A stretch of DNA of 55,113 nt from a virus (IMGVR_UViG_3300009593_000022:1-55113); one strand, 5' to 3'. Shown: positions 1 through 55,113, numbered from the stretch's first letter. Numbers and translations: made by a program. Notes: generated by a model from the sequence alone, not told the origin.

Positions 1-2622
1 TACACACCCAGTCCAACTGGAAAAATTGCTAACTCGTTCTCGAACTATGCAGGAAATTATTACCTAGTAAGGGACAAGGACACAGGGCAGATAGTCGATT
101 TTGATGACAACCCAACACCTTATCTACAACTTCCGTTCTTGCCAGCGAATACAATCAACGATATTCCATATGGACCAGAACCAGAAGACCCATATCAAGC
201 TACAGACACGAGATTCGATTTCAAACTGAACGATGAAAACCTAGCCGTTATGGATAGGTATGTAGCAAAACCAACCATCAAGATGTTCCTGAATACAGTT
301 AGTCCAGAGAACTCATTTGTTGTAGGGGAAACAGTTGTTCTTGGAACAGACTCGGCAGTCATCTACGAAGTTCAAGAAGCAAACACAGATGTTATGACTG
401 TCACAATGTTGATTGATGAGATATCAAACACAGTATCCTTCGCAGGACAGGTAGCGAACCTAGAACTTCAACAGCCCGCTGTTATTACGACTGGGAAGGA
501 AGTTCGTGGATTGACTTCCACGGCAAAGGGGCTGATATCATCCACAGTCCCAGCCTTCCGCTGGAAATTGGATGCGGGAAATATTGAGTTTGACGAAGAC
601 GCAGGAGGGGCAAACAACCAAGACTACTTCCTGAAAGACTATGCGACGATGAACGTTGACTTCTACACCGAAGCAACGACGCTTCAACCTGCAAAGCTTT
701 ACATGCGATACAACCTTCAAGCAGGTATTGCGAATCAGGTTTCAGGACAAACGGAGGAACCAAGAGTTACTCCTTCAGCGAATGTCACAAACCCAACTCT
801 TCTACAGACTTTAGGTCTGAAAAGATGGGTGGACATGAGTCCTCTTGATGACAATGGAATTCCAGACGGCTCAGTCCAACCTCATACAACTGGACTTATT
901 GCCGTATCATCGGCTCGTGGACTACAGATTAATTATCAATGGTATGGAGGGACTTCTTTCCTAACTTTGGACGAAGAAGATGTCACCAAAATGGACCAAG
1001 CTACATGGGAAGGATATCTTGGATACCTGAGTGATGCCTCTGTATCATCTATCGCATCTGCCGACCCTGACATTATTTCTACTGCGACACCTACGGATAT
1101 CAACGACTCTCATAACGGAAATCAACAGTATCAAAATGGTCTTGATGCAGGTATCGTGAGACTGGGAGAATGTTTCCCAGAAATAGAACTCAACCCTCAC
1201 TACCCAGCAGTTGATGCGTCAGACCAATATCCAGACCAGATGCCTTACGCGAATACATTCGTTAAGTACAACCTTTTAGACAGTACGAAGATAGACTATA
1301 TCATCTACGCCTTTCACAGATGGACATATCAAGTCAACCCACTGCAAGACTTGAGTCACGCACAGATTCCAGGCGGGGCTACATATACTTCAGGCGACAC
1401 ACTTTCTCGCATCGACTCGGCTTTTGTCCGCTTGAAAGAAGGAAAGTTTACCAACGACGCTTCGGTCCAAGTATCATGGGGGTTTAACCAAGGCGGAGCT
1501 AACGACTGGACAGTCCCAGGCTCAGTTAACTTGTTACCACCCGCTGATAATACTTACGGACCTATGATAGACACAGGTGGCTCTTTGGGCAACGACTCTC
1601 CTTTTACAGGACCTTCTGGTTCCAGTTCAACATCAGGATATGTTACTAATGGTCTGACAGGACAGGTTGTCGAAAATGCAGATATGATAGTTGGAGAATG
1701 GTTCACTAAGTCAACCGCAGGCAGAGTTGCTCAGGCAGGAACTTCATACGATGGAGACCACTTAATACGAATCAAGGCTCATCAGTCTTTCGTAGTTAAC
1801 GACTACTACGATGTTATTGTCACGAATAGTTCAGGAACACATACTGTAAATACGGCAGGAGATAACAGAAGGTATTATACTCTGGTTGTCAACTCAGAAT
1901 ATTACGACCACAATGTCAATACGATGAGGAAACTCTACAGAACTTCTCTGTCTGGACAGTCAGTTGGAAGTTCTCATGGATATTCAGACTGTAACGACTT
2001 CCAGTATGTCATAAACTGTCTGGCGAATCTAGAGAATCCTCAGAACTGGAGTGAAAGTCATCTAGAGTTTACAGACCCTTATCACTACAACTACAACTAC
2101 AATACTGTCTCAGGAACTTATCCTCTGATAAGAGATGGTGCACGACTAACTGTAGACGAAACATTCAATACTTTCGCTAAAGCGAAGGCGGATATTTTTA
2201 GAGCAGTAAATACTTATAACGAAGATTGGTGGACGAACTTTGGTATGTCTACGAGTCCTCAAACATGGACTCCGACAGCGAATATGGAGATGTCAAACAG
2301 TGATGGCTCGGCCAATACTGATATGCTTCAGACTCACTTTCAAGAATGGAGAGATGAGGTTGCACTCTATGTCGCGAATATTCAGACTAGAATAGGAGTT
2401 CCACATATTTATGTTGCTGGAGGTTCAGGTTCAGTACCAGAGATAGGTTCGAAATCATACTCAGGAATGTTGTACGCAGCAGTTTCTACGATGTTGTCTG
2501 GGTCAACAGGTGAAATAAAAGGTATAAAGAATGCGATTAGCAATATCCAATCCGTATATGACGATATCTCAAAAAAGAGAAGAGTCTACAAAACCTACGG
2601 ACCAGTCGACACAATCGGTTAA
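1..2622 (+). CDS. Large hypothetical virion structural protein, 5'-truncated
   Basis: Frame is open from base 1 (TAC ACA CCC...) to TAA at 2620-2622, so the TTG at 139 is probably not the true start. T/S/G/N/D-rich composition and position upstream of gp25 in a baseplate module. Confidence 0.7.
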   Translation, partial: YTPSPTGKIANSFSNYAGNYYLVRDKDTGQIVDFDDNPTPYLQLPFLPANTINDIPYGPEPEDPYQATDTRFDFKLNDENLAVMDRYVAKPTIKMFLNTVSPENSFVVGETVVLGTDSAVIYEVQEANTDVMTVTMLIDEISNTVSFAGQVANLELQQPAVITTGKEVRGLTSTAKGLISSTVPAFRWKLDAGNIEFDEDAGGANNQDYFLKDYATMNVDFYTEATTLQPAKLYMRYNLQAGIANQVSGQTEEPRVTPSANVTNPTLLQTLGLKRWVDMSPLDDNGIPDGSVQPHTTGLIAVSSARGLQINYQWYGGTSFLTLDEEDVTKMDQATWEGYLGYLSDASVSSIASADPDIISTATPTDINDSHNGNQQYQNGLDAGIVRLGECFPEIELNPHYPAVDASDQYPDQMPYANTFVKYNLLDSTKIDYIIYAFHRWTYQVNPLQDLSHAQIPGGATYTSGDTLSRIDSAFVRLKEGKFTNDASVQVSWGFNQGGANDWTVPGSVNLLPPADNTYGPMIDTGGSLGNDSPFTGPSGSSSTSGYVTNGLTGQVVENADMIVGEWFTKSTAGRVAQAGTSYDGDHLIRIKAHQSFVVNDYYDVIVTNSSGTHTVNTAGDNRRYYTLVVNSEYYDHNVNTMRKLYRTSLSGQSVGSSHGYSDCNDFQYVINCLANLENPQNWSESHLEFTDPYHYNYNYNTVSGTYPLIRDGARLTVDETFNTFAKAKADIFRAVNTYNEDWWTNFGMSTSPQTWTPTANMEMSNSDGSANTDMLQTHFQEWRDEVALYVANIQTRIGVPHIYVAGGSGSVPEIGSKSYSGMLYAAVSTMLSGSTGEIKGIKNAISNIQSVYDDISKKRRVYKTYGPVDTIG

Positions 2623-2803
2623 GGTAGAAGAACCAAAACCAAAGGTTGATGTAGGCCAAGAATGGACTCCGTTTCTTCAGGGGAACGACCCATCAAACCT
2701 CATCAAAGAGTTGGACTCGTTGATTGAGAATAACAAAATAATAAGAACAGAACTTCAAGAACTCAAAACTGCATTAGAGGAAAAACGTGGCGACATGGAG
2801 TAA
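2558..2803 (+). CDS. Small hypothetical protein with C-terminal coiled coil
   Basis: ORF fills the gap between two large genes and overlaps both. Heptad-like LIKELDSLIENNKIIRTELQELKTALEEK. Start uncertain (ATG 2531 or 2558). Confidence 0.6.
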   Translation: MTISQKREESTKPTDQSTQSVKVEEPKPKVDVGQEWTPFLQGNDPSNLIKELDSLIENNKIIRTELQELKTALEEKRGDME

Positions 2804-5800
2804 ATTTGCAACACCACCATCGGCGAAAGAGATAGCCCACTTTTTAGGACAAGTGGACAATGGTATTTCTACAGTCAAGATGGTTGCATCACTTGCGAAA
2901 ACAAACTTAGAGTTTGCAGAAATGCTGATGGTAGGGTTTATCAATCCTATGTGTATTGCGGTCAACTTCCTCGCTGACTCCTTAGAGGGATTTGTCAACG
3001 ACATATTCCAGACAGGGGTTTATCATATCATTATCGACCCAACAAATGTCCCGCCAGGAGTCGAACCTTTTCTCAATGCTAACGGAAATTATCAATATCC
3101 AGGCGCTCTCCTTCAGACAGGACTGGCCGTTTCCTACTCATCTATCATCGGTCTTGTTGGTGCGGAAAACGCAACAGCTAACAAGATATCTTCAGGTGGA
3201 GGTTCAGCAGGTTCCAACAACGTAGACAATCAGGCGACACGAGCCGAGAAACAAAAGGCGACAGAACAGAGATTCAAAGATGACTTGATTCGTGTCTACG
3301 AAGCACGAGCTGACCTATTCATTAAGAACAGGGTTGCGTCAGGATATTACAAAGGTTTGAGCCAAGACCAGTTGAAGAGAGAACGTATTATCGCAATGGT
3401 TCTTGATGTTTCCAAGACAGGTGGACTCTTGACTCATACTATCATGACTGTCATTGAGACCAAGGCTGAATACGGAGACATGGGGAAAGAAGTTGTCAAG
3501 GACTATTACAGAAACACTCTGTCTGCAGACTCAGCATCTTCCGCTAAACTACTGGGAGAACCAGCAAAAGCGATAGGAAGCACAGGAGCCACAGGAGCAG
3601 GTGGAACGAAAGACGACATCTTCCGAACCTCACGAAACTTTATTGGAGACTACGAAAGAAAAGTATTTGGATATGTCGCGAGTAAAGCGGCTTTGACAGG
3701 TATTGTCAAGATGAGACCAGCTCAATGTTTTAGTGCGTTAGGGAACGCTCTCTTTGATGAAGGGGATATGAACAGGCCAGGCTCACCTCACTTCGCTAGA
3801 CATATGAGTCTTGATGCCAACAACCGAACAGAGATAAGACTAGACAGTCCAAAGGACTATTTCGCTTTCCAGAAGAAGGCTCGTATCTATGATGCTTTGA
3901 TATCCAACGCAGGTGCTCTTCCCGATTCACCTACGAAGTCCTCAAAGATAGCATCACTTAGAGAACAACTGACTCAGGTAAACGCAGCGATATCCAACCT
4001 ACCAGAGTCTACAGTTTATTCACCTTATGGTTCAGTCATGAGGGACAAGTACGGAAGACCAAAACTTCTTGGATACACAGACGAAGTAGACATGAAGAAG
4101 AAAGGATACTTCTTTCAGGCCGACTACGAAAGGTCAAAAGACGCATCAATGAGAACAGGGACAGAGAAGTATGTCGCGATGGTTCTCTACGCAGGAGCCC
4201 CAACCATATCAACCATACCTACAGAGTTTCTTGACTATCTTGGAATGGTATTTGGTGCTTCCATTAAAGACTACGCTCAGGACATAGCAGGTAAGATAGC
4301 TGATATCTGGACTCTAGACAACCAACCCAGAAAGATATTCATTACAGAATCGACAAAGGTTTCAGCTCAGTTGGTAACAGTTCCGTCTGGATACAGTCCA
4401 TCAATGCCTGTTCCAGGCCGTATGCCAACGAGAAGAATCGTTAAAGAAGAACAATACAAGTTTGAAAAGGGTGATATCCTTTATGGGTCAAACTCCAAGA
4501 ATACTTTCATTGTCCTACAAAACATGGGCATGACCGAATGTAACAAGATAGATTTTGATGACCAAGGAAATGTAGTCAACTCCTTTCAGGAGGTTATGGC
4601 TCAACAAAGAAAGAACGAAGTAGAAGCAACGAACTCACAGGGAGGAGTTACAAAAGTAGGTCCAGCTGGCCAACCACTTCAGTTTCAGGTAGACCAAGAT
4701 GAACCTATTCCATATACAGACCAGACTTTACTTGTAGTACCTTATAATAATGACCAAGAGAAAGGGCAGTTTGAACCACAAGATAAAGAAGCATTTAAAA
4801 AGGGTGAACTCTTGTATCTTGCTCAGGAGGGGGATGACGGCTCGATTGCTCCTAACCGCAACGTGGGAGGAGCAGACAACTCTTTCGTGGTTGGTAAGTA
4901 CGTTATCGAACTCACAGAGCCAGACCCATCATCCTACAGAATTCCAAACTCAAGAGCCCCAGACTTCGGTCCAAAGTTCACAGTAGCGGATATGTTCCCA
5001 GAACAGGCGGGGGTATTACGAGCAACCATTCTAGGTTTTTGTGATATGTTAAGAGGGTTTGCAAAGAACTCATCCTCAACTCTGGGTGTATTGATAGACA
5101 TGCTACAACAACTAATCGATTTCATCACAGAGATTGAAAGGTCGTTCCTTGAGTTTCTTAACTGGATTAAGACTCTCGTTAAACTAGCGGACATGAACAT
5201 TTACTCAACAACCATTGAAGCGACAGGAATAGGTAACTTCGCAGCTGAGTTGTCAACTCTTTCTGCAAGGCCAGGCGCTCCACCATCACATTTGGAGTAT
5301 TCAACTTGTGTTATGTTCCTTGGAACATCCGCCGATATGGGAGGGTTTAAGTCAATGCTAGAGTCCTCTTCAGCGTTCGCTAACTTTGAGAAAGCGATAC
5401 AAGATACAGGCTCAGCGATAGACAAGGTATTGAAAAACTTTGAGAGAGATAGTAAAGAAGCTATCAAGAACGTTCTCGCTAGGTCAGACCAGTTCAGTAA
5501 AAAACTTTCTGAAGGACGCGATGACTTGTTCAACACTCTTAATAACCCAATGTCGATTGCTAACCAGATAGAAGACTTGACGAATGTATTTGCGTCAGAC
5601 GCCGCAAAGAGACTGGGTATCACACAAGAAGGTGAAGGTGGCTCAGGCCGTTTCGGAGGAGATGATTCAGGGTCGAATATTATTGGACTAGACAATCCTC
5701 GTTTCCAAGTTGGACAAAGAGCAATAGGAGAGTTCGACCTAGAAGACTTTGAGTCTGCGGGACTGGATGGAATCGACCTAGAGGCGGCGAGACTGAAAGC

Positions 5801-7466
5801 TGGTTATCGTTCAGACGCCACAAACGGAGTGGTTGACCAGAGATTCTTAGGACTTGATGACTCTGAGTTCCTAGCGATGGCGACCAAGAAGGAGTTTTAC
5901 TGGGTGGTAAAAGTTGCAAGAGAAGATGTTACGACAGAGATAAACAATGGAATCATTCGATACAAACTTTGGTGGGGTAAAGAGATAACACCAACCGACA
6001 GAATACAGTCAGAAGCCGTTAACTCTGCATCCTTGGATGTTACGATTAACGAGGATGGGACTCTCGTAACAGGAGATGGTTCAGCACTCGTTTCAGAGAC
6101 AGGAGTCACTCCTGCATCTTTCGAACAGGTAGAGAAGATACATACCTTTGAAGTGACCACAGGAGTTGACACAGACATAGAACTTGAAGTAGAAGTTAAC
6201 GTAGGTGCGAACTTCAAACCTACAGAGGCCACTCACTTACTTCTCTATTCATATGGACAGGTTACAAAAACCATCGGAGGACTGGAGTATATCTTTGAGG
6301 CCGAGAACGAAGTTCCTTATGCAATGGAAATCATGTCTCGTAGACCTAACATGCCTGAAATCGCAGTTGACGAAGAAACTTCTTCTGTATCCATTTCAGA
6401 AGACAAGATTATCAACCTCGACATGGTTATTACAGATACAGACGACAACGGCGAAGGTGGAGTTTCAACGACTCTGGGATATTCAATCTTTCTTGCAGAC
6501 GTTGAACGAAAGACTTTCTCCGAACCTCTGGCGACAGTAGTCAGGGATGCTGACACGAACACCATCAACTTTTCAGATGTAGAGGTAGACCCAACTCTCA
6601 ATCCAAACTGGTATTACATGGCCGTCTTGGCCGAGAACCAGAATGGTTTCTCTGGAGGAAACTTCTTTAACCTCTCAAGAATATCTGCACCTCTGGACAA
6701 TGCGAAAGAAATAACTTTCACAGATACAGATGTTACAGCAGGTTCACTCTCTGGTGTAGTTGAAGTTGAGCCAGGCTCACATACATCTCAGAATGGTATC
6801 GACCCATATTACAAACTTTTCTGGGGTCAATACAACCAGACAAAGAATACAATATCTACAGTTGGAACACAAGTTTCTACAGACCAGAACTTTCGTCTAC
6901 TGAACGCGAATGGAAACCTAGAGTTCACTCTGACAACCGAAACCATACCTACGAATGTCACTCATTTCGTAGTCTACTCATCTATTCGAAAGTTTGCCAA
7001 CTCGGCTCAGGAAATATATCATACAACTCCGTTGTTTAAACCTATCAACGACTTGGGTTCAGCCCCGAACTATTCACCCATTGAGCTTGTCTTCACGGAT
7101 GAGGACAAAGTCACAGGTCAGGTCACAGGCACATTTACAATCACTCCTGCTCTGGACGAACAACTGGTAGACAACTACCAGATTTTCTTCGCTGACGCTG
7201 AAGGTATTCCTATCGACGCGGCGGGGAACCAAGGGGTGACTCTTGCGACGCCAATACACGATGACGCTATTTCAGAATTGGCTCCGAGCGTAGCTTCAGT
7301 TCCAGTTCCACAAGGAGCTGTTTACTTTCAAGCCTGTTCGAAGAACGCATATGGGACTGGACCTTTCTTCGCTCGTATCCCAATAATAGACCCTAAATAC
7401 CCAACAGAGCCAGGCGAAATATCAAATATTACCAAAAATAACGTAAGACTAACAACCAACTTCTAG
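2787..7466 (+). CDS. 1559-aa hypothetical virion protein; helical N-terminal/central part and C-terminal Ig/FN3-like repeats
   Basis: GTG start with GAGG RBS, long ORF directly upstream of gp25. About four C-terminal repeats built from FTDxD...G...Y(K/Q)(L/I)(W/F) and THxxxYS elements. Confidence 0.75.
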   Translation: MATWSKFATPPSAKEIAHFLGQVDNGISTVKMVASLAKTNLEFAEMLMVGFINPMCIAVNFLADSLEGFVNDIFQTGVYHIIIDPTNVPPGVEPFLNANGNYQYPGALLQTGLAVSYSSIIGLVGAENATANKISSGGGSAGSNNVDNQATRAEKQKATEQRFKDDLIRVYEARADLFIKNRVASGYYKGLSQDQLKRERIIAMVLDVSKTGGLLTHTIMTVIETKAEYGDMGKEVVKDYYRNTLSADSASSAKLLGEPAKAIGSTGATGAGGTKDDIFRTSRNFIGDYERKVFGYVASKAALTGIVKMRPAQCFSALGNALFDEGDMNRPGSPHFARHMSLDANNRTEIRLDSPKDYFAFQKKARIYDALISNAGALPDSPTKSSKIASLREQLTQVNAAISNLPESTVYSPYGSVMRDKYGRPKLLGYTDEVDMKKKGYFFQADYERSKDASMRTGTEKYVAMVLYAGAPTISTIPTEFLDYLGMVFGASIKDYAQDIAGKIADIWTLDNQPRKIFITESTKVSAQLVTVPSGYSPSMPVPGRMPTRRIVKEEQYKFEKGDILYGSNSKNTFIVLQNMGMTECNKIDFDDQGNVVNSFQEVMAQQRKNEVEATNSQGGVTKVGPAGQPLQFQVDQDEPIPYTDQTLLVVPYNNDQEKGQFEPQDKEAFKKGELLYLAQEGDDGSIAPNRNVGGADNSFVVGKYVIELTEPDPSSYRIPNSRAPDFGPKFTVADMFPEQAGVLRATILGFCDMLRGFAKNSSSTLGVLIDMLQQLIDFITEIERSFLEFLNWIKTLVKLADMNIYSTTIEATGIGNFAAELSTLSARPGAPPSHLEYSTCVMFLGTSADMGGFKSMLESSSAFANFEKAIQDTGSAIDKVLKNFERDSKEAIKNVLARSDQFSKKLSEGRDDLFNTLNNPMSIANQIEDLTNVFASDAAKRLGITQEGEGGSGRFGGDDSGSNIIGLDNPRFQVGQRAIGEFDLEDFESAGLDGIDLEAARLKAGYRSDATNGVVDQRFLGLDDSEFLAMATKKEFYWVVKVAREDVTTEINNGIIRYKLWWGKEITPTDRIQSEAVNSASLDVTINEDGTLVTGDGSALVSETGVTPASFEQVEKIHTFEVTTGVDTDIELEVEVNVGANFKPTEATHLLLYSYGQVTKTIGGLEYIFEAENEVPYAMEIMSRRPNMPEIAVDEETSSVSISEDKIINLDMVITDTDDNGEGGVSTTLGYSIFLADVERKTFSEPLATVVRDADTNTINFSDVEVDPTLNPNWYYMAVLAENQNGFSGGNFFNLSRISAPLDNAKEITFTDTDVTAGSLSGVVEVEPGSHTSQNGIDPYYKLFWGQYNQTKNTISTVGTQVSTDQNFRLLNANGNLEFTLTTETIPTNVTHFVVYSSIRKFANSAQEIYHTTPLFKPINDLGSAPNYSPIELVFTDEDKVTGQVTGTFTITPALDEQLVDNYQIFFADAEGIPIDAAGNQGVTLATPIHDDAISELAPSVASVPVPQGAVYFQACSKNAYGTGPFFARIPIIDPKYPTEPGEISNITKNNVRLTTNF
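7393..7399 (+). promoter_or_regulatory. Candidate T4-type late promoter (CTAAATA) for gp25-gp6-gp7
   Basis: Same 7-mer as the motif upstream of gp8, about 75 nt before the gp25 start. It lies inside a CDS, so it could be chance. Confidence 0.4.
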
Positions 7467-7474
7467 GAGATTGA

Positions 7475-7870
7475 GTGCCTTTAGAGGTTCCAGCCCTATA
7501 TTCAGATATTAGTGCTTCACTGGCGGTCAATCCAGTCACAGGAGATATCGCTCAATTAGACAACAAACAGTCTATCCGAGCGTCCATTTTAAATATTTTA
7601 AGAACACGCAAAGGTGAGAGGTTATTTCAACCTCAACTAGGGACGAACATACATCGTATGTTGTTCGAACCTAATACTCCGTTCACTGCAGGACAGATAA
7701 ACCAAGAGTTAAAAACCTCTATTGAGGAGCAGGAACCAAGAGTAGCAGTGGAACGTATCAGCACAGATGCTTTCCCAGAAGAATATGGCGTTAAAGTTTT
7801 CATTCTCTGTAGAATCAAAGACACCACAGAGGAAGTAGAAATTGCAGAGATGCTAGAGAGAGGAAGATAA
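7475..7870 (+). CDS. gp25: Baseplate wedge subunit gp25 (GPW/gp25 family)
   Basis: SIRASILNILRTRKGERLFQPQLGTNIHRMLFEP...EQEPRV is the gp25 signature. AGGAG RBS, GTG start, immediately upstream of gp6. Confidence 0.93.
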   Translation: MPLEVPALYSDISASLAVNPVTGDIAQLDNKQSIRASILNILRTRKGERLFQPQLGTNIHRMLFEPNTPFTAGQINQELKTSIEEQEPRVAVERISTDAFPEEYGVKVFILCRIKDTTEEVEIAEMLERGR

Positions 7871-9735
7871 TGCCCGTAGCAAATGTCGCCCTTGAGGTAA
7901 CAAACCTAGACTTTGATGGAATAAAAACTAATCTAAAGAACTACCTCAAGTCCAAAGACACGTTTGCTGACTTTGATTTTGACCATTCGAACCTATCAGT
8001 TCTTATGGACGTTCTTGCTTACAACTCGTTCTACAACGCTTTCTACATTAACCAGTTAGCGAACGAGTCATTCCTAGAATCAGCTCAACTTAGAAATAAC
8101 GTAGTCGCTAAAGCCAAAGGAATTGGTTACACTCCAAGGTCGACTACTGCCCCATCTGCGACCCTTACGTTGCAGATAACACCCGCGACTCCCACCGCAG
8201 AAGCACTCATCGTAGAAGAATATACAGAGTTCGCATCTGCTGTTACTGGAGTCGACTACTTTTTTGTCACTACTGACACCTATACAGTTAATCAAGATAG
8301 AAACGGAAACTACATTGCAGAGGTTGAGGTCAAAGAGGGAACTCAAGTCGAACACAGATATGTTGTCGATAAGAAAAACCCAGACCAACGATTTCTTGTT
8401 AAAAACAAATCTGCTGATGTATCCACTTTGGACGTTGTTGTTCAGAGGTCACAAACGGACTTGACAGTCAAGGAATTCAAGTTAGCCGACAACCTAGTCG
8501 AACTAACTGGAACAGACGATGTCTATTTTCTTGACGAAGTTGAAGAAGGACTCTTTGAAGTCACTTTTGGAAACGGAGTTCTTGGAACACCAGTTGCAGA
8601 TGGTAACGTAGTAATACTAGACTACATCTCTACTCAGGGAGAAAAAGGTAATGGAGCCCTGACATTCACTCCGACTGGAAGAGTCGCAGGTTCAGAGAAC
8701 GTAACAATAACTACACTTGTTGCGGCGAACGGAGGGAAACCTAGAGAGACCATTGAAGAAATCAAATTCAACGCTCCAAAATATTTTGCAACACAGGGTA
8801 GACTTGTAACAGTTGAAGACTACCTTGCGATGACACGAAACATGGTTCCTAACCTCGATTCCTTAACAGGATGGGGAGGCGAAGATAACGTACCTAAACG
8901 ATATGGCGAGGTATACATCTCCGTAAAGCCTGTGAACAGAGCATTTTACTCCGAACTGGAGAAAGAAAATATCAGAAGACAGCTTACTGAGAGAAACCTC
9001 GTGACTGTCCGTGTTCGCGTCGTTGACCCAGACTACACTTTCATCGAAGTCACCTCAGACATTTACTACGACCCAAGAGGAACCAAGTTGACTTCGGACC
9101 AGTTGAAAGCGTTTGTCCATGCACAACTTAAAAACTTTTCAAAGACTGAACTTCTAAAGTTCAATCGAGATTTCCGATATTCTATGCTCGTTGGTCTGAT
9201 GGATAATCTAGACCCAGCGATACGTAACAACTTAACAAACTTACGTTTGAGAAAGTCTTTCATCCCATCCATCGTGAGGGAGAACAACTTTACTCTGTAT
9301 TACAACAACGACTTGTATAGACCAAACCCAAGTTATTCTGGGACTCTTACAAGTAGTTACTTTTCTCATGCTAATCCTTCTGGAGCTGAGATTGCAGATT
9401 GTCAGTTAGATGACAGCGAAGGTATTCTAAGGGTAGTTCAATATGACGCACAGTCAAACGTTACTTCCATCGTTCAGTCCAATATCGGGACTGTAGGATA
9501 CGGCGGAGGTGATGTGGTATTCCAAGGTTTTAGGCCATTATCTTGGACAGGCGATAAAGTGGATGTCTTTTGTAGACCAAAAATACAAGATATAAAGCCC
9601 TTGAGAGAACAAATTCTTGCCATACTCGATGAGGACATCAAGTTGACGATGTTCACAGTAGTAGATAGAGAAGGTTCTGACCCGACATCTAACACAAGCA
9701 CTGTCACAAGCTCTGAAGCCTATACTGGAACCTAA
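7870..9735 (+). CDS. gp6: Baseplate wedge subunit gp6
   Basis: LDFDGIKTNLKNYLK...DFDFDHSNLSVLMDVLAYN...ESFLESAQLRNNVV, plus FGNGVLG, APKYFATQGRLVTVEDY and WGGEDN motifs. TAATG coupling to gp25. Confidence 0.93.
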   Translation: MPVANVALEVTNLDFDGIKTNLKNYLKSKDTFADFDFDHSNLSVLMDVLAYNSFYNAFYINQLANESFLESAQLRNNVVAKAKGIGYTPRSTTAPSATLTLQITPATPTAEALIVEEYTEFASAVTGVDYFFVTTDTYTVNQDRNGNYIAEVEVKEGTQVEHRYVVDKKNPDQRFLVKNKSADVSTLDVVVQRSQTDLTVKEFKLADNLVELTGTDDVYFLDEVEEGLFEVTFGNGVLGTPVADGNVVILDYISTQGEKGNGALTFTPTGRVAGSENVTITTLVAANGGKPRETIEEIKFNAPKYFATQGRLVTVEDYLAMTRNMVPNLDSLTGWGGEDNVPKRYGEVYISVKPVNRAFYSELEKENIRRQLTERNLVTVRVRVVDPDYTFIEVTSDIYYDPRGTKLTSDQLKAFVHAQLKNFSKTELLKFNRDFRYSMLVGLMDNLDPAIRNNLTNLRLRKSFIPSIVRENNFTLYYNNDLYRPNPSYSGTLTSSYFSHANPSGAEIADCQLDDSEGILRVVQYDAQSNVTSIVQSNIGTVGYGGGDVVFQGFRPLSWTGDKVDVFCRPKIQDIKPLREQILAILDEDIKLTMFTVVDREGSDPTSNTSTVTSSEAYTGT

Positions 9736-12700
9736 TGCCTGGACCTGTTGGAGATCAAAGAATAACTGACCTAATCCCCGATATGCTCCCAGAGCGTATG
9801 AGGGATAGCGAGGAAACATACAAACTGTTCCTCGAAGAGTATTATAAGTGGTTAGAGTATATCAAAATTGATTTTATTGAGGATATCAGTACCATCTTTT
9901 CAGAGGGTGCAGTTCTCATAGGTGAAACAACGTTCGCCAGAGCGATTGTTAAGTCCATTCCTACTCCATATTGCGCATATGTCGAGTATATCTCCACAGA
10001 AAAATTTGCCATCGGTGAGGAAGTTGCTACAGAACAACTTTCTTGGGATGACCTAGTCGAAGAACACAAAGACCGATTCGATGTAGAGTTCTGGGGCCTA
10101 AGTCCAGGCCGAGACTATTCCGCACAAGTTCAGACTTTTACGTACAACGCCGCTATCGCCGCGTCGTACATGATGAACCTTCAAGATGTTGACTCTACAG
10201 ATTCCGATATATTTCTACAAACAGCCCGCGACTCAATGCTACACGGGTGGCCTGAGTTAGCTTCCAAGTCTTATGATATGCCAGACGGAGCCGAAGGTTC
10301 TGTCAACGAGAGACAACTCGCTAAAATGATTAAGTCCTACGGACTACAAAAAGGTACGGACTTGTCAATGGAATTCTTATTCCGATTGATATTTGGTGAA
10401 GAAGCAGACATATACTATCCAAAAGACTTCATGCTCAGAACATCGGATGGTCGATGGTCAGAGCCGAATGTTACCTTTGTTCGAAACATCAAACCAAATG
10501 GGTTTGAATTAGAAGACTTTGTCGGAAAGAGGATACGTGGCCAAACATCGGGTGTCGAAGCTATTGTTGTCAACTCGTATAAAAACTCGGTCCCTGGAAA
10601 AGATGTCTCCGTTCTCGTTTTGGAAACACCGAAAGATGCGGCCAAAGGGGAACAAGGCGGAGGTCCGTGGACGCCTGGAAATCACACCGCGAATAATCTG
10701 TTCGTGGGGGAGACAATCGAAGTCTTACCTGCTACATTCATTGAAGAAGAGGATTGGAGTACCCAGCCCGACAACGTTCTTACGGCCACAATATTCGGTG
10801 GACTCAGAGAAGTTGATATCTGTTCAGCGGGAAGTGGATATGCTCCAGGCGATACAGTCACATTCTCCGATAGAGGAGGCGTCACGGCGACAGCTAATGT
10901 CCGCCTCGTTTCTAACAACTATGCTGTTGACTTCATTAGAGTGGACTCGCAAGGAACTGGATATCAAGTCGGAGATGAAGTTGTCTACTACCCAGCCTAT
11001 TCAGGAGGGCAGAATGGAAAGGCGATTGTTAATGAGTTAGTCGATACTTATTCGATGATACACTCAAATACAGCTATCCAAGAATACGCTAACTTTACAC
11101 CAAACTCAAACGGAGTATTTGGCTCGGTAGGTGATTCCCTGAACGCAAACAATGGTCTGTATTACACAGTCCATATGGGTACTCACTTAGACATGAACGC
11201 TGATACCACAGGACAAACTCTACTCGTTTTCAATACTGCGATGTTTGATGTTGGTGATACAGTTGAATATATGAACGATGTCGGTACATACGATACTGCG
11301 TCGATTACTGGTATTCGTGGAGACCATAGAGAAATTCTAGAACTCAGACTGGACACTCAACCATTTTCCCTAGACGAAGACCACCCACTTTATTCGACTA
11401 CAGAGATTAGGTCTACGACTTACACCCATGCCAATGGGGATACACTCAGTTCAAACGGAATAACACACAATACTGCAAACACGACTATCGCCGCTATGCA
11501 AATCGGTGATACGATGGCATTTCAGACAGAGGTATTCGGTGGTGTAGGAAAGATATTGGTAGAGTCTACTGGTATTGAATACTATGACATACCAGCGGTA
11601 ACAGTTCTTGGTCGTTCAAATGTCGCGACAGATACATCAGCCTGTTATGCCGAAGCATTAGCTTCAGACGCAAGATACTCTACAGCGGTAGGGGCGTCGA
11701 CCTCAGCTTATAACGTTGTAACAATGGCGGTAGACGAAAACGCTATCGTATTTGCGAATGGTTTCTCCGACACAGACCCAGACTTTCCAAAATCTCGTAT
11801 TGAGGTGATGGAACTTTTCCGTACAGAACAAAATGGTATCGGGGAAGCACACAAGCGGTATGTTTGGGGTAACAACGGAGGTGGAGAGGTACGGGCAGAA
11901 CTTGTCGGTGTATTGGAATCAGAATCTATTTCATACTTCATACAAGAAGAGACTCCAGACCAGTTAGAAACAGGTGACTCTTATTATATGTTGTCTGAAG
12001 AAGACCCAGACAGAGAAGACCAGATAATGGCTGAGGGTGATTCAGTCTACATCAAAGTGAAGTTTGACTCAGAAGTATCAGACCCATTCTACCAAGGTCA
12101 AACCTTTCAAATTACAGATAACGCAAACAATGCAATAGGTTCGTTTGACGCGTCACAGGTTTACGACTTCATGAAACAAGGTCGAGACGCAACACTCACA
12201 GTACCTTATCTCGCAACGAACTCTATCTTTGACCTAGCAGTTGTCGACCCAGGCTCAGACTATTCTAACACAGAGAAACCCACGGGTGACGAAAGAAGCC
12301 TAGAAGTCAGGGACGAAAGACAGGCGTATCTTGGATATCATAACCTCAACGCTATTTTAGTCCCAGTCTTAGGCGGAACAATTAAGTACCAAGGACGCTG
12401 GCTAAACGATAAAGGTAAACTTGACTCCTCAATGGTTGTTCAAGATAGTTTCTTCTACCAAGACTTTTCATATGTACTCCGTTCCAAACTGGAAATCGCT
12501 GCATACAGAGATGTAGTTAAGAAGTTAGTCCACATGGCTGGACATCAACTCTGGGGCGAGGTAATGATTGTTACCAGAGCTAACGCTCAACTCTACTCAG
12601 GTGGAGACTACGGAGGCAAGTACGACCCGAACCACATCCACGATGGTTCGTTCATTCCTACAGAAGCCCTTGGGGGTCCTTCTGGTTCACGACCATACCT

Positions 12701-15700
12701 TGAAGTCGTTAGATATTTTGGATATCTGCGTGAGTTCAATGAAGATGGAACAGGTAAACCAGACATTCAGTTCGGTCCTCTTGAAGAGGGAACTGGTTAC
12801 GACCACCCGAAAGAACTTATCAAGGGTCAGGCAGGAGCGTTTGATGTTCTCTTGCACCACGAGCCAATCCTTCACGATGGGTTGTTTTACGCCAATGGCG
12901 CTCCAATAAACTACATTTACACGCCTGGTAAACAATACAACAACCAAGAAGTGTTCAACCTTGTCGACACGATGATAGCGGACGACAAAGAGGGTAACTA
13001 TTTCGACCAGATATTGCACGAACATGGGGGTCAAATCTATTATGAGTTTGACAACGAAGTTCTCAATAACCAACCGACCCACGGGGAATACGTTGACTGG
13101 TATCAGTTCCATCTCGACAGACAAGCGGGAAGAATTGTATGGATAGACGATTCACTTCAGGCACAGAGATTCGGTCTCAACATTGATGACTCTTGGGAGG
13201 GAGCTTGGTACAGAGTTGACCCAGAGGGTAACCACTTATTGACTCAAGACGGAGACTCACTTGTAGGAGAGGACTCCAACCAAGATGTTCTTTTTCCTGA
13301 AGTTTCCTTTAATGCAGGAACAGGTATCATTGTCATCGAAGAAACAAACTCAGTTGATATAACATTCACAGACGCTAACTTCCCTACCGACATTGAGGCA
13401 GGACAAGAAGTCAATGTTCAACTAGAGTATTTCGTTCCAAGGTTTGAGGACTCAGGTTTCACAGTTGATATTAAGAAAGACTTTACCGACTACGAAGTTG
13501 AAGCTCACGTAAACTACGATGAGATGGTTGTAGATGTTCATAACCCAACCATCCTTACTTCAGACCACGCTTTCAAGACGGCTGATGTTACGAATCCTTT
13601 GGGAGACCTCAACGATAGATTCAACTTCTCAAATGGTTTCATTTTCTCACAGTCAGGACTGAAACAGATATCAGAAAGTCCTATCGGTTCAGAACATTAC
13701 GTTGAGGATTCTGCAGGCAATATCGGTCTGTACAAGAACAACGGAGATGACTTTTCCTCGACTCCTTTCACAGTTATGATGGAATATGTCTCTGGACACA
13801 GATGGGGAACAACTCCAACGACTTACGATTTAAGAAAATCCTATTACATTCAAGAAGACAGGATTTCTATTCTTCAGCAGGGTGGGAGAGAGACCACATA
13901 CTTTCACTATAGCCCTTCTCCAAATGTAACTGCTGGAGCTGGTTCAGGTTGGACTGCTGGATGGTTGAAAGAAGTTTCTTCTGGGAATATCGGTAGATAT
14001 ACAAAGTTTGGTCCTACAACACACGGAGAATCAAGGTTTCATGAAGGTACAGACTTTATCGGTAACGGAGGAGCGTCATATACTTACGATGTCTTCACTC
14101 CTAACTCTTCTCTAGACGGACAGACGATTACGATATCAGAGATTGGTAACGACTACAACGTTTCGAATGTAACGAATCTCCCAGCGGTATACAAAATGGA
14201 AGCTATTGATGCTTCGCTTGGTCTTTACAAACCTGTCCATGTTGGAGGGGCGGTCATTGACTGGGGTGGACCTGCAGACAAATACATCGGTGGTCCAAGT
14301 CACAACGCTTTCCAGTCGACCATTCGTTCATCCACTGCTCAGACAATAAACGTAAGAGACAAAGATACAAACGTAGCTATCACAGACCTTGTTGGTCAGG
14401 ATATAGAAGTAATAGGCATAGAGTCTAACACTTTCACACAACAGGATACTTTACTAGGAGAAGATACTGGCGGGACAACTCATATGGATGTCTTTTACGG
14501 ACATAACTATGGGACATTTACAGTTAATGGTCAAGTCCATAACGCTGATGTAAGATACAGAGGATTGGGAGACCCAATTTGGAGCACAATAGCAAGTCAA
14601 CTCGTTCCTGGCGATATGCTTCATGTTCAGTACGTAGGTTTCGCAGCAGTTCTGGGAACTGGTATGGTTCTTTCAGTTGATACCACAAACCAAATTATTT
14701 ACATAAAGGATAACTCACCGATTTATCCAAATGGTGGTTTGATGACTTGGAACAACCTTGACTCCATTAACAAGTTAATGTACAAGAGAGAACAGGTTCC
14801 AACGACACATATTTCTGGAACAGCGACAAGGGCGGTGCCATCGGTCTACAACTTCAATAGTCATATCGGTAGTGGAAAATACGCTATCAATTACGTATCT
14901 GGACCAACGATAGATTTCGGAGTAGGTAACAACTGGTCTGCGGGATACATGACGGAGTTCCAAGTAAAGACTACACAGAAACTTGAAGTCCAAGACCAAG
15001 ACGGAGTTGCAGCAACTTTCGCCAACAGCGATATCACTATTACAGAAGCCTTACCACTTGTTTCAACTCCAAAACTGGATACAACAAGTCTGGTAGTATC
15101 AGCGAATAGTTCAGGTAGACATCATTACATGGCAGACATAGACTCCACAGGTCTATCATTCGGTGATATGGTTTGGTTGACAGGAACGAAACCTACTGGG
15201 GAATCTGTAAGACTTCCAATGAAAGTCACAGGAACCTCTTCCCTGACTTTGACCACAGACAACTGGACGGCTGACTACACATTTCCAGGGACCTTTACAC
15301 TCAACGATGCACAAGTAGAGAAGTATTCTGTATCAAACTCCACAGGAGCTTTCCCAGCTATCTACACTTTCACGGAAACATCAGTTTCAGGAGTTTACGA
15401 CATAACGCACAAATCAGGAGCGGTATTAGATTGGGGTGGACTAAACGACCTTTACGAACAAGGGATGAATACACCTCTCGTTGTAGTCAATGCGACTGCG
15501 GCGAGTTCAGTTGAAGACTGGAAGAAAGATACATTAAACCTTACTGGTAGTATCATCGATTCCAACTCAGCCGCACCTATTGTTCATTTTGATGTAAACT
15601 TACCACAAGGTATTTACTACTTTACAGACATGGTCGCAACTCGACCTTCTTTGGTTCAAACTTTCACAGGGGGTTTTGGACAACCTCTCTATTTTGAACA

Positions 15701-18700
15701 AGAGATATCTTCAAGAGACGCGACATACATTCGATACGACTTCATGGTTCCAAACTATTTCATTGACGGAACTATTCAGTTGTATGCACTTAAAGAAATA
15801 GAGTTCAACTTAGAGGTAGCTCATCTCTGGCAGTCAGACCATCTCGATTGGGATGATCATATGGACGAACAGAAGAATGTAGCTCCTGCAGGAAACAGGT
15901 CTCATTTCCCTGAAGCCCCAGGCACGAACTACTTGAATGGTGGTCTTGATGAAAAGGGGCGATGGGTGCCGAACAGATATGGGCGGAACCAGCAGAATAG
16001 AGGTGCATTTACTCAAATGGATATTGAGTATCTACCTGCTGTAGACGGAAGTTCTATGACTGCTCATTTCCAACCCCCTAAGACACAAATAGTTCATGGA
16101 CACGAAGCTATTGAGATAACCGAGCTTGTCTCGTTTCCTGTCGAAATGGGACTTGACCCAATTGAGATTGAACATCCAGAAATGCTTGTCAATGCGATGA
16201 TGATATCCTCAGACGATATTGAGCCATACTACTGTCATCGTCAAATAGAAATCTACGGATACATGAACGCATATGCAGAGTTCATTGATGACCTAGAAGA
16301 CCACAAAGTCGAGTACGAAATTACAATCGATGTTCGTCCTACAGTTGATATTCTTGACTACGAAGTTGAGATATCTTCCATCAACGAAAAAGAATCAAAT
16401 GTTCTCGTTGTTCCTTTCGGGTCAAACCAAGGAAGATTGGAAGACGAACAGAGTATCTACGACTTCATGAACGAGGACACAGACGGATACATCTCACAGG
16501 AAGCTTCTGAAAACTATCTTCTAGACCCAATCGAAATCGAATATGAGTTGTATGTTGTTCAACAACTTTCTGCTAAAATAGCCGACTTTGAGATGGATAG
16601 TCATCTCTACACTTCTCAGTTACCTTTCGATGTTCACAGAGAAGAAGTTCATATTGAGTTCAAACATTATCCAGCAGTCAATGTATTATTTGGAAACCCA
16701 GAGGAAGACCAGATAGCTTGGAGAGGTGATGATGGAGCTGGATATCTTTGTACAGAAGACGGACACCATAACTTAGTTTACGAAGGTATTCCAAGAGTCG
16801 TTCTCAACGAACCAGTAGAAAAAGAAACAGAGCATGTCATTCGTTACAACTCGTTCACTCCTCCAACTCCACAAAACTTGGAGATGGAAGATGGAACAGG
16901 TTATATGTATGAGGATGGTGGATATGTTTGGTCTGAAGGAGAATACACTCCTCATAACCCTTGGGGTTTTGGAAACAATCCTTGGAGAGTATTCACTGAG
17001 CCAGGCGACAATCCATACAGAGATATCGACCTAGAACTTCAAGCGATAATGACACCAGTCATTATCCCAGATGAACACAGTATTGAGTTTGACTGGAGAG
17101 AAGCAGATGTCATTCCTATGGGTGATATCGTTGTCTACAACCATAACAGGGATAGAGAAGACTACATCGACTATCAGTTGGCCGACCTCATTATGGAGAA
17201 CGAGCCAGGCCATATCCTTGGTGAAGACGGAGTAGGTTTCTGTGTTCTCAGCCGAGGTAACGACTATTTCTTCTACATCGCGAATACTGACTTACCAAAC
17301 CTCTATCACAGACAGATAGAAATAGAACTGGATATTCAGACTCCAGTTGTCGTTGCTCCGAATCCAGAAATGATTCATTACTTTGAGACACGACTTTGGG
17401 TACTTCCACCAGAAGCTTACATAGACTGGAGTCCAGAAGGACACTTTGGTGGTTTCCCTTGTATGGTCGATGAGGATGGTATCTATCATATCGTTGACGA
17501 AAATTACAGCACAGGATTACCTCCTTACGAAATTGGCAGAATATGTTTCGAACCTGCTACATTCCCACCAGACGATCAGGAATGGCACCAAATCGAAATC
17601 GAGCTTATTGCGAATACGGCACCTGTCGCACCTCCACCAGCTCTTCCACCATTGTTATACGAGATATTCATTGGTGCACCTACAGTCTTCAACGAGACTG
17701 AGATAGAGCCATACCCATTCATCAACTATTACCAGATGAGAATTCCTTGGGTATCCTTGGGAGACAGTGGTTTCGAATTTGACGAAGGGGAAAGAACAAT
17801 TCTGTACGGAACTTTGGCAGGTCTGCCAGAACCAATAGAGTTAGAAAAACAACTTCTCTACATCTACAACCCAACGATAATAAGAGAAGACCCAATAAGC
17901 GACCACTTGTTGCAGGTCAACATTGACGCTTCTATCTCAAGTACATTTGACCCAGTTGACAACGAACTTTCACCAGTTCTAGACTATCAGAATGGTGCTG
18001 TCATTTGGAGAGTTAAGTCTCAGGAAGAATTGGAACAGAGTCTTTTCCATTCAATGAACCCAATAAACATCCTGACTGTACTTGAACATATTAACCCATT
18101 TCCAAAACCCATTTATGTTGGAAGTCCGTTAGACCAGACATTGCAAGTCGAAGGTCAAGATAACCAGATGGTTCTTGCACCAGCGATGGCACCAGTTGTC
18201 AAACCAGAGAACGATTTCGCAGAGATGGAATATCAACTCTCCGCCAACTTTGTTTCGGACGAGAGAGAAACGATGGCCGATTGTGCTTGGGGTTCGACAC
18301 AATGGGATGCATGGCTTGAACTTGACGGAAGTCGTGATAGAATACAAGTCTCAGGTGCACTTGATTCAACTCCAGACGAGACATACGGAGATAATGGCGA
18401 GGTTCAGTTCTGGAGATTTGACGGACCTGACAATGTTTCCATACAACAAAAGTCTAAGGAACTCAGACTCGCAGCTGGTTCAGGTGGACATAACAGATAT
18501 TGGAATCACAAGGCGATGCTCGCACTCTGGGATAACCCAGAATATTGGGATGGTTCAGCGTTCCAGCCTGGGTCATACAACTACTCAGGAGCGAGTACCC
18601 CATCTGTTGATGGATACGCACATACATTAAGTCCATTCACAGTAACAACTACAACCAGTCTTTTTGATGCAAGTCAATGGGACAAATACAGAACTTTCTG

Positions 18701-21032
18701 GTCTTGGGGTAAATTCAACCATAACCATAGAGAAGCGGCAGGAGCACGACTCTTCCAGTTTCAAGGTTTGATGCACTTTTTCTTAGGGGGTGGTGCTCAT
18801 TACAGAGATTCTACAAGTAACCACTTATCCTTTATCCCATCTGTACCTGAAGAAATTTCCGAAGGTCGTGGGTCGATGCATACAGCAACTAATGCGACCA
18901 GTACGATAATCAAGACTTTGGGTTCAGACGTAAACAGAATGTTAGAGAATCCATACTCAGGTGCTTGGGGTTCACCAGACCAACGAATTAAGTGGTATCA
19001 GATGACTGTCTCTTACAATGGTGGTCCAGTTGGATATGTTGGAGCTGGAAATACTGGGTTGACAGAGTCAGAGATGTTACAGAACATAAATGACTCTTGG
19101 AAGTTTTACTTCACGAACATGGAGTCTGGTCAAGTCGTAGAAGCTGACTTCCTCTTGACGACTTTCCTCAGAGATGGAATCTTTGGTTTCACAGGCGGTG
19201 ACACGTATCAAGAAACAACTGGCACCAGAAGAAATATGTTTGGTTGGGGTGCTAACCAAGGTGGAGATAATAACTACACATTTAAAGGTAAGTGGGCAGA
19301 AGGTCACTTTATTAACGAGGCTCTTACTCTTGAACAATTGCAGGGTGACCAAGACAGACGAAACGGATGGTGTTTGGACCCAATTGGATTTAAGAAAGTT
19401 AGAGCACTTGCGTCCAACCCAGTCAACGAAACGAATGCTGGATTCTGGTCATTCTCTTATCACGCACAGAAGAACGATAGTTCCACAACTGGAACAGCGA
19501 ACAACCTGAACAACATCTTTGCTGACTCTAAGACAGATTCAGACATTGTTCTTTTCAGGGGCGATGCTCATATTTACGACCATCGTAATATGATAGGTGA
19601 TTGTGCAAGCGAATGGGGTTTCGGATATCCAGACGATAGAGCAGGTGACTTATCCTCTATCTTCATTTCGTCTGTCCTCGTTCAGGAAAGACCAACAACT
19701 TACCAGATAGAAGAACTTGTTGTCGATATCACTTCTGATGTTGACTACAAAGGAGAGCTGGAAATCGTTGAGATACTAAACTTAAACATCAACGATGAAG
19801 ACAGGCCAGTAGACTTTGGTTCGTATTTCGATAACATTGTTACTGAAGCTGACGGATTTAATATTCTGACAGAAGATGACGAACCACTTGTTGGACCTTT
19901 TGGTTTCGACCGCAACTGGTTAGAAGATGTAGTAGCGCTCGAACTCGAAAAGTCCTTGTACATAAACGTTGCTGTACAAAACGCATTTACGAAGTTTGGA
20001 GATAGGGAAATACCAGAAGTACGAGAGTTTATTGACAACTTCCCTGTGACTCCAACTATTTCGAATGAGACACATTTGACAGGGAACCATTGGGTGAACT
20101 CAATACTTGTCTCAAATACTATTAGTATCTTTGGCGGACATACACAGAATGGTTCACCAGAGACATTGTTCAGAGAACCAAACCCACAACCTCTGATAGA
20201 TGGAACGATAACAACTGTCACAGATATTGGTGATGTAAGAACGCAGTATGAAAGTAAGATTCCCGCGTACACATTTGACCAAACTGATACAGAATATTTC
20301 GCTCTTTCCTCAGAGGCGGATGTAGACCTATTTACAGAAGACGATATTGAAATAGAATTCCCGAACACTATTATTACCGAGGGGTCATTGATTATCTCTG
20401 AAGTATACACGAAAGGACTTGCTACCTTTACCGAACTTGAGGACATTATCCTCGGACCTATTGACATGGCTCCACAGGTAACTCCTCTTTTTTCGAATGG
20501 CGGAAGTATAGACCTTACCATTGTACCTCCAGTAGAAGCAGGAAGCTTCCTTGGAGACACATACGAAGTGACGGCCGGACCGACCATCACTATCAACTCC
20601 GACTTTGAAGTTCCAGCGGATTTTGTCAGTACGACAAACGCCGCGAGTACATTCATTCAAGGAGCGACATTAGAACGCCGAACTCTGTCAATAGCTTTCG
20701 GTAGTATGGGTACTAATTCACTGGGGAGACTGGTGATAGCTGACCAAGATGGGGAATACTTAATAACCCAAAATGCTACATCGTTATTAGCTAGACAGTC
20801 TCATACAGAGGAACTACAACAAGTCATCGCAGACGATGATGGAAACCTCCTGAACTTAGATATTGGTGATGATTTAACTGCTGAAGCTATTACTCAGGAA
20901 AACACAAATAGAATATTACTGTCGTACCCCTTTGTCCCAGCTAAAACTGAAATCATACTTGATTCCATTTCTAGCCCAAGGACAATAAACGATATCGTAT
21001 TCGAACCTTTTATTAACTATCGTTACCAGTAA
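9735..21032 (+). CDS. gp7: Baseplate wedge protein gp7-like, greatly extended (3765 aa)
   Basis: FLEEYYKWLE, KGTDLSMEFLFRLIFGEE..IYYPKDFMLRTSDGRW and QDSFFYQDFSYVLRS...YRDVVKKLVHMAG motifs of marine T4-like gp7. Lies between gp6 and gp8, TAATG coupled. Confidence 0.82.
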   Translation: MPGPVGDQRITDLIPDMLPERMRDSEETYKLFLEEYYKWLEYIKIDFIEDISTIFSEGAVLIGETTFARAIVKSIPTPYCAYVEYISTEKFAIGEEVATEQLSWDDLVEEHKDRFDVEFWGLSPGRDYSAQVQTFTYNAAIAASYMMNLQDVDSTDSDIFLQTARDSMLHGWPELASKSYDMPDGAEGSVNERQLAKMIKSYGLQKGTDLSMEFLFRLIFGEEADIYYPKDFMLRTSDGRWSEPNVTFVRNIKPNGFELEDFVGKRIRGQTSGVEAIVVNSYKNSVPGKDVSVLVLETPKDAAKGEQGGGPWTPGNHTANNLFVGETIEVLPATFIEEEDWSTQPDNVLTATIFGGLREVDICSAGSGYAPGDTVTFSDRGGVTATANVRLVSNNYAVDFIRVDSQGTGYQVGDEVVYYPAYSGGQNGKAIVNELVDTYSMIHSNTAIQEYANFTPNSNGVFGSVGDSLNANNGLYYTVHMGTHLDMNADTTGQTLLVFNTAMFDVGDTVEYMNDVGTYDTASITGIRGDHREILELRLDTQPFSLDEDHPLYSTTEIRSTTYTHANGDTLSSNGITHNTANTTIAAMQIGDTMAFQTEVFGGVGKILVESTGIEYYDIPAVTVLGRSNVATDTSACYAEALASDARYSTAVGASTSAYNVVTMAVDENAIVFANGFSDTDPDFPKSRIEVMELFRTEQNGIGEAHKRYVWGNNGGGEVRAELVGVLESESISYFIQEETPDQLETGDSYYMLSEEDPDREDQIMAEGDSVYIKVKFDSEVSDPFYQGQTFQITDNANNAIGSFDASQVYDFMKQGRDATLTVPYLATNSIFDLAVVDPGSDYSNTEKPTGDERSLEVRDERQAYLGYHNLNAILVPVLGGTIKYQGRWLNDKGKLDSSMVVQDSFFYQDFSYVLRSKLEIAAYRDVVKKLVHMAGHQLWGEVMIVTRANAQLYSGGDYGGKYDPNHIHDGSFIPTEALGGPSGSRPYLEVVRYFGYLREFNEDGTGKPDIQFGPLEEGTGYDHPKELIKGQAGAFDVLLHHEPILHDGLFYANGAPINYIYTPGKQYNNQEVFNLVDTMIADDKEGNYFDQILHEHGGQIYYEFDNEVLNNQPTHGEYVDWYQFHLDRQAGRIVWIDDSLQAQRFGLNIDDSWEGAWYRVDPEGNHLLTQDGDSLVGEDSNQDVLFPEVSFNAGTGIIVIEETNSVDITFTDANFPTDIEAGQEVNVQLEYFVPRFEDSGFTVDIKKDFTDYEVEAHVNYDEMVVDVHNPTILTSDHAFKTADVTNPLGDLNDRFNFSNGFIFSQSGLKQISESPIGSEHYVEDSAGNIGLYKNNGDDFSSTPFTVMMEYVSGHRWGTTPTTYDLRKSYYIQEDRISILQQGGRETTYFHYSPSPNVTAGAGSGWTAGWLKEVSSGNIGRYTKFGPTTHGESRFHEGTDFIGNGGASYTYDVFTPNSSLDGQTITISEIGNDYNVSNVTNLPAVYKMEAIDASLGLYKPVHVGGAVIDWGGPADKYIGGPSHNAFQSTIRSSTAQTINVRDKDTNVAITDLVGQDIEVIGIESNTFTQQDTLLGEDTGGTTHMDVFYGHNYGTFTVNGQVHNADVRYRGLGDPIWSTIASQLVPGDMLHVQYVGFAAVLGTGMVLSVDTTNQIIYIKDNSPIYPNGGLMTWNNLDSINKLMYKREQVPTTHISGTATRAVPSVYNFNSHIGSGKYAINYVSGPTIDFGVGNNWSAGYMTEFQVKTTQKLEVQDQDGVAATFANSDITITEALPLVSTPKLDTTSLVVSANSSGRHHYMADIDSTGLSFGDMVWLTGTKPTGESVRLPMKVTGTSSLTLTTDNWTADYTFPGTFTLNDAQVEKYSVSNSTGAFPAIYTFTETSVSGVYDITHKSGAVLDWGGLNDLYEQGMNTPLVVVNATAASSVEDWKKDTLNLTGSIIDSNSAAPIVHFDVNLPQGIYYFTDMVATRPSLVQTFTGGFGQPLYFEQEISSRDATYIRYDFMVPNYFIDGTIQLYALKEIEFNLEVAHLWQSDHLDWDDHMDEQKNVAPAGNRSHFPEAPGTNYLNGGLDEKGRWVPNRYGRNQQNRGAFTQMDIEYLPAVDGSSMTAHFQPPKTQIVHGHEAIEITELVSFPVEMGLDPIEIEHPEMLVNAMMISSDDIEPYYCHRQIEIYGYMNAYAEFIDDLEDHKVEYEITIDVRPTVDILDYEVEISSINEKESNVLVVPFGSNQGRLEDEQSIYDFMNEDTDGYISQEASENYLLDPIEIEYELYVVQQLSAKIADFEMDSHLYTSQLPFDVHREEVHIEFKHYPAVNVLFGNPEEDQIAWRGDDGAGYLCTEDGHHNLVYEGIPRVVLNEPVEKETEHVIRYNSFTPPTPQNLEMEDGTGYMYEDGGYVWSEGEYTPHNPWGFGNNPWRVFTEPGDNPYRDIDLELQAIMTPVIIPDEHSIEFDWREADVIPMGDIVVYNHNRDREDYIDYQLADLIMENEPGHILGEDGVGFCVLSRGNDYFFYIANTDLPNLYHRQIEIELDIQTPVVVAPNPEMIHYFETRLWVLPPEAYIDWSPEGHFGGFPCMVDEDGIYHIVDENYSTGLPPYEIGRICFEPATFPPDDQEWHQIEIELIANTAPVAPPPALPPLLYEIFIGAPTVFNETEIEPYPFINYYQMRIPWVSLGDSGFEFDEGERTILYGTLAGLPEPIELEKQLLYIYNPTIIREDPISDHLLQVNIDASISSTFDPVDNELSPVLDYQNGAVIWRVKSQEELEQSLFHSMNPINILTVLEHINPFPKPIYVGSPLDQTLQVEGQDNQMVLAPAMAPVVKPENDFAEMEYQLSANFVSDERETMADCAWGSTQWDAWLELDGSRDRIQVSGALDSTPDETYGDNGEVQFWRFDGPDNVSIQQKSKELRLAAGSGGHNRYWNHKAMLALWDNPEYWDGSAFQPGSYNYSGASTPSVDGYAHTLSPFTVTTTTSLFDASQWDKYRTFWSWGKFNHNHREAAGARLFQFQGLMHFFLGGGAHYRDSTSNHLSFIPSVPEEISEGRGSMHTATNATSTIIKTLGSDVNRMLENPYSGAWGSPDQRIKWYQMTVSYNGGPVGYVGAGNTGLTESEMLQNINDSWKFYFTNMESGQVVEADFLLTTFLRDGIFGFTGGDTYQETTGTRRNMFGWGANQGGDNNYTFKGKWAEGHFINEALTLEQLQGDQDRRNGWCLDPIGFKKVRALASNPVNETNAGFWSFSYHAQKNDSSTTGTANNLNNIFADSKTDSDIVLFRGDAHIYDHRNMIGDCASEWGFGYPDDRAGDLSSIFISSVLVQERPTTYQIEELVVDITSDVDYKGELEIVEILNLNINDEDRPVDFGSYFDNIVTEADGFNILTEDDEPLVGPFGFDRNWLEDVVALELEKSLYINVAVQNAFTKFGDREIPEVREFIDNFPVTPTISNETHLTGNHWVNSILVSNTISIFGGHTQNGSPETLFREPNPQPLIDGTITTVTDIGDVRTQYESKIPAYTFDQTDTEYFALSSEADVDLFTEDDIEIEFPNTIITEGSLIISEVYTKGLATFTELEDIILGPIDMAPQVTPLFSNGGSIDLTIVPPVEAGSFLGDTYEVTAGPTITINSDFEVPADFVSTTNAASTFIQGATLERRTLSIAFGSMGTNSLGRLVIADQDGEYLITQNATSLLARQSHTEELQQVIADDDGNLLNLDIGDDLTAEAITQENTNRILLSYPFVPAKTEIILDSISSPRTINDIVFEPFINYRYQ

Positions 21033-21038
21033 CCTATC

Positions 21039-21046
21039 ACTAAATA
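21039..21046 (+). promoter_or_regulatory. T4-type (gp55 sigma) late promoter ACTAAATA upstream of gp8
   Basis: TAAATA core in the largest intergenic gap of the module, about 50 nt before the gp8 ATG. RBS AGGAG at 21086-21090. Confidence 0.7.
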
Positions 21047-21096
21047 GGGGAAGTGGCAACATCTACACAAACACATTACAATTTTAGGAGCATAAA

Positions 21097-22917
21097 ATGC
21101 CTGCAATCGTAACTAATAAGTTCCGAGTTCACAACTCTGAACAGTTTCACGAGGCATTCTCTGAAACAGCGTCAACCAACCAATTCATTTTTATTGGTAA
21201 GGTTTCGGAATGGCTGGATGCATCTAGCGTCAATATTGATGCTAACCCACCAACTCCGACTGACACAGTCGAGAATACCGAGTACAACCATTGGGACGAT
21301 ATGATTTTGGCCAAGCGTGTGACAGCTAACGATGTTTCGCACGTTATCAACAGATACAACTGGACCTCTGGAACAGTTTACGACCAGTTTGATAGCCAAG
21401 ATTCAACCCTTTATTCAAAACCATTCTTTGTTGTAACAGAAGACTTCAATGTCTACAAATGTATGTACAACAGTCATGGTGCACAATCAACTGTGATGCC
21501 TTCCAGTATTAATACAAGTGCTGGGGTTTCTGAGACAACTGCTGACGGCTACAAGTGGAAGTATATGTACTCCATTTCCGCAGCTGACGCTCTCAAGTTC
21601 ATCACAACCTCATTCATCCCAGTTAAGCGACTGCGAACCAACGACTTCACCGCTTTAGGTGCAAACGCTGGCGAGATAGCTGACGATGGTTCAAACCAAT
21701 GGGAAATTGAGAACAGCGCTTCAGACGGAGCGATTGACACAGTAGTTCGTAACGCATCTGGAAACGGAGCGGGATATCTCTTCACCGACGCAGAAGTTAC
21801 TACTTCAGCTTTGGGTGGAGCTACACCTGACCTTACTCTGGACTTCACAAACTACGGAGGGTCAAACCCAGCTCAGGATACACTAGCTGGTTCATGGTTA
21901 TACGTTTCTTCCAGTTCATCTGGACAAGGAATGTTGGCCGAAATTTCCGCACACAACGGAACAACTTTTACACTCGACGCTAATACTGGTAACCTTGGTT
22001 CACAGGCCGCTGATGCAAACTATCAGTTCGACCTTACCTTGGCTCTGGCTGGCGGAGATGTCGTAAAGATTGGACCTAAAGTCGTGGTAAACGGAGATGG
22101 TAGCGGGGCGCTCATTTACGGAGTAGGAGCTAACACTTCAGGTGTAACAGATATGTATGTAGCCAATACTGGTTCAGGATATCACGTTGCTAACCTGTCT
22201 GTAACTCAAACCAACGCGACTATCACAACCGCCGCTGACTTCCGTCCTATTGTTTCCCCAGTAGGTGGACATGGATACAACATGGTCGAAGAACTTTTCG
22301 GCTTCAACGTAATGTTGAATGTCCGTCTTGAAGGTTCTGAGTCCAATACTTTCACAGTATCCAACGACTTCCGTAAAATCGGATTGGTTCGTGACCCAGT
22401 TCAGTCTGCAGACGCAACTCAGTTATTCGTATCTGAGCTAGCTGACCAGACAACACGTATTAAGATTGGTTCAACAATCGCTTCTGCAGGAGACTACTAT
22501 GTCGCTGACCAACAAGTCATCGGTTCATTGTCTGGTGCAACAGCTTACGTTGTTGACTACAATAATACGGCTGATGCAAACTCCGCTGGAACACTTGGTT
22601 CAGGTTCAGACCCACAAGTCTACCCAGAACTAAGAGTAACAGAGATTGTTAGAGGTGGAAACGCAACTGCAGGATGGGATTCCATTCCTGGCTCTTTCCA
22701 AATTGGAGAGAGAATCATGCGTGTCACTGCCGCTGACCCTAACGGAGTCGCTACTGACCCAGTCACCGCTGCTAACGATGCTACATCTTCAAGCGTAGTA
22801 TTCGAGAAGCCAGACATGAAGAAATATCGTGGAGATATTCTTTACGTTGAGAACAGGTCTCCTGTTTCTAGAGCTTCCGACCAAGTTGAAGATATTAAAC
22901 TCATCGTTCAGTTCTAA
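21097..22917 (+). CDS. gp8: Baseplate wedge subunit gp8
   Basis: MPAIVTNKFRVHN start, RYNWTSGTVYD, FNVYKC, TADGYKWKYMY, NDFRKIGLVRDP and C-terminal GDILYVENRSPVSRASDQVEDIKLIVQF, typical of marine T4-like gp8. Confidence 0.92.
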   Translation: MPAIVTNKFRVHNSEQFHEAFSETASTNQFIFIGKVSEWLDASSVNIDANPPTPTDTVENTEYNHWDDMILAKRVTANDVSHVINRYNWTSGTVYDQFDSQDSTLYSKPFFVVTEDFNVYKCMYNSHGAQSTVMPSSINTSAGVSETTADGYKWKYMYSISAADALKFITTSFIPVKRLRTNDFTALGANAGEIADDGSNQWEIENSASDGAIDTVVRNASGNGAGYLFTDAEVTTSALGGATPDLTLDFTNYGGSNPAQDTLAGSWLYVSSSSSGQGMLAEISAHNGTTFTLDANTGNLGSQAADANYQFDLTLALAGGDVVKIGPKVVVNGDGSGALIYGVGANTSGVTDMYVANTGSGYHVANLSVTQTNATITTAADFRPIVSPVGGHGYNMVEELFGFNVMLNVRLEGSESNTFTVSNDFRKIGLVRDPVQSADATQLFVSELADQTTRIKIGSTIASAGDYYVADQQVIGSLSGATAYVVDYNNTADANSAGTLGSGSDPQVYPELRVTEIVRGGNATAGWDSIPGSFQIGERIMRVTAADPNGVATDPVTAANDATSSSVVFEKPDMKKYRGDILYVENRSPVSRASDQVEDIKLIVQF

Positions 22918-22924
22918 TTTTACT

Positions 22925-22950
22925 GCCCCGCTTCGGCGGGGCGTATTTTT
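22925..22950 (+). terminator. Rho-independent terminator with cUUCGg tetraloop
   Basis: GCCCCGC-TTCG-GCGGGGC perfect 7-bp stem followed by GTATTTTT, just after the gp8 stop. Confidence 0.9.
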
Positions 22951-22961
22951 AAGGAAGTTGA

Positions 22962-25900
22962 ATGCCAGTCCAATCAGACCAACTATTTACCTCTGACCCA
23001 TATTATGATGATTTCGATGAGAGGATGAATTTTTATCGCATCCTATTTCGACCATCATATGCAGTTCAGGCCAGAGAATTAACACAGATACAAACTCTCT
23101 TACAGGACCAACTCACCAAGACAGCGAATGTCTCATTCAGAGACGGCGACTTGATAGCAGGAGGGGGATTAACAGTTGACACGACTTTAGCGTCTGTCAA
23201 ACTAGAGAATACTTTCGACAACGCCACAGTCAATGCTCAGCATTGGTTGGGGTCGACCATCTATGGTGCCGCTGATGGCGGGACTGGGGTCGCACGAGGA
23301 TATGTTGTCGCTGTGTCTGATAGGGACTCATTCGACCCAAATACACTTATCGTAAGATATGTCACAGATTTAATTTTTGCAGACGGCGTTACTATTTACG
23401 ACGCTGACCGAACATTAGAAGCAACAACAGTTTCCGCGACAGGTGCGTCAAAGACACCAAACGCATCAAACGTCGCCTCAATAGTATCTGTAGACGAGTC
23501 GGTCTACTATGTCTCAGGATTTCTAAACTACGTAGCTCCCCAAACACTTATCCTAGAGAAATACGCTAATACTCCGAGCTACAGTATTGGTTTCAACATT
23601 GACGAAGTCATTGTTGACGAAGCTGACCAAAACTCAAGTCCTGTTTTCACAGCCATACCTATTGGCGAAACACTTCTTGACCCAGCTAACGGGGCATACA
23701 ACTACAACGCTCCAGGCGCGACCAGATACAGACAGATACTTAACATTTCGAAACGCACTTATTCAAATACATCAGTAATCGAGGCAGAAGGTAATACTCG
23801 ATTCGTAGAACTATTCAGAATCAACTCAGGTGAAGTATCATCGAACTATGACTCTATCTATCCTAACGACACTTTTAGAACAAGACCTACTCATAAAAAA
23901 GAGCAAATCAAACCACTTCTTGTATCAACACATCAGAGCAAGGGTGTCCAAGGATTCACAAACACTTCAGTTCAAAGTACGATTTCAGGAAAAGGCACTG
24001 CCTTTCTAACCGACTTCTCCGTAGGCGATAAAATATACCTTGAGAAAGACCAATACTATGGTAACGGAACAGTAACGTTCAATGGCTCAGGATTTATCGC
24101 AGGTTCAAATACAACCTTCAGTAACGACTTCTCTGCGGGGATGTTCATTACTGTAAACGACACAGACTACGAAATTGCAAACGTTCTGTCAAACACATCG
24201 ATGTTTATCATCGGACAGACAGAGAAAAACGTTGTAGATAACCCATACGTAGTCAAGGCGGTAAGACCTTCAGAGGTTCTCGCCGTAGGTTCTGACACAT
24301 CTATGACTGTCAACGCACTTGTCGGTGACGGAACTGACCAAAAGATTATCAATGCTAATACCTTTACTGTACGAGTTGAGGGTGGCGTAACTATGAATGG
24401 TGAAGAGGTCAAGACATACCAGACCTCCCAAGACATCACTATTCGTAAACCGCGCGATACCCAATACATCAACAACGTATCGGTAGGGGTGGGACTACAA
24501 AACTATTTCGTAGTCTCTGGAGAACAAGACGGGCACCCCACATTCCTCCAAGGACCAGGCGCGTTCGACCTTGAAAACCTTGGTGAGGTAGTCCACCTCC
24601 ACAGTTCTCCATACGCCAATACCTCAACTCTCACGCAGATTATGTCAACAGTTGTTGCGACTGCAAGGGTGAGAGACTTCATGCCACTTTTTGTCGATAA
24701 CGTAGACCAAGGAAAGAACGGATATGGTATTGCACTTTGGAATATAGAACCAAGAACAGTAGCAAATACTATCGGTGTAGCAGGAGACACAACAGGTGTC
24801 AATGCTAACGATACTTTCCTTACACTCAACGGACCAACGGCACAGTTAGACGATGCCTACAACGGAGTCACGATTGAGTTTACAAGTGGAAGACTTGAAG
24901 GATTTCAAACAAGAATTAAAGACTATTTTGCGAATAGCTCGCTCATCGTTGACCCTCTACCTAACATGCCTGCTAACAACGATGGGTATCGACTCCTGTT
25001 TCAAACAAAGGATGTCAAGTCTATTTGTGCACAGAATAACTCTACCTTGAGTATTTCAACGAAGTACCAAGTTAGTAACGTATATGGGAAGGTAAGTAAT
25101 ACAATACTTGGAAATACTTATCGTGACAGCGTATTATTTAAACAAAGCCAAACTCCTCAGTTCCTCTATGAAACACCTTATCAACTGAAGTCCTTACGGA
25201 CTGCGGGCGGTACTGTGAAGACCAGTTACAAGTCTAGACGTAGAGAGTTAGTTACGATTGTTCCTCAGGCTGGTACTGCAGGTTCAATGACTGTAGATTC
25301 AGGTATTCAGTTTACCTTCCCATTTTTTGACGGAACGATGTCCGCGAACGACGCTAGATCAAGTTTTCAAGTGTTCGTCGCCGCTACATCGGACAATATT
25401 AACACGCCAGTAGGGAACTCCCTAGCCATCTCAGGACAGTTAGATACTGTTTCACTTGGAGGTGGCGGTGCTGGCGGAGGTGCAGGAAAAGCAACCTCAG
25501 CTACCTTTTTCATTTCCGATAGAGGTGCGGCGACACAAGCTTATGTCGTAGCGACAGTTGAGGCCGCGAATATGACATTTAAGACAAAGACTTTAATAAA
25601 CCAAACAGGATTCATTGTTGAAGAACCTAACACTACACTAGGAAGCCTTGACAGTGTTCAAAAGACAGATGTTTACAGAATCAGAGCAGTTATTGATTCA
25701 CAGGTAGACGTAAATGGAAATAAGAACATTCTGTCTTCTACCGACCTCCAAACCGCTGCTCAGGGGGGAACGTTGTCTGGGGCAAATACTGTTTATGTCA
25801 CAGAAAATTACGAACTTGACACAGGACAACGAGATGACTTCTACGACCACGGAGGAGTTAGGCTCGTGGGTTCACCACCTACTGGACAAATTGGAATCGT

Positions 25901-28900
25901 TTTTGACTTTTTTGAGCATGACACCATTGGAAGTGCTGCTTATTTTTCTACTGATTCCTATCCTAATGTTTTTGAACCCGAAGATATTCCTGTCTACACA
26001 ACGAGTGCTGGAAGAAAAATTCCCCTCGCTAACGCGATAGACTTCAGACCTGCGATACAAGACTACAACTATACTTCTACGTATTACGCAAATACGAATG
26101 TCGATGACCCAAGCTCAGTTGGAGATGTCTGGGACTCTCTTCTTTTCTTACCTACGATGAATGACGGAGTATCGGTATCTTTAGGTTATTTTACCAAGAG
26201 AATCGATACCATTATGATAGACGCGGAAAATGAAATAGAACTTATCAGAGGTAAAGAAGACTCAGAACCAGAAGCACCAATGGTAAAGAAAGACGAACTA
26301 GAACTGTTTGACATTCTCGTCTATCCTTACGCAAGGTCTCTCAGAGAGATTAAGGTCAAACCAAAGTTCGCAGATTACAACATAAATTACAATCTCTTCT
26401 CAAACTTTTCTGAGGGAGATACATACGGGCAACCTCAAGGACTGGTAAAAGCTTATGTCGAATCTTTTGAAGGTTTCGGTAAAGCTGACATCGGTACTCC
26501 AGAGTTTTCAATGGCGATAGACACGAAGGACAGAGTCCTTCACTCCATGAAGAATGTACAAACTTGGGATATGGCCTTTGCCCAAAACGCATCAAGAAAC
26601 GTGACATCCTACGATGATAAGATTATCGTTATGGAACATACTCATGTCGATGCTATCAACCAACCATATTACTCAAATACCACAGCGATAAACCCATTCG
26701 GTAGGTCAAAGTTCCAAGGTCAGATGAAGATGACTCCAAGTATGGACCCTTGGTTCGATGATAATGTTAAACCTACAGTAGCGGTAAACGAAGTTGGTGA
26801 GAATGATATGTTTGAGGTTGGAGTAGTAAACTACTTAGATACTTCATTCAACTTCTGGCAGACATACTGGTGGGGTCAACATTCTAGGAAAGACGCATTT
26901 AAAAACTTGTCGACACGACAATTTCAGTCGTTCGCTGACAGAGTTCCTTTCGCACCTCTACCAATACAATTCAACGAACCTTTGAACGACAACATCACAA
27001 GAGATGCTTCAGTCGTTCCTTACATGAAGTCTCAAGACATCTTCTTCAACTCAGAAGGTCTGAAACCATACACAAATGTTTTCATGTATGTTGACGGAGA
27101 AAGAGTTGACCATCGATTCGTATCACTCCCACAAGGACTGGTATTTGAAGATGTCAATATCACAGGTGCAACCTTTGAGGTTGGTGAGACAGTTAGTCAG
27201 GTTACAAACGTTGGAACAGCAGAAGCGACAGTCGTTCACCTTTTCAAACCAACTACAGACAGAACAACAGTTTTGGTGATACGAACATCCACAGCCGACT
27301 TTGATGTTGACGCAGAAGATACAGTTGACGGACAGACATCAGCGGGTAGAGGAAATCTATTTAACGTAGAAACTGCCGCATCACAGTTTGAAGTAAATCA
27401 GTATGGTATCGTTGCGGGACTTCTAAAACTACCGCCAGGCCGTTTTACTGCGACAGACAAACTCGTTCAGATAACAGACAAAAACTTTTACGAATCTGGA
27501 AACGTAGCTGAGTCAACCTTCGCAGAATTTGTTTATCGTTCAAGACCAAGTTATCCACAAGCAAGACAGACCAGACAGAATGAACTAAGAAGGTCTGACA
27601 ATAGAGATGACACAGTTTACTATTCAGAGTTTGACAGAGAAAAGTATACTACTGATTTCACAAGAGAGTTCGCACAATGTTTGTATGTCGACCCAGCCGA
27701 ATATCCAAAGGGATATCACATGACAGGGTTTGCTATCTACGTTGCGAACACAGACTCTTTGGCTAATACTGGTTCTCCTTTGAAGTTTAGCGTAAGACCA
27801 ATGGTTGATGGTTATCCATCTCCTTCTGAGATATTACCATTCTCAGAAAAAATAGTCCAAGCTACAGAGATAAGAACCACAGTCCAAAACAACTTAGAGC
27901 CTGACAGTCAAACAACAAACGATGGTGACGGAAACGGAACGAAAGTATGGTTCCGAGCCCCAGTTTATCTCTACCCAGGCAAAGAATACGCGTTGGTCAT
28001 TGATACAGATAACCCAGAATATAAATTGCACGTTGGACGAATAGGTGAGACATTAACAAACCTCACTCATCGTATTAGACCATACAAAGAACTACCTCGC
28101 ATGTTCCGTAGAAATAACAACGGAGGATGGATGCAAGACAAGTTCAACATGCTTACCATGCAGACATACAGAGCGGACTTTTACACAGGAAGTTCATACG
28201 CAAGATTTGTTATGGACGCTCCTCCAAGTTCCAATGTCAAGATGGACGGATTTCACCTACACGTTGGTGATGTCTCGTATGGAAACGTTGCTTACATTGA
28301 CTACCAATGGAAAGGTTCATCCGAAACTTTGGGCGATGACTTAGACTATCGCTCCTTCGGTCCTAACGAAAACTATTGGTTCAATAACATATCAAAAATA
28401 AACCAACAAAGAGTGATATCAACTTCAGCTAACTCTTTCGTCCTCAATGCAGTTATGTATTCAACGGACGAAGACTTGTCACCTATCTTTGACTTTGAGC
28501 AAATGAAGTTAGTAACTTGGGAAAACATTATTGATAACGCTGAACTTTCAGCAGACAAGTTTATCATAGAAAACCCAGGCTTAGGTTATCACTTTGACAC
28601 TACTGTAAATGGAAACACAGAAGCTACTATCGTAATATCTGGCGGAGACAGATATGCAAACGGAGATGAGATAGGCACGGCTACCCTAAACATGGGAGCG
28701 GGTGGAAGAATAATGTCCGTCAATGTTGTTAACGGCGGTTCTGGTTATACAGGAAACGTTTCTGTTACAGTAACGAATAAAGCTGGAGAAGCTGCACCAA
28801 CAACAAACGCAGTTCTAAGAGTTAAATCAGAAACAGACCCTTACCTTGGTCTTGTAGGTAGTAGATATATAAGTAAAGTCTTTGAGATTGGTGATACAGC

Positions 28901-29234
28901 AAATGCTCTCAAAGTTATAATGGAAGGTAAGAGGCCAGGCGGTTCAGATATAAAAGTTTATTTGAGGGCTGTTTCTGGTTTTGATAACAGTAGGATATAT
29001 GATGCTTGGTATCAAGAAATACCAATGATGGGTGACTCAAACACAGTTTACTCAGACGCATTCACAGAGTTCTGTTTTGAGACATCTACAGACTTCTTAC
29101 TGAGAGACCAGACAGAACGAGTCTTCAAAGAGTTTTCAACTTTCCAGATAAAAGTTGTCTTTACATCAGAAGACACAAGTCGAACACCAGAAGTAAAGAA
29201 TATGCGCATCTTCGCATTTAATAGGAACTTATAA
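22962..29234 (+). CDS. DUF4815/VrlC-like large virion structural (baseplate/tail) protein, 2090 aa
   Basis: N-terminal DPYYDDFD...YRILFRPSYAVQARELTQIQTLLQDQ, LLDPANGAYNYNAPGATR, LDTGQRDDFYD, AIDFRP, AINPF, VPYMKS, FRAPVYL and C-terminal F.TFQIKVV...P.V.NMR motifs. Confidence 0.85.
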   Translation: MPVQSDQLFTSDPYYDDFDERMNFYRILFRPSYAVQARELTQIQTLLQDQLTKTANVSFRDGDLIAGGGLTVDTTLASVKLENTFDNATVNAQHWLGSTIYGAADGGTGVARGYVVAVSDRDSFDPNTLIVRYVTDLIFADGVTIYDADRTLEATTVSATGASKTPNASNVASIVSVDESVYYVSGFLNYVAPQTLILEKYANTPSYSIGFNIDEVIVDEADQNSSPVFTAIPIGETLLDPANGAYNYNAPGATRYRQILNISKRTYSNTSVIEAEGNTRFVELFRINSGEVSSNYDSIYPNDTFRTRPTHKKEQIKPLLVSTHQSKGVQGFTNTSVQSTISGKGTAFLTDFSVGDKIYLEKDQYYGNGTVTFNGSGFIAGSNTTFSNDFSAGMFITVNDTDYEIANVLSNTSMFIIGQTEKNVVDNPYVVKAVRPSEVLAVGSDTSMTVNALVGDGTDQKIINANTFTVRVEGGVTMNGEEVKTYQTSQDITIRKPRDTQYINNVSVGVGLQNYFVVSGEQDGHPTFLQGPGAFDLENLGEVVHLHSSPYANTSTLTQIMSTVVATARVRDFMPLFVDNVDQGKNGYGIALWNIEPRTVANTIGVAGDTTGVNANDTFLTLNGPTAQLDDAYNGVTIEFTSGRLEGFQTRIKDYFANSSLIVDPLPNMPANNDGYRLLFQTKDVKSICAQNNSTLSISTKYQVSNVYGKVSNTILGNTYRDSVLFKQSQTPQFLYETPYQLKSLRTAGGTVKTSYKSRRRELVTIVPQAGTAGSMTVDSGIQFTFPFFDGTMSANDARSSFQVFVAATSDNINTPVGNSLAISGQLDTVSLGGGGAGGGAGKATSATFFISDRGAATQAYVVATVEAANMTFKTKTLINQTGFIVEEPNTTLGSLDSVQKTDVYRIRAVIDSQVDVNGNKNILSSTDLQTAAQGGTLSGANTVYVTENYELDTGQRDDFYDHGGVRLVGSPPTGQIGIVFDFFEHDTIGSAAYFSTDSYPNVFEPEDIPVYTTSAGRKIPLANAIDFRPAIQDYNYTSTYYANTNVDDPSSVGDVWDSLLFLPTMNDGVSVSLGYFTKRIDTIMIDAENEIELIRGKEDSEPEAPMVKKDELELFDILVYPYARSLREIKVKPKFADYNINYNLFSNFSEGDTYGQPQGLVKAYVESFEGFGKADIGTPEFSMAIDTKDRVLHSMKNVQTWDMAFAQNASRNVTSYDDKIIVMEHTHVDAINQPYYSNTTAINPFGRSKFQGQMKMTPSMDPWFDDNVKPTVAVNEVGENDMFEVGVVNYLDTSFNFWQTYWWGQHSRKDAFKNLSTRQFQSFADRVPFAPLPIQFNEPLNDNITRDASVVPYMKSQDIFFNSEGLKPYTNVFMYVDGERVDHRFVSLPQGLVFEDVNITGATFEVGETVSQVTNVGTAEATVVHLFKPTTDRTTVLVIRTSTADFDVDAEDTVDGQTSAGRGNLFNVETAASQFEVNQYGIVAGLLKLPPGRFTATDKLVQITDKNFYESGNVAESTFAEFVYRSRPSYPQARQTRQNELRRSDNRDDTVYYSEFDREKYTTDFTREFAQCLYVDPAEYPKGYHMTGFAIYVANTDSLANTGSPLKFSVRPMVDGYPSPSEILPFSEKIVQATEIRTTVQNNLEPDSQTTNDGDGNGTKVWFRAPVYLYPGKEYALVIDTDNPEYKLHVGRIGETLTNLTHRIRPYKELPRMFRRNNNGGWMQDKFNMLTMQTYRADFYTGSSYARFVMDAPPSSNVKMDGFHLHVGDVSYGNVAYIDYQWKGSSETLGDDLDYRSFGPNENYWFNNISKINQQRVISTSANSFVLNAVMYSTDEDLSPIFDFEQMKLVTWENIIDNAELSADKFIIENPGLGYHFDTTVNGNTEATIVISGGDRYANGDEIGTATLNMGAGGRIMSVNVVNGGSGYTGNVSVTVTNKAGEAAPTTNAVLRVKSETDPYLGLVGSRYISKVFEIGDTANALKVIMEGKRPGGSDIKVYLRAVSGFDNSRIYDAWYQEIPMMGDSNTVYSDAFTEFCFETSTDFLLRDQTERVFKEFSTFQIKVVFTSEDTSRTPEVKNMRIFAFNRNL

Positions 29235-32200
29235 TGTCAAACACCGCAGCAAATAACACAGGAAGTTTCGTAGACTTACTAGAGATTCAAACGGCTGATA
29301 CTCTAGACACTTTCAGAACAGAGTTCAACAAAGTTGCGAATCTGATAAATCTCAGTTATTCATCAGAGTCGAGCAATACAGAACTTTATCCTGACTGGGA
29401 CCCTTCCACAATTGTTATGAGAGGACCGAATGGAGAGTTCTCTGCTGGAGACTTAGTTGTCAATAATATCTTTCTACAAGGAGAGATTTCAGGTAAAATC
29501 AACATGATATCTGATGATGACTTCTCAACGAAAATAAAACTAGACGGAGAAGACGAACTTATTGATGACGAAACAATTAAGTTCTATGCAGGCGGGGGAA
29601 CGACTGGTTCTGAGAGAGCCACTATCAACTCTTCCATGATACACTTGAGACTGGACACAAACCAGATGGGTGTATTCAATGCATATTCTCAGGTAAACAT
29701 AATGGACCAACTGGTCGTTTACCAAAATACCGAATTCAAAAACCCTGTCATGTTGTCTACTGGGAACAACACAATCACAGTCGGACTAGAGGGACAGGTA
29801 AGATACAATATTGAAAGTGAAGAAGTTCAGGCGTACAAACTCAACGATGGATGGACAAACGTAGCATCCAGTATCGACGCCGCTACTGATACAATACTTA
29901 CAAACCCAGCAGACAATGAGGTTCTAACTTGGAACGGCTCATCTTGGGTTAACCTTCCTGTCAATCCTTTGGGGTCAGCCTCGATGGATATTCTCGCTGA
30001 TGTCGCGATAGATGCGGCGAACGTTGTTTCAGGAATGTTCATAAGACACGATGGAACATACTGGAGAGAAGAAACTTTGTCTCTGGATATGGCGAGTGAC
30101 TTTGACTCTGTTAACCGAACACCAAACGATGGTGATGTTCTTCACTGGGATACAGCGAACTCAACTTGGGTTCCTAATACAGTAGCGAATACTTCAACTG
30201 CGAACGCTACTTTAGTAGCTCATGATATCATTTTCACAAGACAAGATACAACACTTTATTCTGTAAACGTAGAGTCTCTTTTCGACTCAGTCAACGCAAT
30301 GTCTGATGTCGATACTACTGGAGCATATCAAGACGCCATTCTAAAATGGGATATTGGTCCAGGCGGAGTTGGAAGATGGATAGTAACTGCACAAGATTCA
30401 GTTGCGAATACTTCTATCAAGGATGCTCACCTTGGTTCACAGACAAGTGTTTACGCAAATACCATTCTGGTCGAGAGAGCAAACGGACTTGACCCATTCA
30501 ACATTCCTCTCCATGACCTCATTTCCAGTATTGATAGACTGGGTGATGTTTCAACCAAGGACGGACAAGCTCCTTCAGCAGGACAGGCTTTGGTTTGGGA
30601 TGATGTTGCTTCCAGATGGTCACCGAATAATATCGTCGCTACGACAGCGAACTTAACCGCAAACTTCTTAAACGAACTAAGTGATGTTACGAGTGCAACT
30701 CCTTTAGACGGACAAATACTGAAGTATTCCACTACAACAAGTAAGTGGGAAATTGGAAACGACATAAACGATATCACACAGAAAGCCCTCACGGAACTTC
30801 AAGATGTTGATATTGTCAGTCCTACTGCTAACTCCTATCTAAAATGGACAGGAGCAGAGTGGGTCGCCGCTTCTGATATTGTTTCAGAAAGTCTGGGGAA
30901 ACTTACAGATGTTGCAATAGATGACCCTCTATATGCACCACAACATATGCAGGTTCTCAAGTTCAATACGAACACAAATAAATGGGAACCACACGATGAC
31001 TCTCTGACAGAGATTGGTTCTTTCGGTCTGTCTAGACTTTCGGATGTCGATGTAGAAACATTAGCTCCTACAGACGGACAAGTATTGAAATGGGATCAAG
31101 CAGCCCTTCAATGGAAACCAGTCGCAGACGATTCATACTTAGCAATATTAGATACAGTCGTTCTTACAATAATGAACGATGTAGACTTAGTTACTACTCC
31201 TCCAGCAACAGGAGACATTTTAAAATACGATGGGACAATGTGGGTGGCTCATACGCCAGCCGATATTGGAACCATTGACGATATAGGCGATGTAGATATA
31301 TCTACTATCGCACCTCAAACTGGACAAGTCCTCAAATGGGACGGCACGAATTTTACCCCAGCGAACGATGCCATCGCTGATTTCGCAAGCCTCTCCTTCT
31401 CAGTTTTCCAAGACGTGGATGTTGCCTCAGCCACAGTAGGAAATCACCTTGTCTTCAACGGCGTAGATTGGGTTCCCGAAGATGCTAGTATTCCTAGAGA
31501 CCTAAACGACTTATTGAACGTTAACCATACTACAACTAATGCCCTTCAATCAGGACATTTACTTTCGTGGGATGGAACTCAATGGGTTAGTCGAGCAGAG
31601 ACGCCTGTTGACTTGTCCACGCATTCTATTAATGAGTTGACGGATGTCGTAACAGACAACGTTATTCTCGCAACTGGTATGTATCTCAGATGGGACGGAG
31701 GCACAGGTTGGAAAGCTTCACCTGCCGATACTGTCTCTCTGGATATGTTGGACCTGTTCGCAAACACTCAAGCCTTGGATGAACAAATACTCATCTTCAA
31801 CGGCACAGCGAACAACTACGAGCCAGCGAACATACCAAACCAAAGCATTGAGGTCATGACCGACACAGACTTGACCTCTCTACAAGACGATGATGTTCTG
31901 AGATACAATCAGAGCACGAGTATGTGGGAGCCTGAAGCTCCATTTGACGAAAGTTACCTGTCACTTACTGATCTCCCAACCATTTCCCAAGTTGGTAACA
32001 CAGGTGAATACTCAGACCTACTCAATAAACCAGACCTAAAACCAATTGCAACGAGTGGGTCGTATACCGCATTGACAGACCTTCCAACCCTACACGCTAT
32101 TGCGGGAACTGGAAGTTTCGATGATATGGTTGATAAACCGACAACCTTGGCAGGTTACGGAATAACAGACGCGATGTCGGGCAGTGCTACAACATCGTTC

Positions 32201-32479
32201 AACGATTTGACGGATAAACCTACCAATCTTGCAGGTTATGGTATTAACGACGCTTTTGACGGAGATTACGACTCTCTGACAAACTTACCTGACCTTACTG
32301 GACTCCTTGCCCAAAAGATGAATACTTGGGTGTCTGAACCAACAACTTCATTTGGTCAGGCAGGAGATACAGCGGGAATGCTCGCTTATACTGATAGTTT
32401 TATGTATATTTGTGTCAGGGATTTTGATGGGGCAGACGGATGTTGGAAACGTATCACTTTAAGTTCAGCAACATGGTAA
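29234..32479 (+). CDS. Tail fibre protein 1 (1081 aa, repeat-rich)
   Basis: N-terminal TADTLDTFRTEFN anchor, about 16 LxDV...GQVLKWDG..W repeats, KPTTLAGYGITDA repeats and C-terminal GDTAG...YIC...WKR..L...W module. Confidence 0.85.
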   Translation: MSNTAANNTGSFVDLLEIQTADTLDTFRTEFNKVANLINLSYSSESSNTELYPDWDPSTIVMRGPNGEFSAGDLVVNNIFLQGEISGKINMISDDDFSTKIKLDGEDELIDDETIKFYAGGGTTGSERATINSSMIHLRLDTNQMGVFNAYSQVNIMDQLVVYQNTEFKNPVMLSTGNNTITVGLEGQVRYNIESEEVQAYKLNDGWTNVASSIDAATDTILTNPADNEVLTWNGSSWVNLPVNPLGSASMDILADVAIDAANVVSGMFIRHDGTYWREETLSLDMASDFDSVNRTPNDGDVLHWDTANSTWVPNTVANTSTANATLVAHDIIFTRQDTTLYSVNVESLFDSVNAMSDVDTTGAYQDAILKWDIGPGGVGRWIVTAQDSVANTSIKDAHLGSQTSVYANTILVERANGLDPFNIPLHDLISSIDRLGDVSTKDGQAPSAGQALVWDDVASRWSPNNIVATTANLTANFLNELSDVTSATPLDGQILKYSTTTSKWEIGNDINDITQKALTELQDVDIVSPTANSYLKWTGAEWVAASDIVSESLGKLTDVAIDDPLYAPQHMQVLKFNTNTNKWEPHDDSLTEIGSFGLSRLSDVDVETLAPTDGQVLKWDQAALQWKPVADDSYLAILDTVVLTIMNDVDLVTTPPATGDILKYDGTMWVAHTPADIGTIDDIGDVDISTIAPQTGQVLKWDGTNFTPANDAIADFASLSFSVFQDVDVASATVGNHLVFNGVDWVPEDASIPRDLNDLLNVNHTTTNALQSGHLLSWDGTQWVSRAETPVDLSTHSINELTDVVTDNVILATGMYLRWDGGTGWKASPADTVSLDMLDLFANTQALDEQILIFNGTANNYEPANIPNQSIEVMTDTDLTSLQDDDVLRYNQSTSMWEPEAPFDESYLSLTDLPTISQVGNTGEYSDLLNKPDLKPIATSGSYTALTDLPTLHAIAGTGSFDDMVDKPTTLAGYGITDAMSGSATTSFNDLTDKPTNLAGYGINDAFDGDYDSLTNLPDLTGLLAQKMNTWVSEPTTSFGQAGDTAGMLAYTDSFMYICVRDFDGADGCWKRITLSSATW
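29880..31935 (+). repeat. About 16 degenerate protein-level tandem repeats (~35-45 aa) in tail fibre 1
   Basis: For example LSDVTSATPLDGQILKYSTTTSKW, LSDVDVETLAPTDGQVLKWDQAALQW and IGDVDISTIAPQTGQVLKWDGTNF. Counted by eye; boundaries approximate. Confidence 0.8.
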
Positions 32480-32488
32480 AGGAAATAG

Positions 32489-35400
32489 ATGGCAGGAGAT
32501 AGTCCACTTCAACCGATAACTTATATCGAACTGACTCACACTTTTGATGACTGGAGAGTCCTCACCAACCAAGTGTTGGCGAGGGTGAACAATGCCGCAA
32601 GTGCAAACAGTTCTGGAAATGACTACAGTGAATTGAGTGGTTCTATTGTTATTCGAGATACAACTGGGTCTTTTGCATCAAACACAATAAACGCTGAACT
32701 CTTCAACGGAAACAACGCAAACATCGTCTACGGAAACTCCTACCAGTGGACATCCAATATTCATATCGTAACTGGTGGATGGTATGTAAATGCCGACCCA
32801 GTCACCGACCCAGCTCAACTCAAGGGTGGAACAATACGAACAACTGACGCTATTTTGATTCCAAGGGGAACAACTGGCGAAAGACCTCAATATCCTGAAT
32901 CAGGGATGATGAGATGGGATGATACTACTGGACAGTTGACTTACTACTCAGAACTTGTTAACCAATGGTTAGGTTTAGGTGGTGGTCAAATTGGAGACAG
33001 AGACTTAGACACGAAAGTTATGGCGGAACTTGGTCCAGGCACGGACGAAGACACCATTTATATGTTCGTTGGAAATACTGGAGATGTAGAACCAGTTTAT
33101 ATGTTGAACGCATTGCAAGCGAACCTTGTAGTTAATGCGGTCTTTAAGTCAAATGTAATGTTTGAACAGGACGCCACTTTTGCGGGTAACCTGACATTCC
33201 TTGGTTCAATGACTTCCATTGATACCACTTCTCTTTCAGTTGAGGACAAGAAAATAAACGTTGGTCTTGTCAACGGACTACGACATAAAGCAGTCGTTTC
33301 ACAAAGAGGTCCGAACATTGACATTGCAACCACAATACCTCACGGACTGAACACAGGTGACAGAATCTTTGTTACCAACCTGAACGACATTGTTGGTATG
33401 GCGGAAGGACTTTACTTAGTCCAGACAGCCGTTAACGCTCAATACATGGAACTTACCAACTTGGACGGAACAGGTATCGGAGCTTCCGTTGGAAACTACC
33501 AACCTGAAGTTTCATTCTCTGGACCTCATACAGACAGCGCTGTCAACAACTCTGGTATAACAATTCCAGGCAATACCGAACACTATATGGTCTGGGAAAA
33601 CCAAGACCAGTATTGGCACGTTTCTGATGGGATGAAGTTTGATAACAGTTCTGCTCTTATTGTTCCAAAAGGAACAAACTTAGAAAGACCTGATGGAACT
33701 CCAATGGGTCACGAAACTGGTATTATCCGTTTCAATACACAGACAAATACATACGAAGGTGTAGTAGAAAGAGAGCCAGGAACAGATAGCACTTTAGTCT
33801 GGACTGACTTGAGAGGTATTGTTGATACCGACTCTGCTTCTGATACATTTATTAACGTATATGGAAACGCGACAAACCCATACGCACTTGTTTCCGACAC
33901 AACTCATACTACAGACGATATCGTCTTTGTATCTCAGGGAACAACCCGATTACATATTGACAGAACATCATACGCTGCATTTACATCGAACTCAGGTCTT
34001 GTAATACCAAGAGGAACAAACGCTGAAAAGCCAGGCTTCCCTTCAACATATCCTGCGTACGCTTCTTCAAACGGAGCGATAACAGGTATGATTCGTTACA
34101 ACGAAGATGTCAATACATTTGAAGGACTTGCGTACGACCCAGATGGAACAGACAACTTAGAATGGATTTCAATCAGTCACATGGCTGACTCTAAGTCTGG
34201 AAACGATACTTTCGTTTCTGTTTACGGACATGCAAGCAACTCCACTTCCGTAACTCCTGGCCCAGACCTTCACGGAGGAACTCATACCTACGATGATATG
34301 GTTTTCACGACCGCAGGGACAGAGAGATTTTACGTAGACAACTCAGGTTGGATAGAATTTTCAGCTGCGAATAACTCAGTAAGATTACCAAGAGGAACGA
34401 ACGCACAGAGACCAGCCGACTTTGACAACGGACACAGGCCAGGCGCAATTCGTTTTAATACTGATAAAAATGTCATGGAGTTATTACTCAATGACAACGC
34501 TTCTTGGGCTTCCATTGGTGGAGGTGTTTCTGACTCTGGAGACACAGGTTCAGAAGAAGATACTTTCATGAACTTGTATGGAAACATCACCGACCCGAAT
34601 GGAGTCACCTCTTCAACTACTGGAGGAACTGACCCTCACGATGGAACAGGCGGAGCAGGTCATACGAAAAACGATATTGTATTTGTTACAAACGGAGTAG
34701 AGAGATTATTTGTAGATAATACTGGATACATTGAAGCGACATCCAACTCGACATTCAGAGTTCCACAGGGAACAGTAGCACAAAGACCAGCTACTACAGC
34801 GACAGGACACAACCCAGGCGCCCTACGTTTTAATACTGACTACAACATTCTTGAAATTGTATTGAACGATGGTGAATGGCAGGCAGTTGGTTCTCTGACT
34901 CAGATAGACAGAGATACTTGGATAAACGTATATGGTAACGCCGCGAACGGAACAGCGATAACTTCAGATGCGAACCACGATGATAACGAGATGGTGGTTA
35001 CCACGGCTTCAGCTCATGCGTTGACCATTGACAAGAACCAAAATGTAGGTATTGGTCCTGACTCAGATAACTTGAATACTTCACCTGACGCGAGACTCAG
35101 AGTTGACGGAACGGCAAATGTCACAGCCAACGTTACAATGAACGACTATCTCACAGGTGATAACGATTCTTCCCAGTTGACTTGGGCTGGACATATCAAC
35201 GTATCGAATACCGCACAATTCGGAAATACGATGGGTGTCACAGGCGCCGTCAACATGGCGAATACTCTGACAGTCGTAGGTGCGACAGAAGTTCAAAATA
35301 CTTTTGATGTAACAGGAGCTTCCACTTTCGCTAACACGATGGATGTAACAGGAGCTTCATTATTCTCAAATACAATGGGAATCACAGGAGCGACCTCAGT

Positions 35401-35767
35401 AGGTGCGACTCTGACAGTAACAGGTGCAACAGTTCTTTCATCTACTCTAACAGGAGTAGGACACGCAAACTTCCAGTCTACAGTTGATATTGACAACAAC
35501 TTGAATGTCGATGGAACAGCTCAGATAGACGGCGATACTGTAATTGATGGCACACTAAATGTAAAGGACAACGGAGACTTTGACGCTGACTTGAATGTTG
35601 ACGGAGATATCTCAGTTACAGCAAACGCAAACTTTGACGGACATATTCATATCGAAGCTGGTGCAACTGCGGCTCAATATAGAATTCTAAGGTCTAAAGA
35701 CGCTGATGGACATGCGGAATGGGTAGATTTCGGAGTATTTGATCAAAGTAATAATAGAGTTTTCTAA
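32489..35767 (+). CDS. Tail fibre protein 2 (1092 aa)
   Basis: AAGGA RBS, N-terminal LTHTFDDWRVLTN anchor, LSVEDKKI motif, five PxGTxxxRP...GxxR(F/Y/W)(N/D) modules and a C-terminal 12-aa beta repeat. Confidence 0.85.
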   Translation: MAGDSPLQPITYIELTHTFDDWRVLTNQVLARVNNAASANSSGNDYSELSGSIVIRDTTGSFASNTINAELFNGNNANIVYGNSYQWTSNIHIVTGGWYVNADPVTDPAQLKGGTIRTTDAILIPRGTTGERPQYPESGMMRWDDTTGQLTYYSELVNQWLGLGGGQIGDRDLDTKVMAELGPGTDEDTIYMFVGNTGDVEPVYMLNALQANLVVNAVFKSNVMFEQDATFAGNLTFLGSMTSIDTTSLSVEDKKINVGLVNGLRHKAVVSQRGPNIDIATTIPHGLNTGDRIFVTNLNDIVGMAEGLYLVQTAVNAQYMELTNLDGTGIGASVGNYQPEVSFSGPHTDSAVNNSGITIPGNTEHYMVWENQDQYWHVSDGMKFDNSSALIVPKGTNLERPDGTPMGHETGIIRFNTQTNTYEGVVEREPGTDSTLVWTDLRGIVDTDSASDTFINVYGNATNPYALVSDTTHTTDDIVFVSQGTTRLHIDRTSYAAFTSNSGLVIPRGTNAEKPGFPSTYPAYASSNGAITGMIRYNEDVNTFEGLAYDPDGTDNLEWISISHMADSKSGNDTFVSVYGHASNSTSVTPGPDLHGGTHTYDDMVFTTAGTERFYVDNSGWIEFSAANNSVRLPRGTNAQRPADFDNGHRPGAIRFNTDKNVMELLLNDNASWASIGGGVSDSGDTGSEEDTFMNLYGNITDPNGVTSSTTGGTDPHDGTGGAGHTKNDIVFVTNGVERLFVDNTGYIEATSNSTFRVPQGTVAQRPATTATGHNPGALRFNTDYNILEIVLNDGEWQAVGSLTQIDRDTWINVYGNAANGTAITSDANHDDNEMVVTTASAHALTIDKNQNVGIGPDSDNLNTSPDARLRVDGTANVTANVTMNDYLTGDNDSSQLTWAGHINVSNTAQFGNTMGVTGAVNMANTLTVVGATEVQNTFDVTGASTFANTMDVTGASLFSNTMGITGATSVGATLTVTGATVLSSTLTGVGHANFQSTVDIDNNLNVDGTAQIDGDTVIDGTLNVKDNGDFDADLNVDGDISVTANANFDGHIHIEAGATAAQYRILRSKDADGHAEWVDFGVFDQSNNRVF
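35200..35650 (+). repeat. 12-aa (36-nt) period beta-helix-type repeat in tail fibre 2
   Basis: VTGAVNMANTLT/VVGATEVQNTFD/VTGASTFANTMD/VTGASLFSNTMG/ITGATSVGATLT. Exact DNA repeat GATGTAACAGGAGCTTC at 35306 and 35342. Confidence 0.8.
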
Positions 35768-36735
35768 TGGCAATACAAAGACCTTTGACTTTTCAGAGCG
35801 ACGCAGACTCCTCTGGCAAGCAAGGTATGAGGGAGATGACAGACTCAGAGATGGGTCTTCTCCGTTATAACCTAGCAGTCGCATACGGCGACTCATTGAA
35901 TAGTGGAATTGGTTCAGTAGGTGCGATAGCAACAGGGACAGGTAAAGCAGATATATTCAGTCCTATCGGCGACGGAGTTATTGACACGAAAAGAAACTTT
36001 GTAGAAGCTACAAATACTGCTGGTGGTTCTGAGGCGGAAGACTATCCTGCTTACCCTACTGTAACAACAAGTGTCATTTCAACCACACGATGGCAACAGA
36101 ACTTTGACTCTGTAACTTATCCTACCAACGCAACGATGGATGCAGATTCTTATCTGTATTACACCGATAACGCATACGATTTCCGATACTTATCATTAGA
36201 AGCAGACTTTGTTTCTACAATTATTTCTGATACTATCTCTGATATGAGAACAGGTCACGGAGTAGGAACATATTATGTTGCTGCGGCGGAACCATTCTTT
36301 CTTGGTGCAGGAACTTGGACGAACAAAGGAACTGTCATGACTGACACGACTTATGACGCAGGTTCTACTTCATATCAGTTGTATCTAAAAAGAAGTTTGA
36401 CAGACGCCTCGTCTTATTCCAATAGTTCGAAACCTATGTATAGATGGGTGACAAGCGGAGCGAATCAAGGTTTCAACGAAATAGATATAGGGACAAGTGG
36501 GAATTTAATCCAGAACATACTCTTGCCCATTTTGCGACGAAACTGTTCTGGTTCTGGACAACTACAATATCAAGTAAGCGCATCTTCTACTGGCCTAGCC
36601 CGTGGGAGTTGTATTGATAAACGGCAAGAGGGATATACTGAGTCTCGTACTTACAGTCATCCTCTCTATTATTCACGGAGGACTCCTTCAGGACCGACCT
36701 CCTCTATCACACAATATCATCTGAATCTAACATGA
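35767..36735 (+). CDS. Hypothetical virion protein, probably fibre-associated (322 aa)
   Basis: TAATG coupling to fibre 2 and S/T/G/Y-rich composition. No catalytic motif seen. Confidence 0.75.
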   Translation: MAIQRPLTFQSDADSSGKQGMREMTDSEMGLLRYNLAVAYGDSLNSGIGSVGAIATGTGKADIFSPIGDGVIDTKRNFVEATNTAGGSEAEDYPAYPTVTTSVISTTRWQQNFDSVTYPTNATMDADSYLYYTDNAYDFRYLSLEADFVSTIISDTISDMRTGHGVGTYYVAAAEPFFLGAGTWTNKGTVMTDTTYDAGSTSYQLYLKRSLTDASSYSNSSKPMYRWVTSGANQGFNEIDIGTSGNLIQNILLPILRRNCSGSGQLQYQVSASSTGLARGSCIDKRQEGYTESRTYSHPLYYSRRTPSGPTSSITQYHLNLT

Positions 36736-37301
36736 CTACTTTCACAAAATGGCCAAGTCCCAGATGGGTTTTATGGGTTTCTAACAGAGAAGAAGACCGA
36801 CTACTTGATAGAACAAGTTCTATTGAGATTATCAAATGCAATGACTATGAAGAATATGTTCATGAAGTTATGCAATGCGATATGGGTTCACCTTCTTATT
36901 TGGAACTTGTCAACGACCCTAAGTGGGGCAACGGAAACGAAGAAATACTTATTCCAAAGATAGATGCGTCAAGTGAAGAGTGGGCTATCGCTCAAGCAAA
37001 GTCCATGACTGAACTTGAAGAGTTTCGTGTTTGGAAAGAAAACAACGGCGAACTGCCAGACAAGGCAATCGATACAAAGACTGAAAAGGTCGACTCAATC
37101 TCCTTAGAATATTTGGAAGAGAGAGTCGAGAAAGAGGACATATTCAAGATGAAACTTGATATGTTCGAAAAAGATTTTGTTCGAAATGCAAACAGGGAAC
37201 AGAAGTCCGAACTTAGGAAGACGGATGACTTCTTTCAGTTGTCGTCCATTTACTTCCAGATGAAGGCAGCGGCGGCTCACGCTGATAATGCACCATCTTG
37301 A
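36732..37301 (+). CDS. Hypothetical protein (189 aa), possible fibre assembly chaperone
   Basis: ATGA overlap with upstream gene. Charged helical protein ending IFKMKLDMFEKDFVRN...KSELRK. Last gene of the + strand module; the chaperone role is inferred from position only. Confidence 0.7.
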   Translation: MTTFTKWPSPRWVLWVSNREEDRLLDRTSSIEIIKCNDYEEYVHEVMQCDMGSPSYLELVNDPKWGNGNEEILIPKIDASSEEWAIAQAKSMTELEEFRVWKENNGELPDKAIDTKTEKVDSISLEYLEERVEKEDIFKMKLDMFEKDFVRNANREQKSELRKTDDFFQLSSIYFQMKAAAAHADNAPS

Positions 37302-37917
37302 TGTCTGGGTGAAACTCACCCATCCATAGATAGTCATTCTTATATCTTTCTGTCATCTTTGACATATAGGTATCGTCGCGTTCCATCTTCCATTGCGTAT
37401 GCCAATGGTCTGGGACAAACTTCATCTTCAAAGACTGAGATGTCCCTATCCTTCCCCTTACCATATCTTCAACAAAGTTCATTTCTCCGTTGACAGGACC
37501 AATAGTTATTCCTTGGTCGATATAGTAGGTTTGCCAAAATTCCGAATCTTGTCTAAAAGTTTCGTGAATATATTTCGTATCTTCTGGAAAAAATTTATAA
37601 AAACCTCCTGCAAATTTGTAAGTGCGTGCTGTGCCGTTATCTTGCCACCACCAATTTCGTGCAACAAGAAATTCACCTCGTTGAACAGGTTGTGAAAAAA
37701 GACTGGAATAATCGTTAAGGAACTCAATGTCAATGTCAATAAGGACCACAGGGCAGTCTTCTGATACGGAAAATGCTCGTAGCTTATTCCACTGAAGATG
37801 TATGCCAGGGTCCTCTTCACGAATCCATTCGATTGGTCCCAACTTGTTTTCAAGAGTACGTTCATAGTGAATGCCATATTTTTCTCCGATTCTTACAGCG
37901 TATATTTTGTAGTCCAT
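37213..37917 (-). CDS. GT-A fold glycosyltransferase-like protein
   Basis: N-terminal AVRIGEKY, WNKL, VVLIDIDI (DxD), GGFYKF, GEMNFV and C-terminal MVHY. Paralogous to the two GTs upstream in the operon. Confidence 0.75.
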   Translation of the reverse strand: MDYKIYAVRIGEKYGIHYERTLENKLGPIEWIREEDPGIHLQWNKLRAFSVSEDCPVVLIDIDIEFLNDYSSLFSQPVQRGEFLVARNWWWQDNGTARTYKFAGGFYKFFPEDTKYIHETFRQDSEFWQTYYIDQGITIGPVNGEMNFVEDMVRGRIGTSQSLKMKFVPDHWHTQWKMERDDTYMSKMTERYKNDYLWMGEFHPDIKMVHYQREPPLPSSGSKWTTTERSHPSS

Positions 37918-38414
37918 TCTGGTTTCTCTACATCATGATTTAATAAACATATTGGGTATGAGCGTATATTCTCATCCCAAAACCAAGACCAAGCAATTCT
38001 ATCATAGATTCTAAAATCTACTTCCCTATAAATGTATTCATCAATACCTCTTGTGTATTTGCTCCTATCCATTCCCAAGGATATATCTATTCTGTCACCC
38101 TTCCATGCCATGACTGATGAATTAAGTGGAGTATGATAGGGTTGTCTCCACCAAGCATACAACAAAGTAAAGTCATCTCTGACTACATCTATTGCATCTT
38201 TGATAACGACATCTAAATCGAAGTAGACGTAATTTTCGTCTTCTCTCCGACACTCCTGAAACATTTTCAGTTTATCGTAAACTGAGCCTTCTCCTCTTGT
38301 GATAACGTGAGTTCTGTCATATTTGAACTCAACGTTATGTAACTGATATTCAATGTCTGCAACTGCTTTGAGAGGATACTTGTCTCCAGTACAGACCATA
38401 ACTACAGTGGTCAT
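37893..38414 (-). CDS. Small GT-A fold (GT8-like) glycosyltransferase
   Basis: VCTGDKY, YDKLKMF, YFDLDVVI (DxD), LNSSVMAW and GIDEYI motifs. Confidence 0.8.
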   Translation of the reverse strand: MTTVVMVCTGDKYPLKAVADIEYQLHNVEFKYDRTHVITRGEGSVYDKLKMFQECRREDENYVYFDLDVVIKDAIDVVRDDFTLLYAWWRQPYHTPLNSSVMAWKGDRIDISLGMDRSKYTRGIDEYIYREVDFRIYDRIAWSWFWDENIRSYPICLLNHDVEKPEWTTKYTL

Positions 38415-38785
38415 GGCATTCTGAACAACGCGTTTACCCAGAGAGGTGGTTTAGAACGGGCAAAGACACACCAACCAAAGTATTCCTTGTCCTTAAAATT
38501 CGCTTCAACAAAATCGTGGAAACTTCCTCCAGTTGTAAGAACATCATCACAAATGAGATAAGGGTCATCTGCATTTTGTGTTGAATAGTCGTTCAACCAT
38601 CTTTCAAGTTTGTTTCCTCCTCTAGGTATTCCTATCGCGGCTTGAAACGGCCTGTCTTCATATTCTACAATCATTTTAGCTAGAGTCCACCATTCCGAAT
38701 CGCTAATAGCGTCACATTCTATTTTCCAGTTTAGTTGTTTTCCTGAGTGACCAATGAAATCAACACTTTGAAATAAGTCCATCAT
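38411..38785 (-). CDS. Minimal type I phosphoribosyltransferase (orotate-PRT-like)
   Basis: PRPP-binding loop LICDDVLTTGGS, GIPRGG loop and N-terminal FIGHSGKQLNWKIECD hood. Confidence 0.85.
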   Translation of the reverse strand: MMDLFQSVDFIGHSGKQLNWKIECDAISDSEWWTLAKMIVEYEDRPFQAAIGIPRGGNKLERWLNDYSTQNADDPYLICDDVLTTGGSFHDFVEANFKDKEYFGWCVFARSKPPLWVNALFRMP

Positions 38786-39207
38786 ATTCCTTCTATTCCA
38801 AGGTTATTACCATAAATATATGTATGCGTATCATCGTGATACTTGTCGTATAAATTGTACAACTTGTTTTGAGTTACCAGTTGTGCATGGTTGTGTATGG
38901 GGTTACAGTCGCCGTTATGTTCTTTAGCATCACCTCTGAGGATGAATTCTCCGTCATGAACTTGGCCAATAGGGAAGGTCTTTTCACAGTTCCAATGCAC
39001 GACACAACCACGAAGTTCTACCTCATCGAAGATAGCGTCCTTGCAGATAACATCATCTCTGTCTTTATATTTAATATCATAGTTGATATTGTGAACAACG
39101 ATGCCCAGCGAACGAAGCTGGTCAATTAAGTCGAAGTTTTCACACGCGACAAACGTTAGTTCATCGTGCTCAGTCAACCATGAATAAATCCGTTTCGTGG
39201 AGTTCAT
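38782..39207 (-). CDS. Hypothetical protein, degenerate class I methyltransferase-like paralogue of 42873-43643
   Basis: NYDIKY...KDAIFD...VVHWNCEK...HNGDCNPIHNHAQLVTQNKL aligns by eye with CYDKD...GDWFS...VIINTSGEH...GHTHCVSDMMELMRQQEL. Confidence 0.55.
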   Translation of the reverse strand: MNSTKRIYSWLTEHDELTFVACENFDLIDQLRSLGIVVHNINYDIKYKDRDDVICKDAIFDEVELRGCVVHWNCEKTFPIGQVHDGEFILRGDAKEHNGDCNPIHNHAQLVTQNKLYNLYDKYHDDTHTYIYGNNLGIEGI

Positions 39208-39862
39208 AGTGTTTTTTGTTTACAGAAATATTATTGTTGTAAAGATGAGAGGTATTAAATAGGGTCACTTTACCTCTTTGTCCATTTACATTATAATTAG
39301 AGAATAAACCCTCGCCCCAATAACTTAATCTATTATTACGGGCATGTTGGTAAAAAAGATACTTGTCGAGACTCTTATAAGTCCAAGCTATTTTTTCCCA
39401 ATTCTTTTCTGTATACTCACGAAGCCACGTCGCGCAACCTTTATCCCAAAAAACAAATGAACTATTGACATGACACGATGACCCTCTTCCATAGGGTTTC
39501 AAACTCATCGTTTCGAAGTCGTTCCAATAGTTCCAGATAAAGGTTATAGTTTTATGAGGCCGAGATACCAATTTCGTTATGTCTTCATTGATGTGGATAT
39601 CTAAATCCAACCATCCGTTTATCTCTGCTTCATCTTTGTCAATCAGCATCAGTTTTTCATACGTAAAGACCCTATCCGTGTCGTATGGTCTCAACTCTTG
39701 TATGTCACGATGCTCGATATCTTTTGTTAGTCCTTTCGTATCATCTGTCCAAACTCTCAGTATGAAGTCTGTGTTCAGATGTTTTCCTAGTAGTTTATAT
39801 AGACGATTAACATATTCAGCATTATATTTCTCCCCCCACTTCAGGGCATTTATGTGCACCAT
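39170..39862 (-). CDS. GT-A fold glycosyltransferase
   Basis: LKWGEKYNAEYVNRLY...WTDD, YEKLML, WLDLDIHI (DxD), VNSSFVFW and SLDKYL motifs. Confidence 0.82.
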   Translation of the reverse strand: MVHINALKWGEKYNAEYVNRLYKLLGKHLNTDFILRVWTDDTKGLTKDIEHRDIQELRPYDTDRVFTYEKLMLIDKDEAEINGWLDLDIHINEDITKLVSRPHKTITFIWNYWNDFETMSLKPYGRGSSCHVNSSFVFWDKGCATWLREYTEKNWEKIAWTYKSLDKYLFYQHARNNRLSYWGEGLFSNYNVNGQRGKVTLFNTSHLYNNNISVNKKHYELHETDLFMVD

Positions 39863-40959
39863 AGCCGTTCCGTTGATGTGGATTTCCGCTTTGGTATCTT
39901 TGAGTCAGCGCTCGAGACGCAAGTGTCTGTGACACATGGCATGGGTTGTTCAAAGAGGGAAAAACCTGTTTCCAGACTCCCAAGTGGAACATCACTACAA
40001 GAATAAGAACGCTTGACAGAACCATCAGGCTCACGTATGATAATGGACCGATAGCCTGACGAGCATGTCCACCCTTTAAACTTGTTAAAACCGAACGCAT
40101 TAAACCTTTCCGCTTGGTCGAGTCTCCACGTTTTGCCATTTTGATCCTTCATCTCTATTTGATAATGTTGTCCATTCTCTGCTATCCGATGCTGGAATTT
40201 TGATTTAGGTCTACGCACTTTACGTTTCTGTTCTGTAAAATCTTGTTGAGGCATTCCGTTATGAAGAACCTCAAACATTCTGGGGGTGTAACCACTAACA
40301 ACGTGGCTAGCAGTAGGGTCGCTCTGAGGCTTGAGCGTAACATTGATGCCCCTAGAATGAAAGTAGTTAGCGTCTTCCCAGAGTTCGTCAAATCTTTCTG
40401 GGACCATAACTTGGTTAATTGTAACTTGTACATCTTGAGTCTGGAGATAATCCAACTTATCAGCAAACTCCATTCGTTTAGTATTGTCATTTACGTGCTC
40501 CTTATGATAGGAAGCTGTAATAGAGACTCTATGAAAGTCTCTTGTTAGGTTTGTGTATTCCTCCCACCATTTCAACTTACGAGATATATTCGAAGTCAAG
40601 TGAGTGGATGTCCAATTGCATGACATAATATCTTCCCGCAAACTGTCAAGTAAAGGAACAAGGGTAGGAACAACGCTAGGTTCTCCCCCCGAAAAAGAAA
40701 AGTGAAACGAGTTGAATCCCCTCTCTCTTGCTTGTTTTTTAATCTCTTCCAGCGTAAGTAAAACGACATCTTCACTTCTCCAATCTTTCTTTTTGGTTGA
40801 TGCGTAAGGCCAACAATACGAACACGAATAGTTACAGTATCGGCCCAGCAGCCAAGATACGTTGAAGAGGTCTCGATGAAGCATTGTCCATTGCCCCACC
40901 ATCTCGATGTCTTCCCAAGGAATTTTTGTAAAGTCAGTTTGTGAAAATTTTATTGCCAT
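39850..40959 (-). CDS. Radical SAM protein with C-terminal twitch/SPASM-like domain (subfamily C)
   Basis: CNYSCSYC, SGGEP, TSN and SYH motifs; C-terminal FKGWTCSSG...SC...CVTDTC..AD. Confidence 0.92.
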   Translation of the reverse strand: MAIKFSQTDFTKIPWEDIEMVGQWTMLHRDLFNVSWLLGRYCNYSCSYCWPYASTKKKDWRSEDVVLLTLEEIKKQARERGFNSFHFSFSGGEPSVVPTLVPLLDSLREDIMSCNWTSTHLTSNISRKLKWWEEYTNLTRDFHRVSITASYHKEHVNDNTKRMEFADKLDYLQTQDVQVTINQVMVPERFDELWEDANYFHSRGINVTLKPQSDPTASHVVSGYTPRMFEVLHNGMPQQDFTEQKRKVRRPKSKFQHRIAENGQHYQIEMKDQNGKTWRLDQAERFNAFGFNKFKGWTCSSGYRSIIIREPDGSVKRSYSCSDVPLGSLETGFSLFEQPMPCVTDTCVSSADSKIPKRKSTSTERLWCT

Positions 40960-41999
40960 TGTGCGGTAAAAGGGTCATATCCATCATTGCATTTTAATGC
41001 GCAAGTTTCTAGTCTATCTACTCTAGACCAAGAATCTCTCACTTTAGTAAAGAAGTCGCCTTCAACTATCTCTTGAATACTCCGAACCTTCTTTACATTT
41101 ATCTTATCATAGTCACCAATCATGTTATGAACATCGCCTTCTTTTTCCTTACGCCACCATTTGTAAGGTTGTCCAGCCAACCAGCAACAAGGGAATACAT
41201 TCCCCTCTGATGATATATAGATTTCTGACTTATCTTCCGCTTTACATTTTATACTACATTTCTCCAAGTAGTTCTTAAAAGTTCCATGTTTCTCCTCTAA
41301 TTCCTTGAACTTGGGTAACTCTTTGTTCTGATACTTAGGATGAGTGGGCTGTTCAAGATACTGCTTTCTCTCCCCTTTCTTATTTATTGCTTGATGTCCT
41401 GTCTTGGTTTCAAGGGAAGCAGTATTTATGTATCGTCCACTTTTCTTTACGATGAACTCTTTTACTCCTAAAGCTCGTGCCCATCCTCGTGCAATGTCAA
41501 CTTGATGTTCGTTATGTTTGAAGACAAGGAAGGTCCACTTTGCCAGTCCGCCTGCATCACAGAAAGAAACGATATTGTCCTCGACCTTTTCCCATTTGAC
41601 ACCTTGACGATAGAGATGGTTGGTATCCTCTAGTCCATCAACGGAAAAGTTTACCTCACTAAACTGGGCAAGTTCTTCCCACCATTTCTGGTCTCTAGCA
41701 CCTCCGTTTGTTGTGGTCATTATTCTAAGTCGAGGATTCTTGTCCTTCATCCATTCGTAGATATGAAGAAGGTCATCACAGAAGATAGGGTCTCCGTGGT
41801 TACCACAGGAGTAGAAGAAATCTAATCTTTTTATGAATTCAAAATCGATAGAGTTGGTGAACTCTCGAAAGCTCCACGTTGCATTAGACAAATGATGGTT
41901 AACTTTACCTCCATTTTCGTTCCTGTCACACATTGGACAGGATGCATTACAACCTTGAGTTGGTTCGAAGTGAACCTGCTTTATGTTACGATACTCCAT
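40950..41999 (-). CDS. Radical SAM protein with C-terminal twitch domain (subfamily B)
   Basis: CNASCPMC, CGNHGDP, TTNGG and FSVDG motifs; C-terminal C...IYISSEGNVFPCC...CALKC. Confidence 0.92.
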   Translation of the reverse strand: MEYRNIKQVHFEPTQGCNASCPMCDRNENGGKVNHHLSNATWSFREFTNSIDFEFIKRLDFFYSCGNHGDPIFCDDLLHIYEWMKDKNPRLRIMTTTNGGARDQKWWEELAQFSEVNFSVDGLEDTNHLYRQGVKWEKVEDNIVSFCDAGGLAKWTFLVFKHNEHQVDIARGWARALGVKEFIVKKSGRYINTASLETKTGHQAINKKGERKQYLEQPTHPKYQNKELPKFKELEEKHGTFKNYLEKCSIKCKAEDKSEIYISSEGNVFPCCWLAGQPYKWWRKEKEGDVHNMIGDYDKINVKKVRSIQEIVEGDFFTKVRDSWSRVDRLETCALKCNDGYDPFTAQWQ

Positions 42000-42892
42000 A
42001 TGTCTTTTGGGTAGTCCATGATTTCTTTAGTGCCTGGCGTCCACAAAGGAGTAACAGTCAGGTCTATGTCGATGTAATTTCTAAACTGTTTTATAAACTG
42101 TTTAACTTGAGGCACTTTTTCTGGGTGTAACATGCATTTGAGTCGAACTGTCTTTTTGCCTTTACCACTTCCTCTGGCGTCAAGGAATCGTTTAAGTTTT
42201 TGTATGTAAGTATCCCGAACAAATTCAAAGTGAATAGAAATAGCGAGGTGACTATAAACATTGAGATGATTGAGATACTCAGCCGACTTGGTTCCATTAG
42301 TGCTCGTAGAAATTTGTGAATAAGGATTATTCCCTTTCAACCACTTGACAAAGTCAATGTAGTTTTTGTTTAATGTTGGTTCTCCACCACTTATATTTAT
42401 GGTGCGCACATTTCGGGGGTTTACTGTCCTCCAAGCTTGTTTATATTTTTCTATATCTATTGACTCTGTCGAGGAATGGTTTTCAGGTTCACAGTATGAA
42501 CATTCAAAGTTACATTTCTTTTCTGTGTAGAAGTTAACATTGACTTTGTTCTCGTTGTCAATGGCTCGTATCTTCTGTCCCTGTTTGTATGGTTCTATTT
42601 TGGCAGGTGCGTGTTTGATGAGTTTGAGTAGGTCTTCATTTGCTCCTTTTCTCATTTCAATATCATTACCACAGAAACAATTGTCATTCGGACATATTTG
42701 ACTTTTGATGGGAGTGAAGTCATCAATACTTTGTTCTTCAGGACTTCCGCAGACTGTCTGTCTGACTGTCCATTTTTCTACATCTATGACATACTGGGAT
42801 GGTTCACAAATCCAACCCTTAAAATTAGTTACCTGTTTTAGTTGACTGACTGTAGCAGTCTTCATCCCTTGGTCAGTCAGTACCTTCAGCAT
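41981..42892 (-). CDS. Radical SAM protein with N-terminal (swapped) twitch-like domain (subfamily C)
   Basis: CNFECSYC, SGGEPT, STNG and SIH motifs; N-terminal FKGWIC...C...CPNDNCFC..D. ATG 42892 chosen for its GGAGG RBS. Confidence 0.9.
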   Translation of the reverse strand: MLKVLTDQGMKTATVSQLKQVTNFKGWICEPSQYVIDVEKWTVRQTVCGSPEEQSIDDFTPIKSQICPNDNCFCGNDIEMRKGANEDLLKLIKHAPAKIEPYKQGQKIRAIDNENKVNVNFYTEKKCNFECSYCEPENHSSTESIDIEKYKQAWRTVNPRNVRTINISGGEPTLNKNYIDFVKWLKGNNPYSQISTSTNGTKSAEYLNHLNVYSHLAISIHFEFVRDTYIQKLKRFLDARGSGKGKKTVRLKCMLHPEKVPQVKQFIKQFRNYIDIDLTVTPLWTPGTKEIMDYPKDIWSIVT

Positions 42893-43643
42893 GCATCCTC
42901 CCAATCACCATAAACCTATTATAAGTTTGCATAGACCTAGTACCTGTGTAATAAGTCTTGCCCAGTTCTTGTTGACGCATCAGTTCCATCATATCTGAAA
43001 CACAATGAGTGTGTCCGTTTCCATCAAAATAATCATTTGACATAACGATAGTAAGAGGGTTTCCCTTAAAGAAGTTTCTTCTTTGGGATATGTGTGGCAT
43101 ATGTTCACCAGAGGTATTTATAATAACATGCCGTCTTCTGACATCAGACCTGCTGAACCAGTCTCCGAATTGATGCACAGGATATTTAGGTTCGAACTTA
43201 TTTTTATATTGAGCCATGACTGGATGGCAGAGTTCGTCTTTGTCGTAACAGTCTATCTGTTTTATGTTTGGAAAGGCGTAGTCGATATATTCTATCAACG
43301 GCCAACCAAACCAAGAACCAACTAACTCAATGTGACAGGGTCTTGTATAGTCAAACTTAGAACCGAGATTTGCTATCTCTTCAACCATCCATAGTTTAGA
43401 TTCGTGTTGTTGAGATGAAAGGGAGTCTGCGTGTGACTGGACATATGCTTCTGAGAGGTTGTTTTCAATCCATCTTCCAACTTCTGAATACTTTGTCGCT
43501 CTCTGAATCTTGTTGACTGTCGCTTGTTCTTCTCGCATTTTTGAGAGAAGAGCCTCGTTTCGCCGATAGTCAATTATCTCCAGTACAGTTCTCTTTTCTT
43601 CATCTTTACCTTTGTGAAGTAATCGTTGAAGTTCTGATTCCAT
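42873..43643 (-). CDS. Class I SAM-dependent methyltransferase-like protein
   Basis: SKLW, motif-I-like ELVGSWFG, acidic CYDKD, VIINTSGEHM, SNDY and terminal RFMVIG strand. Start uncertain. Confidence 0.7.
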   Translation of the reverse strand: MESELQRLLHKGKDEEKRTVLEIIDYRRNEALLSKMREEQATVNKIQRATKYSEVGRWIENNLSEAYVQSHADSLSSQQHESKLWMVEEIANLGSKFDYTRPCHIELVGSWFGWPLIEYIDYAFPNIKQIDCYDKDELCHPVMAQYKNKFEPKYPVHQFGDWFSRSDVRRRHVIINTSGEHMPHISQRRNFFKGNPLTIVMSNDYFDGNGHTHCVSDMMELMRQQELGKTYYTGTRSMQTYNRFMVIGRMHAEGTD

Positions 43644-44782
43644 ATTTTGTCTGTCTCTTCTATGTATAAAAGAAATGAGTTGTAATGTCTGTAGGGAACA
43701 TCTGCCTTGTTGACATAGTCCTCAATATAAGCGACCCACCATTCGGCGTCTGTTCCTGCAACTAACATTTTGGTTTTATTTATCTCTTCCTGAATCTCCT
43801 CACGAAAGTCATGCATGATGAGTGAAGGGTCAAGATAAAGGGGTGACTGGACTATTGATGCATCGTATCCATCAACATCCAATTCTAAAAAGGACTCCCA
43901 GATATTGTAGAAGTCCATCATCTGATAAATCGAAGTCGTGCAAGTAGGTTGTATTTCTATTCTCCCACCCATCTGTTTCATTTCGTCAATATTCCATTTC
44001 ATCTTCTCCCAGTCTCCTTGACGAAAGTATCCATAGATATTCTTTCCAGCATCAAGTGAAACTGTTATTGTAGACTTCTTAAACGGCAACAGTCTTTTAT
44101 GTAGTTCGAATACTGAGAAGTCTGTATTGAAATTTGTGTGAAATGATAAGTGTATGTTTTTAGAGTTGGGATGTTTCGCCAGTAGTTCTAGACAAGGATA
44201 GAATTGTTTCTGTATCGTTACCTCTCCTCCAGCAAAGTCAACCATTTCAAGATTCGGGAAGTTCTCGTTGAGGTCTTCCACTATCAACTTAACTTCGCTC
44301 ATCGGCATCTGCATCTTGTACTGGTCGAACGCTCCATTTCGATGCATCTGTTTTGTCAACTGTATCAGTTGATGACCACGAACTTCATAAGTTGGTTCGT
44401 ATCCTTCAAGTCTTTTGGTCCATCCAGATGAGTAAACATCAGAACAATGAAGACAAGACATATTACATGCGTTGGAAAATCTAAGTTCTACATGCCGTAG
44501 GTTCTCAAAGGGAGAAAACCCTTTTTCGTGTTCTCCAGCCAAGACATGGTCGAACCTCATAGAAGGATGACCAATACTTTCTGAATGTTCACAAAGGTCA
44601 CAACCAGTCGGCCATCTTCCCGCGTCAAGCTCGGTCCTAACCCATTTAAACCCTAGGCTATTGAATATTTTTGAAGGGATACCGACTTCAGCCAGTTGGT
44701 CTGACTGACGCGGACAAACGGAGACAGTTCCGTTCTTGTAGTTGATACCGCTATTGGCATAGAAGCATTTTATTTGTACCAT
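43574..44782 (-). CDS. Radical SAM protein with N-terminal SPASM-like domain (subfamily A)
   Basis: N-terminal CFY...VC...GCDLC; SNACNMSCLHC...SSGW, FAGGE, HTN and VSLD motifs. Confidence 0.92.
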   Translation of the reverse strand: MVQIKCFYANSGINYKNGTVSVCPRQSDQLAEVGIPSKIFNSLGFKWVRTELDAGRWPTGCDLCEHSESIGHPSMRFDHVLAGEHEKGFSPFENLRHVELRFSNACNMSCLHCSDVYSSGWTKRLEGYEPTYEVRGHQLIQLTKQMHRNGAFDQYKMQMPMSEVKLIVEDLNENFPNLEMVDFAGGEVTIQKQFYPCLELLAKHPNSKNIHLSFHTNFNTDFSVFELHKRLLPFKKSTITVSLDAGKNIYGYFRQGDWEKMKWNIDEMKQMGGRIEIQPTCTTSIYQMMDFYNIWESFLELDVDGYDASIVQSPLYLDPSLIMHDFREEIQEEINKTKMLVAGTDAEWWVAYIEDYVNKADVPYRHYNSFLLYIEETDKIWNQNFNDYFTKVKMKKRELYWR

Positions 44783-46191
44783 TCAAGCCACTCAAGGTCT
44801 GGAAAAGTTTGAATGAAGTTCAAGTTTCTATTTTCAGAAACACCGAAACACCATTCTGCCGTTTCTGGCAGTCTTTCACTCCAGTCTTCACTATTCATAA
44901 ACGAGACAAGACCTTTTAGTCTTTTAACTCCATACGGAAGTTCTAACCATTCTTCTTTGGTACAGTTCCCCTCTGCCATTCTATCCCAGTTTTCTTCTAA
45001 CCACGGATAGAAGTTTTCGAACTTTTCCTCCACTTCCATCTTGAACCACTTAGGTAAAGCTTTGATGTTTAACTGAGGTGGCCAGTAGGCTAAGTGAAGG
45101 TCTATCATCCCTGCTCCAGCAGGGAACTTGTTCAGTAACTTCCAGTCTTGATTTATTTTCCAACCGATAAAGTCTGGAAGGTAATAGAGATTTAATAGAG
45201 TAATGCAGCAAGCAGTAGTAAGCCGAAGGTTACCATGAGGGTAATTATCCAACTCCCTAAGTTGGCGTTGGACCTTTCTCCACGGAGATGGCCAGCGGAT
45301 AAAATGATTAATGTCTCCATAGGAGTCGATGGAGAAATGAAATATAACCTGCTTGAACTTTGACCAGAGCTCGAATAGGTGAGGTTCCCAGTCAAGTCCA
45401 TTGCTATTGTATCTAAGTTCGATTTGTGACGCATATCCCGACTCGATGATTTCAGCCAAGACATCATAATGTTCCTTCATTATTAGAGATTCACCACCAG
45501 CCCAGTAAAGTTGTTTTAGGTATGGATACTGAGTTCGTAGTTCGTCAAAGAATAAGGGGTTCTTTTTATGCCATGCGTAGGAGCCCCCAGACCACGCTAG
45601 TTTACCTGAGTCCTTCTCCCATTCCATAGAGGACTGCAGTCTGGAATTATTTAGTCTGGGATAAATGTCTCTGTATTCTTTAACCCAAGACGAAGAGTCG
45701 TGAGGAGAACACATCACACAGGCAAGTTGGCATTTAGAACCTAAACGAAGGTCAACATACCTCACCCGTGGTGGTACTTCCCCAGTCTGATAGTCGTAGT
45801 TTATCAGTATTTCGTCAAGACCTATTTCATCAACCCACTTCGCAGTTTCCCATTGTCGTTTGGAACGATGACCTGCGTCCTCTTCTTTGTAGCACTTGAT
45901 ACAAGAATCTGGTTTCTCACCCGCCATCATTTGTTTTCGGACATTCTTCATGTACGAGGCGTTCCAAGCTTCAAGCATAGGAGTATGAGCAAGGTTAGCT
46001 GGTTTCCCATCTTCCTTTCTCATGACTCCCGCTTCCGAGACTGTCTTCTTAGTTGAGTCTTTGTCCTGAACTCCAGATGCATTTGCCGTACAACAAGTTC
46101 TCATGTGTCCGTTTGGACGCGTAGAAACGTGCATCCATGGCAATGCACAGAAGGTAGGACTTGGAGTTACTGGGTCTTTATCAATATTCAC
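44770..46191 (-). CDS. Radical SAM protein with N-terminal SPASM-like domain (subfamily A)
   Basis: FCALPWMH...GHMRTCC...CIKC; CQLACVMC..HDSSSW, WAGGE, YNSNG and FSID motifs. GTG 46191 overlapping the upstream stop preferred over ORF start 46263. Confidence 0.92.
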   Translation of the reverse strand: MNIDKDPVTPSPTFCALPWMHVSTRPNGHMRTCCTANASGVQDKDSTKKTVSEAGVMRKEDGKPANLAHTPMLEAWNASYMKNVRKQMMAGEKPDSCIKCYKEEDAGHRSKRQWETAKWVDEIGLDEILINYDYQTGEVPPRVRYVDLRLGSKCQLACVMCSPHDSSSWVKEYRDIYPRLNNSRLQSSMEWEKDSGKLAWSGGSYAWHKKNPLFFDELRTQYPYLKQLYWAGGESLIMKEHYDVLAEIIESGYASQIELRYNSNGLDWEPHLFELWSKFKQVIFHFSIDSYGDINHFIRWPSPWRKVQRQLRELDNYPHGNLRLTTACCITLLNLYYLPDFIGWKINQDWKLLNKFPAGAGMIDLHLAYWPPQLNIKALPKWFKMEVEEKFENFYPWLEENWDRMAEGNCTKEEWLELPYGVKRLKGLVSFMNSEDWSERLPETAEWCFGVSENRNLNFIQTFPDLEWLEWYK

Positions 46192-46987
46192 CGAAAGCCC
46201 ACTCTCTTTCCCAACACCACCAACATTTTTCACAACCTTTGGTGTAGTTATCAGTATCATCAATATGTCCTTCGCAAGAACGAGTCATGCGAAACAAGTC
46301 CATGCATCCAAGGTCTTTGTACATCTTAGCGATAAAGCTTTTATCGCCACCAAAATAAGGATTGATGTATGTCCTCATCGGGGTACACATTTTAGTTGGT
46401 CTCTCAGCATTTTCATCCCTAGTTGGCTCAGTATGTTGTGCGAGCCATTCAGGTTTCTTCTCCATCTCAGATAGAGGCGGAGCGGCAGTGATACCAGAGA
46501 ACAAAACTTGTATCTTATTCTTAGAAAAGTTCTCATGGTCTTTGTCTAAGAATTCTTGGATGTTGGTTTGATGCTCGTCTTCTATCGCTGGCCAGTATGT
46601 TTCATGAGGTTCAAACTGGTAGTTCAGTCTGTTCTCAATTTCCTCAATGACATTTGCCGCATACATCCAGTTCCAGTTACGAGGACTTCTCCGTACTGAC
46701 ATCGGTTGTATCTTGTAAGGATGACCTTTGTCAATAACAGTACGAGCTAGGTTGTACAGAAGAATAGTCGAGTCAGCACCTCCAGATGCCCAGACTCCGA
46801 TAGTTTCTACATCGATTTCTTCACAGGCTTCATCCCAGTTGTTGTAGGGGGGAAGTTTTATCTGTCTCAGTATTTCGTCTGGGGGATGTTGGTACAAAGA
46901 CTTGGCGTATTCTTCTTTGTATCTAATAACTCTTTTTGGGATACGAAGGTAGTAGTTATCGTACCATTCTTGTTCGTATGTATTCAT
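46181..46987 (-). CDS. PP-loop ATP pyrophosphatase, QueC (7-cyano-7-deazaguanine synthase)-like
   Basis: SGGADS PP-loop, NPYFGGDKSFIA and C-terminal TRSC...CEKCWWCWER Zn-binding motif. ATG 46987 preferred over 47026. Confidence 0.8.
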   Translation of the reverse strand: MNTYEQEWYDNYYLRIPKRVIRYKEEYAKSLYQHPPDEILRQIKLPPYNNWDEACEEIDVETIGVWASGGADSTILLYNLARTVIDKGHPYKIQPMSVRRSPRNWNWMYAANVIEEIENRLNYQFEPHETYWPAIEDEHQTNIQEFLDKDHENFSKNKIQVLFSGITAAPPLSEMEKKPEWLAQHTEPTRDENAERPTKMCTPMRTYINPYFGGDKSFIAKMYKDLGCMDLFRMTRSCEGHIDDTDNYTKGCEKCWWCWEREWAFGEY

Positions 46988-46997
46988 TCGGATATAG

Positions 46998-47990
46998 TCA
47001 TAACAAAGGTGTGTCTTCAAACTCATCGTGGTTCCCTTGGGCGCAAGTCTTCACGCATCTGTCAAAAGGGTTATCATTCCAAGACTCTATTATACCATGA
47101 TAATAGTCAGAGTCAAGTATATTTTTTATTTCTCTTTTGTGTATGTTAATAGAATCTTTTCCCTCAGTTTCCCAGAAAAGTCTGTAGGAATTGTCGTTAC
47201 CCTCTCGCCCGTAAATAAGTTTGAGTGTGTCAGAATTGAGGTGACAGCAGGGGATGAGATATCCTCTATGGTTAAGGAAAAGTCGTTTGGACTGAAGGTA
47301 TCGGCAGGATACGGCATTTGGTGATAGGGAGTTGTTGGATTCAAAGGGTAGTCCTGACATATCACTATGTTTGGGTTCGTCTGAACCTCCCTTGCGCACC
47401 TCCCCACTTCTATCACGATGCGACCAGATGAGGCGAAATCCCGCAAACCCCGAACTAATACTCTCCCTTTTAGCGGCCTCAATTTGATGCTCGTTGAAGT
47501 CGAATGCGATGTACTGCCATACGGCCTTACCTCCCGCATAGATGAAGGCTCGGGAGTTGTTTCTAACAAGTTCCCAGTCGCTTCCGATTCGATATTGTTC
47601 ACTGGTTGAGCCCACACCATCAATGCCAAAGTGTATATGATGAGGCTTAGTAGAGAGAAGTGAACCAAGTTTCCTCCAAAATGGTGGCATCCTTACGGAA
47701 CCACTTGTTGCTATGTTTAGATGGCACCCCAAGTCAGTCGCCCATTCAGCGATTTCAAATATTTGCGGATGTGCGATAGGTTCGTCTATCGATCCACAAA
47801 AATTAATAATTTTTAGATTAGGGAGTGCTTCTCGTGTTATACGCTTTTTGAGAAGGTCAAGGTCTAGCTTTTCTTTGTTCAGGTGAGGTTTTATCCATTC
47901 ACCTTGCTGTCTCAGACAGCCTGGACATTTAAGTCCGCAATATGATGTGACTTCAATATCAAGCCACTCTACCATAGAGGAGTTCCACAT
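46998..47990 (-). CDS. Radical SAM protein with C-terminal twitch domain (subfamily B)
   Basis: CGLKCPGC, CGSIDEP and FGIDG motifs; C-terminal CRY...GYLIPCC...CVKTC. Start could be 47999, 47990 or 47975. Confidence 0.92.
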   Translation of the reverse strand: MWNSSMVEWLDIEVTSYCGLKCPGCLRQQGEWIKPHLNKEKLDLDLLKKRITREALPNLKIINFCGSIDEPIAHPQIFEIAEWATDLGCHLNIATSGSVRMPPFWRKLGSLLSTKPHHIHFGIDGVGSTSEQYRIGSDWELVRNNSRAFIYAGGKAVWQYIAFDFNEHQIEAAKRESISSGFAGFRLIWSHRDRSGEVRKGGSDEPKHSDMSGLPFESNNSLSPNAVSCRYLQSKRLFLNHRGYLIPCCHLNSDTLKLIYGREGNDNSYRLFWETEGKDSINIHKREIKNILDSDYYHGIIESWNDNPFDRCVKTCAQGNHDEFEDTPLL

Positions 47991-48969
47991 AATCATCAAG
48001 TAAGGGGGGATACCCAGTTAAGTTACTCATTAGTCGCTCAAAGAGGTCGCCTCTGAACTTGTCTTCCATGCAGTATTTAGAAAGGGCATCTTCCATCAAT
48101 GGATTCTGCGATATTATATATTGTTTGACATCCACAGGTAAGTATTGAAGGTTTAACCATTTGGGACCAAGTAGATAGTCAGTTGACCAATGCTCAGAAT
48201 TAAAATCAAACTGTTCTATCGTCTGTTCAAAGAAGGGAGCGTTAATGGTATGAAAGACGAAGTGCGGTTTAGCATCGAACTCGTAACGGAAACGATTCAT
48301 GTTTCTTTCGATACGACTCCACTTGGTTCCTTCTCTTATGTATTCAGCAAGTTCTCCATATCCATCAATACTGACAGAGATAACCAGATTCTTAAACTCA
48401 TTGAGAAGTTTACGAACATAGTCGTTAGGCCAGATAGAACCATTTGTCACCAACCAGAGTTCGATATTGTGTCTGGGTACTGACTCCATTATCGCTATGT
48501 TTCTCTTGTCGAGGAATGGTTCACCTCCAAGAAGTTTCAGTCTGTCAAGATTTTCATAGAGGGCTGGGTTGGGTAGTTCGTTGTCTATCGTGTCACCAAA
48601 CTGGTTTGAGAACCTATCGTTGCAGGTAACACATTTCATGTTGCATCTGTTACTCGTTGAAATTTCTAAGTAACGGAGACCAAGAGGGGCGTCTGGATAC
48701 CAACCAGAAAACTGTTGCCGATAGGATACGACATTCTTTTTGTATAGACTATTTTTAGCAGAATGTTTTTCGTCTAGTTTGCATTTCTCACAACCTTCAA
48801 CTTCATATCCTTTCTCCATGTCTGAACGAATGAGATTCATTTCATCAGAAAGAAAAGCTTCTTCTATGTTTTTATATTTTCCTTCCAGAGGATACTTGAA
48901 CATACAACAAGGACGAAACTCTCCATTGGGATTTTGAACCATATGGGTCCAAGGTGCACTACACTTCAT
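47959..48969 (-). CDS. Radical SAM protein with N-terminal SPASM-like domain (subfamily A)
   Basis: CSAPWTH...GEFRPCC...CEKC; SNRCNMKCVTC, GGEP, VTNG and SIDG motifs. Confidence 0.92.
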   Translation of the reverse strand: MKCSAPWTHMVQNPNGEFRPCCMFKYPLEGKYKNIEEAFLSDEMNLIRSDMEKGYEVEGCEKCKLDEKHSAKNSLYKKNVVSYRQQFSGWYPDAPLGLRYLEISTSNRCNMKCVTCNDRFSNQFGDTIDNELPNPALYENLDRLKLLGGEPFLDKRNIAIMESVPRHNIELWLVTNGSIWPNDYVRKLLNEFKNLVISVSIDGYGELAEYIREGTKWSRIERNMNRFRYEFDAKPHFVFHTINAPFFEQTIEQFDFNSEHWSTDYLLGPKWLNLQYLPVDVKQYIISQNPLMEDALSKYCMEDKFRGDLFERLMSNLTGYPPLLDDYVELLYGRVA

Positions 48970-49426
48970 ATTCTGTATAAATGTTTTCTAAGGAGTTTCT
49001 AGGTATCCAACCCATTGAGTCTATGTCTATCAGATATGGTTTTCCATTCCAGATACGAATGTTGTCCATCTTGAGGTCAGTATGCATGAATACCTTTTCT
49101 TTTCCTTCACTAAACTCAATACAGTCTGGGATGACTTTCAACGAAATCAGTTTTATGGTCTTGTTGATAAGGCGAGAGTTCTTTTCGTCAATGAGTACAG
49201 GCGGGAACTGTTCTCCTCCAATATGGTCGTATTCTAAGGTCAGATAGTTATCTGTCCATTCTCCATTATGATTCCATGTATAATCATGCAATGTAGGAAG
49301 ATATTCTTGCCCGTATATTTTACGAAAGCTCATATACGAAATGGGGTCGAAACGAAAGTCGTCATCGTATTTTACAGTCTTGACCCATCGGTCTCCGACT
49401 CTAGTCATGTTCACAGTTTCTATCAT
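48959..49426 (-). CDS. Minimal protein-kinase-like (APH/Kdo/RIO-type) phosphotransferase
   Basis: Catalytic loop HTDLKMDNI, Mg-binding LIDIDS, VKTVK lysine and LEYDHIGG hinge in only 155 aa. Confidence 0.78.
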   Translation of the reverse strand: MIETVNMTRVGDRWVKTVKYDDDFRFDPISYMSFRKIYGQEYLPTLHDYTWNHNGEWTDNYLTLEYDHIGGEQFPPVLIDEKNSRLINKTIKLISLKVIPDCIEFSEGKEKVFMHTDLKMDNIRIWNGKPYLIDIDSMGWIPRNSLENIYTEYEV

Positions 49427-50385
49427 TCTATAATCTTTCTTACCTCCCTTTTTCCGTTGTCACCACAGGTTAGGTAACATCTGGGTAGGTGTAATGGATG
49501 GTTCTTATTCCAAGATTTTTCTAAAGTCTCAGTATACCACGGGTCAGAGAGTATGTCAAGTAGACCTCTGTTTTTCAAGGAAAAGTCTACATTCAGTTTT
49601 TCAATATAATGTTTAGTGTAGGAGCCGACTGACTCATCGTGGATATGACAACAAGGAAAAACTTTCCCAGTTGCAGTTATGAAGATTTCGTCTTTCTCTT
49701 TGTGTCTACATCGGATATCGGGCTTGTCGTAGTTACCTCTATACGCCCTGCTCTGTACATCTTCATACTTTTCTGTGTCGATGGACTTTGCTGTTTCTGA
49801 CCCGAACTTAACATGATCAGCATTGTTCCTCCAGCTTTCTCGTGTTGCGAAAGATAGTCCCGCTTTTCTGGCGAGAGTTCTTGCTTCATCGACTTCATGT
49901 CTATTGTAATCGAACTTGATGAATTGCCATATTCCTTTACCTCCGTTGTCGGTGTAGGACTTGACATTTCCCAAGACCTTATCCAATGATACGCCTTCTC
50001 TATAGTCATTCCTAGTCGCTCCATCAATGCTCCAATGGACATTCATTCTCCCTTCTGACATTTTTGACATCAAACCCATTTCTGCCCACCACTTGGTTGT
50101 CCTCAAACCTCCGTTTGTGGATATCTCCAAGTCTCTTATCTTTTTTTCGAATAGGAAGAACCAAAGTATTTCGTAGAGTTCTGGGTTAGCGATAGGGTCG
50201 CCTAAAACTCCACAAGCTTTTATTTTGGTGTCTGTGAGGTCAACATCGGAGAACCATTCTTCACAGTTCTCCAAAGTGATATTCGTCTTTTCGTAAAAGA
50301 CCTTTTCATTATCTAACATTGTTCTCTTACAACCACTGCAACGGGCGTTGCAATGGGAAGACAACTCAACTTCTATTATTCTCAA
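49423..50385 (-). CDS. Radical SAM protein with C-terminal twitch domain (subfamily B)
   Basis: CNARCSGC, CGVLGDP, STNGG and WSIDG motifs; C-terminal CRH...IFITATGKVFPCC...CYLTC. Confidence 0.92.
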   Translation of the reverse strand: MRIIEVELSSHCNARCSGCKRTMLDNEKVFYEKTNITLENCEEWFSDVDLTDTKIKACGVLGDPIANPELYEILWFFLFEKKIRDLEISTNGGLRTTKWWAEMGLMSKMSEGRMNVHWSIDGATRNDYREGVSLDKVLGNVKSYTDNGGKGIWQFIKFDYNRHEVDEARTLARKAGLSFATRESWRNNADHVKFGSETAKSIDTEKYEDVQSRAYRGNYDKPDIRCRHKEKDEIFITATGKVFPCCHIHDESVGSYTKHYIEKLNVDFSLKNRGLLDILSDPWYTETLEKSWNKNHPLHLPRCYLTCGDNGKREVRKIIE

Positions 50386-51551
50386 ATATTATGTTTAACA
50401 AAAGGTATGTGTGGTTTGTTTTGACTGCCTGGTTCCTTGAACTCTTTTTGACTGTCTTGGTAGTTACTTATTCCAAGATTGTATTCTTCTTGTCCTTCCC
50501 AAGCTTCAACTACAGTAGTATGGTCATCCTCACCCGCGTCAACAAAACGAGATGCTATTTCAGCTCTTTCTCCTGTCTCTTCTGTGTAAGTGCAAATAAC
50601 GCCTGGATATGCAGTTCCGCGAGTTATGTCCATAACCTTGTCCCATTCTTTTCCGAACTCATTCCAAGAAAACCCAAGTTTGAAGATATCATGAACACTC
50701 TTATGACTTTCAAAGTTCATAACTCTGTAACCATTTCCAGAGTCATAGTCTTGACGGAAATAAATATGTTTCTCAGGGTCGCCAGATGGGTGTAGTAGAT
50801 TAGGTCCGTATTCTCCATAGACCTTTTTCCAGTCCTGTTCAAATCTCTGGTCGTAATGAATGGAAATAATACGAGGTTGCATCATCCACCAGTTGTAGTC
50901 GTCTTTTCTACACCAGTTATCTCTGTTAAGATAATCGACATGGCACCAAGTGAAAAACTTTCTAACGGGCGACGAGTGCTTATTTGAACCTGAGTCGTTC
51001 ATATCAATTGTCATCATACAAGGTTCTTTATCCCATTCCCAGAAGTTTCCAGCAGTAAAGATTTCTAAATGTCTTTTTTCTCTTTCTTCGCCTTCATCTA
51101 AAGAGTAATACCAATCAAGGTAAGGTCTAGCGTCAATATTGTAACCTGATGTATATGCAAAGTTCTGTTGTTTTACAACGTGGTTCAGTTCTGCATGAAG
51201 AGTTAGTTCAGGTGCTTTAACATTCTCAAAATGTCTAGCTTTTTGGGCGGGGTGGATAAACTCTTTTACATCATCAGCATCGCAATGTTGTGAATTGTAG
51301 TAGTCAAGAGCCCTCTTAGCTTCAGGTGTGCACGCTTCATAATGGAGTTCTTTTTCCCAGAGGAGAGCCAAAGCTCCTACAGCCTTGTCATCTTTCATTA
51401 CAATCATTTGAGTATTTGATACCCAACTAGCTTGTAGACAGTCCATATGATTTTGAGCAGGAATATCCCATTCCCAGTTCGCCATACTTGTTATTCTACA
51501 TCTTTTAGTTTGGAAATGACAGGCTTGAACTTCTGCCCAATCTTTAAACAT
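50382..51551 (-). CDS. Hypothetical protein (389 aa), weak GNAT-like N-terminus
   Basis: Long ORF overlapping both neighbours, AGGAG RBS. FQTKRCRIT...MIVMKDDKAVGALAL faintly resembles RimJ/RimL-type GNAT N-termini. Function not supported beyond that. Confidence 0.7.
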   Translation of the reverse strand: MFKDWAEVQACHFQTKRCRITSMANWEWDIPAQNHMDCLQASWVSNTQMIVMKDDKAVGALALLWEKELHYEACTPEAKRALDYYNSQHCDADDVKEFIHPAQKARHFENVKAPELTLHAELNHVVKQQNFAYTSGYNIDARPYLDWYYSLDEGEEREKRHLEIFTAGNFWEWDKEPCMMTIDMNDSGSNKHSSPVRKFFTWCHVDYLNRDNWCRKDDYNWWMMQPRIISIHYDQRFEQDWKKVYGEYGPNLLHPSGDPEKHIYFRQDYDSGNGYRVMNFESHKSVHDIFKLGFSWNEFGKEWDKVMDITRGTAYPGVICTYTEETGERAEIASRFVDAGEDDHTTVVEAWEGQEEYNLGISNYQDSQKEFKEPGSQNKPHIPFVKHNI

Positions 51552-52812
51552 TCTGTCTCCTTTCGGTCAAGTGGTCCTCCATGAGTCGGTCATAGACTTC
51601 AACAATTTCGTCAGGCATCGTGTAACGCCTTGATTCGATAAAATCGGAAAACTTGAAGAAGTTGTCTACGTGCTTAGGGTCATAGTCGTTAGTCATGAAA
51701 TGAAGTCTAACCCTATCTTCATACAGTTCTCCTTTTATTCTATTTAGTATCCACTCCTTTGTTTTGCGAGGGAAATATGCCGAATTAAGATACTCAGGTC
51801 TATGTAAGAAAGATAAGTCGAAGTGACCACAGTTATCTTTTATTCTTTCGAACTGGTTGAGATAGTCATAGGTCTTCTGAATGTCAAACATATTCATTGC
51901 ATGAGCGACATAATGATATCGAAACTTTGAGTCTGGGTTTCTATGGTTCGCGATGTATTCTATCCACTTCTGAAGGTTTCGCGTGAAACGTTTCATTTTG
52001 AGTCCATAACGAACATACTCTCCAACCTCATCTATTCCGTCAATGGAGAACATTAGCAATATTTTTTCTGCTCTGTCAAGTTTCTCTGTCCATGCTTTTG
52101 TAGGTGGAATTGAACCATTCGAAACAATGATGATATGAGCCTTATCTATTTCTATTCGTTCCAGTATTTCGTGATACCTTCTGTCTATCATCGGTTCACC
52201 TCCGATACAACGAATCGTCCGAACTCTCGACCAGTCAACATCGGCATACTCAAACGAATCTATAAGAGGTTCTCCTGTGTCTGGTTTGATAACACGAGCA
52301 AAAGAAGCTACATGCGCTCCTACACGCGGTATTATTTTATCAAGGTCATATTCCTCATCGTGCCAAAGAGAACTCCTGTCCACTCCGCAGTCTACACATT
52401 TGAAGTTACACTTATTGGATATCGCAAGGTCAATATCTCGTATCTCAGGGTTGTTGATAAGGTCGACTGCATCTTCCTTCCACATTTCGTTGAGATGTTC
52501 ACGGAAAGAAATGTTCTCCAGTAAGGTAGAGGTATTGAGGTCTTTCTCATCATTTCTAGATAACCACTCTTTATTGTAACAGGTATCACATTCTGATACT
52601 TGTTCTCCTCGCAAGAATCTCTGGCGTAACTCATTCCATTCCTTGCCATGAAATGCGTCGTTCAACTTGCGAGGGGTATGACCATCAATGATGTTTGGTT
52701 TGAAAATACAACAAGGTTGAGGAACGCCTTCTGGTGTATTCTGTATGTGCACCCAAGGAGCAATACAGAAGTTTCCATCGTTCATTAGTTTGTCGACTTC
52801 ATCTCTTTCCAT
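51544..52812 (-). CDS. Radical SAM protein with N-terminal SPASM-like domain (subfamily A)
   Basis: FCIAPWVH...GVPQPCC...CDTC; SNKCNFKCVDC...SSLW, GGEP, VSNG and FSIDG motifs. Confidence 0.92.
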   Translation of the reverse strand: MERDEVDKLMNDGNFCIAPWVHIQNTPEGVPQPCCIFKPNIIDGHTPRKLNDAFHGKEWNELRQRFLRGEQVSECDTCYNKEWLSRNDEKDLNTSTLLENISFREHLNEMWKEDAVDLINNPEIRDIDLAISNKCNFKCVDCGVDRSSLWHDEEYDLDKIIPRVGAHVASFARVIKPDTGEPLIDSFEYADVDWSRVRTIRCIGGEPMIDRRYHEILERIEIDKAHIIIVSNGSIPPTKAWTEKLDRAEKILLMFSIDGIDEVGEYVRYGLKMKRFTRNLQKWIEYIANHRNPDSKFRYHYVAHAMNMFDIQKTYDYLNQFERIKDNCGHFDLSFLHRPEYLNSAYFPRKTKEWILNRIKGELYEDRVRLHFMTNDYDPKHVDNFFKFSDFIESRRYTMPDEIVEVYDRLMEDHLTERRQNV

Positions 52813-53582
52813 AGTTCTCCAATCTTTTCCTGTTCACTTTTCGGTGCTGATCTCCAGTAACGAATAGATTCTGTGATAGCATCCAAAGCTTTCTCTTCAT
52901 ACTCCTCATCCCATCCCAAATAGATTTTGAGTCGGAGTTTCAGGTTCTCCTCAGATACTCCAAGTATGTCTTGGTTTCCAAGGTCTAGAATATGTTTAGG
53001 GAGTACGTTTGTGTAGTCCATCCAATACTTAGTATGCAGTTCGACAAACTTTATCTCTCCCTGTTTGATCACGTGAAACCCTTTTGGAGTTTTCGACTGA
53101 CCAATGTCATACGCCCAGGCTGAACCAAATCGACTTTCCCTCCTATTGTGAAAGTGACCACAAAAGACTCCTCGTTCTTCAGACGCATGAGCAAACCTGT
53201 ACTTGATCTCTTGGTCCTCTGTGAAGAGAGTATGAAATGCCTTCCCAAATCCTTCAGCAGGTAGGAACTGACATTCGTCCATTACTGTGTTCACAGAAAT
53301 AGAAATGACTTTTGGATGAAAGTCTGTGAAAGATCCGTCCATTCCATAGTCATGGTTTCCAGCCAGCATGTAAACTCTCTCGTCTTGAATCTCCTCAAAG
53401 AAGGCATAGTTCTTCCTATCAGCAGACTGAAAGACATCGCCCATGTGAACGATAGTCTTTATGTTTCGCTTTCTGATGTTCTTGAAGAACTCTTTTGTTA
53501 GTCTGTTCTTCTCCTCTTCAGGGAAAGACGGACTGTCATAGTGTGTGTCAGAAATTACTGCAAACTTTTCAAAATGGAACAT
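52785..53582 (-). CDS. Calcineurin-like metallophosphoesterase, T4 gp47/SbcD-like
   Basis: SDTH, HMGDVF, GNHD, AH and GHFH motifs followed by FGS...KGFHV as in gp47-family proteins. Confidence 0.85.
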   Translation of the reverse strand: MFHFEKFAVISDTHYDSPSFPEEEKNRLTKEFFKNIRKRNIKTIVHMGDVFQSADRKNYAFFEEIQDERVYMLAGNHDYGMDGSFTDFHPKVISISVNTVMDECQFLPAEGFGKAFHTLFTEDQEIKYRFAHASEERGVFCGHFHNRRESRFGSAWAYDIGQSKTPKGFHVIKQGEIKFVELHTKYWMDYTNVLPKHILDLGNQDILGVSEENLKLRLKIYLGWDEEYEEKALDAITESIRYWRSAPKSEQEKIGELWKEMKSTN

Positions 53583-54619
53583 ATCTCCTCGTTTGGGAAC
53601 TCGTTATTGAGTAAAATGTCCATGTGTTTCATAGCCTCTAAAGCGCCTGTCTGAGGTTCTTCAGGAAACATTATGGTGTTATTTATGTGCTCATCATCTG
53701 TCAACCATCGTTGACGATACTCCAAAGGTATTTGAGTATGTCTTAGATAGTCTGGAACAAACAAGGGGTAAACCTTAGTAGGATATCCCAAGTCCAAAAC
53801 TTGTTGAATATGATTAACGTTCATGACAGAGAGAGTGCAGTTAATACTAACAGGTCCCTGTTCTTCCCATCGTTTCATATTCTCTTTAACCTTCTTCCAC
53901 TTAGCAGGATATCTCATAGACTCAAAGAGGTCTCCTGTCGCGTCAATAGAAAGTTCGATGTTAACAGACTTAAACTCTGGTAAAGAGTATAACACAGTTC
54001 CATTCGTATTACAAGAGAAATCTATCTGTTTTGTAGGAATATTATCAAAAAACCAGTCGATGTTCTTGGCGAGAAATGGTTCTCCTCCAGAAAGTCTGAC
54101 TCTGGTAAGATGAGAGAGGTCTGTATTTTCTAAGACTCTCTTCATCGCTACTGCGTAGTTTCCAGTTCCTATGTCGTTATAATGGTCTTTGTCAAACTTT
54201 TGTAAACCTGAGACATCCAACCTGTCCCAACGTGAAGAAATGCCTGGCCGACAAGAACGACAAGACAAATTACAATGATAGTCCAAACCAATATGAAGTC
54301 TCTGCAACTTCTTAGCTTTGGTAAGCTGTTTGTTGAGTCTTCCGCGAGTCGATTGTGGTTGTCCATCTTTAGCTAAGTCTTTTTTAAGAAATTCTAGTTT
54401 CTGACATTGGTTACATTCCTGTGGCCATTGTCCTTCCGCAAACTGGTCTTCCATTTGGAAGTAGAGATAGGACGAATTGATATTGTCCAGAGTTGCGATA
54501 TTGTGAATGTTTAGTTCGTCCCATCGAGTGGTATGTGCCATATCCGTAATACAACACGGAACTGCTATTCCCCTGTTATTGGTAATGGCGACTGAGCCGT
54601 TGATTGCTCTGCACTCCAA
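53555..54619 (-). CDS. Radical SAM protein with N-terminal SPASM-like domain (subfamily A)
   Basis: CRA...GIAVPCC...CNQC; CNLSCRSC...SSRW, SGGEP, NTNG and LSID motifs. GGAGG RBS. Confidence 0.92.
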   Translation of the reverse strand: MECRAINGSVAITNNRGIAVPCCITDMAHTTRWDELNIHNIATLDNINSSYLYFQMEDQFAEGQWPQECNQCQKLEFLKKDLAKDGQPQSTRGRLNKQLTKAKKLQRLHIGLDYHCNLSCRSCRPGISSRWDRLDVSGLQKFDKDHYNDIGTGNYAVAMKRVLENTDLSHLTRVRLSGGEPFLAKNIDWFFDNIPTKQIDFSCNTNGTVLYSLPEFKSVNIELSIDATGDLFESMRYPAKWKKVKENMKRWEEQGPVSINCTLSVMNVNHIQQVLDLGYPTKVYPLFVPDYLRHTQIPLEYRQRWLTDDEHINNTIMFPEEPQTGALEAMKHMDILLNNEFPNEEICSILKSLQ

Positions 54620-55113
54620 TATGCCTCCTTTGTCAGAAAATGTTCATGGTCACCTGCCTTGACCACTTCTGGGGTAAGTCCATCCATCCATTTTCCCATC
54701 AAAGGTTCTACTGGTCCATCTGTCTTGTCGATACAGAGACCACAACCACAATGGGTTTTTGGACAGGTTACGATTGGGAGCTTTTTTTCGTAGAGTTTTT
54801 CGGCGAGACGATCAACAATTTCTCCAAATCGACTGGCAAAGCCAAGTGGCTTAACTTCTCCGTCCAAGTTAACTCCACAGGTTTGATGAGACCATACCCT
54901 ATCAAACTCACTATTGATAAAGAGGAAATAATAATTAACCCAGCATCGAAACCCAATAAAGTTGTTACTGGAAACGTAATTGCAAGAAGAACCATCCATC
55001 GAGAAAGTTCTTCCTCCACAGCAGGGCCTGCCCAAGGACTTGTTGCGTTCTCCAAAATGGTCTTTGAAGTATTGCTGTTGTTCAGTATTGTATTCATGTG
55101 TATACCCAAATAA
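54565..55113 (-). CDS. C-terminal Cys-rich twitch/SPASM-like part of a probable radical SAM protein (subfamily C), truncated by the window edge
   Basis: Frame is open from 55113. GRPCCGG, NNFIGFRC...HQTC...CPKTHCGCGLC matches the auxiliary domain of 39850 and 41981. The CxxxCxxC motif itself is not in the window. Confidence 0.72.
   Translation of the reverse strand, partial: LFGYTHEYNTEQQQYFKDHFGERNKSLGRPCCGGRTFSMDGSSCNYVSSNNFIGFRCWVNYYFLFINSEFDRVWSHQTCGVNLDGEVKPLGFASRFGEIVDRLAEKLYEKKLPIVTCPKTHCGCGLCIDKTDGPVEPLMGKWMDGLTPEVVKAGDHEHFLTKEAYWSAEQSTAQSPLPITGE

Follow-up and report, generated by a model that had tools for sequence, protein, structure and literature searches.

A radical SAM gene array adjoining the fibre genes in a marine T4-like phage, a candidate sugar-tailoring island

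Organisation of the block

The minus strand of a fragment of a marine T4-like phage carries, between positions 37213 and 55113 (about 18 kb), 21 co-oriented ORFs rich in radical SAM genes, and our leading, though tentative, reading is that this block is a cytoplasmic island for the tailoring and transfer of a sugar or nucleotide sugar, made of shuffled cassettes. The window, i.e., the whole stretch of DNA analysed, is viral and 55,113 nt long (IMGVR_UViG_3300009593_000022:1-55113); its gp6 is closest to that of pelagiphage HTVC008M (38.7%). An earlier note on this DNA had described 20 co-oriented, almost all overlapping genes, ten of them coding for CxxxCxxC enzymes. The orientation and the overlap hold, but the ORFs number 21, and with the longest ORFs each of the 20 junctions shows an overlap, of 4-83 nt (true starts may be further in); ten of the 21 ORFs do have the motif, vs none of the 11 plus-strand ORFs (12,329 aa in total). 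The operon of the earlier note is a putative one: promoter-like and terminator-like sites in the block occur at the level of shuffled sequence. A TM-like stretch is absent from all 21 block proteins (maximum 19-residue Kyte-Doolittle mean, 1.28); all of them look soluble, which is reported here as new, and the chemistry would therefore be cytoplasmic.

That the block abuts tail-fibre genes, as also claimed, is borne out by PHROG, with baseplate-wedge and fibre-like genes preceding it and two ORFs in between:

29234-35767, plus strand: fibre-like structural genes (1081 and 1092 aa), matching phrog_677 (baseplate wedge tail fibre connector), phrog_9729 (tail fibre) and phrog_6005 (virion structural)
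35767-37301, plus strand: two ORFs of 322 and 189 aa that separate the block from the fibre genes, with no PHROG match

Homologues of the 322-aa ORF (35767-36735) occur in eight loci, the same eight that have homologues of g1, and the ORF travels with the module formed by g1, g2, g4 and g5.

Radical SAM enzymes and their auxiliary domains

The radical SAM genes of the block are the following:

39850-40959, minus strand: g6, radical SAM, family F8, core member (PF04055, 47.1 bits)
40950-41999, minus strand: g7, radical SAM with C-terminal twitch-like domain, family F0, core member (PF04055, 33 bits; SPASM, 21.2 bits)
41981-42904, minus strand: g8, radical SAM with Cys-rich N-terminal extension, family F30 (PF04055, 41.1 bits; Fer4_12, 35.2 bits)
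43574-44782, minus strand: g10, N-terminal-twitch radical SAM (NF033640, 201.2 bits)
44770-46263, minus strand: g11, N-terminal-twitch radical SAM, family F1 (NF033640, 375.7 bits)
46998-47999, minus strand: g13, radical SAM with C-terminal twitch-like domain, family F0 (CxxxCxxC at residue 21)
47959-48969, minus strand: g14, N-terminal-twitch radical SAM (NF033640, 196.6 bits)
49423-50385, minus strand: g16, radical SAM with C-terminal twitch-like domain, family F0 (CxxxCxxC at residue 12)
51544-52812, minus strand: g18, N-terminal-twitch radical SAM (NF033640, 213.4 bits; PF04055, 36.7 bits)
53555-54619, minus strand: g20, radical SAM with N-terminal twitch-like domain (CxxxCxxC at residue 116)
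54565-55113, minus strand: g21, radical SAM gene truncated at the window edge (3' part, 182 aa), family F6, assigned from homologues

The edge-cut eleventh enzyme of the earlier note is confirmed through g21, which corresponds by alignment to the C-terminal half of the 375-435 aa proteins of one family (33-51% identity), CxxxCxxC being present in 22/22 same-family homologues. Four of the enzymes (g10, g11, g14 and g18) belong to the NCBIfam subfamily NF033640 (twitch domain-containing radical SAM protein, N_Twi_rSAM; cut-off, 170 bits), which they match at 197-376 bits over almost the whole model, whereas g20 stays below the cut-off (152.5 bits) and the six other radical SAM genes fall elsewhere. 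No Pfam model matches g20 at E<=0.01, and its N-terminal Cys set is C3..C22C23..C69xxC72; in g14 the SPASM Pfam model scores 22.5 bits across residues 3-64, and in g8 Cys 33, 52, 71, 76 and 78 lie upstream of the CxxxCxxC at 131. The auxiliary Cys of g16 are C226..C245C246..C303xxxC307 (SPASM Pfam, 22.9 bits); g13 and g16 share 27% identity (E 2e-34), and the best NCBIfam match of g13 is TIGR04317, at 57.7 bits vs a cut-off of 380.

The enzymes had been described as radical SAM/SPASM proteins with auxiliary Cys clusters. Auxiliary Cys sets are present, one per enzyme, with a conserved pattern of C-x17-18-CC plus CxxC or CxxxC, at the N-terminal end in five enzymes (NF033640 type) and at the C-terminal end in three. 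The enzymes are, however, not full SPASM proteins: the second SPASM motif, CX2CX5CX3C, is absent from all block ORFs, and the Pfam SPASM matches are marginal (17.3-22.9 bits vs a cut-off of 21.5, which 2/5 reach). The auxiliary domains are twitch-like. BtrN and MoaA are characterised twitch enzymes that act on small sugar-like or nucleotide substrates, and many SPASM and twitch relatives have peptide substrates. Like BtrN-type enzymes, those of the window have a single auxiliary Cys cluster, are short and lack a peptide-recognition domain; the auxiliary domain is C-terminal in BtrN and MoaA, whereas in five window enzymes it is N-terminal, and a PDB profile search returned no significant sequence match between the window enzymes and solved twitch members (BtrN and others).

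The ten or eleven paralogues share just 20-28% identity with one another, a divergence more in keeping with distinct specificities than with gene dosage. Tight clustering with a cofactor pathway such as MoaA, NirJ or PqqE had been named as grounds for giving up the proposed assembly line; the ten enzymes score at most 58 bits against such characterised families (cut-offs, 231-650), and the proposal therefore survives on this count. More broadly, no characterised cofactor or RiPP equivalog in NCBIfam fits them.

Candidate glycosyltransferases and accessory proteins

Ten further ORFs are interleaved with the radical SAM genes:

37213-37917, minus strand: g1, DxD protein weakly related to g5 (hhalign, A7 vs A8, probability 25.7%)
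37893-38414, minus strand: g2, paralogue-like relative of g5, candidate GT-A (hhalign)
38411-38785, minus strand: g3, 124 aa, PRPP-binding-like motif (by eye alone), with no Pfam, PHROG or NCBIfam match
38782-39207, minus strand: g4, short protein with a possible relation to the F2/g9 family, in that family's C-terminal half (hhalign)
39170-39862, minus strand: g5, GT8-like (GT-A, DxD) candidate glycosyltransferase (DxD conservation, weak GT8 matches)
42873-43643, minus strand: g9, F20/F2 accessory family, methyltransferase-like as a lead (alignment with F2)
46181-47026, minus strand: g12, PP-loop ATP-pyrophosphatase-like with QueC-like C-terminus, family F5 (SGGxDS by eye)
48959-49426, minus strand: g15, small protein with a weak kinase-like catalytic-loop motif (NCBIfam CotS)
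50382-51551, minus strand: g17, 389 aa, with no Pfam, PHROG or NCBIfam match
52785-53582, minus strand: g19, calcineurin-like metallophosphoesterase (Metallophos_2, Metallophos)

Three DxD glycosyltransferases had been proposed, and they differ in how well they hold up; g1, g2 and g5 themselves have no Pfam or PHROG match. In the g5 family D86 and D88 are invariant across 108 homologues, of which three match Pfam GT8; 23 of its 25 weak PDB matches are to GT8 enzymes aligned at the DxD, each at E>=0.07, and its Atlas neighbours carry the names NDP-sugar transferase or GT8. We regard the family as GT8-like, its assignment to the glycosyltransferases being a weak one. The relation of g2 to g5 spans the DLD and NSS motifs (hhalign, A7 vs A9, probability 92.5%, E 5e-7), while that of g1 is the weak one listed above.

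Among the other labels given earlier, the phosphoesterase is the only one with firm HMM support: g19 matches Metallophos_2 at 45.5 bits (cut-off, 27) and Metallophos at 41.3 bits. The PP-loop enzyme is supported in part, g12 having the SGGxDS motif and a QueC-like PHROG match (phrog_1550, 5.8e-6), but its Pfam QueC match is under the cut-off (E 0.0037); family F5 was found in 24 loci. The PRTase (g3), the kinase (g15) and the methyltransferase-like proteins (g4 and g9) should be read as motifs seen by eye or weak leads. The sole match of g15, with none in Pfam or PHROG, is to NCBIfam CotS (E 0.0053, residues 108-139). In alignment A3, g9 aligns with F2, with invariant W, E-H, N, H and R columns; it has no Pfam or PHROG match, a PDB profile search gave no significant result, and 21% of its Atlas neighbour cluster is Methyltransf_31. 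For g4, which no Pfam, PHROG or NCBIfam model matches, hhalign (A10 vs A3) gave a probability of 50% (E 1.6e-4). Homologues of g3, g15, g17 and g19 were found in 0/80 related viral loci.

Related arrays in phages and in Bdellovibrionota

Arrays of this type are widespread among viral loci: in the 39 related loci that reach 18 kb or more, the motif ORFs number 4-15 in every case, and g11, the most widespread core member, has 135 relatives on viral contigs (2657 proteins at E<=1e-5). The related viral arrays are flanked by carbamoyltransferase, cytidylyltransferase-like, UDPG dehydrogenase, DegT and aminotransferase genes, and Fe-S assembly genes lie near related loci; no classical glycosyltransferase family was among the top families listed in the viral census. 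Within the window itself no nucleotidyltransferase, sugar dehydratase or aminotransferase was recognisable by Pfam.

The earlier note knew of no characterised pathway of this composition, while allowing for similar uncharacterised arrays. The novelty so implied was overstated, and the block is a further case of the radical SAM-rich modules already in print for T4-like phages. The Campylobacter phages CP220 and CPt10 are described as T4-like myoviruses with a radical SAM module and 11-12 radical SAM genes per genome (Timms et al., 2010; PMC2853527). In CP220, a distant cultured relative, an interchangeable module just after the baseplate genes holds five radical SAM genes beside an amidinotransferase gene and two CDSs annotated as NDP-sugar transferases; gp080, gp083 and gp084 resemble g13, g16 and g7 at 23-29% identity, and gp081 has its match in the g21 family (F6), gp086 in the marine-array family F17 (E 1.7e-25). 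The CP220 module is, however, smaller, comes from another host and habitat, and has an amidinotransferase that is absent from the window; it yielded no N-terminal-twitch (g11-type) match, and by tblastn g11 matched only five other phage records. Closer in habitat are the pelagimyophages, whose host-recognition cluster is described as a hypervariable island, flanked by structural genes, in which radical SAM cassettes occur together with fibres and glycosyltransferases (Zaragoza-Solas et al., 2020; PMC7029224), and the marine T4-like genome TARA_ERS488813_N000010, credited with 12 radical SAM genes (Nishimura et al., 2017; PMC5332604). The likeness to these marine T4-like phages is one of description, and both papers mention the radical SAM genes only in passing.

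Three core members have homologues in Bdellovibrionota: g6, the best conserved (54-60% identity), g11 (about 50%) and g7 (37-39%, to proteins neighbouring g11 homologues). In Bdellovibrionota-labelled loci the g6 type occurs in 44/54, and the g6, g7 and g11 types occur together in 40/54; their joint recurrence amid GT2 and nucleotide-sugar genes is new here. GT2 is the commonest family in 12 long Bdellovibrionota loci, with 11 of 134 non-radical SAM ORFs, a moderate enrichment in which four of the 11 members come from one locus; in the cultured Bdellovibrio locus L093, four of ten scanned neighbours are GT2 and one is GNAT. Two radical SAM islands (46 ORFs) hold two UDP-glucose/GDP-mannose dehydrogenases, two NAD epimerase/GDP-mannose dehydratases, two GT2, a GT1, a DegT aminotransferase and a polysaccharide lyase. 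A bacterial neighbourhood at about 50% identity need not apply to the phage.

Proposed function and alternatives

The multi-enzyme glycan tailoring line of the earlier note is favoured, circumstantially, by this sugar-gene company and by the CP220 module. From the observed gene content, enzyme classes, array recurrence and genomic company, we infer a substrate class, individual reactions and an acceptor as follows. A cassette-built island in the hypervariable region adjoining the fibre genes would supply eleven deeply diverged twitch-type enzymes, in which the [4Fe-4S] cluster of CxxxCxxC and SAM would bring about hydrogen-atom abstraction. On an intermediate that is a sugar, a nucleotide sugar or sugar-like, each would make one radical edit (epimerisation, oxidation, deoxygenation or C-C chemistry), the electron being handled by the single auxiliary cluster. 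Polar chemistry may come from the PP-loop enzyme, the phosphoesterase, the kinase-like and PRTase-like proteins and the g9/g4 family, and the GT8-like DxD proteins g5, g2 and perhaps g1 would move the product onto an acceptor, which may be a virion protein, a host envelope precursor or another soluble molecule. Virion proteins had been put forward as the likeliest target; nothing in our analysis shows them as such. Phage-encoded glycosyltransferases glycosylate virions in some mycobacteriophages, and there too soluble glycosyltransferase-like proteins adjoin structural genes; to our knowledge that system has no radical SAM component.

We consider it unlikely that the block serves the maturation of a protein or peptide, i.e., that its radical SAM enzymes introduce crosslinks, epimerisations or other radical modifications into a phage fibre or baseplate protein or a host protein, in the manner of anSME or of sactipeptide or ranthipeptide maturases. 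Most of the weak NCBIfam matches are to peptide maturases (CefB, StsB, PapB, WgkB, AlbA) or to maturases of uncertain substrate; the only solved structure matched by the g11-family profile is that of the peptide-modifying SkfB (E 1e-3); huge structural genes adjoin the block, and three Asp/Asn beta-hydroxylase families, which are protein-modifying, flank related arrays. However, the named peptide maturases score at most 31 bits against cut-offs of 340-850, no PqqD/RRE-type domain was found by Pfam at E<=0.01, a small precursor ORF would find no space among genes that all overlap, full SPASM motifs are missing, and the conserved company consists of sugar-nucleotide and glycosyltransferase genes, not of peptidases or exporters.

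Tailoring of a sugar for transfer also accounts better for the GT-A-like transferases and the adjacency to fibre genes, which fit attachment to a macromolecule, than does an aminoglycoside-like or nucleoside-like metabolite made during infection, e.g., against competitors or the host. Such a diffusible product seems to us improbable, even though every block protein looks soluble and related arrays carry amidinotransferase-like, carbamoyltransferase, aminotransferase, nitroreductase, halogenase and aldo-keto reductase genes; a cyanomyovirus paper, where it treats ORFs 305 (AHBA-synthase-family), 309 (inosamine amidinotransferase) and 306 (radical SAM maturase), names them antibiotic-synthesis genes. 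Neither an exporter nor a gene for self-resistance was found in the window by Pfam or PHROG, and a lytic phage has little time to gain from a diffusible product.

Very improbable, finally, is a hypermodified base or nucleotide protecting the phage DNA, made by the PP-loop (QueC-like), PRTase-like, kinase-like, phosphoesterase and radical SAM proteins: g12 is QueC-like, CP220 has 7-amido-7-deazaguanine for all G with a QueD gene about 6 kb from its radical SAM module, and radical SAM enzymes have been described in thymidine hypermodification pathways, but TGT/DpdA (PF01702) is found in 0/5 related phage records, two of them 100% complete by CheckV (a divergent DpdA3 could escape), QueD-like genes are present in 2/5 of these records, far from the arrays, QueE scores reach at most 20.5 bits vs cut-offs of 206-260, at least ten radical SAM genes far exceed any known base pathway, and the company kept in Bdellovibrionota is of the glycan type.

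Phage context of the block

A single IMG/VR virus record, 55,113 bases long and rated 27% complete by CheckV, makes up the window. Its plus-strand coding, which reaches position 37301, includes T4-type baseplate wedge genes interspersed with giant ORFs and followed by fibre-like proteins:

7475-7870, plus strand: T4-type baseplate wedge (PHROG match, phrog_261)
7870-9735, plus strand: T4-type baseplate wedge (PHROG match, phrog_219)
9735-21032, plus strand: giant structural ORF, 3765 aa
21097-22917, plus strand: T4-type baseplate wedge (PHROG match, phrog_438)
22962-29234, plus strand: giant structural ORF, 2090 aa
29234-35767, plus strand: fibre-like proteins

The block then occupies the minus strand. 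The 3765- and 2090-aa ORFs probably encode VrlC-like proteins, which serve to mark the host-recognition cluster in the pelagimyophage study (PMC7029224). The nearest relative of the gp6-like protein is found in Pelagibacter phage HTVC008M (38.7%), followed by Methylophilales phage Melnitz and cyanomyoviruses. Window DNA was found again in marine metagenomes from several studies, and the block was covered in 29-30 of 30 bins at ≥90% likeness by contigs of four marine runs (two joints having short sides of 21-25 letters), which shows recurrence of the DNA only. Since independent runs cover the block, an assembly chimera is ruled out, and recurrence and coverage together identify a real marine T4-like phage. 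Against deposited phages, neither the whole block (megablast) nor the proteins g5 and g6 (tblastn) gave a match. The window has no tRNA genes or tandem repeats; the T4 late-promoter word TATAAATA occurs once (1.63 expected), and there are 45 sigma-70-like sites (43.1 expected) and 12 terminator-like sites (13.1 expected).

An array of twitch-type radical SAM enzymes

The block is formed by 21 minus-strand ORFs, from 55113 down to 37213 (here g1 to g21, numbered upwards from 37213), and with the longest ORFs chosen there is overlap at each of the 20 junctions, in agreement with the co-oriented, overlapping genes of the earlier note. The CxxxCxxC motif is present in 10 of the 21 block ORFs and in none of the 11 plus-strand ORFs. 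The edge-cut g21 is the C-terminal half of a member of a radical SAM (rSAM) family, all 22 examined homologues of which carry the motif; thus, the claim of an rSAM array with an eleventh enzyme at the edge is borne out. PF04055 scores above its 29.5-bit cut-off in five of the ten motif ORFs (g6, g7, g8, g10 and g18) and at 22-27.7 bits, under the cut-off, in four, while g20 has no Pfam match, yet reaches 152.5 bits on NF033640 (N_Twi_rSAM). Motif and PF04055 together assign the predicted enzymes to the radical SAM superfamily.

NF033640, which describes a twitch domain N-terminal to the core, is matched over its 170-bit cut-off by g11 (375.7), g18 (213.4), g10 (201.2) and g14 (196.6 bits); g20, at 152.5 bits, lies slightly under it. 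The N-terminal C..CC..CxxC pattern is kept in g10, g11, g14, g18 and g20, with a single C at the CC position in g10. The auxiliary Cys pattern, C-x17-18-CC followed by CxxC or CxxxC, is C-terminal in g7, g13 and g16, which are paralogous to one another at 25-28% identity (E 1e-28 to 1e-34). The label SPASM given previously does not hold, as CX2CX5CX3C, part of the seven-Cys motif of full SPASM domains with two auxiliary clusters, was found in no block ORF; Pfam SPASM reaches its cut-off only in g14 (22.5) and g16 (22.9). The C-x17-18-CC pattern and the absence of CX2CX5CX3C suggest instead twitch-type enzymes with a single auxiliary cluster, predicted to be N-terminal in five and C-terminal in three. 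The earlier observation is real and striking, but was partly mislabelled.

A like auxiliary Cys domain thus lies N-terminally in g10, g11, g14, g18 and g20 (43574-54619, minus strand) and C-terminally in g7, g13 and g16 (40950-50385, minus strand), in what looks like a domain permutation inside one putative operon. The rSAM paralogues of the block are mutually only 20-28% identical, which argues for an old, diversified enzyme set and excludes a recent tandem duplication of one rSAM gene. For all ten enzymes, the NCBIfam models of MoaA, PqqE, NirJ, anSME, AlbA, BlsE, QueE and viperin gave best scores of 15-58 bits against cut-offs of 180-850; with MoaA, NirJ and PqqE at ≤58 bits, the enzymes stand apart from known cofactor pathways.

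Other genes of the block

The accessory genes had also been given labels, and these fared unevenly: g19 is a metallophosphoesterase, the sole firm assignment among the non-rSAM genes, and g3 and g15, like g17, have no significant match in Pfam, PHROG or NCBIfam. None of these four genes has a counterpart among 80 related viral loci. The gene g17 (50382-51551, minus strand) encodes an acidic protein of 389 aa and stands in the array as an orphan cassette. SGGxDS and a weak QueC-like C-terminus are present in g12. There is no direct HMM match for g5, which belongs to a family of 1552 representative clusters (E≤0.001). DxD is invariant in 108 g5 homologues, three of which match GT8 (PF01501; best E 2.4e-4). 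In a profile search of the PDB, 23 of 25 matches were GT8 enzymes aligned at DxD, all sub-threshold (each E≥0.07), an earlier nine-sequence profile having found nothing; the Atlas neighbours of g5 are named NDP-sugar transferase or GT8. The g2 protein is related to g5 (hhalign, 92.5%) and g1 weakly so (25.7%). g9 groups with a widespread accessory family, F2, for which methyltransferase is a lead only; profile searches of the PDB gave non-significant thioredoxin and spermidine-synthase matches for F2/g9 and nothing for a second family, F3. From its sequence, g4 may be a short relative of the F2/g9 family. None of the 21 block proteins has a TM-like stretch.

Related arrays in viruses

A search with g11 found 2657 proteins at E≤1e-5 in a large protein collection and 135 relatives in viral contigs, 80 of which were retained. 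These 80 loci have a median of 7 CxxxCxxC ORFs, and the 39 loci of ≥18 kb a median of 9 (range 4-15), about 40% of their ORFs. The dominant families are the g11 type (F1; 123 members, 81 sources) and the g7/g13/g16 type (F0; 133 members, 65 loci). Gene order and content vary between loci, as expected for cassettes. Two related genomes rated 100% complete (CheckV) have 16 and 15 PF04055 matches, most of them in one island, and a 243-kb fragment has 23. Homologues of the glycosyltransferase (GT)-like module (g1, g2, g4 and g5) occur in the same eight loci as those of the 322-aa ORF of the fibre side; in the two of these loci that were mapped (L020 and L032), the module is directed away from the g11 gene, which argues that the block of the window is two modules joined in one orientation. 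Viral flanks carry carbamoyltransferase, cytidylyltransferase-like, UDPG dehydrogenase, DegT, aminotransferase and nitroreductase genes, as well as NifU, Nfu, FeS_assembly_P, iron permease, ClpP and ClpS. The window lacks a conserved, Cys-free ORF of 74 aa (F7; L035:1742-1966, also in 17 other loci); in L066, the sole locus mapped, this ORF is flanked by F2 on one side and an rSAM gene on the other, and it shows no clear sign of encoding a precursor peptide.

Arrays of this type are already known (2010, 2017, 2020), and the window is one more example. Campylobacter phages CP220 and CPt10 were reported to encode 11 and 12 rSAM proteins, with an interchangeable module of five rSAM genes and a glycine amidinotransferase that was termed highly unusual and for which a metabolic benefit was offered as a proposal only (Timms et al., 2010; PMC2853527). 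A marine T4-like genome of 183 kb was described as having 12 rSAM genes together with genes for Fe-S assembly (Nishimura et al., 2017; PMC5332604). In pelagimyophages, rSAM cassettes were reported from a hypervariable island that lies among structural genes and also contains fibre and glycosyltransferase genes (Zaragoza-Solas et al., 2020; PMC7029224). The CP220 module comprises gp080, 081, 083, 084 and 087 (rSAM), gp086 (amidinotransferase) and a PAP2 phosphatase; gp088 and gp089 are noted in the record as NDP-sugar transferase, and the module directly follows the baseplate lysozyme and PAAR genes. CP220 proteins are detectably homologous to the C-terminal-twitch enzymes of the window, to the g21 family and to a marine amidinotransferase-like family (F17). 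The window may belong to the CP220 type: it has clustered rSAM genes (five or more), accompanied by GT-like genes and located next to the baseplate and fibre genes, but the amidinotransferase family F17, known from 11 related viral loci, is missing from it. As far as we searched, no function of the arrays is in print. The same gene families may appear in Table S1E of PMC5332604 and in the supplementary data of PMC7029224. Literature searches found no paper on the NF033640 family under its name, no functional study joining Bdellovibrio, radical SAM and glycosyltransferase, and none, from 2011 on, of amidinotransferase and radical SAM in Campylobacter phages.

A core shared with Bdellovibrionota

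In a set with one genome per prokaryote species, g11 relatives were obtained from 73 loci, 54 of which bear Bdellovibrionota-type labels (Bdellovibrionales, Bdellovibrionia, Bdellovibrio, Bacteriovoracaceae, Halobacteriovoraceae, Pseudobdellovibrionaceae), among them a cultured Bdellovibrio as well as complete chromosomes, with identity to g11 of about 50%. The g6, g7 and g11 types occur together in 40 of the 54, often with F2 and F3. NF033640 is matched over cut-off 7, 7 and 11 times in three such genomes, partly in islands, and in none of 14 control genomes. Islands at G001:C1 1858-1894 kb and G003:C2 2131-2156 kb (L154-L157, L093) contain the accessory families F2, F13, F17 and F19, as in the phage arrays. 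Four of ten neighbours in L093 are GT2 and one is GNAT, and GT2 is the top family among the non-rSAM ORFs of 12 loci (11 of 134). Two islands encode UDP-glucose/GDP-mannose dehydrogenases, NAD epimerase/dehydratases, GT2, GT1, a DegT aminotransferase and a polysaccharide lyase. This g6/g7/g11 core shared with Bdellovibrionota among sugar genes, the twitch classification and the cultured test systems are new here.

In the g11 tree (midpoint-rooted FastTree, identical sequences removed, without a clade test, and from which no donor is drawn), one clade within a Bdellovibrionota grade unites the window with 66 viral and 12 'MAG' sequences. Of the remaining 19 loci, which bear different taxon labels, several have 8-13 motif ORFs, and ten fall in the viral clade. 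Contigs that group inside this clade (L081-L084, L088, L101, L106 and L112) have 4-13 rSAM-motif ORFs and are filed in MAGs assigned to Chloroflexota, Acidimicrobiaceae, Verrucomicrobiales, Rickettsiales, Gammaproteobacteria, Crocinitomicaceae, Neisseriaceae and Planctomycetota; these, and most of the 19, are likely to be mis-binned phage contigs.

Possible functions of the array

The best-supported reading, which we hold tentatively and at slightly less than an even chance, is that the block is a cytoplasmic island for tailoring and transfer of a sugar or nucleotide-sugar, with the substrate and acceptor steps inferred from the genes that accompany the array. Radical edits on the sugar or nucleotide-sugar would be the task of the twitch rSAM enzymes, and the GT8-like proteins would transfer the edited product to an acceptor. 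Virion proteins, favoured in the earlier note, are a possible acceptor, consistent with the soluble enzymes and with where the block lies. Maturation of a protein or peptide is unlikely; within the block the overlapping genes leave no intergenic room and no small ORF for a RiPP precursor gene, which could however lie at another site, and no RRE/PqqD-type domain was matched in Pfam at E≤0.01, so that a RiPP cluster is not recognised there. A diffusible aminoglycoside-like or nucleoside-like metabolite seems less likely still. Hypermodification of DNA or nucleotides is the least probable: among the 7-deazaguanine genes looked for (PF01702, QueD, QueE and QueC, of the set DpdA/TGT, FolE, QueD, QueE and QueC), the QueC-like C-terminus alone is present, QueE models give ≤20.5 bits, TGT/DpdA (PF01702) is found in none of five related phage records, although divergent DpdA types could escape, and PTPS/QueD-like genes occur in two of the five, away from the arrays.

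Beyond the sugar-tailoring reading, we regard as rather improbable, if worth stating, that T4-like ocean phages and predatory Bdellovibrionota would have in common a combinatorial 'radical glyco-editing' toolkit, in which cassette-shuffled arrays of 5-15 or more twitch rSAM enzymes would each contribute a different sugar edit and, in the phages, soluble GT8-like transferases would put a hypervariable glycan on fibre or baseplate proteins. If so, fibre sequence would not be the only source of variation in host range or decoys, a second layer of a chemical kind being added to it; glycan biosynthesis of a new class would be at work, and phage surfaces would diversify in a new way.

Although radical SAM enzymes are sensitive to oxygen and demand much iron, the arrays take up about 10% of genomes of roughly 170-200 kb in abundant surface-ocean phages, and related arrays lie close to genes for Fe-S assembly. 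What the arrays make must therefore be important to infection. The value of the array lies in this biochemical question and in the new handles on it (twitch class, Bdellovibrionota core, cultured systems): Bdellovibrio and Campylobacter phage CP220 are two culturable systems for testing the chemistry, and the soluble enzyme set of the block is suited to in-vitro reconstitution. Were the sugar-editing reading true, the arrays would offer new radical chemistry on carbohydrates on a large scale, so far untapped.

Within 10 kb of some arrays (for example L044:2814-8061, L054:1792-4662, L061:5837-6439) lie genes for ClpP, ClpS, FeS_assembly_P (DUF59-type), NifU/Nfu and an FTR1 iron permease; this gene content would be expected if the phage provided the Fe-S clusters that its own rSAM enzymes need, a suggestion made by Nishimura and co-authors (PMC5332604). 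Some arrays also contain a 160-aa protein family with no Pfam match (F40; L017:6815-7297 and homologues), which by eye resembles a nucleoside phosphorylase or nucleosidase; an enzyme of this type could remove the rSAM by-product 5'-deoxyadenosine.
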